64,000 nt of DNA. It comes from Ginglymostoma cirratum. Lineage: Eukaryota. This document shows, one piece after another, positions 1 to 64,000 of this stretch. The notes under the pieces were generated by a model, which worked only from the letters and a program-made list of their open reading frames with translations, was not told where the DNA came from and did not search any database. The position numbers and the translations under genes are program-made. The stretch spans positions 26,128,256-26,192,255 of the forward strand of contig JAHRHZ010000267.1 in the NCBI GenBank assembly GCA_024137785.1, given 5' to 3'. Positions within the stretch are counted from its first letter, which is position 1; every line of letters begins with the position of its first letter.

Positions 1-1090
1 TGAAGAAGAAACAAAGAGGATCGATGAGGGCAGAGCGGTGTATGTGATCCGTATGGATTTTAGTAAGGCATTTGACAAGGTTCCTCATGGAAGACTGGTT
101 AGCAAGGTTAGATCACATGGGATACAGGGACTTCTAGGCATTTGGATACAGAACTGACTTGAAAGTAGGAGACAGAGGGTAATGGTGGAGGGTTGCTTTT
201 CAGACTGGAGACCTGTGACCAGCAGTGTGCCACAAGGATCGGTGCTGGGTTCATTGCTTTTTGTCACTTATATAAATGATTTGGATGTGAACATAGGAGG
301 AGTGTTTCGGAAATTTGTAGATGACCAAAATTGGCGATGTAGTGAACAGCAAAGAACGCTACCTCAGAGTACAATGCAACCTTGATCAGATGGGCCATTG
401 GGCTGAGGAGTGGCAGATGGAGTTTAATTTAGATAAGTGTGAGGTGCTGCATTTTGGAAAGGCAAATCAGGGCAGAACTTATACACTTCATGGTAAGTCC
501 TGGGGAAAGTTGCTGAACAAGGAGAACTTGGACTACAGGTTCTTAGTTCCTTGAAAGTGGAGTCCCGGGTAGACAGGATAGTGAAGAAGGTGTTTGGTAC
601 GCTTGCCTTTATTGGTCAGTGCATTGAGTATAAGAATTAAGAGGTCATGTACAGGATTTTGGTTAGGCCACTTTTGGAATACATGTTCAATTCTGGTCTC
701 CCTGCTATAGGAAGGGTGTTGTGTAACTTGAAAGGGTTCAGAAAAGATGTTACAAGGATGTTGCCAGGGTTGGAGAGTTTAAGCTATAGGGAGAGGCTGA
801 ATAGGCTGGGGCTATTTTCGCTGGAGCATTGGAGGCTGAGTGATGACCTTATAGAAGTTTATAAAATCATGAGGGGCATGGAAAGGGTAAATAGCCAAGG
901 TCTTTTCCCCAGGGTAGGGAAGACCAAAACTTGAGGGCATAGGTTTAAGGTGTGAGGGGAAAGATTTGAAAGGGACCTAAGGGGCAACTTTATCGCATAG
1001 AGGGCGGTGCATTTATGGAATGATCTGCCAGAGGAAGTGATGGAGGCTGTTTCCATGCTGTACATTTCTATGACTCTATGACTCCATAAG
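1..1090 (+). mobile_element. CR1 LINE, RT and 3' end, decayed
   Basis: MDFSKAFDKVPHGRL, SVPQGSVLGSLLF, WQMEFNLDKCEVLHFG, LVRPLLEY, LIEVYKIMRG, ending in a ctatgact tandem tail. Confidence 0.93.
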
Positions 1091-1528
1091 TCCTCACTTG
1101 TGGATCATTGCACAGTAAGTCAAGGGCAGCTTCAGACACAAGTCCAAGCTTTGCCTACAGTGGTCAGTGTCAGGTCCTGTCTTGAATGGATGAGAAGTTG
1201 AATGATGATTAGCACATCGCCAATCATGACTCTTTCTGCCCTATTGTGGGCTGTTTACTTCTGGAATGAGAGAAAGGCTGGTGTTATGGGAGATGAAAAT
1301 AGATGGCACAGCTATTGCTGTTGATGCAGGTGAGGGGTGTCTTGATTGATGGAGCAGGCAGCACAGAGTATGTGCAGGGTGAGTGGTGTCAGGGGTTGGG
1401 GTGTGTCAGAGTATAGAGGAAAATGGTGTAAGCAATAGTGAGAGTGGCAAAACATGAGCCTTGGTGGGAATTGGGTAAAGTAGCAGAGACAGAGTGAGTG
1501 TGAGGTATTGTAGAGACGATTGTTGCAC

Positions 1529-1745
1529 TTATGCTAGCAGAGTGGAGAAGGACATTGACCTTCTTCCTACGCTGTTGGGCCTTGCTCCAGATGCCTTTAG
1601 CTCAGGTGGCAACCTTGGACCAGGCTGACGTGGTCTGGTGGCATGCCGACAATACAGGTCCTGGGGAAAGAGGACATCCTGCATGTGCACCACCCCCTCC
1701 AGCAGGGCCTCCAAGAACCTGCCTTGAAAGCAGGGCACCTATTTC
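1529..1745 (-). pseudogene. Decayed Myb/SANT-like ORF, probably from a Harbinger transposon
   Basis: PCFQGRFLEALLEGVVHMQDVLFP, then a frameshift to AWSKVAT*...QQRRKKVNVLL. This fits the Myb_DNA-bind_5-type pattern F...LE.L...V.....LF...W..VA...QCRKK.NDL. Confidence 0.6.
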
Positions 1746-1799
1746 TCTTTGTCTGTGATGTCTGGGGCAAATGTCAGCAATGGTGCAGGCAACTTTGCA

Positions 1800-2170
1800 C
1801 TGACTGTATTTGTCTGGATGCACAGTGGGCTTTGCCCTGCAGAAATGCAACAAAAGTCTTCAGACAGAATGTTCCAAGCCCACGGCCACTCCCATCTAGA
1901 AGGACAAGGGCAGCAGATATACGGGAACACCACCACCTTCAAGTTCCTCTCCAAGCGACTCACCATTCTGACTTAGAAAGATATTGCCATTCCTTCACCA
2001 TTGCTGGGTCAATATACCTGACTTCCTTCTCTTACAACATTGTGGTTCACCTAGAGCAGGTGGACTGCAGCGCTTTAAGAAGGCAACGCACTACCATCTT
2101 CTCAAGGCCAATTAAGGATGGGTATTAAATGCTGGCCAGCCAGTGATGCCAAAGTCCCATGAGTGAAGAG
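1800..2170 (+). mobile_element. LINE 3' end; related copy at ~47105-47440 (+), probable related fragment at ~9360-10060 (-)
   Basis: Shared block ctagaaggacaagg..cag..ggaacaccacca..ctcc..caccattctgactt..caccatcttctcaagg..aatt..ggatgggtattaaatgctgg. Confidence 0.65.
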
Positions 2171-4291
2171 AAAGGTAGGAGGTAGAAAGGAAACAGAGTG
2201 TTCAAGTATAACTTTCCACAAAAGTATGAAAATTCTAAACTGGGAATGAACTACCCTATGAATTCCTAAGCATCAACAAAATGACAGAGAAAATATTTGC
2301 TTAATGCTACCAGGTGATACAATTCAGAAATAACCTGCTTCTGAGGTTCTGCTTAGTACTAATGGTTCCTGACTTTATCCCAGCCACGTTCCAATCATGA
2401 ATGTAAAGGTTATACATTTTATAGCACATTACCATGTTGAATGTTGAGTCTGTAGCACACTCAGTGAAACCAGACACACTGCAGAACTGCAGCTGGACAT
2501 GATATTGGTATGTCAGACACTTTAAAGGCTCTTCCTTTTGTTTCTTTTTGCTCCAAAAATATTTAACCTTTCAGAACCCCTTGTACCAATTTTATGTTTT
2601 AGTTTTCTTCAAAGCCTCTAATATTGGTACCAGATTGTTGACACCAGGAATGCTTTGACATGATATGTTCAGAAGAACAGTATCAGGCCTTCCATCTCTG
2701 CTCATCTCAGCCTGCCACTTTCTGCACAGGTAGCAAACCTCCCTGTAGTAGATGTTGATGATGGAGGTTACAGTTCCCTTTGTTGAGCATTTCTTTGCAG
2801 AGCAGTGTTAATGGATCAGATAAGAAGTTAAGGGACTTCTGGTTTGTGGTGAAGGGAAGAAGCCTCCATGCTGTAAGGGCACCAAAGGCTGCCATTCAGT
2901 TAATGGTAATATTCCCTATGTACATGCAGGATAGTTGCTGCATGGTTAACAGTGGTCTGCTCTATTACAAATAGAAGAGAGAAATCAACAGGAGGTGGCC
3001 TCTCAGCCGCATTAAAATTGGAAGTCTGAACCAGCTGCTGGGAGTCCAGAAGGAACAGCTCTTAGCAATAAAGGGAAACTGGGAGTCGGTGATGGGGTTT
3101 GGCGTTGGTGTGGTAGTGGGAGGTGTTGGATTGTGGGTAGAAGGATAATGTTGGGGGTGTAATCATGGGAAGAGCATGCAAAGGAAGTTCAAGGTTTTCC
3201 AGTAAACTCAGAAGGAACACTCCGTTTCCAGCTCAAAAGGAACTACAACATTTTTAAATAATCCTCTTCACTGGGCTTCTGTTGATCTTGTCCACTCTTC
3301 TTGCCTGTTCTCAGCTTCTCCTGTCATTTACAATTTGGTTCAAATGTCGTTAGTTTCAATTGCATATTTAACCAAGGGCCCTATGATTGGTGAGAATGGG
3401 ATGCAGTAAGTCTCCAGATTCATATACACTCTTGATGACTGAATAGAAAAGATAACTCTTTGAGTTTCAGTAGCCAACATTACCTGTAATTAAGATATGG
3501 CATTACAAATTTGCGTATATTTCTGTCACTACTTATTTTTCCTTTCTATTTCTTTTTGGTTACTTTATATTTTAAAATATCAAATTAAAACCTTTAGTGT
3601 TTTAAAGGAAAAACACAGTGTCCAATTCATTTAGAAGGATTGTGTCAAAATGTATTACACAGACTGTGATTATGTGTAACATTTTCACCTGTTACAACAA
3701 GTAGTCAAAGAACTTTGATGCTCCTTTACAACTTCTATCAAATAACTTTCCTTTTACTGCCTTGTAACTCTTAGAGTGAAAGTCTTTAAACATAATAATT
3801 TGATTAACATGATTAATCCTGATACTTTCTTTATCAATGATAAAATAACAGTTGAGTTCAGCTCCAAACTTTCATTAAAGAAACATTGCTTTTTACTATA
3901 CCAAGGGTTTCTGTCATAGCTAGAGGGTAGGAAGAGAAACCCCAAAGAAATTGCACTGTCTTCTATATTTCCATGTATAAATTATATTTCTTTTAAAAAT
4001 GAACAATGCTGCTGGACTCACAAAAATACCTGATCACGTGATCATACTTCTGGAAGCTTTGGAAACCCCTGCTTTGTATATAAGTCCTGGCTAAAGCTGA
4101 TACAAAGGATTTTAGAGACAAGTCATCTGTCTCCAAGCCAGCTCTGGACAAAACGTAATCTCAAAACTTATTTTGCATTGAAATGTGGTAGAGGGAGGTT
4201 CAAAGAGGCATTCAAGAGGTCGTTGGATGATTATTTGGATAGAAATAGTGTGCAGGGATATGAGGAAGAGGCAGGAGATTGGCACTAGGTA

Positions 4292-4758
4292 CAGAAGAAC
4301 ATGTGAAATAGGAGCAGGTGTAGGCCATCTGGCCCATCGAGTCTCCTCCACCCTTTAATAAGATCATGGCTGATCGTTTTGTGAATCTAGCTCCACTGAC
4401 CCACCCACTCATCATAACCCTTGATTTCTTTACTGTTCAAAACTCTATCTTTGCCTTAAAATCAAACAATGAGGTAGCCTCAACTGCTTCACAGGGCAGG
4501 GAATTCCACAGACTCACCCTTTGGGTGAAGAAGTTCTTCCTCAACTCAGTCCTAAATCTGCTCCCTCTTATTTTGAGGCCATACCCCCAAATTCTAGTTT
4601 CAACTGCCAGTGGAAACAACCTTCCTGCTTCTATCTTATCTGTTCCTTTCATAATTTTATATCTTTCTATAAGATCCCCCTTCAATCTTCTAAATTCTGA
4701 TAAGTACAGTCCCAGTTTACTCAATCTCTCCTCATAAACTAACCTTCTCAATTCCAGA
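4292..4758 (-). mobile_element. CR1 LINE 3' fragment nested in another (+ strand) CR1 3' end (~4185-4830)
   Basis: ORF YEERLSKLGLYLSEFRRLKGDLIERYKIMKG...RKNFFTQRVSLWNSLP. Confidence 0.88.
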
Positions 4759-5259
4759 ATCTAATAGAACTGGTGCAGGCACAATGGGCCAAATAGTTTC
4801 CTTCCATGCTATAACAATTCTATGATCCTGTTAAAATGGGTGCTAACACTTTTACAATTACCTCTTTCCCACTGATGGAGGAGTTAAAGTTACTGTTAAA
4901 ATGGAAATTTTAGTACCTGAAATGCTTGTTCTCAAGCATGACTAAAATGTAAGCTTGTTGAATTATTTCATTATATAATTCTGGGATCCTAAGCCAGTTG
5001 ATGTTTGACTTTCAGAGGGTGTGCAGGACTCTAGGCTGATTTGATAGCCTACCTCAGACCTACTATCTCTGGGTCCAAGTTGCTGGCTTGAAAGAAATCT
5101 GCACTCTTTCTGTAAGAAGGAAAACTACTGGGCCCAGCTCACCAAGGAAAGTATTATTGGACACTGACCTCCTCAATGTTTGAATGCACAAGAACTGATT
5201 TTTAATACTGCTGGATTTAACAAAACTGTAATTTATAACCTGTCTCCTCTCCTGTCCTG

Positions 5260-5801
5260 AGATAATAGGAACTGCAGATGGTGGAGAATCCGAGATAACA
5301 AGGTGTAGAGCTGGATGAACACAGCAGGCCAAGCAGCANNNNNNNNNNNNNNNNNNNNNNNNNNNNNNNNNNNNNNNNNNNNNNNNNNNNNNNNNNNNNN
5401 NNNNNNNNNNNNNNNNNNNNNNNNNNNNNNNNNNNNNNNNNNNNNNNNNNNNNNNNNNNNNNNNNNNNNNNNNNNNNNNNNNNNNNNNNNNNNNNNNNNN
5501 NNNNNNNNNNNNNNNNNNNNNNNNNNNNNNNNNNNNNNNNNNNNNNNNNNNNNNNNNNNNNNNNNNNNNNNNNNNNNNNNNNNNNNNNNNNNNNNNNNNN
5601 NNNNNNNNNNNNNNNNNNNNNNNNNNNNNNNNNNNNNNNNNNNNNNNNNNNNNNNNNNNNNNNNNNNNNNNNNNNNNNNNNNNNNNNNNNNNNNNNNNNN
5701 NNNNNNNNNNNNNNNNNNNNNNNNNNNNNNNNNNNNNNAGAGCTTCCTGCTCCTATGATGCTGCTTGGCCTGCTGTGTTCATCCAGCTCTACACCTTGTT
5801 A
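5260..5801. mobile_element. Palindromic Penelope-terminus mini-element spanning a 400-N gap
   Basis: Inverted arms lie either side of the gap (5339-5738). Perfect 17-bp TSD tctcctctcctgtcctg at 5243-5259 and 5802-5818. Confidence 0.88.
5339..5738. other. Assembly gap (400 N); second gap at 38388-38397 (10 N)
   Basis: N runs. Confidence 1.
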
Positions 5802-7499
5802 TCTCCTCTCCTGTCCTGTCTTCTTTGATTTCCTGAGTGCGTTTTTGTGTGGATGGAGTAATGAAGCAATTCTCTGTATTTTGAATGCTTTGTTAATAAA
5901 CCCTTTCTTTGACTTAATCTTAAAGGTTTTTTGAAGCAAGTTTGTTTCAAGAATTGGAATTCAAAAACCAGGGCATGGGAAAGACCTTTTGGGTTACACC
6001 AGTAAGGATCAGAAGTAAAAAGAGAAAGCAGTAAATCAAACAGTACCAAGCTGTCTATGGCCTAAGGGGTGAAAAGCAATCGTAATTTAGTTCCACCACA
6101 TTGCTCCATTGTCCATGATAAATTGCACTTTTCAGACCTTGTTGAACAAATTGTCCTGAGATTGTCACTGTTAGTAGTGGAAAAACTCAGATTTCTAGAT
6201 GGAATTTATACTAATCATTGCATTGTAAATTTCTTCATCCTGACAGGCTTTTATCTCCTTCTATGTCACATTGAATGAAAATGGAAGGGACAGTGACTGA
6301 TGTATGAACCGTGTGCAACTTTGACATTAATGTTATTGTGCTTAGAAAAATTGTCACAAAAATTGATCAATAGACACCAGAATTCTTGCCAAAACAGAAG
6401 GATTGGTGGTGAGTGAGGAAATTCCTTTGTGGTGAAAATGCTTTTATAGCCTTTTGCAACTGTCAGTCTCTCCCATATTATTCCAAACAGTTACAGGCAG
6501 CCTGATGATTCAAATGACTTCTAAGAAACTGAAAGCCATGGAGCAGACATTGTGGAACTGATTCAGTTTCGGCCATTTATTGTTTGTCTTTTTCTATCAA
6601 GGCATGCAGTATCACTTTCTACAATAGACAAGCTGAGGTTAGTTTAAAAAAAACAAGTAAGCTGCTTGCCCTGAATTTAGGGTCCTGTACCAGAAAATCA
6701 CAAGGATGGGAAATGGACATTTTGAAGCAGAGTTAGATTGGATTGCCCCAAAACCCAAGATTGTGATGTACCATTATGCCCTGAGCATTGAAAATGATAG
6801 AGGCAATATGCTGCAGGTTAATTAAAATTACAGTGGCATACAGTCAGCACAGCTGAATAGGCAGCCCATGTTTCTGTGAAGTTTGAACAGGGCTGTCCAT
6901 CCATTTCACATGAGGGAACCCACATTTCACTTTTCAGTCATTTAGGAGGCGGTGAGCAAATTTCTGAAACATAAGGTTCGGCAGACAATCAACATGAATT
7001 TCAGGGAAAAAATAACTGTAAAGCAAAAGATTAAATAAATGACAAACTAATAAAAATGACCATTAACAGGTGCCAAGAAGTAAAGTTAATAAATAAAATC
7101 TTTTTTGGCTTTCGCCTTTTTAGTTAAGAGACAGGTAGAGAGAGACAGACTAGGAGCAAAGGCCTGATCACCAAGGAAGGGAAAGGGAAAGGGAAGGGGC
7201 CAAGTTAAGGGGAGGAGTTAGCTTTAACTATCACTGACATTGTGTTTGTCTTTGATGGTTCACATTTCAAGCTGCCCTTTTGCAAGTTCATACACAAATG
7301 GGGTTGGAGTGGATGACTTTCAGGCTGGGTTTTTCTCCTCTCGCAGCCTACTTTATAGATAGATTTTTTGAAGTGGGAAAAGGGGAAGTGATGTGTGTAT
7401 ATGACTCACATTATGTCTTAGGGTTCAGACACTCTGTCTTCCACATGTGTGAATGCATTCTCTCTGCCAGACTCTCTTTCACTGGCATAATGTCTCTCA

Positions 7500-7850
7500 T
7501 TACTTCTTCCATTCAGCGCTCGCTTACTTATACACACTCTCTCACTCACACATATATTTACCATTCACTCACTCATTGTCCCTGCACCACTCACACACTC
7601 TCACTCACAACCTCCCTCACTTTCACACGCTGCCTCGCTTTCTCACTGTGTCCCTCGCTCTCACACTCTCCCTCACTCAAACTCTCTTCCTCACTCTCAC
7701 ACTCCCCTTGCCATATACTCTACCTCCTGCAAACTCATTGAGTGATCCTCCGTTCCTCACTGTCAAAATCACTCAGATGTTCTCTCACACATTCATTCAC
7801 TCACTCTCTCTCTTTCTTCCTCTCACTCCATCATGTACTCCTTCTCTTGA
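7500..7850. repeat. CT/CA-rich low-complexity tract; similar tract at 8280-8430 and (GGGAAA)n at ~7175-7198
   Basis: Degenerate (cact)n/(ct)n runs visible directly. Confidence 0.85.
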
Positions 7851-7854
7851 GCAT

Positions 7855-8270
7855 ACAATCATAAGAATCAGGAACAGGAAAGCCATCCAGCCGCCACGCC
7901 TATTCCACCAGTCAATAAAACCATGACTGATCTGACTGTATGCTCAAATCCACATTCCCGCCTATTCCTGAGAACCTTTCACCCCTTTGCTTAACAAAAA
8001 TATACCCACCTCTGCTTTAAAAATATTCAAGCACTCTGCTTCTACCACGTTTTCAGGGAGAGAGTTCCAAAGACTCTGAAAGACAAAAAAATCTTTGTCT
8101 CTGTTTTAGATTTGGGAAACCTGATGTTTAAACATTGACACATTCTGCCATAGGAGGAAAAATCCTCCCCACACTGACTCGACGTAAGACCCATAAGGAT
8201 CTAATATGCTTCAATCAGGTCAACCCTTACTTTACTAAACTCCAGTGTCCAACCTTTCCTCATAAGACAA
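7855..8270 (-). mobile_element. CR1 LINE 3' fragment, old
   Basis: Reverse-complement similarity to the CR1 3' ends elsewhere in the window (cataagaatcaggaacagg, agagagttccaaagactc). Confidence 0.7.
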
Positions 8271-9202
8271 TCTACCCTCACTCTCTTTCACTGACTTCCT
8301 TGTCCTTATACTCACTCATTCACACACACACACACACTCTCACTGATTCACTGAGCCTCACTCACTCATTGTCTCTGACTTGCTGACTCAGACTCACTCA
8401 CTCACTCACTCTTGCGGTCTCTCTCACTCACTTATTACTCCACGACAAACTAATATACTCCACTCCCCCATCTAGACTGCCACCTTGAGAGGGCCAGCAC
8501 CTGCATGAGTAGAGTTCCTCACCTCCCTCAAACTTCCTCCTGATAACAAGTTTCTTTCCCTCACATCCAGGCGGAAACTCAGAGTATCTTTCCCGTGCAC
8601 CTGCAAGCATCCCATCCTTTTCAGTCTATACTCTACCCTACCCCACCCACAGATTTACATTCACCTCCCCCTCACATGCTTAGCATTTTTGGAAATCTCT
8701 CATGTACACCTCAGATTTTGCACACATTGTCAATTAGTCATTTGTGGAAGACACGTTGTTTTGCACTCACTGGGCTGATGTTTCTCAAGTCTGTGTGGAT
8801 CTGACATTGTGCTGAGAGCCAGAAGCAGCACCACTTGAGACAACTGCGACACTGTCAGTGGAATTTTAAGTTGTCCTGCAACTAAATAATTGTCTGTGGC
8901 GCTCACACCCCTTTTATGGACAAGGATCTGTTTCCAAAATGCGACAATTATTTGGTGGGCTGAAAGCTCAGCTGTCTCAGCAGTGCCACTGAGAGCATTA
9001 ATGGGTGGTGGGTTTGATAGTATTGTGGTCTTTGCTACCATGGGCACCTCTGTGGGCCATAGAATGCCCAGTTAGGAGGATCCCCTTCCCAAGACATCAG
9101 GCAGGCTCACAGGGTTCACCAGGTAGTCTCTCTATATGATGAAGTAACCACTAACATCTGCTACAATGACAACTCTAGCAGAAGGAGGCCTTGATTATAT
9201 CA

Positions 9203-9332
9203 GAGATAGTAGGAACTGCCGATGCTGGAGAATCTGAGATAACAAGGTGTAGAGCTGGATGAACACAGCAGGCCCAGCAGCGTCAGAGGAGCAGGAAAGC
9301 TGCCGTTTCAGGTCTGGACCCTTCTTCAGAAA
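9203..9332 (-). mobile_element. Single-arm Penelope-terminus mini-element (130 bp)
   Basis: Same family as above. 11-bp TSD tgattatatca at 9192-9202 and 9333-9343. Degenerate hammerhead CTGAAGA...GAAACGGC on the minus strand. Confidence 0.88.
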
Positions 9333-10059
9333 TGATTATATCAATTGACATTTATTTCTGTTGTTTTTAATGGGAGGTGGGCATCTCAGAATTGGCCAGG
9401 TTTGGTGCTGATCCCATATTGCTCTTGAGGAGATGGTCCACTTTCTTGAACCACTGCAGGTACACACATCATTGTATAAATGAGGGAGTTCTAGGATTCT
9501 GACCTAGTGACAATGAAGAATTGATAACATAACTCTAAATTAGGATGGCTTGTGACTTGGAGGAAACTTTTAGCTGGTTGTGTTACCAAACATCTGCTGC
9601 CCTCATGCTAGGTGTTAGAGGTTTGGAAGGTGCCATGCAAGATTCAGAAACTTGCTGCAATGCATCTTCTGGATGGTACGCACTGTTGTCACTCTGTGTC
9701 AGTGAGTAAGGAAGTGAAAGTTTAGAGTGGTGATTGGGGTGTTTCTTAAGTGGACTGCTTTGTCCTGGATCATGTCATGTTATTGGAGCTGAGCTCACCC
9801 AGGCCAGTAAAGACCATTCCATCACACTCCTGAGTTATGCATTGTCAATGGCGGACAGGCATTAAGCAGTCTGGAGATAACTTATTTGCAACAGAATTTT
9901 CAACTTCTAACCTACTGTTGTCGCCTCTGTATTTTTATGTCTGATCCCAGTTAAGTTTGTGCTCAGTGGCAATCCTAGATATTTGACAATGCTAAGTCTA
10001 AAAGAGATGGTTAGATTCTTCCATTGGAGATGGTTATTTCTGGCACTTGTGTGGTGAAT

Positions 10060-10960
10060 GTGATGTCTATGAATTTCCAAAGACACTTGATCAATATAAC
10101 AGGCTTATGAGCAAAGTTGGAGGCTATGAAATAAATGGCGCTGTTGCAGAATGGATGTGAAATTGGTAACCGTCAAGAAAAGACAGCGGTAAATGGTCAT
10201 TTTTCGGCAGAACAAAGGCTTATATTGTGGTTTTCTTAAGGGTTGGCGTGCGGACCCTACTTTTCTTTATGTATGAATGAGCTAGAATTGTGCCTACAAC
10301 ACTTGGAAATATTGTGAACTGCAAGGAAGATAGTATTAATCTTCAAAAGGATGGAGACAGATTGTGGAATAGATGGGCAAGTCACAGATGAAATTTAGAG
10401 GGTATACAAGCCAAAGAATCTGGGGCATATGTGTACAAGTCATTGAAAATAGCCAGTCGGTTTGAAAGTGCAGTTAATAAAGTATACAGGATCCTGGGAA
10501 TTATAAATAGCAGAATGGGGTACAAAAGCCATGAAGTTATCATAAACCTGCACAAAGAACTGGTTCAACCTTGACTTCAGTATTTTATTCAGTTTTGGGC
10601 ACTGCACTTTATGGAGGCTGTGAAGACTGCAGAGAAGGTACAGAAAAGATTTGCAAGAATGGTTCCAGGGTGAGGAGCTAGTTGAATAGATGGGAGAAAC
10701 TTAAGACTGTTCTCCTTGGAGAAAAGAAGGTTGGAAGAAGATTTAATAGAGGTGTTGAAAATCATAAGGGGTTTGAACAGAGCAGAAAGGAGGAAATTGT
10801 TACCATTGATGGGAGAATCAAGCACGAGAAACTAAGTTAAGGTGATCGGCAAAAGAAGCAGTGTTGGCACGTGGAAAACCTTTTTTATAGTGAGTGTTTA
10901 GGGTCTAGAATATATTGCCTGTCAGTATGCTGGTGTCAGATTCAAACACTGCTTTCAAAA
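10060..10960 (+). mobile_element. CR1 LINE RT/3' fragment, old
   Basis: Degenerate tctatgaatttccaaagacacttgat (YMDFQKAFD-like), gagaaggtacagaaaagattt and gatttaatagaggtgttgaaaatcata. Confidence 0.75.
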
Positions 10961-10964
10961 GAAA

Positions 10965-12880
10965 TGTCATGTCCCACTCACAAATGCCAGTCGCAGGGCA
11001 ATTCAATTCACTCCACATGATATGAAAGAACCACAGAATGCTGTGGATATAGCCAGGGCTATGGCCACTGACAACATCCTGGCAGCTACACTGAAGACTT
11101 GTGTGACAGAACTACCTGTGTTCGTAGTCAAACTGTTCTGGTGCAGATCCAAAACAGCCACCTACAAAGTAATATGGAAATATGCACAGGTATAACATAC
11201 CTATCCACAAAAGGCATGTCAAATCCAATCCAACCAACTATAGTCACATTCTTCTACTCCCAATTTCAGCGAAGTGGTGGAAAGTGTCATTGACTTGATC
11301 AATTATCTGAGAGAAAATATTTGTAGTGGTATGTGAAAAAGAAAGAAATGAGACAAAGTGAGTTGCTCTTGCAAAAAGCAGCCATAGACACTGATGTACT
11401 TTGTGTTTTCCTACATGTTAGCACATATGTATGTAATATGTGTCACAAAGAGACTGGTTCTTCTTGGGACATATGTCTTGAAGTTTATTAACAACACTAT
11501 TTAAATGACTACAATGCCAAAGATTTGTATACATAGTCTGCACTCTGTGCTTACTGATGTTACTGTACATTTCATACACATAGCTGATTGGCTGAACACA
11601 TTTCACTGTCTCCATGATAGAGAGTGAATGACTGTAGGTACCTTTATATCAGAATGTCAGATGTTGTGCTGTCATGCAGCTATCTTAAAGGTCCAGCCTG
11701 TGTACCAAAGCCATAACATAACACACACAACAGCTGGAATAGCCTTGTTGTATACTGTAGCCATTCAATGATTCCATCTTGATTCAAGCCTAGATTAAAT
11801 TTATTTTCAATGAAGAATGCAGGACAGTATGTCAGAAGAAGCACCAGGCACATCAAACATTGAGCTGCAGACATGGTGAAGGTAGAACACGAGATTACAA
11901 GCATGATCCAGATCACACAGAGTAAGTGGCAGACAGAGCAAAATCATACCAAATGCAACAAATCAGATCCAAAATCTGCAGAGCTGCATATTCCATGATG
12001 ATGGACAATCAAGCCACTAACTGGAGGAGGAGGATCCACAAACATCCCCTTCTTTCTTGATGGGCAGCCCAGCAATCAGTGCCAAAAACCAAGCCAAAGT
12101 ATTGGTAACCATCTTCAGCCAGGGTGCCCTGAGAATGAGTTATTGTGTCCTATTCCTGAAGTTCCCAACATCACAGATGCCTGTCATCAGCCAATTCAAT
12201 TTCACACTCCTTCCCAAATTAAATCTGAGTAACCTAATTCCTGAGAGGCCTCAGCTCAATTCTTTGCTTTCTCAGATGTACTTTGATGACTGCAGTATAT
12301 TCACATACTTACACCAATAATCTGACGTGTATACCCTTCATGGACTGTGATAGGAACATATCATTAATTCATTTTTCAATTTAGCTATTTGTTGCCTTCA
12401 GTACTTATTCCAATTGTTCGAACCACAGAAGGCACTGCAGGTAGCCAGGGCTGTGGCCACTGACAACATCCTGGCAGCAGTAGTGAAGGCTTGTGTGACA
12501 GAACTACCTAAGTTCATCACCAAGCTGTAATGGTACAGATCCAAGCCTACAAGGTAATATGGAAATATGCACAGGTATGTCCTGTCCACAAAAAGCATGT
12601 TAAATCTAATCCAGCCAATTACAGTTCCATTGGTCCATTCTCAATTATCAATGAAGTGATGGAAGGTGTCATTGATGGTGCTTATCAGGTGGCACTTACA
12701 TAGCAATATCTTGTTCACGTGTCATTAGTTTAGATTCTGCAAGGGCTACTCAGCTCTTAAGCCTATTGCAGACTGGGCCAAACACAAAAGAGTCATTTTG
12801 AAGAGGTGAAGTAAGAGTCACTGGCTTTGACATTGGAGCCAGGAGTTGACTAAGCAAGAACATCAGGGGGCCCTGGCAGA
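10965..12880 (+). mobile_element. Non-LTR LINE (CR1/L2-group, a family distinct from the main CR1) fragments, locally duplicated and interrupted
   Basis: Degenerate A(M/V)ATDNIL..LKTC..EL, WKYAQVCPVHKK..KSNPANY and SIINEVMEGVID, seen twice (11030-11293 and 12421-12676). Confidence 0.7.
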
Positions 12881-12924
12881 ATGGAATAAACCAGAAGTCC
12901 AAGAAAATGAATAGAGTAATGTTT

Positions 12925-15900
12925 CATCTATAAACAACATTTTATTTTGTTCATTTTCTCTTATTATACAGTACAGCTCTTAACAAAATCCTAAATCACT
13001 GTATATTGAAAGATTTTTGTTTTAAAACATTCATATTGATTTTTTATTCAAATTTGTGAAACACTACATTAAAAAAATAAGTGATACATTTAAAACAAAC
13101 CAAAGCAAAACTACCACCATTGTCTTCCCCTTTGTTCTGAATATAAACATTACTTTAACGACTTATAAAAATTATATACATCACTAGATATCCCTGTATT
13201 TACATCCCAATGTTTCTTAGGGCACTTGATAGAAAACTAACGTATAATTAAAAACGTTATGAGCCACAAGTTTAGTGTAAACTTTCCATCCAATAGTATA
13301 CAACCCCACACTGAATCTCCCATCGAAGTTAATTGTGCTGCAAGCTTCTTGTGCAACTTTCAAATTAATGTAAATTTAGTTAACTAATTATTTTTTAATT
13401 AAGTGTCTACAATATCAAGCTTTTTTATAGCTTCAAGAGGCTTAGGGTATTTTTAACTCCCTATTCTCTTTCACAGTGTTAGATCATTTTATCCATGCTA
13501 CTTCCTTGATTGACAGCCAGAATGGTCCAAGATGATATGTTGGACCAATAATCACTACTATCAATCTTGTTAACGTTTCACTTAAAATTTTTATGAATCA
13601 CACTCTCCCTACGACTTAACCAAATTGGTAAAATTCACTTTGGAGGATTTCTGAATGTCATTGTTAGTTAAGGACTGATCCAGTTCTCTCCCTTCCTTTC
13701 CTGAAAGTGATAACTCACATTGGGATTTTGGATAATTGTGAACCTATACAATAAAAGCAAAAAGAGGGCTGGGACTATTGGTCATATGCATCATTACCCT
13801 AACAGGCAATTTCTAGAACATATCGCTTGCTTAATTAGAACGTGGCTGAGATTTCTTTTCTTTCTTGCAGTCAAACACGGCAATTACACAGATTGATATT
13901 TGTTGACCCAACATCAAACCTGAGACTTTTCTGAGCTGGATGTTTCAGCACTGTAGCTGGCAAGATCCCCCCGACTCCCCAAATTAAATCTGAGTAACTT
14001 AATTCCTGAGAGGACTCAGCTCAATTCTTTGCATTTTCAGACAGAGACTTTGATGACTGCAGTATATCCATAACTTATACCCATAATCTAAAGTGTATTT
14101 CTTTCATGGACTGTGATAAGAGCATGTCATTAATTACCTTTTCAATTTCCCTATCTGTTGCCTTCAGCACTTATTCAAATGGCTCGAAAATAAAACAAAC
14201 ATGTGATTCCTTCCACTAATATTGCAAAACTTTCTTGCAATAAATTGCTGAGATACTTATGTTTAAAAGGACATCAGCAACATAAAGAAGAGTATCCATT
14301 ATCACTGTTTTAAGTAATACAAAGATTATATGAGGAAATGTATTGAACTTTGTTCATTACTACATTTCTTTAATCAGGATGATGATCAGTTCAATTTCTT
14401 GATAAAACTTCATAGACTCTAGCACTTGTGGAAACTAGTTGAATTGGTGCATTGGGATTTTAAAAAAGCTTCAAATCAGCCTTAATCCAAATCAGTTGAT
14501 CAAAATTATTTCAAATAGATAATCTTAAAAATAACGAGCAGTCAACAGTTGGAGGTATGATGCTTATGCTCACCAGTTACAATGGTTGGGGTAACCAATG
14601 ACAATTGTTGATTATAACATTTTTTCCACCATACATTACATCCAGAATTTTCTAAAAACTATTCTTCTTCACAATGTTGAGTACCAAAAACTAGTCTATA
14701 AGGCAAATTGTTGACATTCACATGGCACTCATCAATGAAATTAACATTTTAGCAATTCATATACATCAGAATAATAACAAGAGTAACAGTATATTTCAAG
14801 CTGGAATTCTTGGCACAAGATACAGAGGTAATGTTTGCTTCGATTTAATTCAGGGGTTAAACTGTGAATTAAGACATTTTTTTCTCAGCTTTAAGCATAA
14901 TTGCTTCACAATAGTGGATCATTGCAGGAAAGCTACATTTAATTTTTTTTAACTAAAAAACGAGCATGGAGTTTTAGGATGCACAAGCAAGTCTGGATGA
15001 TGCATTCTGCTGTTCAAACCTCTTGACTGAATGCACGATTGAAATGGGAAGCATTCCTAGTTCAGTTTATGCAGTTATTCTGGATTTTACTATGTTAGGC
15101 ATTACTGACATTGCAGGATAACATGAATTGTTTCTCTTGAATTTGTTAGTTGCATCTGATTTTGCCTACCTTCTCAAAAGCTTTAAAGCATTGTTTTGTC
15201 CAATACAGGGGGAAAAGTGATTGTTAATGATGTCACAATAAGAATGTTTAACGCATATATACTAAATTTATTAATTCAGTAAGTAAATTCAGCATCCTGA
15301 GCTCCTTGTGATGGAAGTGCAGGCCAAACACACAGCTACTGCTCTGTAGTGCTGATACTCAAAATGATGCTTCCATCAATGGAGGTTGATTTTGGAGGGA
15401 CAGCAGGATGGCTGACCAAACTCCCTGGTTCATATGTTCATATCAAATTTCACCAGGTGCTAACTTATTTAAAATAAACAAGTTAACCTTCTGTTGACTA
15501 GTATGGAGAAGAATAAGATCAAAATGTTGTTTGTATAATTACATTGCTTTCAGTCACTTTGAAGCTATCATGCTGCACTAGGTGCTATCTTGTTCTTTAA
15601 TTACAAAATGATTTAAGTACTGGAGTTAGTTAATTAAAATCCAAGTTTATTAAATGTAGAATGAATATCCTTGTATTGCTGATGATTAATTTATTTCCTT
15701 AACATCCTAATGATTTCTAAACAATCTTTCAGGCATAGAAGGTTTCTTTTCCAGGAAGTAAAAAATAAATAATACAAATTTTTTTTTTTGTAAATTAGAA
15801 GCTTTGCGTAATTGGTTTTCAGTTCACCAACTGTTTTTCTCCCAACAATATATCCTCTCAAATATGAAACTATTTCTCTTCTGTTTATGTGTTCGTATAT

Positions 15901-15989
15901 AAGTATGTATATGTGGGAATAATGGCAGTACTTTGTTCATTTGTACATTTTCAAAATCAGTCACACTCGTCTGGGCAACAGGATTTCGC
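12925..15989 (-). other. klf5l: Probable long 3'UTR of the KLF5-family gene
   Basis: AU-rich, nearly TE-free stretch after the stop codon. AATAAA (minus strand) at 12946-12941 and 13048-13043, with a U-rich tract downstream, and two TGTANATA motifs at 13180-13173 and 13204-13197. More proximal AATAAA hexamers also exist (about 15270, 15650, 15690), so the end is uncertain. Confidence 0.55.
12941..12946 (-). terminator. Candidate distal polyadenylation signal AATAAA
   Basis: Plus-strand tttatt; the minus strand continues ...aataaaatgttgtttatag... then ctctattcattttctt (U-rich). LINE sequence starts just beyond. Confidence 0.45.
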
Positions 15990-16268
<279 letters not shown>

Positions 16269-16579
16269 TTAATTACCATGTGAATTTCTCATGATACTTA
16301 CACTCAAGCTGGTATTTTCAACTGTTTGTAACCAACTAAATATTGACAAAAGCAGAAACCTGCCTGACGATCCTATTGATTGGCCTGAACTATTTTGAGG
16401 CCTGAACCTTATTCGAAAATATAATGATGAAATATGCATGCTGTCAGCACTTGTCCTGGCCAGACCTTTTAGCCAGACTTTAATTATTGCTGGCAAAGCT
16501 GCTTGCTGCCTGATACTAATGGGTAGACCATGCATATCTCAATAGCGTGTTACCCCAACATTTTCTTGAGACCCGATTT

Positions 16580-17305
16580 GTCTTTTTCAGGTTGGAAAAA
16601 TGTAACTAGTGACTGTCGCAAGGATCAATCCTAGGTCCTTAATTATTTACAAACTGTATTAATGACTTGGAGGAGGTGGGGCAGTCTGTAATGTATCCAA
16701 ATTTTCTGATGACACAAAAAGAGGTAGAGGGCATGTTGTGATGATGACATAATGTACAAGGGGATACAGATAGGTTGAGGGATCCAGCGAGCAAAAACTT
16801 GGTAGATGGAGTTTAATGTAGGAAAGTGTGAGGTTATGCACTTTTGTCGGTGGTAGCAAAAGACAGACATTTAAATGGACAGAGACTCCAAGAAAGTGCA
16901 GAGCAGAGACAGCAGCTCTTTGAAGGGTCGGTGAAGACTCAACAGGCTGTATGGCCTCTTTCTGCACTGTAGGGATTCTGTGTGGGGAAGATGATTCTAA
17001 TCATGGGGTAATTTCAAACTAAGCTTCAGAACAAGGGGACACTCAATTTATACTAAGATGGTAAGTTTTCTTTTCCCTTGGAGAGTAGTGGATGTCTGAA
17101 ATTCTTGACCCCAGGGTTTTGTGGAAGCTAGATTAATGAAAGCATTTTAAGAGGCAGTAGATATTTTTAAAAAAAACTATCAAAAGAGTTGATGAACTGG
17201 CATGAAAAGGGATTTGAGGCCTGGGGTAGATCAATCATGATCTTGTTGAGTGCTGGGACAGGGTTGATAGGCTTAATGGCCTACGCCTGCTCCTATTTCT
17301 TACAT
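16580..17305 (+). mobile_element. CR1 LINE fragments, old
   Basis: caaggatcaatcctaggtcct (QGSILGP), KFSDDTK, and tggtagatggagtttaatgtaggaaagtgtgaggttatgcacttt (W.MEFNVGKCEVMHF). Confidence 0.78.
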
Positions 17306-19419
17306 TTGTATTGAGTCAAAGCAACCTGATTACGATATTAAACTTTAGGTTCCTGTATGAAAGAGTTGGTTGCTTAGACAACTCAGGAAGAGGTCCCAAG
17401 GAACATGAGAGAGTGCAGGAATGGGACAGTAAGTATATTTCTGTAATTTTTCACGTCATAATATCTAATTTCCACTGAATAGTGGAAGTTAAAATTGATG
17501 CTGTAATTATATAATAAAATGCTATTTTTATTTTTTAAAAAGGTACATCTAGAAATAGCTGAGATTTTACAAGTTGCCTTCCTTTAAAATCAAATAGCCA
17601 ATACCACACCTCTACGATCAGTATTGTAACAGGTTACGTGGAGGTACAGTCAAGCCTCCCATTGCTATCAGGCGATATGCCAGCAGCAGGAAGGCAGTAA
17701 GATAAACTGCTGAACCATTTAAGGCCAATTATCCCTGAGTGTAACCAAATTTAGTAGTGGTTGATGGATTAAACATGACTTATATAGCTTTCCCATGGCT
17801 CCTGAAGTCCACCTAGTTGCCTCTGGAAGATGTGGCATTGGGAAAAGCGCAACCATGCCGTACTCTCTACCTCCCCCTATCCAACCCATCTTAACTCACC
17901 TACTCTTGAGATCCAGCACTGATCTTGGGACAGGGCCTCAATGTATTACAGCAGTGGCCACCACTTTTAGTGGTTTTACAGGTGACAGAGAGCTAACAGT
18001 CTCTTGACCAGCCAGCAACTCTCAGGGATGGGATTTCTGACTTAGTGGGAGCCTGTTTGTGTGAAAAATCAGACATGGTCAGACTAAGTGTCTGATCAGG
18101 CATTTCGTTGCCTTGATTCTCCCCATTGGAAGTGACGTGGATTTCCCATCAGTCTCCAACTGGCCTCTGGAACAAAATCAAGCCTGGTTCTTCACTATCT
18201 TTCCTTTTCAATAAGAGAACAAATGATAGATCCTAATTCTTATAACCAGAAAAGCACAAGCCAACATTTGTGCCTCGTCAGCAAGTGCTGGCAGCTTATC
18301 AGACATGTACAGCTAGCCTGATCCTGTCTTTTTCTAATATCCACCCGCATGTACAGCCACTAGGAGTGTAGTGATAGACATGAAATACCTAGCCAAATAT
18401 TTCCTTTCTCCAACTAAATGCTGTTGAAAACAAATACAGAGGTTTTAACATTTCCTGGGCTGAGATCAATTAAGTTAGCAAAGTCAATGAATGTGGAATC
18501 TATTGTTCACTGCGAACAGTAATTTCTTCAAAGCCACTGGGGCTACTTGCAAAAAAGTATATAGTTTGGATATAACTTGAGGGAAGGATTTGCATTCAAA
18601 TATTGTTTGTCCTATATACAAAACAGAGTCTAGCTATTCCATTGCGCGAATTGACAGGCATAATTCAAGCAGCTTTAGAAGCAATCAAATTTCAAGGGAA
18701 TGCCATGGCCTAATGCCAGTCGACTGACGTCGGATGAAAATGTATGAAACCGTGTATGTCCAGAGCTAGTTTATGTTTCTGATAATACAACAATGCTTGC
18801 ACAGTATTGCCAGGTATGTTACCTGACAGGAAAATTATAACAAAGCTCATTTAATTATGTGGATGAAAATAATAGGGCTTTTGAGATTCCATGTACTGAT
18901 AAAACTGTAATATATACACAGTTTTGTTCACCATTAGAACAGGAGATAGAGTTAGATTGACAAGTGAGGTGGCAGCTGGGTAATTTAGTTCACACACTGT
19001 CCGATTGGATGAAACAGAAAATCATCTGTCAATGGTAGAATAAAAATGCTGGATTTATCAGTAACCTCCTGGATCTTTAAGCATTCTGCTGGGCAGATCG
19101 GAAGATCTTTAGTTTAAATCGTGGTATGTGTAGCTGCCCACGGAACCATACCTCACCTAGTGTCAGCAGGAATCGAATCCTTTCATTCTGGAGTTAAGAT
19201 GTTATCCATAAGGCCTGCTGGCCTCTGATTGGCTGGCAGCTCTTGATGGTGTGACTTTCGCCCCCAGGGATTTGATTTTAAAGAAAGACTGTCTTCTGAA
19301 CAGCCTGAATAGAAGAAGATAGGACAGGGTAGACCTAGCCCTCAAGTGTTAGCTCAGGTGTCTCAGAACCTTTTGAACAAGGTAACAAGACACTTGCCAA
19401 AACCAGAAGATTCTACCCA

Positions 19420-19795
19420 AGATGTCAACTGGGTAGCTCTTTTGCCCAGATGAGGATGTAAGTTCAAGTGCCACTGCAACACAAAATCCAGGCTGAAACT
19501 GATAGAGTGCTTTCACCTTCACTGGCGTGGTCATCTTTCAGTTTACCCATTAAGCTGAGGCTATTTTTGCTCTCTTTGAGGAATGTAAAACATTCCTTGG
19601 AGCTGTTTCAAAGAAGAGCAGAACAGTTTCTCCTTTTATAAATTGATCAATCAACATCCTTAAAAAATATTCAGGTCATTATTACAATGCTATCTGTGAG
19701 ATTTGGTTGTGTACAAATTGGGTATTGTGTTTCCACAAAACACCATGGACTAGAAAATCAGGGGTAGTTAATTAGCTGGAAAGCACTTTAAGATC
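19420..19795 (+). mobile_element. Ancient SINE (DeuSINE/SacSINE-like); similar copy at ~56420-56700
   Basis: Degenerate B box gttcaagtgcc and Deu-like tcaaagaagagcag..tttctcc. Recognised from memory only. Confidence 0.45.
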
Positions 19796-19796
19796 T

Positions 19797-20104
19797 CATC
19801 ACAGAACCCCATAGTGTGGAAACAGGCTGTTCGGCCCAACAAATCCACACTGACCCTCCCACTCAGACCCATCCCCCTAAATCTGCATTTTCCAAAGTTA
19901 ATGCATCTAACCTTGAAAAGTAGCATGGTCAATCCATCTAACCTGCATATTTTTGGACTGTGGCAGGAAACCAGAACAGCTGGCAAAACCAATGCAGACA
20001 TGGGGAGAACATGCAAACTCTACACAGACAGTTGACTAAGGCTGGAATTGAACCCAGGTCCTTGGCATTGTGAGGTAGCAGTGCTAACCACTCAGCCACC
20101 ATGC
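19797..20104 (-). mobile_element. tRNA-derived SINE (HE1-like shark SINE)
   Basis: Minus strand tggctgagtggttagcact (A box), gggttcaattcc (B box), core tgtagagtttgcatgttctcccc and a CR1-like tail. Confidence 0.88.
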
Positions 20105-20469
20105 TTTCTCCACAGGTTATGAACAACACTATTGAAATGAAAGTCTTTATTTTTGTGTAGTGCTTACAAAAGTGGGTACAGCAAAAATAAAAAAAAACAT
20201 AAGTACTGGTTTGAACATAACTATCAACCTTGGACACCAAAGCAACAGCAAAATCTTAGAATCATAGAATGGATTAAAGTCCAGAAGGAGGCTATTCATC
20301 CTACTGTGTTCATGCTGGCCCTCTGTAACTCAGCCAGTCCAACTACCCTGAACCTTTTCACACACACTGCCTTGCAAATTTTCCCTGTTTAGGTGCTTAT
20401 CCAATTCCTTTCAGAAATTGAATGTATTTCCATTACACTCTCAGTGCAATCCAGGTTATAACCTTTTTG

Positions 20470-20978
20470 AGTCATAGATTCATACAGTACAGAAACTGAC
20501 CCTTCAATCCAACTTGCCTGTGCCAACCAGAAATCCCAGTCTGACCTAATCGCATTTGCCAGCATTTGGCCCATATCCCTCTAAATCCTTCCTATTCACA
20601 TACCCATCCAGATGCCTTTTAAATATTGTTATTGTACAAGCCTCCACCATTTCCTCTGACAGCTTGTCCCACACATGCTTCACCCTCTCCATGGAAAATG
20701 TTACTCCTCAGATCCTTCTTTAAATCTTTCCCCTTGCACCTTAAACCTATGTCCGCTACTTTTGGACTTTCCCACCTAGGAAAAAGACCTTGGCTATTCA
20801 CCCTATCCATGCCTTTCATGATTTTATAAACCTCTATAAGGTCATCCCTCAGCCTCTGATGCTCCACGCGAAAAAAGCCCCAACCTATTCTGCCTCTCTC
20901 TATGACTCAAATCTTCAGTCTTGGCAACATCCTTGTAAATATTTTTTGCACCCTTTCAAGTTTAACAACATCCTTCTG
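20470..20978 (-). mobile_element. Younger CR1 3' fragment nested in an older minus-strand CR1 (~20255-21990)
   Basis: ORF RLRDDLIEVYKIMKGMDRVNSQGLFPR, same subfamily as 1-1090. The older flanks include KSCLINLIEHF. Confidence 0.85.
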
Positions 20979-22012
20979 TCTTTCCTCATGCCGCTGTTGT
21001 TCATTTGCTCTTCGTCTTAAATTGATGTCTTCTGGTTGTTGACTTTTCTGCCAATAGGATTTTTTTTTATATGTAGTCTCTCTCTAGACTCCTCATTATT
21101 TTGAGCAACTCTATCAAATATCCTCTCTCCTTCTGTTTTCTAAAGGAAACAATCCCAATCTCTAGAACATATCCATATAACTGAAGTTGCTCTTCAATGC
21201 AGCAATTCATGTGAATCTTTTCTGCACCCTGCCCAACAATTTAATTCACATCCTTCCTGAACTTCAGTGGCCAGAATTGGAAATGTTTCTCCAAATGAGC
21301 CTGAACCAGTATTTCATGAAAGATTAATTTAGTTTCCCTGCTTTTTTATTTTATGCCCAAGGTTTCATACACCTTGTTAACCAGTTGCTTAACCTGTCCA
21401 GCTACCTTTAAGGATTTGTGTACAAACCACCACCCCACCAACCGGATCTCTGTTTTTGGCCCTTTTAGAATTTTGCTCTTTATTATAACTTACCTCATTT
21501 TTATCATTTTTCACTTATATGCAATAAAAATCCTCTTCCACCTCTCCACCCTTGCATCAGCCCTCATAATGTTTATCAATATCCTTCTTATACTGTACTT
21601 CTAACTTCAGTGTAATCTGCAAATATTGACACTGTGCTCTGTGCACTCAAAGAAAAGCAATGGCTCTAGTATCGACTTTTGGGGAGTTATACTGTATACC
21701 ATTCTCCAGTCTGAAAGACAACTGTTCTCCACTACTTTGTTTCCTGTCACTCAGCCAACTGGGTATCTGAACTGCCAGTGTCATTTTCATTCCATGGCTT
21801 TCAATTTTGCTGACAAGCTTATTACCTTTTGAAATCCATATGCAACACCTCAACTGTATCCCATTGCTACCTATCTTATCCCATTGCTACCTCATCAAAA
21901 ATGCTCAATCAAGTTGATTAAGCATGACTTATCTATAAAAATTCTGTTCTGGTGTTCCTCCATATTAAACCACACTTGTGCACTGTTAATTTGGTCCAAT
22001 TGGAACAGGCTA

Positions 22013-22135
22013 GAAAGGCTCTTGTGGTGCAGTGGTAACGTCCTTACCTCTAGGCTGTGAGGTCTGGGTTCAAGTCCCAACTATTTCAGAGGAGTTTAGT
22101 AACATCTCTAAATAAATTGATCCAAAAAAATCAAC
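22013..22135 (+). mobile_element. Short tRNA-derived SINE (123 bp); second copy at ~42485-42610 (-)
   Basis: A box tggtgcagtgg, B box gggttcaagtccc, A-rich tail. Perfect 13-bp TSD ttggaacaggcta at 22000-22012 and 22136-22148. Confidence 0.85.
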
Positions 22136-23628
22136 TTGGAACAGGCTAAATGAGGACTTTTTTTTCTGTTGAAGGTGCATTGCATATCATGGGTCTCTGT
22201 AAATAAAGATTCTAATTGAATAAAAACTAAGTCCCAGAATGCCATCCTTCAATATGGACTATCAGAATTTTGACCACAGTTAGCAACAAGGAATCAAGAG
22301 TTTCACCTGGCAAAAAAAAAGGAAGATGGAAAGAAACAACAGCTGAAGACAAAATTCTTTGGAGATAGCCACAAAGGTCTGGTTTTGTACATCATCAATT
22401 TTGAGAACTGAACTACTAGTTGCTACTGGGTAGGTGGCTTCTTTTGCATCAAATCACAAGCCCATTAATTACTTCTGTTCTTGGATTACTTGTATTTATT
22501 GAATGTTAATGTTCGTACCAATGGTTGTGTGGACAGCTGTATTATTACTTGATTTATTATTGTGCTCATGTATGAAAAGAAGGCAGGAAAGGGTTATTGG
22601 GGTCATCATTGTGTACAGCCCAGCTGCTGGACAATGCAATGCTGTATACTACGCTCAATCATTAGTAATACTAACTCTTGTGGAAGTTTGATATAGACTT
22701 CTGAGATTATCATCACGATTTACTGTTTAAACAAAATATTTAAAACGGTAGTAGGAAGAGGAAAGAATGTTAGTATCAATCAGCAATTTTTGAATTTTAA
22801 AATGACTGACGCTTTCGCATTACCTCATGCACTGCCACTCTCAGAAGTCACACATGTGAACCCTTCGATTTTTAAGTTGCAAAGGCTATTGATCTCCCTT
22901 TACATAATTAGATTTTTCTCCATTCATCACATTTGTTTGCGTTTCCTATTAAGCACCATGAGGTAGAAATTCCTGACAACAGAACAATGGCAAGAAAATC
23001 TATCTGGCCACTCTGCCTCTTTGTTAGAAAGACCAATACATAAAGGTCAAATAATGAGCCTCTTTGGAATAGGTTCTACTCAAGTCAACAGATACTTTAT
23101 AAATAGAAGAAAACGCTAAGGTGAATGGCTTTTTTGCACCAAGGTGTGGTCCAAATATTAGCACAGTTTTCAGATAGTAGGAATAATAAAGCTGAGTGAA
23201 GGAAATTCAGAGGTACTTTGGACCTCAAATATTTGCTTTTTATATGACTAGTTTGTTTTTATAAAAATATGTCCCTTCAATTATTTCCTTTTATTGAAAA
23301 ATGGTAATCGTCTAATGAGCACCATTGAGTTTCAAACAAAACTAAACATTCTGTTTGATATGAGTAATTCCAGGGGAGAGTCTGAGTTCTCGGGTGAAAC
23401 ATGAGAGTGTATAAACAATCAATAATACAGCGATTGGTTCACAGAGTAAATAGATTGCAGCACAAACACTAGCAAGGCCCCCTGGTTTCCCACCATTCAG
23501 TCCCAGAATAAAAAGAGATAGAGAAAGGAGGTTGGAATACATCTGGTGGATTTCTACTAAGTGGTTGCTGCAGAAAAATGGAAATGACTAGATCCGGTTT
23601 GATTCAATGACCCTCCTGATGTTCATAC

Positions 23629-23844
23629 TGAAATAACTCCACAGCGGCTGGTATCCCATCCCCATTCACCCTTTATTTACACATGGAGAGTCCTGGACAC
23701 TGATCCAGCCTATGCAGAGTGACCAGAACCTCTGACAATCCTGTTTTTATCTGTCAGCCAGGGCTCACCGATTGGACCAGATTAACAGCCCCAATCAGGG
23801 AACTCATATTCTATGAGGTCCCTCTTGCTGAATTCGTTGCTACA
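23629..23844 (-). mobile_element. Probable solo LTR (~216 bp)
   Basis: TG...CA ends (tgtagc...ttatttca). CCAAT boxes, TATA-like gataaaaa and AATAAA occur in promoter-to-polyA order. The TSD is imperfect (catac/catgt). Confidence 0.55.
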
Positions 23845-26800
23845 CATGTGCATCACTTACACATATGTTCTTGCCAGAATCTGAAAGTCCATGTATGGGG
23901 CATGTTCTCTCTGTGAATCATTAATCAGGCATCTACTTCTAGGGAGAACAGAACAGAAGGAGATTTGAAAATAATATCTGAACTTCGGATGTAGCAGTAG
24001 CCTTTTTATAATGATACGAACAGCACAGAAATGAACTATTTGACATAACTGGCCCATGCTAGTGTTCATTCTCCACAATAGCCTCTTCCCAATCCTATTT
24101 CCCTTTTTAGGTAAGTGCTTATAACTTTTCTGTTTAGAAATTGCTGCTCCCATTCACTCCTAATTTTCTTTTGCTTAAGGTGATGAACTCTCCCATATGA
24201 AGTCTCCTGGAATGGAAGATGAATCTCATGGGCACTGCTTCTATTCATCTAGAAGAAAAGTAAAGCTTTCTGCCATTGGTTTGTAACTTCATGTTTTCTT
24301 CTCTGTGACTCTGATCCAAGTCTCCAGCAGATCTTTCTAATCCTCTCTAATTTCTGGGCTTACATACAACATAGACTGCAGTGCACTCTCTTGTTTTGCT
24401 CAACATGTCAAGAAGTCCCCTTGCCTCTTGCACGCCGCTCCAAGTTTCAATGTTCAATGGACAGACCCCAGGACATTACTCACCCCAGACCTCTGACCTA
24501 CGTTGAAGAACAGAACTGGACATGTTTGACCAGACCTCTGACCGCTGTGTTTGATCTCCCCAATGGATGATGCACGATTCCCCTGACTCTTGTGATGGCC
24601 TTACAGAACTGACCATTGGCTGTACCATCAGTTGCAGTCGGACATATCCCCTGACCATGGTCAGCCCAACTAGACCACAAACTGTGGCCATACCCAAGGA
24701 CTGTGTGTTTTATTGATAGCAACAAGATCCCCTGACAGACAGTAGCTTCCCTTTGACTGGACTGAGACTAGTCCCTACCCACTTCCCAACATGACCATTT
24801 AGTTGAATAAACATGCATTGTGTTGCTGTACAGGCAGCTAGGACATGCTGTAGGTGTTAGATTTGCACCTTGGTCTGCCATATAGCAAGATGGACTCTCC
24901 CACCCTCGATCCCTACTGACCAACAGATTATCTCTATGTCTGTGCAAAAGAGCACATCAACATGGCAGCACTGGTAGCTTGTGGCTCTGGCTTGAGTATC
25001 AATGTGCCAATAGACTTGGCATGGGAAGGCATGAGTATTGCCAGAAAGAGCTAAGACAGCAAGCCAGCAGCCTTGAGATGCAGCCTGGTTCAGTCTGTAA
25101 GCTGGATGCCTGTCTGTGTGTGCAAAGTGACCTTGCAGCAAACTTTCGATGCTGGTTGCCAGCACACCCTACAATGCAGATCTTTGCTTCATAAGCAGCT
25201 TGCGAGCGGTTCCAAGAGGTGCTATGAGGATCATGAGGGGTTGGTAAATGTTGGATGCCAGTGTCCATGGATGAGTGGTGCATGTAGCTGCAGTCCATGA
25301 GATGCTGCTTGGCGCTGAGCAACATGGAAGTTTCTTGCAGCCAGTGGCAAGCTGAAGCTGGCAGTTGCTCTGATATTGATGTAGAGAATTCTCAATGCCT
25401 AGCTTGTTCAGGGTACTTGGTAAGATAGAGAGTTGAAAATTAATAAAGCAAGTTATGCTGTTAGTAAGGCCTTTAACAATCTATAATTGCTCTGAATTGG
25501 CAACTGACCACGCGTAATAAGAAACCCACCTCAATTCGGATCTGTAAAAGATGCAGTAAATTGCTCCTGACAATGTGATAGGACTCAGCGGACTTCTCAA
25601 GTGAATCTGCCACAAATCTTGCCATAGCCCATGTCAGTTAGGCCCCTATAAGATTCAGCTATGAGGTTTTCTACCCTTCTAGATGTCTGGGAGTATTCAG
25701 GAATAGTAGATTCCTCCTCCCTGCCACTTGCCCCCAAATCAATTCAACCCAAGAAATGTGATGAACAATCTAAAAGAGTGGTATAATTTTCAGCCTGTGT
25801 ATTTCCTTCATCTGCTCGGGGAGACCTGATTCTCTAAATTCCTTGTATTTTAGCTGCTCACGTTATCTGTAAGTAAAAGATACCCAATTACTGAAGATTC
25901 AATCATTGTAAGCTAAATGCATAACATTTACAAACTGTAGAAAATCTCTGTTATAAGACATCATGTGCTATGTGACCAAATGCCATATGATCAAATTTCA
26001 CTTCAAGCATGATTCATCTAATCAGAGTTGGCAACTCTATCAATCAATAGATCACTATGCCAATTGTTATTCCCACAATTTAGTAACATTGACAGTCTCC
26101 CACCCATTTGTCTAATTTTCTAGTTTCCGATAACCATATGAAACTTGGATCTAAGAGACAAAAATACACTCAAAACACTAATTTGAAAAACAAATGTCAG
26201 CAGTGCCTTCCTGTACTGTAGGCTAGAAAGCGCGGAGTAATTAATAGCATTTCCTGAAGAAATCCTAGACCTTAATCCCATAATTAGCCTCTTCTGCAGT
26301 AGATCTCCAGCAAAGAAGAGTCATTACTCCATGCTATTCTGTGTTATAGTTGTATTAAAAATCGAATCGAATCAATAGGTTAGCACTAAGATAATGAATT
26401 TAAATCAAATATTGAACTTTGTCAAATTCAACTTCTCAGGGGAGTAAAACTAAGCATTTTAAACATACTTTGTCAATGTGAACTCTTAATTGGTGGGTAT
26501 ATATGTTCTGATATATATTTAAATACCAATTGATTGTGACTGTCTCAAGGTCATTCTTCGAACTACCCAAATAGAATACTTTAAACAATGTTACATTGCT
26601 AATCACGCTATCTGAATAACTGTGTTGAATAATCTGTGTTGCTCTTTAATTCATCTGCTCAAAAGTGTAACACGCAATTAATATTTATGGAACCTTTGAT
26701 ATTAACCTTGGCTTCTTTAATTTAAAAACTGTATATGTGTAACTCCTTACGACATTCCTTTATAAGAGTAAACAAAAGAAAAGGTCTTGGTCAAATGCCA

Positions 26801-28765
26801 AGTTACGTGAAAATTAAGGAAAAAATACTTCTATTTATGTACCAGCTAATGAGATTGAAATTGTGCAAAGTATTTCATATTAAATGAATGACTTGCGCAG
26901 TGAATACATTGATCCAGTGAAAATACCATTCCACATACAGCCATGGCTAGATCTGGTTTTAATGATGCTGATTGAATGTGGAATGTTTTGAACTGGAAAC
27001 TAAGATATAATGCTAATTATCTCTGAATTATATCATATGACCTTACTAGCAATCTGTATGGTCAAAGACCTCTAAGATGATAATTGTTCATTGAATGATG
27101 TAATTTTAAAACATTCTTACACCAAAAAAAAGCCTAGTCACTCCAATAATCAACCCATCCTCCAACTTGTTGTGCACAAGTTCTCTAAATGTTTTTACAT
27201 GTGATAAATTAGAGGTGTGTATGGGTTTCACAGCTGTAACATAGAGGCAACACAGCTTGTAATATTGATATCTAAGTAATCTGTAGTGTTAATGTAATCC
27301 AAGGTGAATGAAGGGTAACTCCAGTTCCTTCCTTCCAGTGCCAGGTCTTCCACTTCCATATACACAAATTCCGATTGCAGCTTTAACTCCATCTTCCCGC
27401 CTGTCTTCTGTAATTACTTCATCGATCAGAAACCTTCCTAACTCAGCATTGAAAATAACAAGTATCTTAATCTCTACTACTCCCTGAGGAATAAGTCCAA
27501 AAATTAACAAACCCCTGATAGAATAAATTCACAGAATCATTGAATTGTTACAGTGCAGGAGGCCAGTCGGCCCATCATGTCTGGTCTTCAAATGAGCATC
27601 ATTATCTAGTGCCAACTTCCTGCTTCTTCCCCAAACACTTGCACACTATTTCTACCCAAATAGTCATCCAGTGCCTTCTTGCATGTCTCAATTGAACTCA
27701 CCCCATCATTTCCTCTTTACTTCTGTCTTAAAAGGGAGACCCCTTATTTTGAAACAGCATCCCCGGTACTAGATTCTCTGAGCATTGGCATGTCAAACCT
27801 TTTGGAATCATCAATGTTTCAATAAGATCACCTCATCGGCTATACTGCCACATTACTGTCTATGACACGTTGACATCTATGCAATAGAGATAAACTGATT
27901 CATATCCTAGTAGGTATTGAACTTACTCCCAGCTATAGATCTGCCAAGTGGGTGGACATTGGAGGTTAGCATGGAACAAGTCAGAATTTGTTGTTGAAAT
28001 CAAATCAGTCTTTAATAATTCATCTATATGCTATCAAAGCATGACTAAGGCAGCAATTAAGCCATCAGAGATAAGCTTTTCACGGGGACAAGTGCTGCAG
28101 CAGTTTGTGTGGGCCAGCATTGCCTAACACTTAACTGTTATCAGTTTAAAAAAGCAAACACAACTAGGTAAGTGGGATCTGAATGAGGGAAAAATAAACC
28201 TGTTTTTCTCTGTTTGTTAGGTTCACAATTAACTTGCACAGCTTTCCAAACTAATATGTGTGCTAGATATGGACACTTCAAAGTAATTCTCAGTTTTCAA
28301 GCAAAGGTGAATATTAGCATTTTCATTTCAACAATGCATGCATTTGATCAAGTCACCATGTACCCAGCAGTTTAGAATAATTACAATAGGTACTCATGAA
28401 GTGAAAGTTCCAAATAATAATTTATCCTCTGTTTACTAATGGAGAACCACATTCGAAACAGGTGGTTTCCAAATAACCTCAGCCGCTGATGCTGTGGAAT
28501 CCACCCTGCATTTGTTAAGTGAACTGTACAACTGGTTGAAAATCACAGTGCATGACTTTCACTTTCTGTCTACTAAAATATCACAGAATTCCTACAGTGT
28601 GGAAACAGGCCATTCAGCCCAACAAGTCCACACTGTCTTTCTGAATAGCATCGCACCCAGACTCACCCCTTACCCTATCCCTGTAACCCTGCTTTTCCCA
28701 TGGCCAATCCACCTAACCTGCACATCTTAGGACTGTGGGAGGAAAGCCACACAGACATGAGGAGA

Positions 28766-28980
28766 CAATAGGTACTGCAGATGCTGGAGAATCCGAGATA
28801 GCAAAGTGTGGAGCTGGATGAACACAGCAGGCCAAGCAGCATCATAGGAGCAGGAAGGCTGATGTTTCAGGCCTAGACCCTTCATCAGAAAAAGACTTTT
28901 CTGATGAAGGGTCCAGGCCCGAAACGTCAAGCTTTCCTGCTCGGCCTGCTGTGTTCATCTAGCTCCACACCTTGTTATCT
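28766..28980. mobile_element. Palindromic Penelope-terminus mini-element (two inverted arms) inserted in a SINE
   Basis: The arms are reverse complements around aaaagactttt. TSD cagac(a/c)tgaggaga at 28752-28765 and 28981-28994. The arms match the 3' end of the 58722-61221 element. Confidence 0.9.
28901..28928 (+). ncRNA. Minimal hammerhead ribozyme core
   Basis: CTGATGA-a-gggt(ccag)gccc-GAAACGTC. Intact core, stem II, palindromic ACGT and GUC triplet; stem I is weak (ttt/aag). Confidence 0.6.
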
Positions 28981-31927
28981 CAGACCTGAGGAGAATGTGC
29001 AAACTCCACCCAGACAGTTGCCTGAGGCTGGAATTGAACTTGGGTCCATGGTGCTATGAGACAGCAGTACTAACTGCTGAGCCACGGTGCTGCCCTGATA
29101 TATTTAATGACTGTGAATATTATATTTCTGGTCTGTGCGACTGGGCTCAGTGCTCTGCATCATGTGGCATGAGAAAACAGTATTTAGCATTGGCAAAGGA
29201 AGTATTCCCATTTGAGGCTGGTAGTGTAGGGCATTGCCTGCAAAAATGACCATTTTGTGGAGGGTGGACCATCTTAAAAAGCATTAGTGCTGCTTCAGTT
29301 ACCTCATTGCATCTCGCAGAACTACAAACTACAATAAGTTATTTGAAGTTGTCTTTATCTATTAATCACTGAACTAGTCCATAATTCTGTCAGAAAGGTC
29401 CTGCTTTATGATATATATGCTTACCTCTTACAGCTGTTAAAATTGACAGGAGGCCAATGGCCATGGTTAGATACTTCTATCCATAAAAGGTGATGGACAC
29501 TGAGCAAACAAATCCACTTCAGATGAGATACTTTCAAAAAGCACAGATACTGATGGCTGAAGAGCCAATTCTTGACAGGCAGGTTTTGTCACAAGTGCTG
29601 AAAAGCTAATAATTTTCGTTGTGAGTTGGTGTTTTCAGCAATACCACCTGTTGCCAAGTTGCTGTAGTAACTGGTTAACATGGTGCATGCCAGCTCACAA
29701 GAGATGTAATCATTTTTCTCTGGGGTCAACCAGTGACTTCGAGGAGCAATAATCAATATCCAGTGTCTTCGCATTGCTTGAAAACATCTTGATGCAAAGT
29801 TATTAGTGTTCTCTTGGTTATCTGGCTCCAGTGACCTCACTACACGAAAAGTACTATTTTCACTATATTCACTTCTGTGTGTATTTGGCCAATCTTGAAA
29901 GCCTGCAACGTGACTGAGACAATGAAACTATCTCAGTTTGATAACTGCTAACAAATTTAGGAGCTCTGCTTTTGAGGGGACTGCTGCATTTGTGAGTTTG
30001 TCCTGACAGGAAAATTATTTTCATTCTCTCTACATCTCCCCACCCTTTCTCACCATTGTTAACACCACACAAGGATGGGAAAATTCTGCTCTGCTCTGAA
30101 ATGAACAGGCAGTTTGATTTAGGTCTTATTCATCAATAATCATCAAGATAATAGTGCTCAAAAATCCCTTTTCCAAAATTACCACCACATCTATAAAGGG
30201 CAAAGCAGCAGAGAGATGTAAATGTAAACAGAACTGAGTTACCTGGCATCATGGCTGATTGCCAAGGATTGGGGTTGCAGGTTGGCCCCTTCTCTACTAG
30301 AAATTATAGGCTGTCCTTCCTTTCATTTCTAACCAATGACTTTGCTGCATTAGTAGAAGGTGCAGCTCTTATTAAATTCAATGACAACTTATCAGCTCTA
30401 AAAAGCCTGGTTATGAGACAATGATTATTTAATTATAGGGACTAGAAGGCCAAGTTTCACTGAGTTAAATTAGAAATGATATTCTCTTGTTGCTACAGCA
30501 CTGGTATTGAATTGGCTCATTTCTCTCCACAGCATAGAAGTGAATATAGTGAAAATAATACACAATTTCCTGATCTACTTGGGGAAATTGAAACTCATGA
30601 TAGTACTAGTAAAAAGATGATTGTTGCAGACAGCCAAAGGATCTATTCAAAGAAATTAGTGCAGCACTGCATATTTGCCCACCCACAACTAACCCAAACC
30701 CCCACCCCAGCCCCCATCACTGTAGCCTCCTACAGTTTCTCAACAATTCCAAAACTTTTGCCTCCAGTACTCCATCTTGAACTTTATTTCAGCTGTTTTT
30801 GATGCCTGTGCGAAGAAGACTCTCCTGACATCCTAAAGTTATCTTCTATAGCTTGAACCAGTACATCTTTGTACTGTTTCTAAAACTTATTTTAAAATAA
30901 TGATTATAGAGCACTCTCCAAGGAGAGCAACTGCATGCACCTCATCCAGGAACCTTGGCATCCAGCATTTGTCGGTTTCACTGCATCATCATGGCACATC
31001 TCTAACACACTTCCAGTATGTTTTAATGTTGGACTTTGGAGCACACCAGCATTCTCATTATAATGCTGTTGCAAGAACACTTTGCATGCAGGGACAGGTA
31101 CCCAATCAATGGATTGGATCAGGCTGCATCTTAGGGCTCCTTACTCATTCACTTTGAGCCAACTTAGATGCTCAAGTTATCTCTGTCCTTGCCTTGCCAT
31201 TTTACAGTGTGTCCCCTCAGCCAGAGCTAACGGGCTCACAATACCTCTATCTTGTGTTGCCTTTTAGCGCAAACACAAAACTAGGCAGCTTGTTATGGTT
31301 GCCAGCAGTCATCAGTTAACAGGATGTACATGTTGCTCTGTGGCACTGTTATGTCAATCTGAAACCAGCACCCTATACCAGCCATGTATGGATCAAATGC
31401 ACCGTCTGTGCTTCAAGCAAATAGCCATGTATCAAAATCGAATGAGGGCAGTCTTCAGTTACATTTGGGGAGACACATCTCAGGAAGGGGTTCTTGGTAC
31501 AGTAATTCGATAACAGGTTCCAGTATCATTCTAGGGGCTTAGGCTGGTCACAGACAAGATTCTCTGCTTGGTGATGAGAAGACAAGTATTGTGATTCCCA
31601 CCATAGTCTTTCCAGGACTCTCTCTGACATACTGTGGGTTGTTTTCTCCTAGAATGAGAGAAAGGGAGAGACTGAGTAAGATGAAAGTGGATGGCACAGC
31701 TGTTGCTGCTGCAGTTTGGGGAAAGGTCATGAGGTGTCTCAAATGAATAACAGGGCAGCACAGAGGTCACGCAGGATTCGTAGCGTGGGGAGTTAGAATT
31801 GGAGAGAGCAAGTGAGGTAAAATGTTGCATGCAACAGTGAGAGCGGTTGAGTATGATCCTTTGAAGGGAGGTGGATGCAGTAGCAGTGATGGAGTGAGTG
31901 TGAGCTTGCAGAGAGAAAATGGTGGTA

Positions 31928-32164
31928 TTAGATGGTTGGAGCAGAGAAGGTCATTAACCTTTCTCCTACACTGCTGGGGTTCCCACAGATAATTGAGACT
32001 GTATTATCCAGGCTGGCAAACTTGGACCAGACTGGCAGGGACTGGGTGTCCAGGCCTCTGCCACTGATTCTGGGGAAGAGGATGCCTCTCTCAGCACATG
32101 CATCTACCAGGGCCTCCATGTCTTTGTCTACAAAACAGCATACTAATTTCTCCTCTTCTGCCAT
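31928..32164 (-). pseudogene. Second decayed Myb/SANT-like Harbinger ORF
   Basis: FVDKDMEALVDACAERGILFP...WSKFAS..N.VS, then a frameshift to QQCRRKVNDLL. The flank (31600-31920) resembles 1260-1520. Confidence 0.6.
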
Positions 32165-34364
32165 ATCCAGGCCCTATGTCACAAATCATACAGGACAGCT
32201 CCACAGTGACAGCACTTGACTAGGTGTACAATAGCCTTTTAAGCATGGTGCTAGTGCCAGGAATCCCAAGGAAGTCCCAGCAGTGTCAAGTACTTATACC
32301 TATGGTGAGAGGGAGAATTGAGCTAGCATCAGATAATTTGTGGTATACTAGTGGTGTGGTAGGTAGTTATGAGGTGAGTTTGGGATGATCACATGAGAAA
32401 ACATGCTAGGTCTCGTGGAGTAAAATCCTCCATGAAACGTTACAAAAATTACACAATCAATTTCTGATAAAATTCAGCCTAATGTAACTAATACTTCCTT
32501 TATCGACTGGATAATACAACATTCTATTAGTTCTGTTGATTGCTGTTCTTCATCTGAAAGACATATGTGGTGTTGAATCTGTAAGACTCCCTTGTCTCCT
32601 TCAACTCAATTTTCTAACAGTATCAGCTCCATTTATGGAATATGCATATCATTGTTTTTGTTTCCCACATATATTACTTTACATTTATCTGCAATAAATC
32701 TCATTCCTCACTGATGAGCCCACTTTCGTACTTGGTCTGATTCATACTGTAATTTCTTATCTGTGTCTCATTTCCTCTGCCCGATCCAGTTTGGTGTGAT
32801 TTGCAATTTGACCCTGCACATTAATTTTCTGAATCTAGATTGTTAATGTAAATTCATATGGTAATGATTCCCATAATGAGCCCCAAGGTATCCCATTGTC
32901 AAGCGAACCTCGCTCCCCCAACCCCTAACTCCCCCACCAACCCTTGTACAATTCATCAGATGAACACTTGTTGCTTTCTGCCCCGTGTCAGTTTCTTATT
33001 CCTTCCATGGTTTACTCTGAATTCCTGAAAGATTGAGTTTGGTTAGTAACCTATTACTTAAGTAGAACTTATTGGAAGTCTTTTGGAAGTGTATGTGCCC
33101 CATGTCCCAGTATTTGCTGTAGATCACTTTAGTTGTCACTCACCAAATTTGTTGAAGGTGACAGGATCTTGCCTTTCAGAATGAATTCTGAATATTTTTA
33201 GCTAGGTTAATCCTCTATGGATAATCATCAGGTTTGGAATGCTTTAAGACTAGTGTGTCTGCAGTTGGCTTCCTGGCTGCTCTACCCTGTCTGAAGCAGG
33301 CAGAAGGTTTGGCTCGATTGAGATTTGGAAAAATTGAATTTTTGATATAGCATTGTCAAATACTAAGAGATGCATATCTCTGAACTTTTAAATGTGAAAA
33401 ACTTTGAAAGTGTGTGGGAATATTAAATATTTAGGATTAACTGTAGTCAATCCTCGAGGATATATTTCTCACTCATAATGAGATGAATTATAAGATTTTG
33501 CATTCTTACACTGGATAATGTAGGACAGATTTTGAATTAAAATTTTTTAGTTTTTAAGTAAAATCATTTGAAAGGTTTTATTAAAAAGCAAACTTTCACA
33601 AAAAAAAGCATGATCTCTATTGTTGTGTCTAAGTTATTAAACACAACTGCTCGTTTTAGTCATGTTCCCAGGCGGTTTTCTATATGCTATCTACAGACTA
33701 GTGTTGCCTAGGTAAAATGTAAAGAACACACTCAACCATGAATATGAAACTAATCTGAACCGGTGTTGGATTAGCTAGTTCAACTTCACTATAGTTTTAA
33801 CAGAAAGATAGAACAAAGCCACACTGTGTTATGGACCCTCCATAATTATCATCTTTGTCACGAGTACAATGAACACCCTCTACCATTCCTGTCCTGAATC
33901 CAAAAAGAGTGCTGTACAAAATTTGGAAACTGATCAGTTTAATGCTTATAGAATGTAGTATAAAGCAATAACCATCTCTCTCACACAAGTTAGTGTTCTT
34001 GTTCAAACAATGACAATTACGGATGACCTCAATCTCACTATGTAAATTCACAGTAAGAGATCATGAGTGTGGACTGAACCTTCAACTTAACACTTCTTGG
34101 CAGTAATATATTTTACTATCAGCTGTAAAAGATCAGGTGAGTTTCATTTTTAATATCTATTGGCTTAATTATAAACGATACATAATCTAAACATGGTTTT
34201 AGTTTTTTTGGTATCTATTTCTCCACTCAAATATGGAAATATTTTTATTTTTGAAACATTTTATATATAGCACAACTAATATTAACTTTAATGTTCTCTG
34301 TGCATGGGTAGCGAGGGTTTTATCAAATTAGTTTGGCATTGTGGTGAAAGACTGCAGGCAAAAC

Positions 34365-34462
34365 ATTTCTGAAGAAGGGTCTAGGCCCGAAACGTCCGCC
34401 TTCCTGCTCCTCTGATGCTGCTTAGCCTGCTGTGTTCATCCAGCTCTACACCTTATTATCTC
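34365..34462 (+). mobile_element. Single-arm Penelope-terminus mini-element with hammerhead core (34369-34396)
   Basis: CTGAAGA-a-gggt(ctag)gccc-GAAACGTC...ccttattatctc, nearly identical to 61128-61221. No TSD seen. Confidence 0.82.
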
Positions 34463-35139
34463 CTCACAATAGTCTATTTTTCCCAATATGGTAATTCGAA
34501 CATGTACTTCAATTCATTGCCCAAATTTTAACCAACAATGTGCATTTATATAGCACTTTGAACATTGTAAAACATCTGAAATAGCTTGACAAGAGCATTA
34601 TTAATTTAATTTTGACAAGGAGCCACATAAGTAGATATCAGATGACTTCAAGCTTGGTCAGAGTAATTAGTTTTAAGGAATAACGAAGAAGTCCACAACC
34701 TCCTTACATCTATTGTTGGGGATGATAATGGAGGAGACACGGGAGTTGGAAATAACAAGTTGGTTTGTAGTAAAGAAGAGAATCCTGGGGTTACTGTTGT
34801 GTTCCTGGATAATGCTGGAACAGGAGCTTTGGCAAAGGGGACCAGAATCTGCTCTAAGGTTTTACACTATGCAGCCAGATCAAACAATGCATATTTAAGT
34901 CTGGTGTTCTCCATTGGTAATGAGATCTGAGTCCTTTGAAGTTAAGGGAAGGCAAAATGAGGGCTGCACACGAGAGAATGGCCAGGGTGAGAAGAAATAA
35001 TGGTTTTAATGGGATCTAATAGCATAGGGAGGAGATTAAGCAGATCAGTAGTTGCAGTAATGATGAATAGCAGGCCAGAGACTAGATATTTTGGAACATT
35101 ACATGAGTTGCAAATAGATTGCAAACCATATTACGATGA

Positions 35140-35409
35140 GCCAAGTTAGGCAGGTTCAGGAACAGCTTCTTCCAGGCTGTTTTTAGACTGATGAATGGAC
35201 TCTCTAACTCCAAACAGTGCTGAGGTTGCTAATGTTGATCTTGCCTAGCGCATGCCCTGTACAATCTAATCTATATGCCTCTGTTCTCACCCTATGATCT
35301 GTTTGTTCTTGCTTGCTATGACCTGCCTATACTGCTTGTAAACAAAGCTTTTCACTGTATTTAGGTACACATGACAATAAGTCAATTGAATAAAATCAAA
35401 TCAAATCAA
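35140..35409 (+). mobile_element. Rex1/Babar-like LINE 3' end with (aaatc)n tail
   Basis: aggttcaggaacagcttcttccaggctgtttttagactgatgaat = RFRNSFFQAVFRLMN; 3' end ttttcactgt...gacaataa followed by aaatc repeats. Confidence 0.65.
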
Positions 35410-35639
35410 TGGTTTCCTTCATATATTTTTCTGTTAAAAAAATCTCTTCCTCCCAGATCCTTGAAATCTCTTCCCAATACATTTTCACCATTGCTGCTTC
35501 AACCCTACTTCATGTAGATTTTCACCTCAAATATTAACTCTTCTAATTCTTAGCCGAATACTCAACCGTTCACAGCTGCTTCTAAGTGTTACAGTCTGCA
35601 GCTCTGCTCACGAGAGGTCCCTTGTTTCCACTGCCCTAC

Positions 35640-37262
35640 GGGAAACAAATGCCATCTGACTGAACGTGACCTGCGAACAACTATACTTCCTGCACAAATA
35701 CCTCAGTAAAATCAGCAAGACAGATTACCAAAAAAAATGAAACCAGAATGATGCAACACACTCTGATTTTATGGACTCCCCAAGGTACACAAACCAGGAG
35801 TCCCCTGAGACGCATTTGTCTCACTACCAGATACACCAACACATAGACTTGCCAAAGAACTACAACAGAAATTGAAATACTTAGTTGACAACACTGCCCA
35901 CTCCATCCACTCATCCCAAGAATTCCTCAACATCATCAAGGACACCAGGATAGAAGAGGACGAGATGAAGATATCCTTCGACGTAACAACACTATTTACA
36001 TCCATAAACGTCGACCTAGCCAATTGCCACACTACTGGACGAATCAAGTAGGCAGGCACCCCAGGACACCAACAAAATCAATAAGGACACCACCATGAAA
36101 CTACTAAATCTGTGACTCACAACCCACTTCACCTTCAACAACAGCATATACAAACCAATCAATGGAACACCAATGGGATCCCCAGTATCAGAACTGATTG
36201 CAGAAGCAATAATGCAAAGGTTAGAATGAACAGCACTCCCCACTATACAACCCAAACTTTGGGTCCGATATGTAGATGACACCTTTGTGATTATTAAATG
36301 CACAAAACCAGAAGAAACCCACTGACACATAAACAACACCCTTACCGGGATAAAATTCACGAAAGAAGGAGAGAACAGTAACCAACTACCCTTCCTGGAC
36401 ACAATGGTAGAACACAAAAAAAATGGGGGGCTCCAGACTAGCGTATCTAGAAAGACCACACATATGGACCAGATACTCAATTACACGAGCAACCACCCTA
36501 GCGCCCACAAACGGAACTACATCAGGACACTATTTGAATGAGCCACAACACATTACATCAACCAAGAACTACACAGAGCAGAACAGGAGCACCTATACAG
36601 AGCCTTCAAAAGGAATAGATACCCGAAAAGCACAATCTGCTGTTGCCTCCAAGACAGACCACGACAGGAAGACACAACATGACCAGACTCAATAATCACC
36701 CTACCATACATCAAGGACATATCAGAGATGACCACAAGACCACTCAGACCCCTAGGTATCAGGGGACCCCACAAACCAATAACCACTCTACGACACCTAC
36801 TGACAAACGTAAAGGATCCCATACCCAAAACCAGCAAAACTTGGATAATACACAAAATACCATGCAACGACTGTGAGAAACACTACCCAGGCCAAATTGG
36901 AAGAAAACTAACAATACGGATATAGGAACACCAATTAGCCACCAAGGGACATGACCAATTCTCATTTGTCTCACTACACACGGACAATGAGGGACACGGA
37001 TTTGACTGGGACAACACATCCATAATCACATAAGCCAAACAGAAACACACCAGGGAATTCCTGGAGGCCTGGTATTTCATAATACCAACGACCCCAGCAA
37101 ACCAAGGCATATAAATAACAAGCGGGACAGAACACCAATGCTTTATCGGAGGTGCACTGACGATGTTACCTAGCAGGGTGACGAAATGTTTGCAACCAAG
37201 CTCACCGGCTCAGTGAACATGTCTACAAGCTCATCCACAACCCGAGCTACAAATCTTCTCGA
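35640..37262 (+). mobile_element. Penelope-like retroelement (Poseidon-like), decayed, RT + GIY-YIG
   Basis: Interrupted frames give FYGLPKVHKPGVP, SFDVTTLFTSI, NGTPMGSPVS, WVRYVDDTFVIIK, QLPFLDTMVE and GIY-YIG-like IIHKIPCNDCEKHYPGQIGRKL. The 3' end carries a hammerhead motif. The 5' boundary is approximate. Confidence 0.88.
37151..37197 (+). ncRNA. Minimal type I hammerhead ribozyme motif (partly decayed) at the Poseidon-like 3' end
   Basis: ggtgca-CTGACGA-t-gttacc(tagcag)ggtgac-GAAA-tgtt-tgcaacc. Stem I (tgca/tgca), core and stem II all pair. GAAATGTT looks like a decayed GAAACGTC. Confidence 0.7.
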
Positions 37263-38315
37263 AAACATTAGAAAGCTATCTTGTTGCGCACATTTCTCAT
37301 TCCATCAACGCTGGTGTATCCATTGTCCTGCACCCATTCTGCTCACTAATGGTAGCTACTGCAATTCGCTGGCAGGTCGCTCTGCCGTTGCAGTCAGAGC
37401 CGTTCTCTATGATAATATCTTTGCTTCACCATGACATTCAAATATCTCCTTCCCTTTCTTGGACATTTATTTTTAATACAAAGTGCTTTTGAAACATTGG
37501 CCAGAATCTTGAGGATACCACCCAAGGGGTTCTTGGTTGTTTACAGAGACTCAGGCATGTCCGCTTATTGTCTCTTACTAGGAAGATCTACCATGTCATA
37601 CAGCAGTCTGGAACGTTACAGGACAGTGGTGAGTTTTTCCCAGCAACAAGGACACCAAGACTGAAGGCCACATCCACTGAGAATTTCTAGCCAGTTGGAG
37701 CCTGGCAATGTTATTGAACAGCAGTGTCACTGGGGAGGCAGTGGCTCTTGCCGGTAAAACACCCACCCAAGGCCTACAAGTTCAGACAACAGGTTAGCAA
37801 TGACGTAAGGAAGTCACAGAATGGGGGTCGGGGAGAGGAGTCATTGGCAGTAAGGGCAGATTATGGTTCTCAGTGGGGCTTCCACCTTTCCTCTTGCCAG
37901 ATCTCCTGATCAGCCAGTGGGTGCCTTTGATCGAGGCACACTCTGGAAGCCCACAGGCAATCCTGCACAGTTTGTTTGTTGTACTCCATGTATACCAAAC
38001 CCTCATTAGCTCTGACTTAATACCAGCAGGGTGGAGTGAGGGTCTTAAGTGGGCATTAATCAGCTGTTTAAAGGCTGCAGTTTGTAGCAGAGCAGGAAGG
38101 CTGACCACAGTTTTAATGTGTGGAGATGCATCCTCACCTACCACCTCCTCGTCTTATTGAATGTCCTGTCCCACCATCAAATTAGTCACCAGAAGGGCAG
38201 AAGATTCCAGTGATCATTTTGGAAATGAAAAGTGTAAAACAATACAAGTTGTTGAAATAGTAATGTTACTATTTTAATGGTGAAATTATATTGAAGCAAT
38301 CATGTTCATTGCTGA

Positions 38316-38572
38316 GATAACAAGCATGGGGCTGGATGAACACAGCAGGTCAAGCAGCATCATAGGAGCAGGAAAACTTGACGTTTCNNNNNNNNNNCAT
38401 AGGAGCAGGAAAACTTGACGTTTCGGGCCTAAACCCTTCATCAGAAAAAATCGAAGGGTTTAGGCCTGAAACGTCAAGTTTTCCTGCTCCTATGATGCTG
38501 CTTGACCTGCTGTGTTCATCCAGCCCCATGCTTGTTATCTCGGATTCTCCAGCATCTGCAGTACCTTTTATC
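38316..38572. mobile_element. Palindromic Penelope-terminus mini-element
   Basis: Inverted arms around aaaaaatc. TSD tcatgttcat(t/a)gctga at 38300-38315 and 38573-38588. Contains a 10-N gap. Confidence 0.9.
38417..38444 (-). ncRNA. Minimal hammerhead ribozyme core, same sense as the klf5l pre-mRNA
   Basis: Minus strand reads CTGATGA-a-gggt(ttag)gccc-GAAACGTC. Confidence 0.6.
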
Positions 38573-40326
38573 TCATGTTCATAGCTGATTGCATTGAAAC
38601 TGTTTGCCACGTAAGCACAAATTCGGCATCTCTCAAAAGATTTCCTAGATTTTGATTTTCCTTTTACATTGATACTATTAACATACGCAAAAGCAATCAC
38701 TTCTTATTTGAGGATTAGGGAATTTATCCAAAGCTCTTATCAATTCCATTTTGTAATAGGAGATACGTGTTCAGTATGGGTTGTATAACTGACCCACCAT
38801 GAATTCTCTTCCTACCTATTCCTCTTACCCCCTCCAAGCTTTACCAGGCAACTGCAGCAGTTGCCCAATAACAGCAAAGTACTTCTGATTTTTTAAAGTT
38901 GAGAATCTAGCTTTCCACCAGTTGTTCAATCAAGATTCCATTAAATTGGAATGGTTGAATGGCAGCCCTTGTCTTGCACCTCCACAAATCATGTACTTAT
39001 GAAGCAAAACAAATAGAATGTGATCATTGATGCAAATAACAGTACAATAGCATAATAGAAACTGATGACTGTAATGCTAAACAATTTTCTAATTGCAGCA
39101 GGATCTGTTTGAACTCTGCATTCTTGCATATGTTGATTCTTTTGGGCAGGACCAAATCTAAGGGCAAAAGTATTGCAAAAAGAACAGGATTCAGCTTTTG
39201 TTTCTTGGGCCGTGCTTTATCAATGTGATTAAGAGCTGTTCACTGATTTCGAGAGAGGTTCTAGGCTTCGTTTGGTGCCCACAAAGTCGTTAGCAACTTC
39301 CCATTCACCTGGGAATTCTTTAGGTTAATTAGAGCTTTTAGCACCTTTTGATAGGTTTCCATAGATGTTGACTCTAACTGATAACACTAACTGCTCCGTG
39401 CAGATAGATGTAAAAATTTGTAGAAGAAAATATATGGAATTTGATCGTTACCTGTACAATTACTAGTTCCATAAGCAGTAAATTCATTCATTATTTAAAA
39501 GCAACATTAATATTTATGCGTCCAGAATGCCATTAATAATAATTCTATTTTTCCTTGAGTTATCACAAAAATGAGAAGTGCATTCTCAATTAAATGTGAT
39601 CAACCTTTTGCTCTGAATTTAACCTGCTAATATTGTGAAACAAAATTCAAAGCAAGGATGCAATATAATTTTTTTTCCAAACTTGTGCATGTACATTATC
39701 TTTAAAATGCTAAGTTTGCAACTTAAACTTTATGGCTATGGGCCAATAATAATGACAGCCAAAAATCCATGGAAGCTAAATTCCAGAGATCAAAATAATA
39801 TTCTGTGTTACAATGTACAGCTTCTATTTCATTAAAAATGGATATTATACCTGAAATTAATACCAGTCATAAAAATCTTTCAATGTATCAAATGTGTTTT
39901 GGCTTAATGTGCTATTTTCAGTATAATGCATATAACAGATTGTCTTAGCATCTGCATGTGCATGAAACCAATTTTGTACACTGCACATGTAGTACTACAG
40001 TGACTAGTCTTGCAGTGAGAGAATATATAAGCCATTGTTTATTGCTGGAAATAAAGCAACTCCTGTAAAAATATCGCCATGAAATGCATCTACATTTATG
40101 CACCCACCTCACAGAAACCCTATAAAAATGTAATAACACAGAAGAAATTAATTTGGTCCATCATGTCTGTGCTAGTCGACAAAGAGGTACTAAACCTAAT
40201 CCAAGATTCCTGCACTCAGTCTGCAACTCTATCAGAACTGGTTCATCAATTGGAAACCCACATGATTTTTAAGTGGGCTGAGAGTTTCTGTCTCCACCAC
40301 CCTTAGGGTGGCACAGTGGTTAGCAC

Positions 40327-40451
40327 ACACGCACGTTCCGAGGAAGGGTCACCAGACCTGAAATGTTAATGCGAATGATTTTCTCTTCACAGATGCTGCC
40401 AGACCTGTTGAGCTTTTCCAGCAACTTCTGGTTTTTGCTGTTATTGTTGAG
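40327..40451 (+). mobile_element. Second-family Penelope-terminus mini-element inserted in a SINE head
   Basis: ccgagga-agggtc(acca)gacct-gaaatgtt...agatgctgccagacctgttgagcttttccagcaacttc. Perfect 14-bp TSD acagtggttagcac at 40313-40326 and 40452-40465. Confidence 0.75.
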
Positions 40452-40599
40452 ACAGTGGTTAGCACTACTATCTCACAGCGCCAGGGACACACGTTCTTCA
40501 GAGGGTTGCTTTGGACTTGAAGACTTGAATGGCCTACTTCCACAGTTTAGGGATTCTATGATTCTTTCAGACAGTGACCTCTGCCATTCTTTCGGTGAA

Positions 40600-41390
40600 T
40601 AAAAATGCTTCCTTATCTCTCCCTTACTTTAATTAATTTAAATCTTTATACTCTGTTTAAAAAAACCCCTCTGTTAAGGTAAATAGATTTTCCCCATTCA
40701 TTTAGGCCCCTAATGATTTTATACATCTCAATCTCAGTCTCTTCCGTTCCAAACTCAACCCCAGTCTATCCAATTTTTCCACTCCTGGCAATGACCATGC
40801 AAATCTCTTTTGTATTTTCTCTCATACATCAATCTTCCTTGTAATTTGATCACAGCTGTATGCAGACGTTAAGCTGTGGTCTAACAAGTTCTTTTAATAC
40901 AGTTTTGTAACTCCTCTGCTATGGCTTGGCTAATAAAGGAAACTATGCTATATACCATAGCTCCTCAAGGAGCTGTCCTGTTACTTTAACACTCCGTGAT
41001 ATACAATCCACTGTTCCTTCACACTACTCAATAACTTCCCTTTTGTTCTGCATTCTTTTGCCTCGCTGCACGTCCCAAAACACATTATCTCTTTTCTAGA
41101 CTGAAATCTATTTTCAATTTTCTTATTGTTGCAACTGCCATCTAATAGAGTTAACAACTCATCAGCTAAAGAGAAAATCACTGGCTCTCACAGAATTCTC
41201 TATGCTCTCAGAACGCATCTCCGCTTTATAGCACTTATCAACTGATCAGACCATATCTTACTGCAGTCTAAACCATTCCTCCCCGACATCAACCATATGG
41301 CTAATTTTTGTATCAGCTGCAAACTTCTTTATTGAGCCACTATATTCGACATTTATTCACTAATACAAGAAACGGCATGAGGCCCAAGCA
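40600..41390 (-). mobile_element. Old CR1 LINE fragment
   Basis: Minus strand IMCFG..EAKE..KGKLLSSVKEQ and FAADTK-like tttgcagctgatacaaaa. Confidence 0.65.
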
Positions 41391-42389
41391 ATCTTGAAGC
41401 CTGTTTTCATCAACATACTGCTAACAAGCAGAGAACATCATGAAATTCACTAGTTTTCGCAGGAAGGAAAAATGGACCTTTAATCAGTTGGGAATTTGGG
41501 TCTGAAGGGAGGAGTGCAGACAACCATAAGGATCTTGAGAAAGTTGGCAGCAATCTGAGGTTGTCTGACAACACAGGAGTTGAAAAGCAACCAGTGACTC
41601 TACATATATAGCAGCAATTTAACTACATATTAAAAGTGCTAAGGAGACTTTGAGTTCATTAAGATGGAGTGTTGAGTTCCAATATTGATTCAGCTCTCCT
41701 TTAGTGCAACGCATGACCTTGGTAAAGAGGGTGAAGTGTGTTCTAAGTTCAGCTGCCGAGAAGATCGTTCAAATGCTGTTTGGCAATTTAGTTGTCAAAC
41801 TGAGTCTTAGTGATCATTCAGGCAGCTTCCCTACAGAAACCTGTGGAGGCTAATACTTCAATTAATACCCTCCCCATCAGTGGCCTTCGAACAGGAGGAA
41901 GCAGGTTGCTGTTGAGAATTTCAGGGATTATTTAGAGCCATGTTCAGTTTTCAATGTTTAAATTGTTACTTGGCCTTTGATGAAGGCCTTTGAGACACAT
42001 TAGAGACTTTCTGATCATTTTGTCAAGATTTCCCGATATTCTTCCTGGAAATTCTGAGAACCCCTCACCTCAGGAATACTGTGCTACTTTATCTTATCAG
42101 AGAGCTTAAAGAAGTCACCAACAGAAAGCGAATGCTTGATCGCAGCAATTTTGCATAACACCCATGTTTTGGAGGCAGAATGGAATGAGATGAGGGCCAG
42201 TACAACATTATCATCTGCTACAGGAATGAGAGTGGGTTCCTTTCACCATCCCCTTTTGTAGGTACAGGACATTCCTTGCTGCCATCCTACAACATTTTGT
42301 TGTGCATCAGCCACCATATTCCATTCCTTCAGTGGTAGTAGATGAGTGGAAGCTAAATTCATTCACAACAATTAATTCTGAACTGTCTT

Positions 42390-43012
42390 GGTGCCCTGAT
42401 TTAAGGAATGATATTACTTCATTGGAGGCGGTTCAAGGGAGGTTCACGAAGATAACGCCCGGTATGGAGTGATTGTCTTTTTTATTAACCTATTTTTCAA
42501 TTCAACCTGTTCAGATATGTTGTTATACACCTCTGGAGCAGGTGGGACATGAACCCAAGCCTCCTGGTTCAGAGGTAGGGACACTACCACTGCAGCACAA
42601 GACCCCCTCTTGGAGCGGGTGTCTTGTCAGCAAAGGCTAAACAGGTTGGGATTCTACTCACTGAAGTTTAAAAGAGGGGTAATCTCATTGAAAAATATCA
42701 GATTCTTAAGGGGCTTTACACGGTTAATGCAGAGAGGATGTTTCCACTTGCGGGATAGCCTAGTTTCAGAATAAAAGGGCACCAACTTAAGACAGCAATG
42801 AAGAGGAACCTCTTCTGGTAGTTGAGTGTCTTTGGAACTCCTTGCCACAAAGAGCTATGGGGAAGAGTCAGTATGTATATTTAAAGCTGAAATAGAATCA
42901 AGGAAAACACAGGAATGTAGTTGTAAGGAATGTCAGATCAGCCATGATCCTACTGAATGGTGGAGTGGACTTGGGTGGCCCAATGGCCTACTCCCGTTCC
43001 CATTCCTTACGG
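42390..43012 (+). mobile_element. CR1 3' fragment interrupted by a short tRNA-SINE
   Basis: LEAVQGRFT...RLNRLGFYSLKFKRGVISLK-type sequence followed by a CR1 3'UTR. Confidence 0.75.
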
Positions 43013-43080
43013 GCTTCAGGACTGGCAAGAGTCTGTTACAATGTCTCCAGGTCTGTTTAAATCATGATAATCATCAATTA

Positions 43081-43297
43081 CAGGTAATTCTCCTTTAATG
43101 CAATAGTTGCATTCTTGTGTGACCTCATGCTATAGAAAATCGCACTATTGAAAATTGCGTTATAGGGAAATAGCTGTTGAAAATTGCTATACCTGTACAG
43201 CAGAAAGTTTGCGCTATCCAAACTGTGTCCACTATTCATTCAATTGCATTACAGCCAATTTGCATTAGCGAAACGCGCATTATAGCAGAACTACCTG
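43081..43297. mobile_element. Tc1/mariner-pogo (Tigger-like) MITE
   Basis: TIRs caggtaattctcctttaatgc and (reverse complement) caggtagttctgctataatgc, 18/21 identical, flanked by TA on both sides. Confidence 0.85.
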
Positions 43298-45502
43298 TAG
43301 TCCCAAATTGGAGGCTAGCACCGGACTATCGATCAGGTGTAACTTATTAGCACAGCACCCACTCCGTGCCTGTTTTCATCCTTACAACATAACCCCTTTG
43401 TCAATTTAAAAGGAAATTAAAGTATGTGCACCTGTAAAGAAAAAAATGTTAGGCCAACACATTGATTACACACTTTTTCTCAAATATTCTGATCAAAATC
43501 TTTCCTTTCCTTTTCCTTTCCTAATATATGTACTAATATATTTCTCTTGTAGCCCTGACCTTACAATTCATTGTGGATTGGATGCTGTTGGAGCTTGAGT
43601 ATTGCCTTATTTTTAAACAAAAGTTGAACCTTTCACCCAACAAAGATTTGTTTGTCTAATTTCTTCTCGGGATCTGTTCAGTTGCATTGTCCATGATGTG
43701 TGTGGCTATATGTGTATTTGCTCTCATGCATTTATTACCTCACCAGTTTTTCTGATGGTATAAAATATCTGTCCTCCAATTTTGTCATTTCTGAAGCAGG
43801 AAAGCATAACTTTATTCTCTCACCACAAAAACTGATGGTATAAATCATTTTGAAGTTGAGGTGGACAAGTACTTGAGAGTAAAGAACCTAAAGTAAAAAA
43901 GCAAGAATGGAAAACCAGGCATGGCTGCTTTTTAAAGAACCATTGTAAACAAAGACAAACTGAATGGCTTTCTTCTGTACTGTAAATTTTTATGATTTAT
44001 TGATGCTGACTGAGCTGTTGCGACGCCAACACTTTCTGATTTTTTTTTGGTCTTGTATGAATTCATTTGAGTTGAGATTTCTGAGAGGTGGTTTCCTAAT
44101 TCCAGGGGTATGAACTAATCCATAACTCCTGTTCTTAGAGTTCTTATTCAGGGTTAACCGTGCAGAAACCTTCCCCCATTAAAATCTCGCCTTTCACTTT
44201 GTTTTACAACAAACAGAACACTGCGTGAGTAATGAAAATTGTGCACATCTAAAGTTTCCTAAGAGGGATTTGCTCTCCCTACTTCCATCCCCTCCCCACT
44301 AACATAGGCACACTTGAGGTTTGTTTTCAGGTTTGCTGCAATTGCTGCTACTCTCTGCAGATTTCCCACTTCCCACTGATGAGGGATTATCAGAAAGTAA
44401 CCTGAGGTATTGTGAAAGCAGTTTCTATCCCAATGCACCATTAGTTTGCCTATTGGCTTGTGATCAATTTTCCGAGCAAGTTTTTTTTAAACATTTGTGC
44501 GACAGGAACAATGTAGCACACTGAGACGAGTAAAAACAGAATAAATGTGAGGTACTCAGGGCTCCTATTCCAGATGAGTGGGGGTTTCCACAAAGCACAT
44601 CGACTCCTGTTTCCTTAGTGTCAACAGTTCATTGACATTACAGCATTGCCTGAAATAGCATGAATGAGGTAAAAGAAATCTGGTTTAGCAGGTTTCCCAA
44701 ACATATTTCAACAGCACTCTGAAGAAGTGAACACTGACAGACTTGCATATAGAATGTACTGTTTTAATCAATGCAACCTTCGAGTACCTCTGTGGTGAAA
44801 CTTGCTTTTTTTCAAATGGTATCAGATACTGGCATCAGAATTAAAAGAGACTTGATTATTACTCCAGCAAAGAAGCTGCAACCCGAAGCTGACCATGCAC
44901 TTAAATGTGCTTCAGGTTATTTTAAATAGTGCATTGTTTGACACAATGTCCTGATTTATCACAACTATGAGAGCAAGGCATTCTCTGCACTGCCAAATAT
45001 GGAGTTCAAAACATTTGTGCTGTAAGTCACCAGGTTGAACTGAAGTATAGTGAGGCAAAGAATGAATATACCTGTTGTGTCAAATTGAGTAAAATGTTTT
45101 TCTTGTATAGATATCTCTGTCACATTCATAGTGCCTAGTCAAGAAACAATGTGTAATGCTGCCAGTGTTGTAGGTTCATCGCTTTTTACATTGTGGAGAG
45201 TTTTCACTGCGTTGCACAGCAGGTCAAAACAAAAGCATAACAGAGACATTTAAAGATAGTTATCAGAACTTTGGTTTTCTGGCTTTTGAACTTCCCTAAT
45301 GTTTTGGAAGAAGTTTACATGAAAGGCAGCAGAGACATACGCAGGGCCACTTGATCGCTTGAGCCTTCCACAGTGACCTCCTTGCTCAGTGCTGCCCAGA
45401 AGAGCTGTTTAATTTTACCACAGTTTCAGTTCGAAGGAGAGAGGACAACATTTTGAGGATGCAGTTGTTGTAATTTATGAGTAGGGAGGTGCTTGTACCT
45501 AC

Positions 45503-46560
45503 AGTCATAGAGTCATACAGCGTAGAAACAGACCCTTTGGTCCAACCAGTCCATGCCGAACATAATCCCAAACTAAACTAGTTCCGCCTGCCTGCTCCAG
45601 GCCCATATTTCTCCAAACTTTTCCTATTCATGTATCCATCCAAATATCTTTTAAACACTGTAATTGGACTCACATCCACCACTTCATCAGGAAGTTCACT
45701 CCACATGTGAACCACCCTCTGTATATAAAAATTGCCTCTTACGTCTTTTTTAAATCTCTCTCCTCTCACCTTAAAATGTGTCCCCTATTCTTGAAATCCC
45801 CCATCTTGGAGAAAGACAACTACTGTCAATTCTATCTATATCTCTCATTATTTTATAAAGTTCCATCAAGTCACCTCTTAATCTCCTACGCTCCAGTGAA
45901 AGATGTCTGAGCCTATCCAGCCTTTCCCTATGACTCAAACCCTCCATACCTGGCAACATCCTGGTAAATCTCTTCTGAACCCTCTCCAGCTTGATAATAT
46001 CCTCCCTATAACTGGGCGACCACAACTGGATATAGTATTCCAAAAGAGGCCTCACCAATGTCCATAAATCCTATCTTTTATAATCACCTCCAACAAGTTA
46101 CCTACAACTGAAGTCAGACTCACAGGTCTACAGTTCCCTGGTTTCTCCTTATAACCTTTCTTAAACAAAGATACAACATTAGCCACTTTCCAGTCATCAG
46201 GCATCTCACCCTTAGTTATAGAAGATGCAAATAATTCTGCAAGTGGTCTTGTAATTTCCTCCATTACTTCCCACAACATACTGCGATACATTTGATTACA
46301 TTTGATTAGGTCCCGAAGATGTATCTATCTTTATATTCTCTAAGACCTCCAGAACTTCCTCTTCTGTAATGTGCACTGTTAAAACATCAAAGTTTATTTC
46401 TCTGCATTCTCTAGACTCCATTTCTTTCTCCACAGTAAAAATTGAGGAAAATATTAATTTCGTATCTCTTCCATATCCTGGGGTTCAACACAAAGATGAC
46501 CTCTTTGATCTTTAAGAGGCCCAACCGTCTCTCCAGTTACCCTAAATACTAACTCTAGAT
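45503..46560 (-). mobile_element. CR1 LINE with an internal deletion of the RT core
   Basis: DWKVANVVSLFKKG.KEKPGNCRPVSLTSVVGNLLE joins directly to LVRPLLEYYIQLWSP...GDLMELYKIMR; ctatgact tail. Confidence 0.9.
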
Positions 46561-49500
46561 GTTGTAAAGAGTGTGAAGCAGCTCTCTATATAATTATGAA
46601 GCAAGAGAAAGCAGCACAGCCAGTCTTTCAAAGTCTGCCTAAAGTTAGGGCCCAGGGTGTGGTCCAGATCTCTAGAAGAGGAAAGTGGACACTGGGGCTG
46701 ATGGAGAGTAGCTACCCCTCTCTGCTGGTGACTCTTCGGCCTCACCTCACCTCACTTCTACCTCGCTGCTGCTGCCTGGAACAGGTGCAGCAGCTGTCCC
46801 TGGCCATTTTCCATCATGGATAATCATTCCTTTATTTAGAAGGCTATAACCAAAGTAGGGATAAGAGCATCGGAATGTAAAATGACAATAGAGTGACCAA
46901 CTGGATTGAGAAACTGTCTCTTTCATCCTAATGGGCTGATGAATGATTTACTTGCGAACCTGCAGTAAATGACCTACTTCTCTCAATTGCACAATATTGA
47001 GTACTGCAACATATTTTCTATGAGTATCATTAAACTATTATAATTAGTACATACACTCATGGCAATGTCCCTGCACTATTTGCATTTTGTGGACATAGTG
47101 TCTGTCATTTACACAATCTGCCATTCCAAATTTGCCAAGGTGTCTTTAACAGCATCTCTAAAACCCTTGACCTCTATCACCTAGAAGGACAAGGACTGCA
47201 GGGTATTGGAACACCACCAGTAAACTCCCCTCCATGTCACACACCAGCTGACTTGCCTCATCGCTGATGGCTCAAAATTTTGGAATTCCCCACCTACTAG
47301 TACTGTGGAAGTACATTTGACCATGTAGATTTGAACAGTTTAAGGAGGTAATTCACCACCACCTTCCAAAGGACAACTGTTAATGGACAACAATCACTGG
47401 TCTTGCCAGCAACCTTCATATCTCATGAATGGATAAAGGAATTCACAAAAAAGATTGGGTGGATGAGATTGCAGTTTGAAGTGGCCTGGACCTAAGGTAA
47501 GCATGGAACAGTTCAAAAATGGGAGTGGGGCTGGCAAGTTGCATTAGGTGCCAGGTGAAAGATCTGATGGATAAGTTATTAAAAGCAGCCACCTCTTTTA
47601 ATGCTTCTTGATTAGATGTACAGATTGAACGCTGTCAGGTAAACATGGAAAATTTCTTGTTTTGTTTTTCTAGTCTGATTGATGATAATCGTGAGGTCAG
47701 TACTCCACATGACTAATAACCAGAAAAGACAATGAAACTTGACAATTTTATTATGAACATGTGTGTATAAATGAATGATCATCATGCACTTAAGATTATG
47801 GCAAAGCTGTTGACCTCAATATAGCATTGGAGGCAATCATTTTGTTAACAAAAGGAGTTTAGATTGTCGTGCTGCAACTCCTACAACCAATAGGATACAA
47901 TGTAGAGTATTGCAACTAAAAGAAGAATTGCCAATGTAAGAACAGAAGTTCCAATTGGAGAAGTCAATGTAAAATTTACATGCTCTCTTTGTGTGTGTAC
48001 TTGTGCAAATGTTAAGAATTTTTATTAATATTATTGAATTCTCAAATCAAAATTTCTAACCTGCAGAATAATGTATTATACAATTACTTTCTCTTAAATC
48101 CTCTCTGCCACTTTTTGAGTTGATTTCATAATTTTCCGCTCGATTTCTAAACACGTAAAATGGATATTGTATTTCTTCCTGAACCTGATTTTACGTACAA
48201 TTTTGGATTGTCTTTATTGGCCATGATACAAGGTTTAAATAACTTGCTGCGGGATCTGCTATGTCAGTCATGCTGATTGGTATTTGATTGGTGTGTATAT
48301 GGGTGGTTTTATTTATCTAGCATTGTACTTGATGCGAAAGAGCAAGCTAGGACATGTGGAGACTTTGAGGACTGATGCAGTCAAAGGATTAGGAACTGTG
48401 CTTTAATGCTAATGAAAACACTCCAATACAAAACGGTGAAGTTTCAAATATGCTTTGTGGATAATCTTGGTTGATGACTTTTGGTTTCTATAACAATGAG
48501 AAGAATGTCATCTTGTCATGACTGTTGAAAGATTATTGACCTAACTTTAAATAAAGATATTTTCTGTTCTACAGCTATTGGGTATCTTCTTGTTTGTCAT
48601 AATATTGGTTGGGGTATTGATAGAAAGCAAAACATTAAATAAAGCTTATCTTGAAACATCCATTTTCTTGGCAGGTCATTGTGTGTGCTCTGAACATTTA
48701 AAAAAACCAGAAACCTAGCTAAAGGGTCAAGGCTAATAGTCCCAGAAATCAGCATAGTTGAAAACACATCCAACATATCAAAAGTGGTTAGGTAGTCCTT
48801 TTTCTGAAGAAAAACATGAGAATGTAGGGGTAAAAAAATACTGAATGAGCAGGGAGCAAAATATCTTGAGGTTCTCAGGAGTAAGAGACATTGTGATGAG
48901 TTTACACAGTAAGGAGACAAGAGGAAGGCTGCAAAGGAGGACTTATTTAAAGATTAGAAGGAATAATAGAACATGTTCACAATTTAGGCTCATATGGCTA
49001 AGTAGGTCACTCAAAACAGAAAAATTCTGGAACATCACACTAATGCTATTTCTTCCAAAAACAGATTGATCAAATGGCATTGTTTTCTAAAAAAAATACG
49101 TATCACTAATAATATTATTGCAACTAAGCCCTAAAGTTGTTGAATGAAATTAATGGAAGGTTAGATCAAATAAACTAAAATAACAAGGAAAGTAATTTCA
49201 GACAATATGGTGAGTATTTACTTTAAAGGGATCAATAGTCATTAGTGTTAAATTATAAGGCAGATTTTGGTACAGCCTCAGCAACAACAATGCTATTTCA
49301 AATGGCAGGGTAATTCTGGGATTCCAACTTGCATTCCTGGTCCCTCTAAGTTTTTTGCTATGGCAGATTAAGGGTGCTACACGTTGCGTTCCTCACCTGG
49401 TTGTCTCTATTATGGGGTGGTAATCTTCTCATTCCCTACAATTTTCATTGATCAGGCCAGCTTCTGGATGACTCATGGTCTGTGGTAATCAGGAGTCATG

Positions 49501-52238
49501 AGCCATAGTTTGGATTCAGGAATTTTTTAAATAGGTAAGTTGAAAAGATCATACTCAAGTGCTCCAGCCAATCCCCATGGCTGTTCATACACTCTGTGCA
49601 ACTCAATGTAACCTCATGCCTCCAGTCACTCACAATAGCTCCTCATTTTCTCTTATGCCAATTCATGCCCCTTTCCATGTCCAATAAGTACATAACTAAT
49701 GATCCACTTAATATGAATGGCAAATGTGGAACTTCTGAGAAAGAAGCACCGTGTAAAGAATGTCCTTGTAAAGTAAAAGCTGAGAGATGGTACCATTCAA
49801 TTATACAGTCTCCTGGCTTCACAAAAGTGCAGGGCTCAAAAGAAATAACTTGGAATCCACTGACATACATCAATGGGGAAGCTTCTGCTTGCTGGTCATG
49901 CCCAGAATATGGGAAGTTGCTAAAGTGTATCCACCCTGCAGCACTTGGTCTATGAGAAAAATTGAATGGAGCGATGAATCCTGAGGAGAAGTCCTACTCG
50001 CTGATTCCAAAACTGATGTTACCATTCGGTGTCACCACAGAGGATCGTTATGATCCATTTTCAAGCAGCAAGCTGGCAGGCGCAGTAGTGGTGACATCTG
50101 TTTTGCATTCTGAACAAGTTATGTTTCAGGAAAGAGTGATGGTGCTCCTCAAGCAGACTTCAGTTTGAAGAGTACATTGTTTGAGCACAGTTTTATGATT
50201 GCTTCGAGATAGTTGTTGCACAATGTAGATAGGAATAAAAGGATAACATGATGAGTAACTCGCATTGTCAACTCTGGTCATCTTGCAGTGTTCTGAAATC
50301 CTGGTAGTGAGTGAGTTGGCATCCAGCGCTAAGACCACCTCCATCTATACATCATGACTCTGGCCACTTAACCAGGGGTTGGTCTCTGCTCACTCCAATC
50401 TCCTGCAGGTTGAACTCCCTATGAGAACTTCATTGTGAAAATCCAATGAACAGTACAGAAGCTATTCTTGTGTGAATGGATAAATTAAAATGCTATAGAA
50501 ACACTGTAATCAGAATTAATATAGATTTTAAAATGAAAGAGAGAAGCGAGAACTTATGCTTTCCCCAATTTCAAGTCTAGTGCAGAAGAATGGTGTATGG
50601 AAATGAAACTTTTCATATGCTTTTGTTGGTTGCGCTTGTGTTCCACACCGATATCTATATTTCAGTTTCAGCAAATCAGCTCTTCAGAAAACTGGAGTGC
50701 AACTTTTTGTCATAGCAATTGATAAATACTGTGGCATAAACAAAGATGTGTTTACAGCATACATTAGATCCAGTAAATGTCAGGCCATTGTGTACTGTTG
50801 TCACAGTGACAGTCCTGTGTGCATCATGCATTTCTGTCTCAATGATGATCTTGTTCAAATCATATACTTTTGTCTCCCTTCTGTAGACAATGCATACTCT
50901 CCCTATGTGGAAAATCTGTCAACTTCCTCTCCTCATCACCCTAACCCCAACATGAGCAGTAATTTGTAATTCTGTGATGTGCTTTACATCAATCCACAAA
51001 GACATGCCCCTCCCCTGTTTCATTCAATGCGTAATGTGAAGGAACTTTAATAGCGTTCAACTAGCTTCCACAAAAATGGTGGGCTGAATCTTGGTTTTAA
51101 TTGGCTAATTGCGCGTTGATTTACATTTTTTGGAAGATTTGCATTTGAGACCTCGTGAGACTTCTTCCCAAACTTTCCTCATCAACATACTATAAGTGGA
51201 GAGGAGACAATGCAGTTTCTAGGAACTCTGAAGAAACATGTCAGATGACAATATCAACAAATGGTAGGTGTATGTGGTTGGAGTCGAATGAATAAGCCCT
51301 GACTGGCTGGACACTAGGCATCAACATGGAAGTGGTTTGAAGTAGACGGCAAGCTGAAATTGGCTTTGACTGCCATGTTGAGAGTTCTCGATGTCTCGCT
51401 TGTTTGACACGTTTGGTCAGATATGAACCTGAATTTTAATGAAGTAAGTTGAGCCAAGGTGTTTAACAAACTTTAAATTCCTTTAACAGGCTGTGTGTTG
51501 CTGCTTGCCTCGCTGTTTGGCAACTGCATAAAAGGTGCAACGAGATGTTTCTGATGTTGATAGGCCTTGCTGGAATTTTCACTTGATTCTGCCACGAACC
51601 TTGCCACAGCCCACATTGCTGAGACCTCTAAGATTCCATCCGAAGTAATCTTTTTAGAAATCTATACAGTTCAACATGAAAACTTGCTTGCTGGTGATAA
51701 ATCTGATGAGTGGTCACCTTATTTTTTTTTTATTTGGGATTCCGTGGCTGAGTATCTTCTACATAATTGCTAGAACTCTGCTGTAAGCTAGGTTTATTTT
51801 GTCCACGACAACTATTGAGCTTTGTTCAGAGTCCTAGAGGAATTGAATCATATTTCTTCAAAATTGAAGACCCTCAGTAAAAAAGGGGAAATGGAAAGAA
51901 TGCAAGAAAAAGAATCAAGTTTTGAGGCCTTCTAATTCCTCAAATTCTTTAATTTGAAAACTCGCCAGAATCAAGGACCTGGGAGACGCATTGTTAAAAC
52001 CATTACACTGACAATGAATTCAGTTATGAAGGTGTTCCATCTTTAACAGATTGTACAAGCAAATGCTAAGAATTGCCAGAACACCAAAGTATGTAATAGT
52101 TCAACTGTAGTTGCTTATATTTGTAGAAGTTGAACACAGTATAATGCTCAGTCCTGTAATGTGCTAGACTTGATCCATTTCTATGGTCACATCCTTAAAC
52201 AGTGAATTGTTCAATACGATCTATTACATCAACTGTAT

Positions 52239-52357
52239 TGCATCACATTAACTTTAATTTCTCTTCAAAGATGCTGCCAGACCTGCTGAGCTTTTCAAGC
52301 AACTTCCGGTTGTGTTTCTGATTTACAGCATCTGCAGTTCTTTCAGTTTTTATTTAG
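52239..52357 (+). mobile_element. Second-family mini-element (hammerhead part truncated), close to the exon 3 donor
   Basis: gatgctgccagacctgctgagcttttcaagcaacttcc...cagcatctgcagttct, similar to 40327-40451. Probable TSD catcaact(g/a)tat at 52227-52238 and 52358-52369. Confidence 0.7.
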
Positions 52358-52414
52358 CATCAACTATATGATTGTTTTAATGGCTTAAAGCAATATCCAA
52401 GGAAAACAGCATAC

Positions 52415-52474
52415 CTGTGTGGGTCCTTTGATGTGCTTTCAAATGAGAACTCTTGGTGTAAACTTTGGTGCAGC
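52415..52474 (-). CDS. klf5l: KLF5-family exon 3 (60 bp, zinc finger 1: [21 protein letters not shown])
   Basis: Minus strand reads ttttcag|GC TGC ACC AAA GTT TAC ACC AAG AGT TCT CAT TTG AAA GCA CAT CAA AGG ACC CAC ACA G|gtatgc. Phase 1 at both ends, in frame with the flanking exons. Not in the ORF track. Confidence 0.97.
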
Positions 52475-53384
52475 CTGAAAACAATACATTAGAATGCATC
52501 TCAGTTAAAATGTGTTTTTTTTCTTTTCAGATTTATAATCTGCCCCTCCTGCTTTTAAAAAAAGCTGTTACATTTAATAATTCTAGGGTACACCTGCAGG
52601 CCTCAAACTTCAGGATCCACACAGAATGAAACTGCTGAGTTACTTTGAGAATCGGTCTCTTCAAGTACTATAAATAGGACTATTTTCAGATCATTGAAAT
52701 ATCTTTACAACTGTTTGTTCTAGGGTTTTTCAGCTTCAGAACCTCAATTGATAAATCAGGCATCAAATTTGGCCACAGATACTGAACAGTCTTTACAAAA
52801 AAAGAGAAACAAGGCCAATCTGCAGCATTAAATTGATGAATAATTCCAACTGCTTGTTTATCTCAGTTTTTAAATAGCTGCAATTATATGGATTTCCCAG
52901 TGTTTGAGCAATGAATTTAATGAGACAGAGCAGATTAGCAGTTGAACATCGCAAATATGCTCCAAGGGGTTCGTTGCTACTAGTTTTTTAATCATCTAAG
53001 GCCTCTGTATACAAAACTGATGAAGTAAGTTGGTTGACTAACTAACAAGCTCATCAATCATTTTTGTAAAAAGGACTACATGCAAGTTGGTGTCTTGCTC
53101 ACGTGCAAAATTTCAACTATTGCCATAAAACTTGGCAACAAAGCTGGGCCATAATAAATGCCTTCAAGCAATTTAAAATTGAGCTACACAGACCAAGAGG
53201 ATTGCAGATACATTCACCAGTCTGAACAGGTACCTAGTCTCTTAGAGCAGAAGTAAGGCTGCTACAATTAACTTCACTGCTTCCTGGGAGTCGATAAAGC
53301 AAAAATTGCACCAGATACTTGTTCCTATTCTGTGATTTTGTTTAAAAGTTATTCATTCTTGATGTGAATATCATTGGTAAATTT

Positions 53385-53722
53385 ACTAATGACAGGTCTG
53401 TACAGAATAGATAGGGAGAATATGTTCCCAGTCTTGAACTGATTGCAGATAAGACGGCACAGATTTAAAGTAATTGGTAAAAGAAACAAAAGTGATATGA
53501 GAAAAAAAAAACTTCTACACGTAGCGAGTCATTAAGGTCAGGAATCCACTTCACTTGGTGGAGGCAAGTTCATTTGAAACCTTCAAAAGGGAGTGAGATT
53601 AGTATGTAAAATTGATTAACGTGCAGAGTTACAAGGACAAGGCAGGAAACTGGACCAAAGTGAATTGCTCATTTTGAATGCTGGTGTAGATAAGATCGCC
53701 AGAATGGATCCTTCTGCATTAT
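53385..53722 (+). mobile_element. Old CR1 3' fragment in intron 2
   Basis: ggcacagatttaaagtaattggtaaaagaa...cttcaaaagggagt, similar to the 10.8-kb copy. Confidence 0.6.
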
Positions 53723-53826
53723 ATGAGAAAGAGATATGAGAAGAGGCGTGGCAGTGAAACGAAAATCATTCATTATTCTTGGTAGGTTACGTACTTAGAA
53801 TTGTTTAAGTAAACAAGCACTCATAC

Positions 53827-54700
53827 CTGGGAAATCACAATGATGAATCCGTCTCTTCTCCAACTCAGGGTTGTTACGTCGACTGTATTTTGTTGTCTGG
53901 AAGCCAGGTTGACAGGGCTGCATGGTTGTCTGAAGACTATGCATTTGTGGATGATGAACTATCTTTGATGCTACTGATGCAGCATATGATGGAGGTGGTG
54001 AGAGTGTATTGATAAGGTCAGGCTGGTTTTCTGGGCTACCAGGTTGAGAATTTGGAGGTGATGGCGGCAGATATGAAGTTTGTTGCTGATAAAACTGAGC
54101 TGGTACAACAAAGTTGTTTGGTGACGATACAACTGGCTGAAAGTGTTTAATTGCTGACTGGGTAGACAGGCTGGTTGCTCCAGCCATGCCTGTTGACATG
54201 GTAACACTGTTACAACTGTGAATAACTGTAGTGTTGCCAAGTGACTGGGTAGAGCTCAAAGGCATGTTGACAACATCTGTGTTGATTGGCATCTGATACA
54301 GTTGGGGCTGATGCGAACTCACAGGCAGTTGTAGCTCAGGGGAAGAGGCTTCCTGCTTGATGAAGATATTATTCACAGGAACTGACTGCGGCACACTGAA
54401 CACACTGGTGAATTCAGGCAGGGCATGCGTTGTAGTGGACGTGCATGACTGGGTGAAGTTAGTGGCTGGCTCTGTCTTGACTTGTGGGAGAGCTTGCTTC
54501 GTTGGTCTGTAAAGGCCCGTTCTCAAGTGGGTGATATCAGGCAGGATCAGGTTGATATTCAAGCTGTATGGCGATGTTATCTGCTCCTCAAAAAACTCGT
54601 CTACCACTGAGGCACTTTCTCTTCGATATTTCTTCTGATCCAGAACTGTTGAGGCTGGTGGAATTAGTGGGGCTAGATACTTGTCCATTTCCGATCTCAC
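53827..54700 (-). CDS. klf5l: KLF5-family transcription factor (probably klf5-like paralogue), large coding exon 2 (activation/regulatory region and start of zinc finger 1)
   Basis: Translation VRSEMDKYL...RRESASVVDEFF...YSLNINLILPDITHLRTGLY...VKTEP...FIKQE...LPPSPPNSQPGSPE...SPPPSY...YSRRNNPELEKRRIHHCDFP matches KLF5 hallmark motifs. AG acceptor at 54702-54701 (phase 0), GT donor at 53826-53825 (CCAG|gtatga). Length 874 bp = 291 codons + 1 nt. Confidence 0.95.
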
Positions 54701-56729
54701 CTTTTTTTAAACAAAAAAAAATGCACTTATTTTGAGTACACTGTTAAAATATTAAAGATGATAAGTTTTAAAGTTTTTAATCTTATGATGCCAGAACAAT
54801 GAACTGTTCAGAGAAAGCTATTGTTTCAAATCATTTTGTCGTAGTGCACTCAAATGGCACCTTTTGATAAATTAACCAGTACCTACATACTTTCTAATGT
54901 AATGTAATTCTTAAGACAAATTTTAAGACAGTGTTTTGTATCTAAGATCCCCTAGTCAGAGAAGCTGATTGTTATTTTCAAGCTTACAGCAGGCTTTATC
55001 TAACACTTGTAAAACACAACTTGATGACACCATTTGCTAAATTCCATAAAACAGTAATTTGCCTAATGATTCAAATGGCAAACATTGAGATGATCTTCCT
55101 AATTATTTACTTATTCCTAATGAAAATTCCTTTTTCCACATTTTTCAAAAAATTTCCTCACTTTTTCTACTCAAAATGACTTTCACGCATGTACTATCCA
55201 TGACTGAAAGCAAAAACGCAAGTCTCCTCTAGATCTATGCTTTGAAACATGCAGTTGGATGAAAGTAGCATTTTATTCAGTCTATAATCTCTGCTCGGTG
55301 TTATGAGATCCCAAATTCAGTAAGAGAGCAATCCGTGATGTTAACTACTAGTTTATCACTCAATGTCACAGTGTGACCAATGTTGCTACATTGCCCATGA
55401 AGTTAGCCATCAGAATATTTATGACATTATATTGAAAAATAACAGCATATTCACCCTCATTATTGGATTATTTATCAAGATAAGCAGTTTCTAAATGGTT
55501 CTCCATTAAAGTTAGATGTTTGGTTTCAACGCCACCGACAGTTTTGGTAAGTAGTCCAACAAGCATTATTGCTTCATAATGCTGTTATAATTATTATGAC
55601 ACCATTAAACTTGAAATTATTCTAGTTTCAGAAATGTTTCATCTTTAAAAATGGCAGTATTATTTAGCAAAATTTTATCTATATTGTACTTAATTGTAGC
55701 AGCCAAAATCTGGTGTGTGGGTGTTTACTGACAGTAGCTTGACTGGTCCAAGATTGTAATTCCAGCAAAATATATATTAGATATTTTCCTAATCAGAGTG
55801 ACTTTGTATTTCAAAAGCATAACAGTCAAGACAAGATGTCCTGTATTTTTCTAATAGCTTCTGTATGATGGGAGTAATTATGGATTTCACAGCAATACTT
55901 CTTGGATATCATTCAATTTTTCCATCCTTAACTAACAATCCCATGCAAGGGAGTTTCAGGTCATCTGGTGGTCGTACCAGGAGTTCACAGCTACTCCACC
56001 ATACCAAGAATACCTCAATAAATAATGAGCATACTTTATTGAATAACAGCAATTGAAAGCTGTATGTTTTCCAACTAGCTGTGCCCAGATCTCTTAACAC
56101 TCCTTTAGCTTTTCTCCTTCCTTTTCGTGTGAAGGAATATGTGCTTCCTTTTAAAGTAATCTGCTCACCATGGTCCATATTGATACTCCTGAAGGTGCTG
56201 CACAATAAAATTGTCAAAGAGGTAACTAAGCACAAAGCATGTTGTAAATGACCAATAGCACTCTTCTATCACATGTTTCAAGCTGTTTGTTTTAGTTCTG
56301 CAGATGAATATTATTGGGTGAAGTACATAGTATTTCAATTACTTCCAATTACCACAGCCTGCTATTCGTTGTAACCTGTCATATTAAATGTTTTGTTGCT
56401 GTATTCTTATGTTAGCATTAGCTGAAAATTGAGGTTTCAAGGTCAACTCAAGAAACTTGAGCATTAACTCTAAGCTGATGCAGCAGTGCAGTTACTGAGG
56501 GAGCGTTGCATTGTTGATATTGTTTCCCTCCAATCTCTGCTTGATATAAAAGATTTCATGGTGCTACTATCTCATAAAAGGAGAGTTCTCTGAGATTCAA
56601 GACCAATGTTTATCCTTCAGAAAATATCATTTAAATGGATTACCTTATTACAGGTTGTACCTAAAATAGCTGCCATAGATCCTACATTATAAGAGCAAGA
56701 AATATATATAATATTATATAATAAAACCC

Positions 56730-58170
56730 AGGGCATTTTACAGGAGCAGTATAAAACAAAATATGACACCAAACCACATTGTATCAGAAAACCAAAAGCT
56801 AGGTAAAATAAATATTATTGAAGGCATGAACGGATTTGAAAACCAGGGTAAGAATATTGAAATGAGCATATTGCTGAACCAGACGCCAATGCAGGGCAGC
56901 AAGCGCAGATGAAATTGGTGAATTGGATTTGCTGCAAGCAAAGATTCAGGTAGCACAGTTCTGGACAGCCTCAAGTCTACCTAGGGTAGAATGCAGAAGA
57001 CCAGTCAGCAGAGCTTCAGAATTGTCAAGTCTTGAAGGCAGCAAAGGCACAAATTAGGTTTTCAGCACCCTATGAGGCCAGGTAGGGGTGAATCATAGAA
57101 CCCCTACAGTGTGGGAACAGGTCCACACTGAACCTCAGAGCATCCCATCCCCCTATAACCCACCTAATCCACACATCCCTATGGGCAATTTAGCATGGCC
57201 AATCCACCTAACCTGCACATCTTTGGATTGTGGGAGGAAACCTCACACAGACACAGGGAGAACGTGCAAACACCTCACAGGCAGTCACCCAAGGCTGGAA
57301 TTGAACCCAGGTCCCTGGCACTGTGAGGTAGCAGTGCTAACCACTGTGCCACTGTGTCACCTGTGAAGTTGAGCATTGCTGCCAAGATATGGTGTTAGTG
57401 ATTATGTGAACATTATATGTTGTCAGAAACTCATGACAGGGTCAAATATGACATCAATTTTGTGGACTTTCTGCTTTAGTCTTAAATCCTTGCCAGGGAA
57501 TGGGACGAAGAAGAACTTGTGTCTGTAATTAAGGAATGGTTTAGGAGTGTGGACTGTAAGCAATCAGTTTAATTTTTCCAATATTTTAATTAGAAAAAAA
57601 TTCTGCTCATCCAGTAATGAACATGAGATAAACAATTTTGTAACTTAGTGACTTTCACAGAATGAAGAGAGGTAGGGTAAGACAGAAGTGAGTGTTGTCA
57701 GCATGTGCAAGCTCGTGTTCTGCTTTCAAATGATGTCTCTGTGGCAAAATGTTGATGAGAAGTTAGGAGAGGTTCAAGAATAGATTTTTGAGGGATATTA
57801 GGGGGTAACTGTGTGAAAGCAGGAAATACAAGTGATACTCTGGGTATGAGTAGATTGATAACAATGGAATGATTCGAGAGCAGTGCCAATCTGCTGGATA
57901 ACAGCGGAGAAGTGTTGGAGAATAATGTGCTGAATCATGTAAAAAGCTGCAGAAAGGTTGGAAAACACAAAGGGGAATTGCCTACCTTTATCGCAATTAC
58001 ATAGGATGTAATTTATACTTTGGTAAGAGTCATTTCGATACAGTGGCAGAGGCAAAATCTCATTGGAGGGTTTCAAATTTGGACACGAAGGATAGGTGAG
58101 CATGAACTTAGGAGGGAGAAACATGTTCTAGGACTTTGGACAGGAAAGAGGGTGGTTGGAATTGGAGCAA
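56730..58170 (-). mobile_element. L2 LINE fragments (interrupted by a SINE)
   Basis: ORF 57798-58124 has CDKG...NLSAAF.MI.H.IL....GTALESFHCY.S, a degenerate L2 RT DLSAAFDTVDH motif. Confidence 0.7.
57090..57361 (-). mobile_element. HE1-like SINE
   Basis: tggcacagtggttagcactgct...gggttcaattccagcc on the minus strand. Confidence 0.88.
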
Positions 58171-58721
58171 GAGGAGAGATATGTTAGGAAGCACTTCTAC
58201 TTACAAAGGGTGGTAGAGCTTTGTAACTCGCTTCCACAAATGGCAGTTAATGCTAGATCAGTTGTTAATTTTAAATCTGAGAAAGATACATTTTTATGAA
58301 GCAAAGATATTACATGGGCCAAAGGTAGCTATGTGGCGTTAGGCCACAAATCAGTAATGATCTCATTAAATGGTGGAACAAGATCAAGAAGCTAAATGAG
58401 CTACTCCTGTTCCTCTGTTCCAATAATTTACAAAATGAATGGATTTAAAGGTAGGTGTTTTTTGAGAGGAGTGATGATGGTAAATTTAAAAGAAGAGAGA
58501 ATTACTAAGAATATCAGCCAACATGGGGAGCCAGGAGGGAAAGTTGGATGGTCAGCACTGGGTTATGTGAAGGATTGCTCTTCAAGCATTCTTCTTTGGC
58601 TATAAAATGCATTAGAAAATCCTGCAATCACGAAAGATGTGATATAAATACAATGCGTTTTTCTTAGAGTTTACCACATACAGACAATAACTTGCTGTTA
58701 AACATTGTTTTGCCAGAAAGT

Positions 58722-61221
58722 CGAGGCAACTCCACCCACCGCCGACGCCGACACAATTCCACCCACAGCCGACGTCGCACGGCGCACCACCGACACCGAA
58801 GTCGCTCTGCCCATCGCCTCCACAGCCAGCAGCTCCAGAGGAGACAGTAGCACGCAGCCCTGCCAAGTCTTCACCATCCTCCCAGACCTCCTCCTTACCG
58901 AGGACGAACAGTCAGTCCTCAGTAAAGGGCTCACCTTTGTCCCCCTCCACCCACACATCAATGAATACCGGTCACGCTTGGACGTTGAAAAGTTTTTCCG
59001 CCGCCTCCGCCTCCACACTTACTTCTTTAACCATGAGCCTAACCCTCCCTCTAATGACCCGTTCTTCCACCTCCAATGCACATCCTCCTCCTGGACACCA
59101 CCCCAAGGCCTCCTACCCTCCCTCGACCTCTTCATCTCCAACTGCCGTCGAGACATCAATCACATCAACCTCTCCACCCCCCTCACCCACTCCAACCTCT
59201 CCCCCGCAGAACGTGCAGCCCTCCGCTCCCTCTGCTCCAATCCCAACCTCACCATAAAGCATACGGACAAGGGAGGCACAGTTGTAGTATGGCGCACTGA
59301 CCTCTACATTGCCGAGGCCAGACGCCAACTCTCCGACACCTCCTCCTACCGCCCCCTTGATCATGACCCCACCCCTGAACACCAAACCATCATCTCCCAA
59401 ACCATCCACAACCTCATCACCTCAGGTGACCTCCCACCCACAGCCTCCAACCTCATCGTTCCCCGACCCTGCACCGCCCACTTCTATTTCCTTCCCAAAA
59501 TCCACAAACCTGACTGCCCTGGTCGACCCATTGTCTCCGCCTGCTCCTGCCCCACCGAACTTATCTCCACCTATCTCGACTCCATTTTCTCCCCCTTGAT
59601 CCAGGAACTCCCTACCTATGTCCGTGACACCACCCATGCCCTCTACCTCCTCCAGAACTTCCAATTCCCTTGTCCCCAACACCTCATCTTTACCATGGAC
59701 GCCCAGTCCCTATACACCTGCATTCCCATACAGATGGCATAAAGTCCCTCCGCTTCTTCCTGTCCTGCAGGCCCGACCAGTCCCCCTCCACTGACACCCT
59801 CATCCGCTCAGCCAAACTCGTCCTCACCCTCAACAACTTCTCTTTCAATTCCTCCCACTTCCTACAGACAAAGGGGGTGGCCATGGATACCCGCATGGGC
59901 CCAAGCTCTGCCTGCCTCTTTGTAGGTTACGTGGAACAATCCCTCTTCCGTACCTACGCTGGCCCTAAACCCCACCTCTTCCTCCGTTACATTGATGACT
60001 GTGTTGGTGCCGCCTCGTGCTCCCACGAGGAGCTCGAACAGTTCAGCCACTTCCACCTTCCACCCCAACCTTAAGTTCACCTGGACCATCTGTAATACCT
60101 CTCTCTCCTTCCTGGTCCTCTCTGTCTCAATCTCTGGCAACCACTTAGAAACCGATATCCATTTCAAGCCCACCGACTCCCACAGCTACCAAGAATACAC
60201 CTCCTCCCACCCACCTTTCTGCAAAAATGCCATCTCCTATTCCCAATTCCTTCGCCTCTGCCGCATCTGCTCCCAGGATGAGGCATTCCACTCCTGTACA
60301 TCTCAGATGTCCTCGTTTTTCAAGGACGGCAATCTCCCCCCCTCAGTGGTCGAGAACGCCCTCGACCGGTTCTCCCGCATTTCCCGCAACTCATCCCTCA
60401 CATCCCCCTCCCCGCAATAACAACCAAAACAGAATCCCCCTCATCCTCACGTACCACCCCACCAACCTCTGGATCCAACGCATCATCCTCCGACACTTCC
60501 GCCATCTGCAATCCGACCCCAACACCAAAGACATTTTTCCCTCCCTACCCTTACCTGCTTTCCGGAGGGACCGCTCTCTCCGTGACTCCCTTGACCACTC
60601 CACACTCCCCTCCTGCCCCACCACACCCGGCACTTTGCCCTGCAACCGCAAGATGTGCTACACCTGCCCCTACACCTAGCCCTCGTCCCCATCCCCGGCC
60701 CCAAGATGACTTTCCACATCAAGCAGATGTTCATCTGCACATCTGCATGGGAACCCTGCAGCCCAATGGTATCAATGTGGACTTCACAAGCTTCAAAATC
60801 TCCCCTCCCCCTACCTCATCCCAAAACCAGCCCAGCTCATCCCCGCCTCCTTAACCTGTCCTTCCTCCCACTTATCCCCTCCTCTCACCTCAAGCCCCAC
60901 CCCCATCTCCTACCTACTAATCTTATCTCGCACCCCCCCTGACCTGTCCGTCCTCCCTGGACTGACCTATCTCCTCCCTACCTCCCCACCTATACTCACC
61001 TTTACTGGCTCCATCCCCGCCTCTTTGACCTGTCTGTCTCCTCTCCACCTATCTTCTCCTCTATCCATCTTCTATCCGCCTCCCCCTCTCTCCCTATTTG
61101 TTTCAGAACCCTCTTCCCCTCCCCCATTCTTGAAGAAGGGTCTAGGCCCGAAACGTTAGCCTTCCTGCTCCTCTGATGCTGCTTGGCCTGCTGTGTTCAT
61201 CCAGCTCTACCCCTTGTTATC
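58722..61221 (+). mobile_element. Penelope-like retroelement (Neptune-like), 5'-truncated, frameshifted, GIY-YIG domain deleted
   Basis: RT motifs LSKGLTFVP, DKGGTVVVW, FYFLPKIHKPDCPGRPIVS, TMDAQSLYTCIP, QTKGVAMDTRMGPS, LRYIDD; Cys linker PCNRKMCYTCP. 13-bp TSD TTTGCCAGAAAGT at 58709-58721 and 61222-61234. Confidence 0.92.
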
Positions 61222-64000
61222 TTTGCCAGAAAGTATTGTGTGTCTTCCAATAACTACCTGTTTTATAAACGTTTTCTCCTGCTGACTATCAGGGCATGTC
61301 AGTGAATCACTGAAGGGTTGCAAGAGATATGCCGTGACAAATGACTTAGTCCCATTCTCCCATATTTTTCCTATTGCATTTTTTCACATCAATTCCATTA
61401 CCTTTCAGGAAACCGTACTTTCAGGCAGTGCATTCCTGATCTTAACCCCTCACTGCTTAAAAAAAATTTTCCTCATGTCACTTTTGTACCTGGAATTAAG
61501 CTATCCCACTAATTTCCTCATACAGTCATTATACTTTTCTCCCACCAGCCCCCTAATTAAATTTACTGTAATTAATTATTTGGTCACAATATTTCAATAA
61601 ATATCTGGTAGTAATGCCGTCTCTGTAGAATATTCAGGTGATATTCATAAGGCATATGATATTTTCTCCATTGGCTTAATATCCTATCGTCCTCTGTGTG
61701 GCTGTTCCCTTTTGTTCACTCAGGTTCACTTTGTTTTTCTTCTTCTTGTAATTCTTATTGGATCAAGGTCATAGCTTTTGCATTCATCCCACAAAGTAAT
61801 AGAATAACTCAGAGACTGATTAAGTCTGGCAGGTCAAACATGACTGCTCCTCCTGTGATGAAAATCTTCCTCACATCAGCTGAAAGCATGTTTGTAATTT
61901 AACATGAAGAGACTTCATGTATGATGAAGTTCCATATGACAGGAACTACACCTCACAGCTAAGAGTATCCTATTGAATACTGACTCAGAATTTAAATGTG
62001 AAGCTCTTGTCACTGCCTTTCAAAAACTATTGACCAAATCGCAGTTCTCTTCAAAATAGACTGGAACGTCACCCTCTGTTATGGACTAGATCATAACTTT
62101 CCATTTGTTATAACTTGGGGCTTTGCAGAGAAAACAACAGCGAAACAAATAACTTTATTATCTCTCCTTAGTTCTGGACCACTTTCTTACTGCTTAATAT
62201 TTCCCGAATTGTAAGACATTGAGTGCAAACTTCAATCAAATCAAATCTCAGGCTAAGAATTCCAGACACAATTAACATTATTTATGTATTATTTATGTAA
62301 ATTACATTAGACTAAATTTATTCATTCTACACTGACATTTTGCACATGGCAAAATGGGGAGCAAAAATCTGTTGTGGATGTGCAGAATTCGAACTGTCCT
62401 TTCTGCATAATCACAGCAGTGCTCCCCTGGATTAGTAAAGCTTCAGAAAATAGATTGCATATCTGTTGAATTCAACAGTTCCCAAAGGCTCTAACTGTTA
62501 AACATATGTCACAGTGAAGTGCCCAGTTGATTCTTGTAGACTTTGTGAGACATTTACAAGAGAGAAATCTGATCAAATAATTTATTTTTCTCTTACTTTT
62601 ATCTACTCATGAAGGAAGCAATAAATGAGGAATTTATAAACTATCTATTGGTATCCTCCTAGAGTAGGAAAAATGAATGGATAATTGTGTTTTGATGAAG
62701 CCAACAATTACTGACTGTAGTTAAGAACATATCACTAAAAGCATTAAGTGCATAATGACGTAGCTTAACAACCAGACATCTGTTCGTAAACATGGTTTTT
62801 GCTGGTATGTAATGGAAAATAGCATAGGAACTGCAGAGATATGCACATACCATCAAACCTTTATCACTACTGATATATATATATTTACATTTTCAAGCAC
62901 TTAAAAGGTGCTTTTTAACAAAATTAAACTAATAATTTGAGCTGAACTGGCAATATTTAATGCCAGAACTTTTTGTATTCCTTATTAATGAATGTTCTTT
63001 ATTAGAATATGTCAAACATTATAAGTCGTGCTATTTTAGTATAGCCCCTCAAACTTAAACATATCACATTCAGTTCTCTCTCTCCTGCCTGTACACCCAT
63101 TGGTCTATATGCTAAGCATCATATAAATTATTGTTGGATCACAATATCACAGTCTGCAATTCCATGTTATATCATGCAAATCAATATCAATTTGCTAAAT
63201 TGGGTCTTTTTTGCATTGTAAACATTTTCTGAATGGATGTAATTAGAATTTAGATAGAAGGAAAATGTGAACTTACTTGACTTGGGGAAGATGTAGTTGT
63301 TTGTAGCAACTGCAGTAAATGTGATTTCAGTAGACCTGACGATTTAATGCTATCTTCTCCTAGAAATATATTGGCCTAGCCAGAAAAGAAAATTAAGAAT
63401 ACTTAACTCTGAAATGTCAGATTCTCTTTTTATTACAAATATTACAAAAGTTTTTGTCTGAGAGTTTTTCCTCCAACAAAAAACAGACTTACTGTGAGTT
63501 TTGTTTTGCAATCCAATCAGCATGACCTCTTTGGAGCCCATGAAAAAAAATAGGTTACTCCATTAACAATACTCTTAGGCAAGGAGGCAACTGAGATTCA
63601 GTGTGGAGATTCACCCTTTTCTAACTTTACATGTCAATCACGGTACCCACTATCTTCCCCCTTGTACTGTGTATCTCAGGTCAATAACATGGCAAAAGTA
63701 GGCAATTTGGCATTTCAATTCTACTGCATGATTCAATAATATCATGGCTAATCAGGTTGTGCTCTCAGCTTCATTTTACTGTTTGTCCTCCATAACCTTT
63801 GACTCCCTTGTCTATCAAAAATCTATCCAATTCAAACTTGAATAAGTTAATGACTCAATCTTCACTATCTTTTGAAGTAGAGAATTCCACACTTGAGACT
63901 CTCATGTATATCTTGAAAGGAGACCTCTTATTCCTAAACTTTGTCACCTATTTTTAATCTCCTCACAAAAATAACACAATGCTTTCGACATTTTGCTTTG

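Follow-up and report, generated by a model that had tools for sequence, protein, structure and literature searches.

Introduction

The closest described counterparts of the short insertions studied here are truncated EN+ Penelope-like elements (PLEs) of the Neptune clade (Craig et al. 2021, PMC8557442; Arkhipova et al. 2013, PMC3846280). The available sections of these papers describe 5' truncation, a head-to-head inverted terminus, a tail of 30-40 bp at one end, long target-site duplications (TSDs) of variable length and a zinc finger in the linker of the parent element, all of which recur at the present locus. The same sections report TSDs of 8-10 bp for head-to-head inversions with a tail on one side (PMC3846280), and the tail lies between two start sites of the reverse transcriptase (RT) (PMC11167929; PMC8557442). 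The present copies differ in that they consist of the terminus alone and have 5' ends clustered at one point, a clustering not found stated in those sections. In vertebrates, Li et al. 2026 (10.64898/2026.07.22.740005) found Neptune and Poseidon PLEs only.

Metazoan PLEs carry minimal type I hammerheads (Cervera and de la Pena 2014, PMC4209133), which share with the motif described below the lack of a helix III loop, the palindromic positions 15.2-16.2, the bulged base before helix II and the G10.1-C11.1 pair. According to the accessible part of that paper they are mostly single dispersed motifs, occur also as opposite-strand pairs 100-700 bp apart and are attributed to truncated PLEs. Helix I and helix II measure 4-5 bp and 7-8 bp in the Schistosoma families described there, versus 0-3 bp and 4 bp here; in one of our copies, copy 3, only about a dozen bases separate the pair, and sharks are not named in that part.

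In the Poseidon element of Anolis carolinensis, PAc (Frangieh et al. 2024, PMC11167929), the hammerhead likewise sits about 100 nt upstream of a pair of internal RT start sites bounding the tail, and both target strands are cut and extended, which we take to be shared with the present copies. PAc belongs to another clade, however, and its authors report that target and template are not homologous at the start site; of the eight junctions here, seven overlap by 1-4 nt. Animal non-LTR retrozymes (Cervera and de la Pena 2020, PMC7229834; Li et al. 2026, 10.64898/2026.07.22.740005) also derive from a PLE terminus, bear a type I hammerhead and are non-coding; dispersed 'monomer' derivatives have been described, and one chondrichthyan genome was sampled. 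What defines these is a head-to-tail tandem of units that holds at least two complete ribozymes, together with circular RNA; the present copies show nothing of the kind.

A sequence-only reading of the 64-kb stretch of Ginglymostoma cirratum DNA analysed here (the window) had proposed a high-copy, non-autonomous, retrozyme-like family mobilised in trans by PLE enzymes; the basis of the 'high-copy' label was this one window. In literature searches we found no paper that names this shark arm family, which may well be catalogued already.

Results

The long element

A dead, 5'-truncated Neptune-type PLE with a tail-less terminus occupies 58709..61234 on the plus strand (element 58722-61221), within an exact TSD of 13 bp (58709/61222). 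Its 5' repeat is absent, its RT is broken up by three frameshifts and its 3' region is pyrimidine-rich. A linker zinc finger (60626-60673), followed by an in-frame stop, aligns with the linker finger of the matched proteins P0002 and P0017. About 85 codons of the GIY-YIG endonuclease are missing before 60747, and the 109 residues of P0017 from linker finger to C-terminal motif correspond to 73 nt. Since the GIY-YIG domain is not intact, and given the frameshifts and the stop, this copy cannot be the enzyme source.

Pfam models run on the six reading frames gave no RT or endonuclease family at E 0.1, and the identity was taken from a homologue search. The ORF upstream of the terminus matched RT proteins, and among these several contain a GIY-YIG domain (PF01541); the terminus is thus part of an element whose RT is of PLE type. 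A motif like a zinc finger within the linker joining RT to endonuclease is, in PMC8557442, a mark of Neptune shared with Nematis; assignment to Neptune rather than Nematis is probable from the vertebrate survey of Li et al.

Five short insertions

All five short copies match 61125-61222 of the long element (BLASTN E 1e-35 to 3e-13 for copy/long-element pairs), as had been claimed, and nhmmer recovered ten arm pieces including the long-element terminus (E 7e-44 to 4e-12). Three copies are head-to-head inverted pairs. Copy 1 (5243..5818, strand undefined) combines a minus arm with a 33-nt tail (5259-5338) and a plus arm without it (5743-5805), inside an exact 17-bp TSD (5243-5259 and 5802-5818). 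Between the arms, 400 N (5339-5738) hide the interior with any hammerheads, and the true size of the copy is not visible. Copy 3 (28752..28994, strand undefined) is a hairpin inserted in a SINE-like repeat; a tailed minus arm with a broken core (28762-28893) faces a tail-less plus arm with an intact core and a 14-nt deletion (28897-28981), and the TSD has 14 bp with one mismatch (28752/28981). Copy 5 (38300..38588, strand undefined) pairs a tail-less minus arm with an intact core (38314-38449) with a tailed plus arm that starts inside the first core box (38453-38574), within a 16-bp TSD with one mismatch (38300/38573). Its left arm spans an assembly seam, made up of a gap of 10 N and a duplicated overlap of 27 nt. 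Both N gaps of the window sit inside head-to-head hairpin copies. An Rfam match to mir-1303 at 38402-38488 was rejected (39.5 bits versus a cut-off of 107), being just the palindrome of copy 5.

The other two copies are single arms. Copy 2 (9192..9343, minus) is a tailed arm (9203-9332) with its core broken at U16.1 and an exact 11-bp TSD (9192-9202 and 9333-9343). Copy 4 (34364..34462, plus) is tail-less, has intact core boxes and lacks helix I; it has no TSD, the best flank match being 3 nt exact. Hence the four fully visible copies show four different structures.

TSDs of 11-17 bp thus flank four of the five short copies and the long element. Among 1500 random boundary pairs none gave an exact match of at least 11 bp and none a one-mismatch match of at least 14 bp, which bears out the claim of four independent insertions. 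In two uninterrupted paralogs of the host repeat the target of copy 3 is single, so insertion made this duplication. Over the eight junctions, TSD and arm end share 15 nt in total where a simple geometric null predicts 4.2 (P about 6e-4). Among the visible hairpins there are two different arm junctions. The view that the five short inserts are real, separate insertions of a Neptune-type PLE 3' terminus is mostly right; together with the one-sided tail, the head-to-head inverted, 5'-truncated copies and the variable TSD, features of EN+ PLEs, this makes it very probable that the short copies were made by a PLE.

Ends of the arms

Five of the six arms with a visible start begin 3-6 nt ahead of the CTGANGA box and the sixth, the right arm of copy 5, within it, in agreement with the sequence-only reading. 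The 5' starts in the window, which come from four independent short insertions with a visible 5' end, are clustered rather than smoothly spread, which also upholds its argument against random truncation. No copy of the arm family reaches into 58722-61124, and no intermediate lengths were found in the window. An initiator-like heptamer lies at 61126, one of three in 413 nt and noticed after the fact. The sharp 5' boundary is real within the 64-kb window; it may mark a transcript start or a stop of reverse transcription.

At the 3' side, all eight arm ends and the long element fall on two fixed positions 33 nt apart, 94 and 127 nt from C3, and both sites end in a ...TATCTC motif. The 33-nt extension, or tail, is found on one arm only in all three inverted pairs and in copy 2, and is absent from copy 4 and the long element. 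The sequence-only reading mentions neither the two fixed ends nor the inverted pairs with a one-sided tail. Copy 3 is a near-perfect palindrome with a 4-nt loop, and the hairpin arms carry T-runs of 4-6 nt where they start on the junction side. The window holds no head-to-tail tandem of the arm, no full-length member of the family and no tail joined to an ORF.

A second PLE terminus family is present. Its arm at 40313..40465 (plus, arm 40327-40451) is a diverged terminus that begins at a degenerate hammerhead box and is flanked by an exact TSD of 14 bp (40313 and 40452). The other, at 52227..52369 (plus, arm about 52245-52357), starts inside the hammerhead region, has a tail-like end and a candidate TSD matching at 11 of 12 positions, offset from the arm start. 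Hence one of two arms of this family shares the start of the main family.

The hammerhead motif

The long element carries a minimal type I hammerhead motif at 61130..61157 (plus), with predicted cleavage after 61157 and features as in PMC4209133. Box 1 has C3 changed to T and is followed by a bulged A and a helix II of 4 bp with a 4-nt loop; the 3' part reads GAAAC-GT-H, with loop III absent. These features support the earlier assignment to the minimal type I hammerheads of PLE pseudo-LTRs, with cleavage being predicted. The complete set (CUGANGA, bulged base, G10.1-C11.1 helix II, GAAA, palindromic 15.2-16.2 and UH) is present in three of the seven visible motifs, and both core boxes are intact only in copy 4, the right arm of copy 3 and the left arm of copy 5. 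The earlier five-copy description thus stands for the matches and TSDs, and fails for the size and hammerhead of copy 1 and for the integrity of most cores.

Helix II is paired in every cell of the motif comparison, with no compensatory changes, and helix I has 0-3 contiguous bp, against 4-5 bp in the references (2 bp in a D. virilis variant). The probability of helix II is 0.001-0.005 in single arms versus 0.32 for another PLE motif of the window, and none of four single arms folded better than its shuffles (z -0.48 to 1.5). For the right arm of copy 3, the minimum-energy fold of the dimer is not the hammerhead dimer. Rfam models run over the window as a whole at E<=5 gave three matches, none to a hammerhead family. 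Changes number 3/78 in the core versus 32/419 elsewhere, too few to read as core conservation, and subfamily differences are counted among the latter.

The predicted cleavage site lies about 30 nt into each arm, which thereby retains the upstream part of the core, and the arm ends follow 66 or 99 nt downstream of the site. Self-cleavage did not make the arm ends, because the arms start upstream of the site. The paired motifs lie on opposite strands, buried in a predicted hairpin of -151 kcal/mol.

Kinship and protein searches

Copy 4 differs from the long element at 6/93 sites and from the other short copies at 10-13. The long element falls among the short arms and has diagnostic bases in common with copies 2 and 4. 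The arms of copy 5 differ at 1/88 sites from each other and at 10-15 from every other arm; those of copy 3 differ at about 10/80, a count inflated by gap placement. On this small sample, in which each of the four visible copies is built differently and the long element is nested, no separate master family of short copies is evident: the copies vary in structure and junction, and the long element is nearest a short one.

None of 120 RT homologues (mostly about 50% identical or less) has an arm-like peptide in its first 150 residues. An ORF from an ATG inside the core through arm and tail, with an open frame in the left arm of copy 3, was considered and is unsupported, the matched proteins not being of RT size. 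An arm peptide search gave one match among four candidates and ten among 1.84 billion representatives; no RT-sized protein is among these ten (80-292 aa), of which nine look like gene models containing the repeat and P0130 is a weak unrelated match. Gene models P0121, P0122, P0123 and P0126 can be read, from the protein alone, as arms with about the same start. A search for the upstream reach of arms in other genomes gave none among six candidates.

Discussion

The short copies are most likely ordinary by-products of copying and not a new ribozyme-driven element. It is rather probable that the ordinary Neptune RT/GIY-YIG machinery made these terminus-only (pseudo-LTR-only) inserts of 100-225 bp, with transcripts of long elements as template. 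First, the endonuclease would cut both strands 11-17 nt apart, as the TSDs suggest. The cut 3' ends would then prime reverse transcription inside the RNA at either of two sites 33 nt apart; the two ends are observed and their meaning is borrowed from the anole PLE. Priming may often be aided by pairing of 1-4 nt with the ...TATCTC motif. In the usual partial-tandem element only the start site in the 5' pseudo-LTR would precede the ORF sequence needed for recognition, and synthesis would cover about 100-130 nt before run-off at the transcript start or a stop at the hammerhead foot. One primed end would leave a single arm, while priming of both ends, or a snapped-back cDNA, would give a head-to-head hairpin with a one-sided tail. 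As part of this chain, and with the same reservation, the hammerhead would be a passenger, and the limits of the insert would not be set by its cleavage.

Transcription of PLEs begins in the upstream pseudo-LTR (PMC6765202; PMC2377424), the anole template in vitro spans the pLTR-ORF junction and must include the ORF's first 172 nt, and hammerhead cleavage was unnecessary for insertion in this one PLE tested (PMC11167929). Several points count against the chain. The window has no complete or tandem member that joins tail to ORF, and neither the RT homologues nor the arm-peptide matches supply such a link. Visible 5' ends come from only four independent short insertions, one of six arms and one of two second-family arms start elsewhere, the in vitro model is of the Poseidon and not the Neptune clade and reports no homology between target and start site, and the initiator-like heptamer, one of three in 413 nt, is a post hoc sign of a putative transcript start. 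A start at the hammerhead foot is further opposed by D. virilis, in which the transcript begins about 120 nt upstream of the ribozyme (PMC4209133; PMC2377424).

An unlikely though conceivable alternative is that solo arms form a self-propagating, SINE-like family with an internal promoter, transcribed from just before the hammerhead and copied in trans by the Neptune enzymes. The sharp start with its heptamer, the five short copies versus one long copy in the window and the near identity of the copy 5 arms agree with this; moreover, pLTRs on their own suffice to move host DNA in trans (PMC3846280) and MRC1 exemplifies non-autonomous PLE derivatives with 3' similarity (PMC8557442). The copies share no private flank, junction or structure, however, copy 4 is nearest to the long element, and tail-less copies could not have founded tailed ones. 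This also tells against the separate family moved in trans that the sequence-only reading proposed. The anole template moreover had to reach about 55 nt past the start site of reverse transcription (PMC11167929), and arms ending at equivalent start sites would by analogy lack the downstream recognition sequence; the identity of the copy 5 arms also fits one source locus, palindrome conversion or assembly collapse at the N seam. If it were so nonetheless, the ~130-nt stretch from hammerhead foot to tail might be a self-contained PLE-dependent SINE of sharks, with internal promoter and RT start sites and with self-cleavage unused, in which the hammerhead-shaped sequence would mark where transcription begins and the hairpins would come from a dimeric enzyme that primes at both target ends on the two start sites, a picture to which we give little credence; the second family in the window would then be an independent case.

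Solo pseudo-LTRs could arise when longer pLTR-ORF-pLTR inserts collapse by recombination between their direct repeats, leaving a single arm, or two inverted ones, within the original TSD. The outcome would match the copies, TSDs intact, as happens with solo LTRs (PMC8969392), and solo pLTRs within TSDs are mentioned in PMC3846280. We regard this as decidedly unlikely: nearly every copy would require recombination between repeats of just ~100 bp, the sole long copy of the window has no 5' repeat, and the fixed 5' start is not itself explained. Self-priming on an antisense template from the palindromic junction, with outer ends set by endonuclease cuts at the tail sites, has been proposed for head-to-head PLE inversions (PMC3846280; PMC8557442) and suits the short loop of copy 3 and the junction-side T-runs. 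It is improbable here, as it does not simply cover single arms with the same start (copies 2 and 4), tail ends in vitro are RT start sites on the sense template (PMC11167929), and the copy 3 arms differ at the inflated count given above.

Heavy 5' truncation is typical of PLEs (PMC8557442; PMC8969392), and with just four independent events, and two arms starting elsewhere, the clustering might be a small-sample effect of random truncation. This is very improbable, since four events fall in one 4-nt window (a rough, post hoc P between 5e-4 and 2e-6 if lengths are smoothly distributed at densities of 1/50 to 1/300 per nt), intermediate lengths are lacking in the window and the four gene models above point to about the same start. 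A non-LTR retrozyme, whose RNA is cut by two hammerheads, circularised and reinserted, is scarcely credible despite the type I motif, the PLE kinship and the long TSDs shared with animal retrozymes, and it fails in the window on tandem arrangement and end position, the motif besides being minimal and not canonical, with most cores broken and paired motifs on opposite strands.

Seen from the known side, the copies exemplify PLE debris of a familiar sort in a shark-like genome. Where hammerhead motifs are counted in genomes of this kind, the tally is largely one of dead termini, and head-to-head hairpins break assemblies and leak into gene models. The value of the copies is as a natural read-out of the poorly understood PLE mechanism: if the sharp boundary, the one-sided tail and the overlaps of 1-4 nt hold genome-wide, they could test PLE transcript starts, two-end priming and the rarity of full-length PLEs.

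Results

Self-BLAST and a profile search of the window recovered five short insertions (copies 1 to 5, at 5243..5818, 9192..9343, 28752..28994, 34364..34462 and 38300..38588) and the terminus of a dead, plus-strand Neptune-type Penelope-like element (PLE; 58722-61221, hereafter the long element); the lowest E-value was 1e-44. This bears out the sequence-only reading that all five match the 3' end of that element. The claim that four of them have target site duplications (TSDs) of their own also held: these measure 17 bp in copy 1, 11 bp in copy 2, 14 bp with one mismatch in copy 3 and 16 bp with one mismatch in copy 5, the long element having one of 13 bp, and none of 1500 random boundary pairs showed an exact match of at least 11 bp or one of 14 bp with one mismatch. 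No TSD was found at the boundaries of copy 4. Copy 3 was inserted into a SINE-like repeat identified by self-comparison (19798-20105, 28580-29091, 57191-57356); since two uninterrupted paralogs of this host each hold the 14-bp target once, its duplication was made by the insertion. Self-comparison also gave other interspersed repeat families (659-1048, 20470-20976, 45503-46058; and 11028-11293, 12210-12675, 13975-14188). A long exon that resembles a Kruppel-like factor, perhaps KLF5-like, lies on the minus strand at 53795-54706.

The copies are built from arms of about 100-130 nt, whose 3' ends fall at two points only, 94 or 127 nt from hammerhead position C3, each in a TATCTC-like motif. Copies 1, 3 and 5 each consist of two inverted arms, head to head, of which just one carries the 33-nt extension (the tail). 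Of the single arms, copy 2 has the tail and copy 4 does not; the long element also ends without it. The same anatomy, an inverted 5'-truncated copy with a tail of 30-40 bp at one end, is described for known PLE insertions (PMC8557442, PMC3846280). Junction overlaps were read manually from boundary sequences and then tested: TSD and element end overlap by 1-4 nt at seven of eight scorable junctions (copies 1, 2, 3, 5 and the long element), a total of 15 nt against 4.2 expected (P about 6e-4 under a simple null), which suggests either that a few paired bases primed synthesis or that the preferred cut site is similar to the end of the element.

The window has 40% G+C and 410 N, and both its gaps (5339-5738 and 38388-38397) lie inside inverted-arm copies. 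In copy 1 the arms are separated by 400 N, so its size and ribozymes are out of sight; copy 5 crosses a seam of 10 N at which a 27-nt overlap is duplicated. The arms of copy 5 (38314-38574) differ from each other at 1 of 88 sites and have many changes that no other arm shows, which may reflect one divergent source, conversion in the palindrome or assembly collapse.

The long element is 5'-truncated, with its reverse transcriptase (RT) distributed over three frameshifts; a linker zinc finger of Neptune/Nematis type is present and about 85 endonuclease codons are missing. It identifies the kind of element from which the arms derive, and cannot have supplied the enzyme. The best match of its RT fragment (58723-59739) is an uncharacterised protein of Chiloscyllium punctatum, 76% identical across 89% of the query, and the other 119 matches listed are RT proteins of 34-56% identity, several with a GIY-YIG domain; a shark is therefore the probable host. 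Copy 4 differs from the long-element terminus at 6 of 93 sites and from the other short arms at 10-13; diagnostic bases are shared by the long element with copies 2 and 4, others by copies 3 and 5. The short arms therefore track at least two subfamilies and form no group apart from the long element. Within 60800-61125 lies a pyrimidine-rich tract (76-88% C+T up to 61099) ended by a splice-acceptor-like TTTCAG (61102-61107), 22 nt before the hammerhead; in D. virilis an intron is reported to end at the ribozyme (PMC4209133).

Of the six arms whose start is visible, five, which represent four independent insertions, begin 3-6 nt 5' of C3, and the sixth starts inside the first of the two conserved core segments (boxes). 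A profile search with 58722-61124 matched nothing else in the window except one hit at E 0.67. In a second, diverged PLE terminus family, one arm (40313-40465) begins at the same landmark, its own hammerhead box, within an exact 14-bp TSD in a SINE-like head; the other (52227-52369) begins within the motif and ends in a tail-like stretch. Judged by protein letters only, four database gene models read as arms beginning near the same place, two of them (P0121 and P0126) directly after an antisense arm. Given the clustered starts, the second-family arm and the gene models, the earlier view that 5' truncation is non-random looks right. An initiator-like heptamer, one of three in 413 nt, lies at the boundary; in D. 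virilis the reported transcript start is some 120 nt 5' of the ribozyme (PMC2377424, PMC4209133), so that the boundary may equally stem from a start at the heptamer or from a halt of reverse transcription ahead of the C-rich tract.

In its sequence features the motif agrees with the minimal type I hammerhead known from PLEs (PMC4209133), as had been claimed: a bulged base after A9, G10.1-C11.1, palindromic 15.2-16.2 and no loop III. Both boxes are intact in only three of seven visible motifs, helix I has 0-3 bp, and folding predicts helix II in single arms with a probability of 0.001-0.005. No compensatory change was seen among visible motifs, and an Rfam search of the window gave no hammerhead match. 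The two best motifs are inside hairpins; in the predicted fold of copy 3 (-151 kcal/mol) the probability of helix II is 0.0. Because the predicted cleavage site is some 30 nt in from the start of the arms, cleavage did not set their 5' ends. A 41-codon open frame (28763-28885, minus strand) runs from an ATG in the hammerhead box through arm and tail, and a homologue search gave no RT-linked match; the ORF of the Poseidon element of Anolis carolinensis (the anole PLE) likewise starts within its ribozyme.

A third, decayed PLE (about 35500-37265, plus strand), about 30% identical to Neptune-type RT, has a better-formed minimal hammerhead (37151-37197; helix I at least 4 bp, helix II 6-7 bp) with its second box decayed at a CpG, and no TSD of at least 10 bp was found for it.

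Discussion

The ends, TSDs, structures and relationships observed are most likely those of by-products of long-element transcripts. In the anole PLE (PMC11167929), two internal reverse-transcription start sites bound the tail, and cutting and extension take place on both target strands. The template is used across the junction of pseudo-LTR and ORF and needs the ORF's first 172 nt, and hammerhead mutants insert normally. By analogy with this PLE of another clade, from which we take what the two arm ends mean and that downstream sequence is needed, the sole start site followed by ORF sequence in a partial tandem would be in the 5' pseudo-LTR. Priming there would copy a short upstream stretch only; one primed end would give a single arm, and two primed ends, or snap-back, a hairpin. 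Which template was copied, what fixes the 5' boundary and how the hairpins arose are our inferences. Such by-products would explain the lengths, the two ends, the structural variety and the subfamily pattern with no need for a separate family. Against them count the absence of any available full-length member, and of any ORF beginning in an arm in homologue and arm-peptide searches.

That the arms are instead a SINE-like family is unlikely, and that longer copies collapsed by recombination slightly more so; antisense self-priming is improbable. Random truncation is very improbable, as four ends falling within a single stretch of 4 nt have a rough post hoc probability of 5e-4 to 2e-6. The retrozyme-like unit suggested by the sequence-only reading is hardly credible: animal retrozymes are described as tandems arranged head to tail, which contain two or more complete ribozymes and give rise to circular RNA (PMC7229834; Li et al. 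2026), whereas no tandem of the arm occurs within the window and arm ends are away from the cleavage site.

The feature is real, and the kind of object is already known. PMC4209133 describes such motifs as mostly solitary and scattered, with some in opposite-strand pairs 100-700 bp apart, and ties them to truncated PLEs; Li et al. (2026) derive retrozymes from PLE termini and count monomer derivatives. The literature searched, which did not extend to Dfam, Repbase and several supplements, yielded no paper naming this shark PLE family, and the passages of the PLE literature examined make no statement of a sharp 5' boundary. This boundary and the junction overlaps are the points worth a genome-wide look.

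Follow-up and report, generated by a model that had tools for sequence, protein, structure and literature searches.

A decayed head-to-head insertion of Neptune-type PLE ends in an intron of a KLF5-like gene of Ginglymostoma cirratum, and how its inverted arms may have been primed

Results

Host locus and anatomy of the insert

The stretch analysed here (the window; 64,000 nucleotides of Ginglymostoma cirratum contig JAHRHZ010000267.1) contains a KLF5-like gene on the minus strand (15990–54706), in which exon 2 ends at 53827, exon 3 occupies 52474–52415 and exon 4 runs from 16168. A palindromic insert (28766–28980; 215 nt without the duplicated target, by sequence inspection) lies between exons 3 and 4, in intron 3, where it splits a minus-strand SINE (28694–29085) that we take, in name and orientation, to be an HE1-like tRNA SINE. 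The insert is bracketed by a 14-bp TSD with 1 mismatch (28752–28765 and 28981–28994, both on the plus strand), a comparable repeat being found in 1 of 3000 random position pairs; the last 4 nt of the left copy (GAGA) also match the tail end of the element. The rebuilt empty SINE site aligns with two other SINE copies in the window, near 19.9–20.1 kb and 57.2–57.4 kb.

A preliminary description of this locus reported a 215-bp insert whose arms fold back on aaaagactttt, with an intact hammerhead core on the plus arm, a decayed core on the minus arm and a tail of ~34 nt on one arm, and each of these features was recovered. The centre reads AAAAA-GAC-TTTT (28889–28900), with GAC (28894–28896) joining the 5′ ends of both arms and near-perfect symmetry about 28895. 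The minus arm (28796–28893, minus strand) is a 5′-truncated pLTR end that matches the 3′ terminus of a longer PLE copy in the window at 90% identity over 92 nt, and it alone carries the 34-nt tail (28795–28762, minus strand, from inner to outer end site), which is found again at 5259–5292, 9203–9236 and 38541–38574. The plus arm (28897–28981, plus strand) is a pLTR end that lacks the tail and has lost 14 nt near 28942/28943. The intact minimal core (28901–28928, plus strand; CTGATGA-A-GGGTCCAGGCCC-GAAAC-GTC, with CUGAUGA, helix II, GAAAC and GUC in the RNA) is buried in the hairpin, while the decayed minimal type I core (28888–28861, minus strand) has two CpG-type changes (GCCC>GCCT and GTC>ATC), leaving an AUC triplet and a G-U at the base of helix II, and lies on the sense strand of the KLF5-like gene, the strand that this gene transcribes. 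The arms are ~8% diverged (7–8 substitutions in 83–84 nt, a 1-nt indel and the 14-nt deletion), and the hairpin that they form (−151.2 kcal/mol, z −17.9) was equalled by 0 of 200 shuffles. The insert is a single decayed insertion of two head-to-head PLE end pieces (pLTR).

Related copies and identity of the element

The PLE family is dense, with six insertions in 64 kb. The one-sided tail was also said to recur at 5260–5801 and 38316–38572, and it does, although N gaps are present at both. The first sister (5243–5818) has a perfect 17-bp TSD and its tail on the minus arm; no hammerhead is visible because the centre lies under a gap of 400 N. The second (38300–38588) has a 16-bp TSD (1 mismatch), its tail on the plus arm and an asymmetric centre with a 10-N gap that duplicates ~28 nt; the whole core is on the minus arm only, and the plus arm begins GAAGGG. 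The window's only two assembly gaps coincide with these palindromes. A single TSD pair bounds each of the three inverted insertions (14, 17 and 16 bp), and in all three exactly one arm has the tail. Two solo arms were also found, one with a tail and an 11-bp TSD (9192–9343, minus strand) and one identified by its pLTR-end match (34364–34462, plus strand), tail-less and with no TSD detected. There was no tandem or full-length PLE copy in the 64-kb window, and a pattern scan for more pLTR copies gave 1 match in viral contigs, 32 in metagenome contigs and 0 in genome contigs, the 33 matches being of only 18–21 nt each and attributed to chance.

The long copy (58709–61234, plus strand; ~2.5 kb) is 5′-truncated, frameshifted and broken, with RT, thumb, a CX4CX2C motif, a pLTR without a tail and a 13-bp TSD. 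Its first frame matches 62 proteins, most with RVT_1, PF28514 and PF26215. By tblastn, RT and thumb are covered, spread over 4 frames, and the alignment ends near 60744, followed only by the last ~15 residues of the endonuclease (EN), which is mostly deleted. A GIY-YIG-like motif is present in 39 of the 62 homologues, and a CX2-5CxxC-type motif precedes EN in 38. The CX2-5CxxC motif of the Neptune clade is found in the long copy as CNRKMCYTC near 60641; this motif between RT and EN, which would make the copy Neptune-type, also occurs in Nematis (PMC8557442). An Atlas search with the long copy returned DUF8422 clusters, a direct Pfam scan of its pieces no significant family and a PDB search no match; the arm peptide matched none of the 62 homologues significantly (best E 0.33). 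Two features of EN+ PLEs were also found, a minimal hammerhead in the pLTR (by motif and helix II scan) and, in 3 of 3 inverted inserts, inverted pLTRs with a 30–40-nt tail at one end inside one TSD. Both arms at 28.9 kb match the hammerhead-bearing pLTR of the PLE copy, which bears out the earlier assignment to a Penelope insertion with inverted pseudo-LTRs and a tail; the palindrome is almost certainly a single, now dead insertion for which the RT-endonuclease of a Neptune-type PLE was responsible.

Hammerhead cores

The cores were recognised by a motif and helix II scan; an Rfam search of the window at E ≤ 1 listed none of the hammerhead families. Two other Rfam matches were rejected, one to mir-1303 on the 38-kb hairpin, which scored 39.5 bits where the gathering score is 107, and one to a snoRNA at E 0.9. 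Helix I is only 2–3 bp, by inspection 3 bp in the intact core, and helix III is absent. In the folded plus-strand transcript of the insert, core bases are unpaired with a probability of ≤0.004, and on both strands the pair probability of helix II is ~1e-15 or less; the two cores pair with each other's antisense copy since they are only 12 nt apart. The suggestion that a transcript of either strand would contain a ribozyme motif and form a long hairpin thus holds only as sequence: the cores are fully buried and helix II is not predicted to form. On neither strand is a core predicted to be able to fold helices I–III, and the hammerheads are passengers, predicted unable to fold inside the palindrome. 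Minimal PLE hammerheads are described as inactive as monomers in the relevant part of PMC4209133. A common 5′ end generated by hammerhead cleavage was rejected, as the ends lie upstream of the core and not after GUC. A consensus fold of the four tailed arms has 20 pairs, 0 with compensatory change, and therefore does not demonstrate a conserved tail structure.

Discussion

Proposed priming at both ends of the target

Of the possible mechanisms, a reaction in which both target ends act as primers is favoured here, as somewhat more likely than not, over fold-back of a single cDNA, the number of inserts being tiny. The PLE protein, probably as a dimer, would make a staggered double cut ~14 bp apart, and both target 3′ ends would serve as primers for reverse transcription of pLTR RNA, one from an outer and the other from an inner start site; these sites lie 34 nt from each other, each ends in TATCT(C), and 1–4 nt of microhomology would help priming. 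Both cDNAs would stop at a preferred point 4–7 nt upstream of the hammerhead core, and, once joined at the stop and filled in, they would form a head-to-head palindrome in which one arm is tailed and a single TSD encloses the whole. L1 twin priming, in which both target strands prime on RNA and produce an inversion inside one TSD, yields non-overlapping inverted segments, whereas in the shark inserts a single stretch of 100 nt has been copied two times, in each case starting at a fixed site.

What the window shows directly is the anatomy of the inserts, their TSDs, their end sites and the link to the PLE family. The outer ends of the inverted inserts are the end sites of independent one-armed copies, the tail end being seen in the solo copy at 9203 (TSD 11 bp) and the inner end at 34462 and 61222 (TSD 13 bp at the latter); the tail-less end is therefore an independent priming site. 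Of 6 visible short-arm 5′ ends, 5 are located 4–7 nt upstream of the core. Two-strand cleavage and extension and the two start sites are drawn from the literature: purified PLE protein, a predicted dimer, cuts both strands and extends them without a difference between strands, starting at two sites that bound the tail, in experiments on a Poseidon element, not Neptune (PMC11167929). We infer that both strands prime in one event (on one RNA with strand displacement, or on two RNAs) and that the products are then joined. Overlaps at the eight TSD-bounded 3′ junctions, read by eye and excluding the 34-kb copy, for which no TSD was detected, are 1, 4, 2 and 1 nt at inner and 4, 1, 2 and 0 nt at outer ends (P = 0.003–0.017 against a random-join null). 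Such microhomology is also expected from repair joins, and PLE initiation without homology is reported (PMC11167929).

Fold-back, proposed in the preliminary description as the route of second-strand synthesis, is possible but less probable. One target end would prime at the tail and the cDNA would fold near the hammerhead and copy itself, leaving a second arm 34 nt short, perhaps by endonuclease resolution; self-priming of this kind is proposed in the Discussion of PMC3846280, and the tail is ascribed to endonuclease resolution in the corresponding part of PMC8557442. Its polarity would, by reasoning, yield a head-to-head product, a tail on just one arm is seen in 3 of 3 inserts, and fold-back predicts the nested, near-perfectly symmetric centre at 28.9 kb (3–4-nt loop; DNA hairpin −11.3 kcal/mol), one of only two readable centres, which counts against two-ended priming. 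However, it does not by itself account for the position at which the short arm ends, which is also the end of solo copies and matches a site where RT starts in vitro in PAc, and upstream of the core the long copy lacks any natural inverted seed (CCCCCATTC). At 38315–38574 the tail-less arm has 11–12 nt of 5′ sequence (including CTGAT) absent from the tailed arm; each arm holds sequence that the other lacks, and therefore neither is a copy of the other, so that a single fold-back copy would need a later deletion. Palindrome centres are deletion-prone, and this asymmetry, beside a scaffold gap, could be a later central deletion.

The arms at 28.9 kb also differ at two nearby columns at which each state recurs in other copies (the 38-kb arms also have the extra A and T, and the 34-kb and 61-kb copies have the alternative states), a weak hint at two templates and a point against fold-back, but parallel changes occur at further columns too (19, 25). 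Arm divergence (7–8 in 83–84 nt) matches TSD divergence (1/14), so that arms identical at birth remain compatible with the data. The arms of the other two loci are identical in their visible parts (0/46; 0/73 and 1/42), as expected from fold-back; near-identity would also fit one template or assembly collapse. Tail/tail or no-tail/no-tail inserts, expected from two independent RNAs, number 0 of 3, too few to test.

A one-RNA form of two-ended priming is put forward tentatively. Here a dimer would use a single pLTR RNA to prime both cut ends, at two TTATCTC-like motifs separated by 34 nt, and the first cDNA would be displaced by the trailing RT. Synthesis of both cDNAs would end by run-off where the RNA has a fixed 5′ end, immediately upstream of the hammerhead, and the centre would be closed by end-joining, making the stumps complete integration records. 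The one-sided tail, inverted pLTR, variable centre and fixed stump size would then have a single cause.

A ready-made non-autonomous palindrome that moves as a unit, either MITE-like or a hairpin RNA, is improbable: the anatomy is repeated and two of the three inserts are similar in size, but the centres at 28.9 kb and 38.4 kb differ, solo arms have TSDs of their own, the ends are asymmetric, TSDs vary in length (11–17 bp) and sequence, and the inserts are 8–13% apart from each other while the 38-kb arms are near-identical. The symmetric TIRs, fixed TSD and transposase partner of a MITE or foldback DNA transposon were not found here, the partner being an RT element. Two chance insertions back to back would account for arms ~8% apart plus indels and for the two columns matching different copies, but are very improbable; separate TSDs for each arm had been named in advance as their mark, and one pair surrounds the whole, with none at the centre, a clean empty SINE site is rebuilt and the same layout occurs three times in 64 kb, as for a single event. 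An assembly artefact (read fold-back or a collapsed repeat) is scarcely credible in spite of the N gaps in both sister loci, one with 28 nt duplicated, as the 28.9-kb locus is gap-free, with diverged arms and TSD, one TSD pair and a rebuilt empty site, which supports from sequence the earlier view that the palindrome is real.

Comparison with known elements

Inverted pLTRs with a 30–40-nt tail on one arm are a PLE signature in the pertinent sections of PMC3846280, PMC8557442 and PMC2377424. The shark inserts share with the EN+ PLE insertions described there head-to-head inverted pLTRs, a tail at one end, one TSD and strong 5′ truncation, and their 34-nt tail has the length of the 34-bp repeat of D. 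virilis. They differ from the examples given in that both arms are ~100-nt stumps without an ORF, TSDs are 11–17 bp rather than the 8–10 bp of the rotifer examples, and 5′ ends cluster just upstream of the hammerhead. As in PAc (Poseidon, Anolis carolinensis; PMC11167929), two end sites bound the tail, the hammerhead lies ~90–125 nt upstream, and the CTGATGA core includes an ATG with a frame open through the tail (shark minus arm). Unlike PAc, the shark element is Neptune-type, its targets are not notably AT-rich and show 1–4-nt microhomology, and the ATG is missing from CTGAAGA copies; inverted inserts are not modelled in the main text of PMC11167929.

The cores resemble metazoan PLE minimal hammerheads, as characterised in the part of PMC4209133 concerned with them, in the type I core without helix III, the extra base before helix II and the palindromic CG at 15.2/16.2. 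Pairs of such motifs on opposite strands, 100–700 bp apart, are already reported there, whereas the shark cores are 12 nt apart with a helix I of 2–3 bp. Non-LTR retrozymes, as outlined in portions of PMC7229834 and bioRxiv 10.64898/2026.07.22.740005, are likewise short, non-coding, hammerhead-bearing and pLTR-related, but are tandem head-to-tail repeats, of which none was found among the matches in the window; the shark insert is one head-to-head pair with a minimal core.

Significance

As an object, the 28.9-kb insert is an ordinary decayed PLE stump of a pattern known for PLEs, and what gives it value is the evidence it offers on the route by which PLEs produce inverted repeats and second strands; the later steps of PLE integration are stated as yet to be validated (PMC11167929). 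Each such intronic insert would place a ~100-bp RNA duplex in host pre-mRNA, a possible substrate for editing or small RNAs. Because the family is dense and its copies have long TSDs and two clear end sites, one could count genome-wide how often arms are nested, which centre sequences occur and how tails are combined, and such counts could separate fold-back from two-ended priming. If the one-RNA form of two-ended priming is true, shark genomes would be a dense natural read-out of the PLE integration mechanism.

Structure and genomic setting of the insert

The inverted insert at 28766–28980 (the main insert) comprises 215 nt, with arms folding about the centre AAAAA-GAC-TTTT as the preliminary description had it, and is flanked by a 14-bp target-site duplication (TSD; 28752–28765 and 28981–28994, one mismatch), a repeat matched at the same spacing in 1/3000 random pairs. 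Both arms fold into one hairpin (−151.2 kcal/mol, z −17.9). The plus arm carries an intact minimal hammerhead core (28901–28928, plus strand) with a 14-nt deletion beyond it, and the minus arm carries a core with two CpG-type changes plus a 34-nt tail, lying between an inner (tail-less) and an outer (tailed) end site. Taking out the insert and one TSD copy rebuilds a SINE, presumably HE1, that aligns to two other copies in the window. PMC5499810 yielded no mention of HE1. The insertion falls within a KLF5-like gene on the minus strand (KLF5 being the top single-stretch PDB match, E 1.9e-37), in the intron separating exon 3 from exon 4, and sits inside a LINE-SINE cluster. LINE 3′ ends at 28591–28635, 19808–19852, 45514–45558, 20719–20866 and 45805–46033, which we take to be HER1/CR1-like, precede the SINEs. 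A CT/CA-rich low-complexity tract (7519–8432) and unexplained direct local duplications (11028–12544 and 12210–14188; 82–93% identity, 1.4–1.8 kb spacing) were also observed.

The main insert is a real, single, decayed insertion of a Penelope-like element (PLE) of published type; on internal evidence only, an assembly artefact can be excluded. Typical endonuclease-bearing (EN+) PLEs have inverted hammerhead-bearing ends (pLTRs) inside one TSD with an optional 30–40-bp tail at one end (PMC3846280, PMC8557442), the D. virilis PLE has a 34-bp repeat (PMC2377424), and minimal hammerheads are described from pLTRs, including opposite-strand pairs 100–700 bp apart (PMC4209133). The inverted-pLTR-plus-tail layout is already known for EN+ PLEs.

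Related copies

Six insertions in the window contain this sequence: three inverted pairs, two solo arms and one long copy. The other pairs lie at 5243–5818 (17-bp TSD; centre inside a 400-N gap) and 38300–38588 (16-bp TSD; 10-N gap), and the one-sided tail noted earlier does recur there, with one tail in each of the three inserts. The window's only two N gaps (5339–5738 and 38388–38397) both fall within these palindromes, the latter duplicating ~28 nt. The solo arms are tailed at 9192–9343 (11-bp TSD) and tail-less at 34364–34462 (no TSD). Both end sites finish in TATCT(C), and CAGCATCTGCAGT in the tail (28795–28762 and sister tails) is common to two PLE families; each is a candidate protein-recognition motif.

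The long copy (58709–61234; 2.5 kb, broken, tail-less, 13-bp TSD) has a first frame with 76% identity to a Chiloscyllium punctatum protein and matches to 62 proteins, most carrying RVT_1, PF28514 and PF26215. The Chiloscyllium match points to a shark as host. By tblastn, RT and thumb are spread over four frames, followed by a CX4CX2C motif, and the endonuclease is largely deleted; the motif points to a Neptune-type PLE (cf. PMC8557442). At ~61107, a polypyrimidine tract and ttcag, 23 nt 5′ of the hammerhead, resemble a splice acceptor. In D. virilis, introns finish near the hammerhead, a parallel to this acceptor-like site.

A second, broken PLE at ~35700–37270 (plus strand) shows about 30% identity to Neptune-type RTs, a GIY-YIG remnant and its own minimal hammerhead at 37157; no Cys linker was seen and no TSD found for this element, which we infer to be Poseidon-type.

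In five of six visible cases, short-arm 5′ ends fall 4–7 nt ahead of the first C of the core, the sixth (38-kb plus arm) beginning 5 nt inside the core. A solo pLTR stump of a third PLE family, in a SINE head at 40.3 kb (40313–40465; perfect 14-bp TSD), also begins a few nt upstream of its variant core, CCGAGGA, and its 5′ junction contains about 8 nt of unexplained origin. Hammerhead cleavage was rejected as the cause of the common 5′ end because the ends fall upstream of the core; this end could mark the start of the RNA, or a point where the RT halts at a C-rich tract, which lies upstream in the long copy. Separately, homology in a tailed copy of the third family near KLF5-like exon 3 (52227–52369; possible 12-bp TSD) begins about 2 nt ahead of the predicted GUU cleavage site, and the 5.7-kb plus arm, with just 2 nt visible before the gap, may also begin at its cleavage site; cleavage-defined 5′ ends are possible at these two.

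Ribozyme potential

The suggestion that transcription from either strand yields a ribozyme motif holds at the level of sequence only: in the whole-insert fold, plus-strand core bases have unpaired probabilities ≤0.004, the probability of helix II does not exceed about 1e-15 on either strand, and the host pre-mRNA sense strand bears the decayed core. Hammerhead monomers failed to cleave in PMC4209133. The insert is unlikely to act as a ribozyme, and a long RNA duplex is predicted in the intron.

Origin of the inverted arrangement

We lean slightly towards two-ended priming, whereby both cut target 3′ ends start reverse transcription; both outer ends would be RT start sites, and non-nested arms would be allowed. 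In PMC11167929, a PLE protein cleaves and extends both target strands, starts reverse transcription at two sites bounding the tail and is predicted to be dimeric. Solo and long copies end at both sites (tailed, 9203; tail-less, 34462 and 61222), each in TATCT(C), and were counted for two-ended priming. Overlaps at eight TSD-bounded 3′ junctions, scored by eye, were 1, 4, 2, 1 and 4, 1, 2, 0 nt (P 0.003–0.017), the 34-kb copy being excluded for want of a TSD. Two arm differences in the main insert (columns 34 and 38) match states of other copies and were likewise counted, although parallel changes at further columns weaken this match.

Fold-back, in which the cDNA self-primes its second strand so that one arm is contained in the other and both are identical at birth, was the origin first proposed and now seems rather doubtful. 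It accords with the nested arms and symmetric centre of the main insert, but not with the 38-kb pair, whose tail-less arm carries 11–12 nt of 5′ sequence absent from the tailed arm, so that neither could have been copied from its partner. On its own, fold-back also does not account for a tail-less end that coincides with the ends of the copies at 34462 and 61222. The 38-kb centre adjoins a gap, however, and may have lost sequence later. The 7–8 substitutions in 83–84 nt between the main-insert arms (8 by the alignment used, 7 with alternative gap placement) are expected from age alone, since the TSD itself differs at 1/14. The visible stretches of the arms show no difference at 5 kb (0/46) and almost none at 38 kb (0/73, 1/42), and exactly one tail is present in 3/3 inserts, as fold-back would have it; double priming on one RNA would likewise yield identical arms and one tail, which leaves arm nesting as the discriminating test (two readable centres).

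No PLE-mechanism paper on twin priming with inverted Penelope was found by title and abstract start, in a literature scope without the 2001–2006 PLE papers, and two-ended priming is therefore not claimed as novel. The remaining value of the main insert is a testable mechanism.
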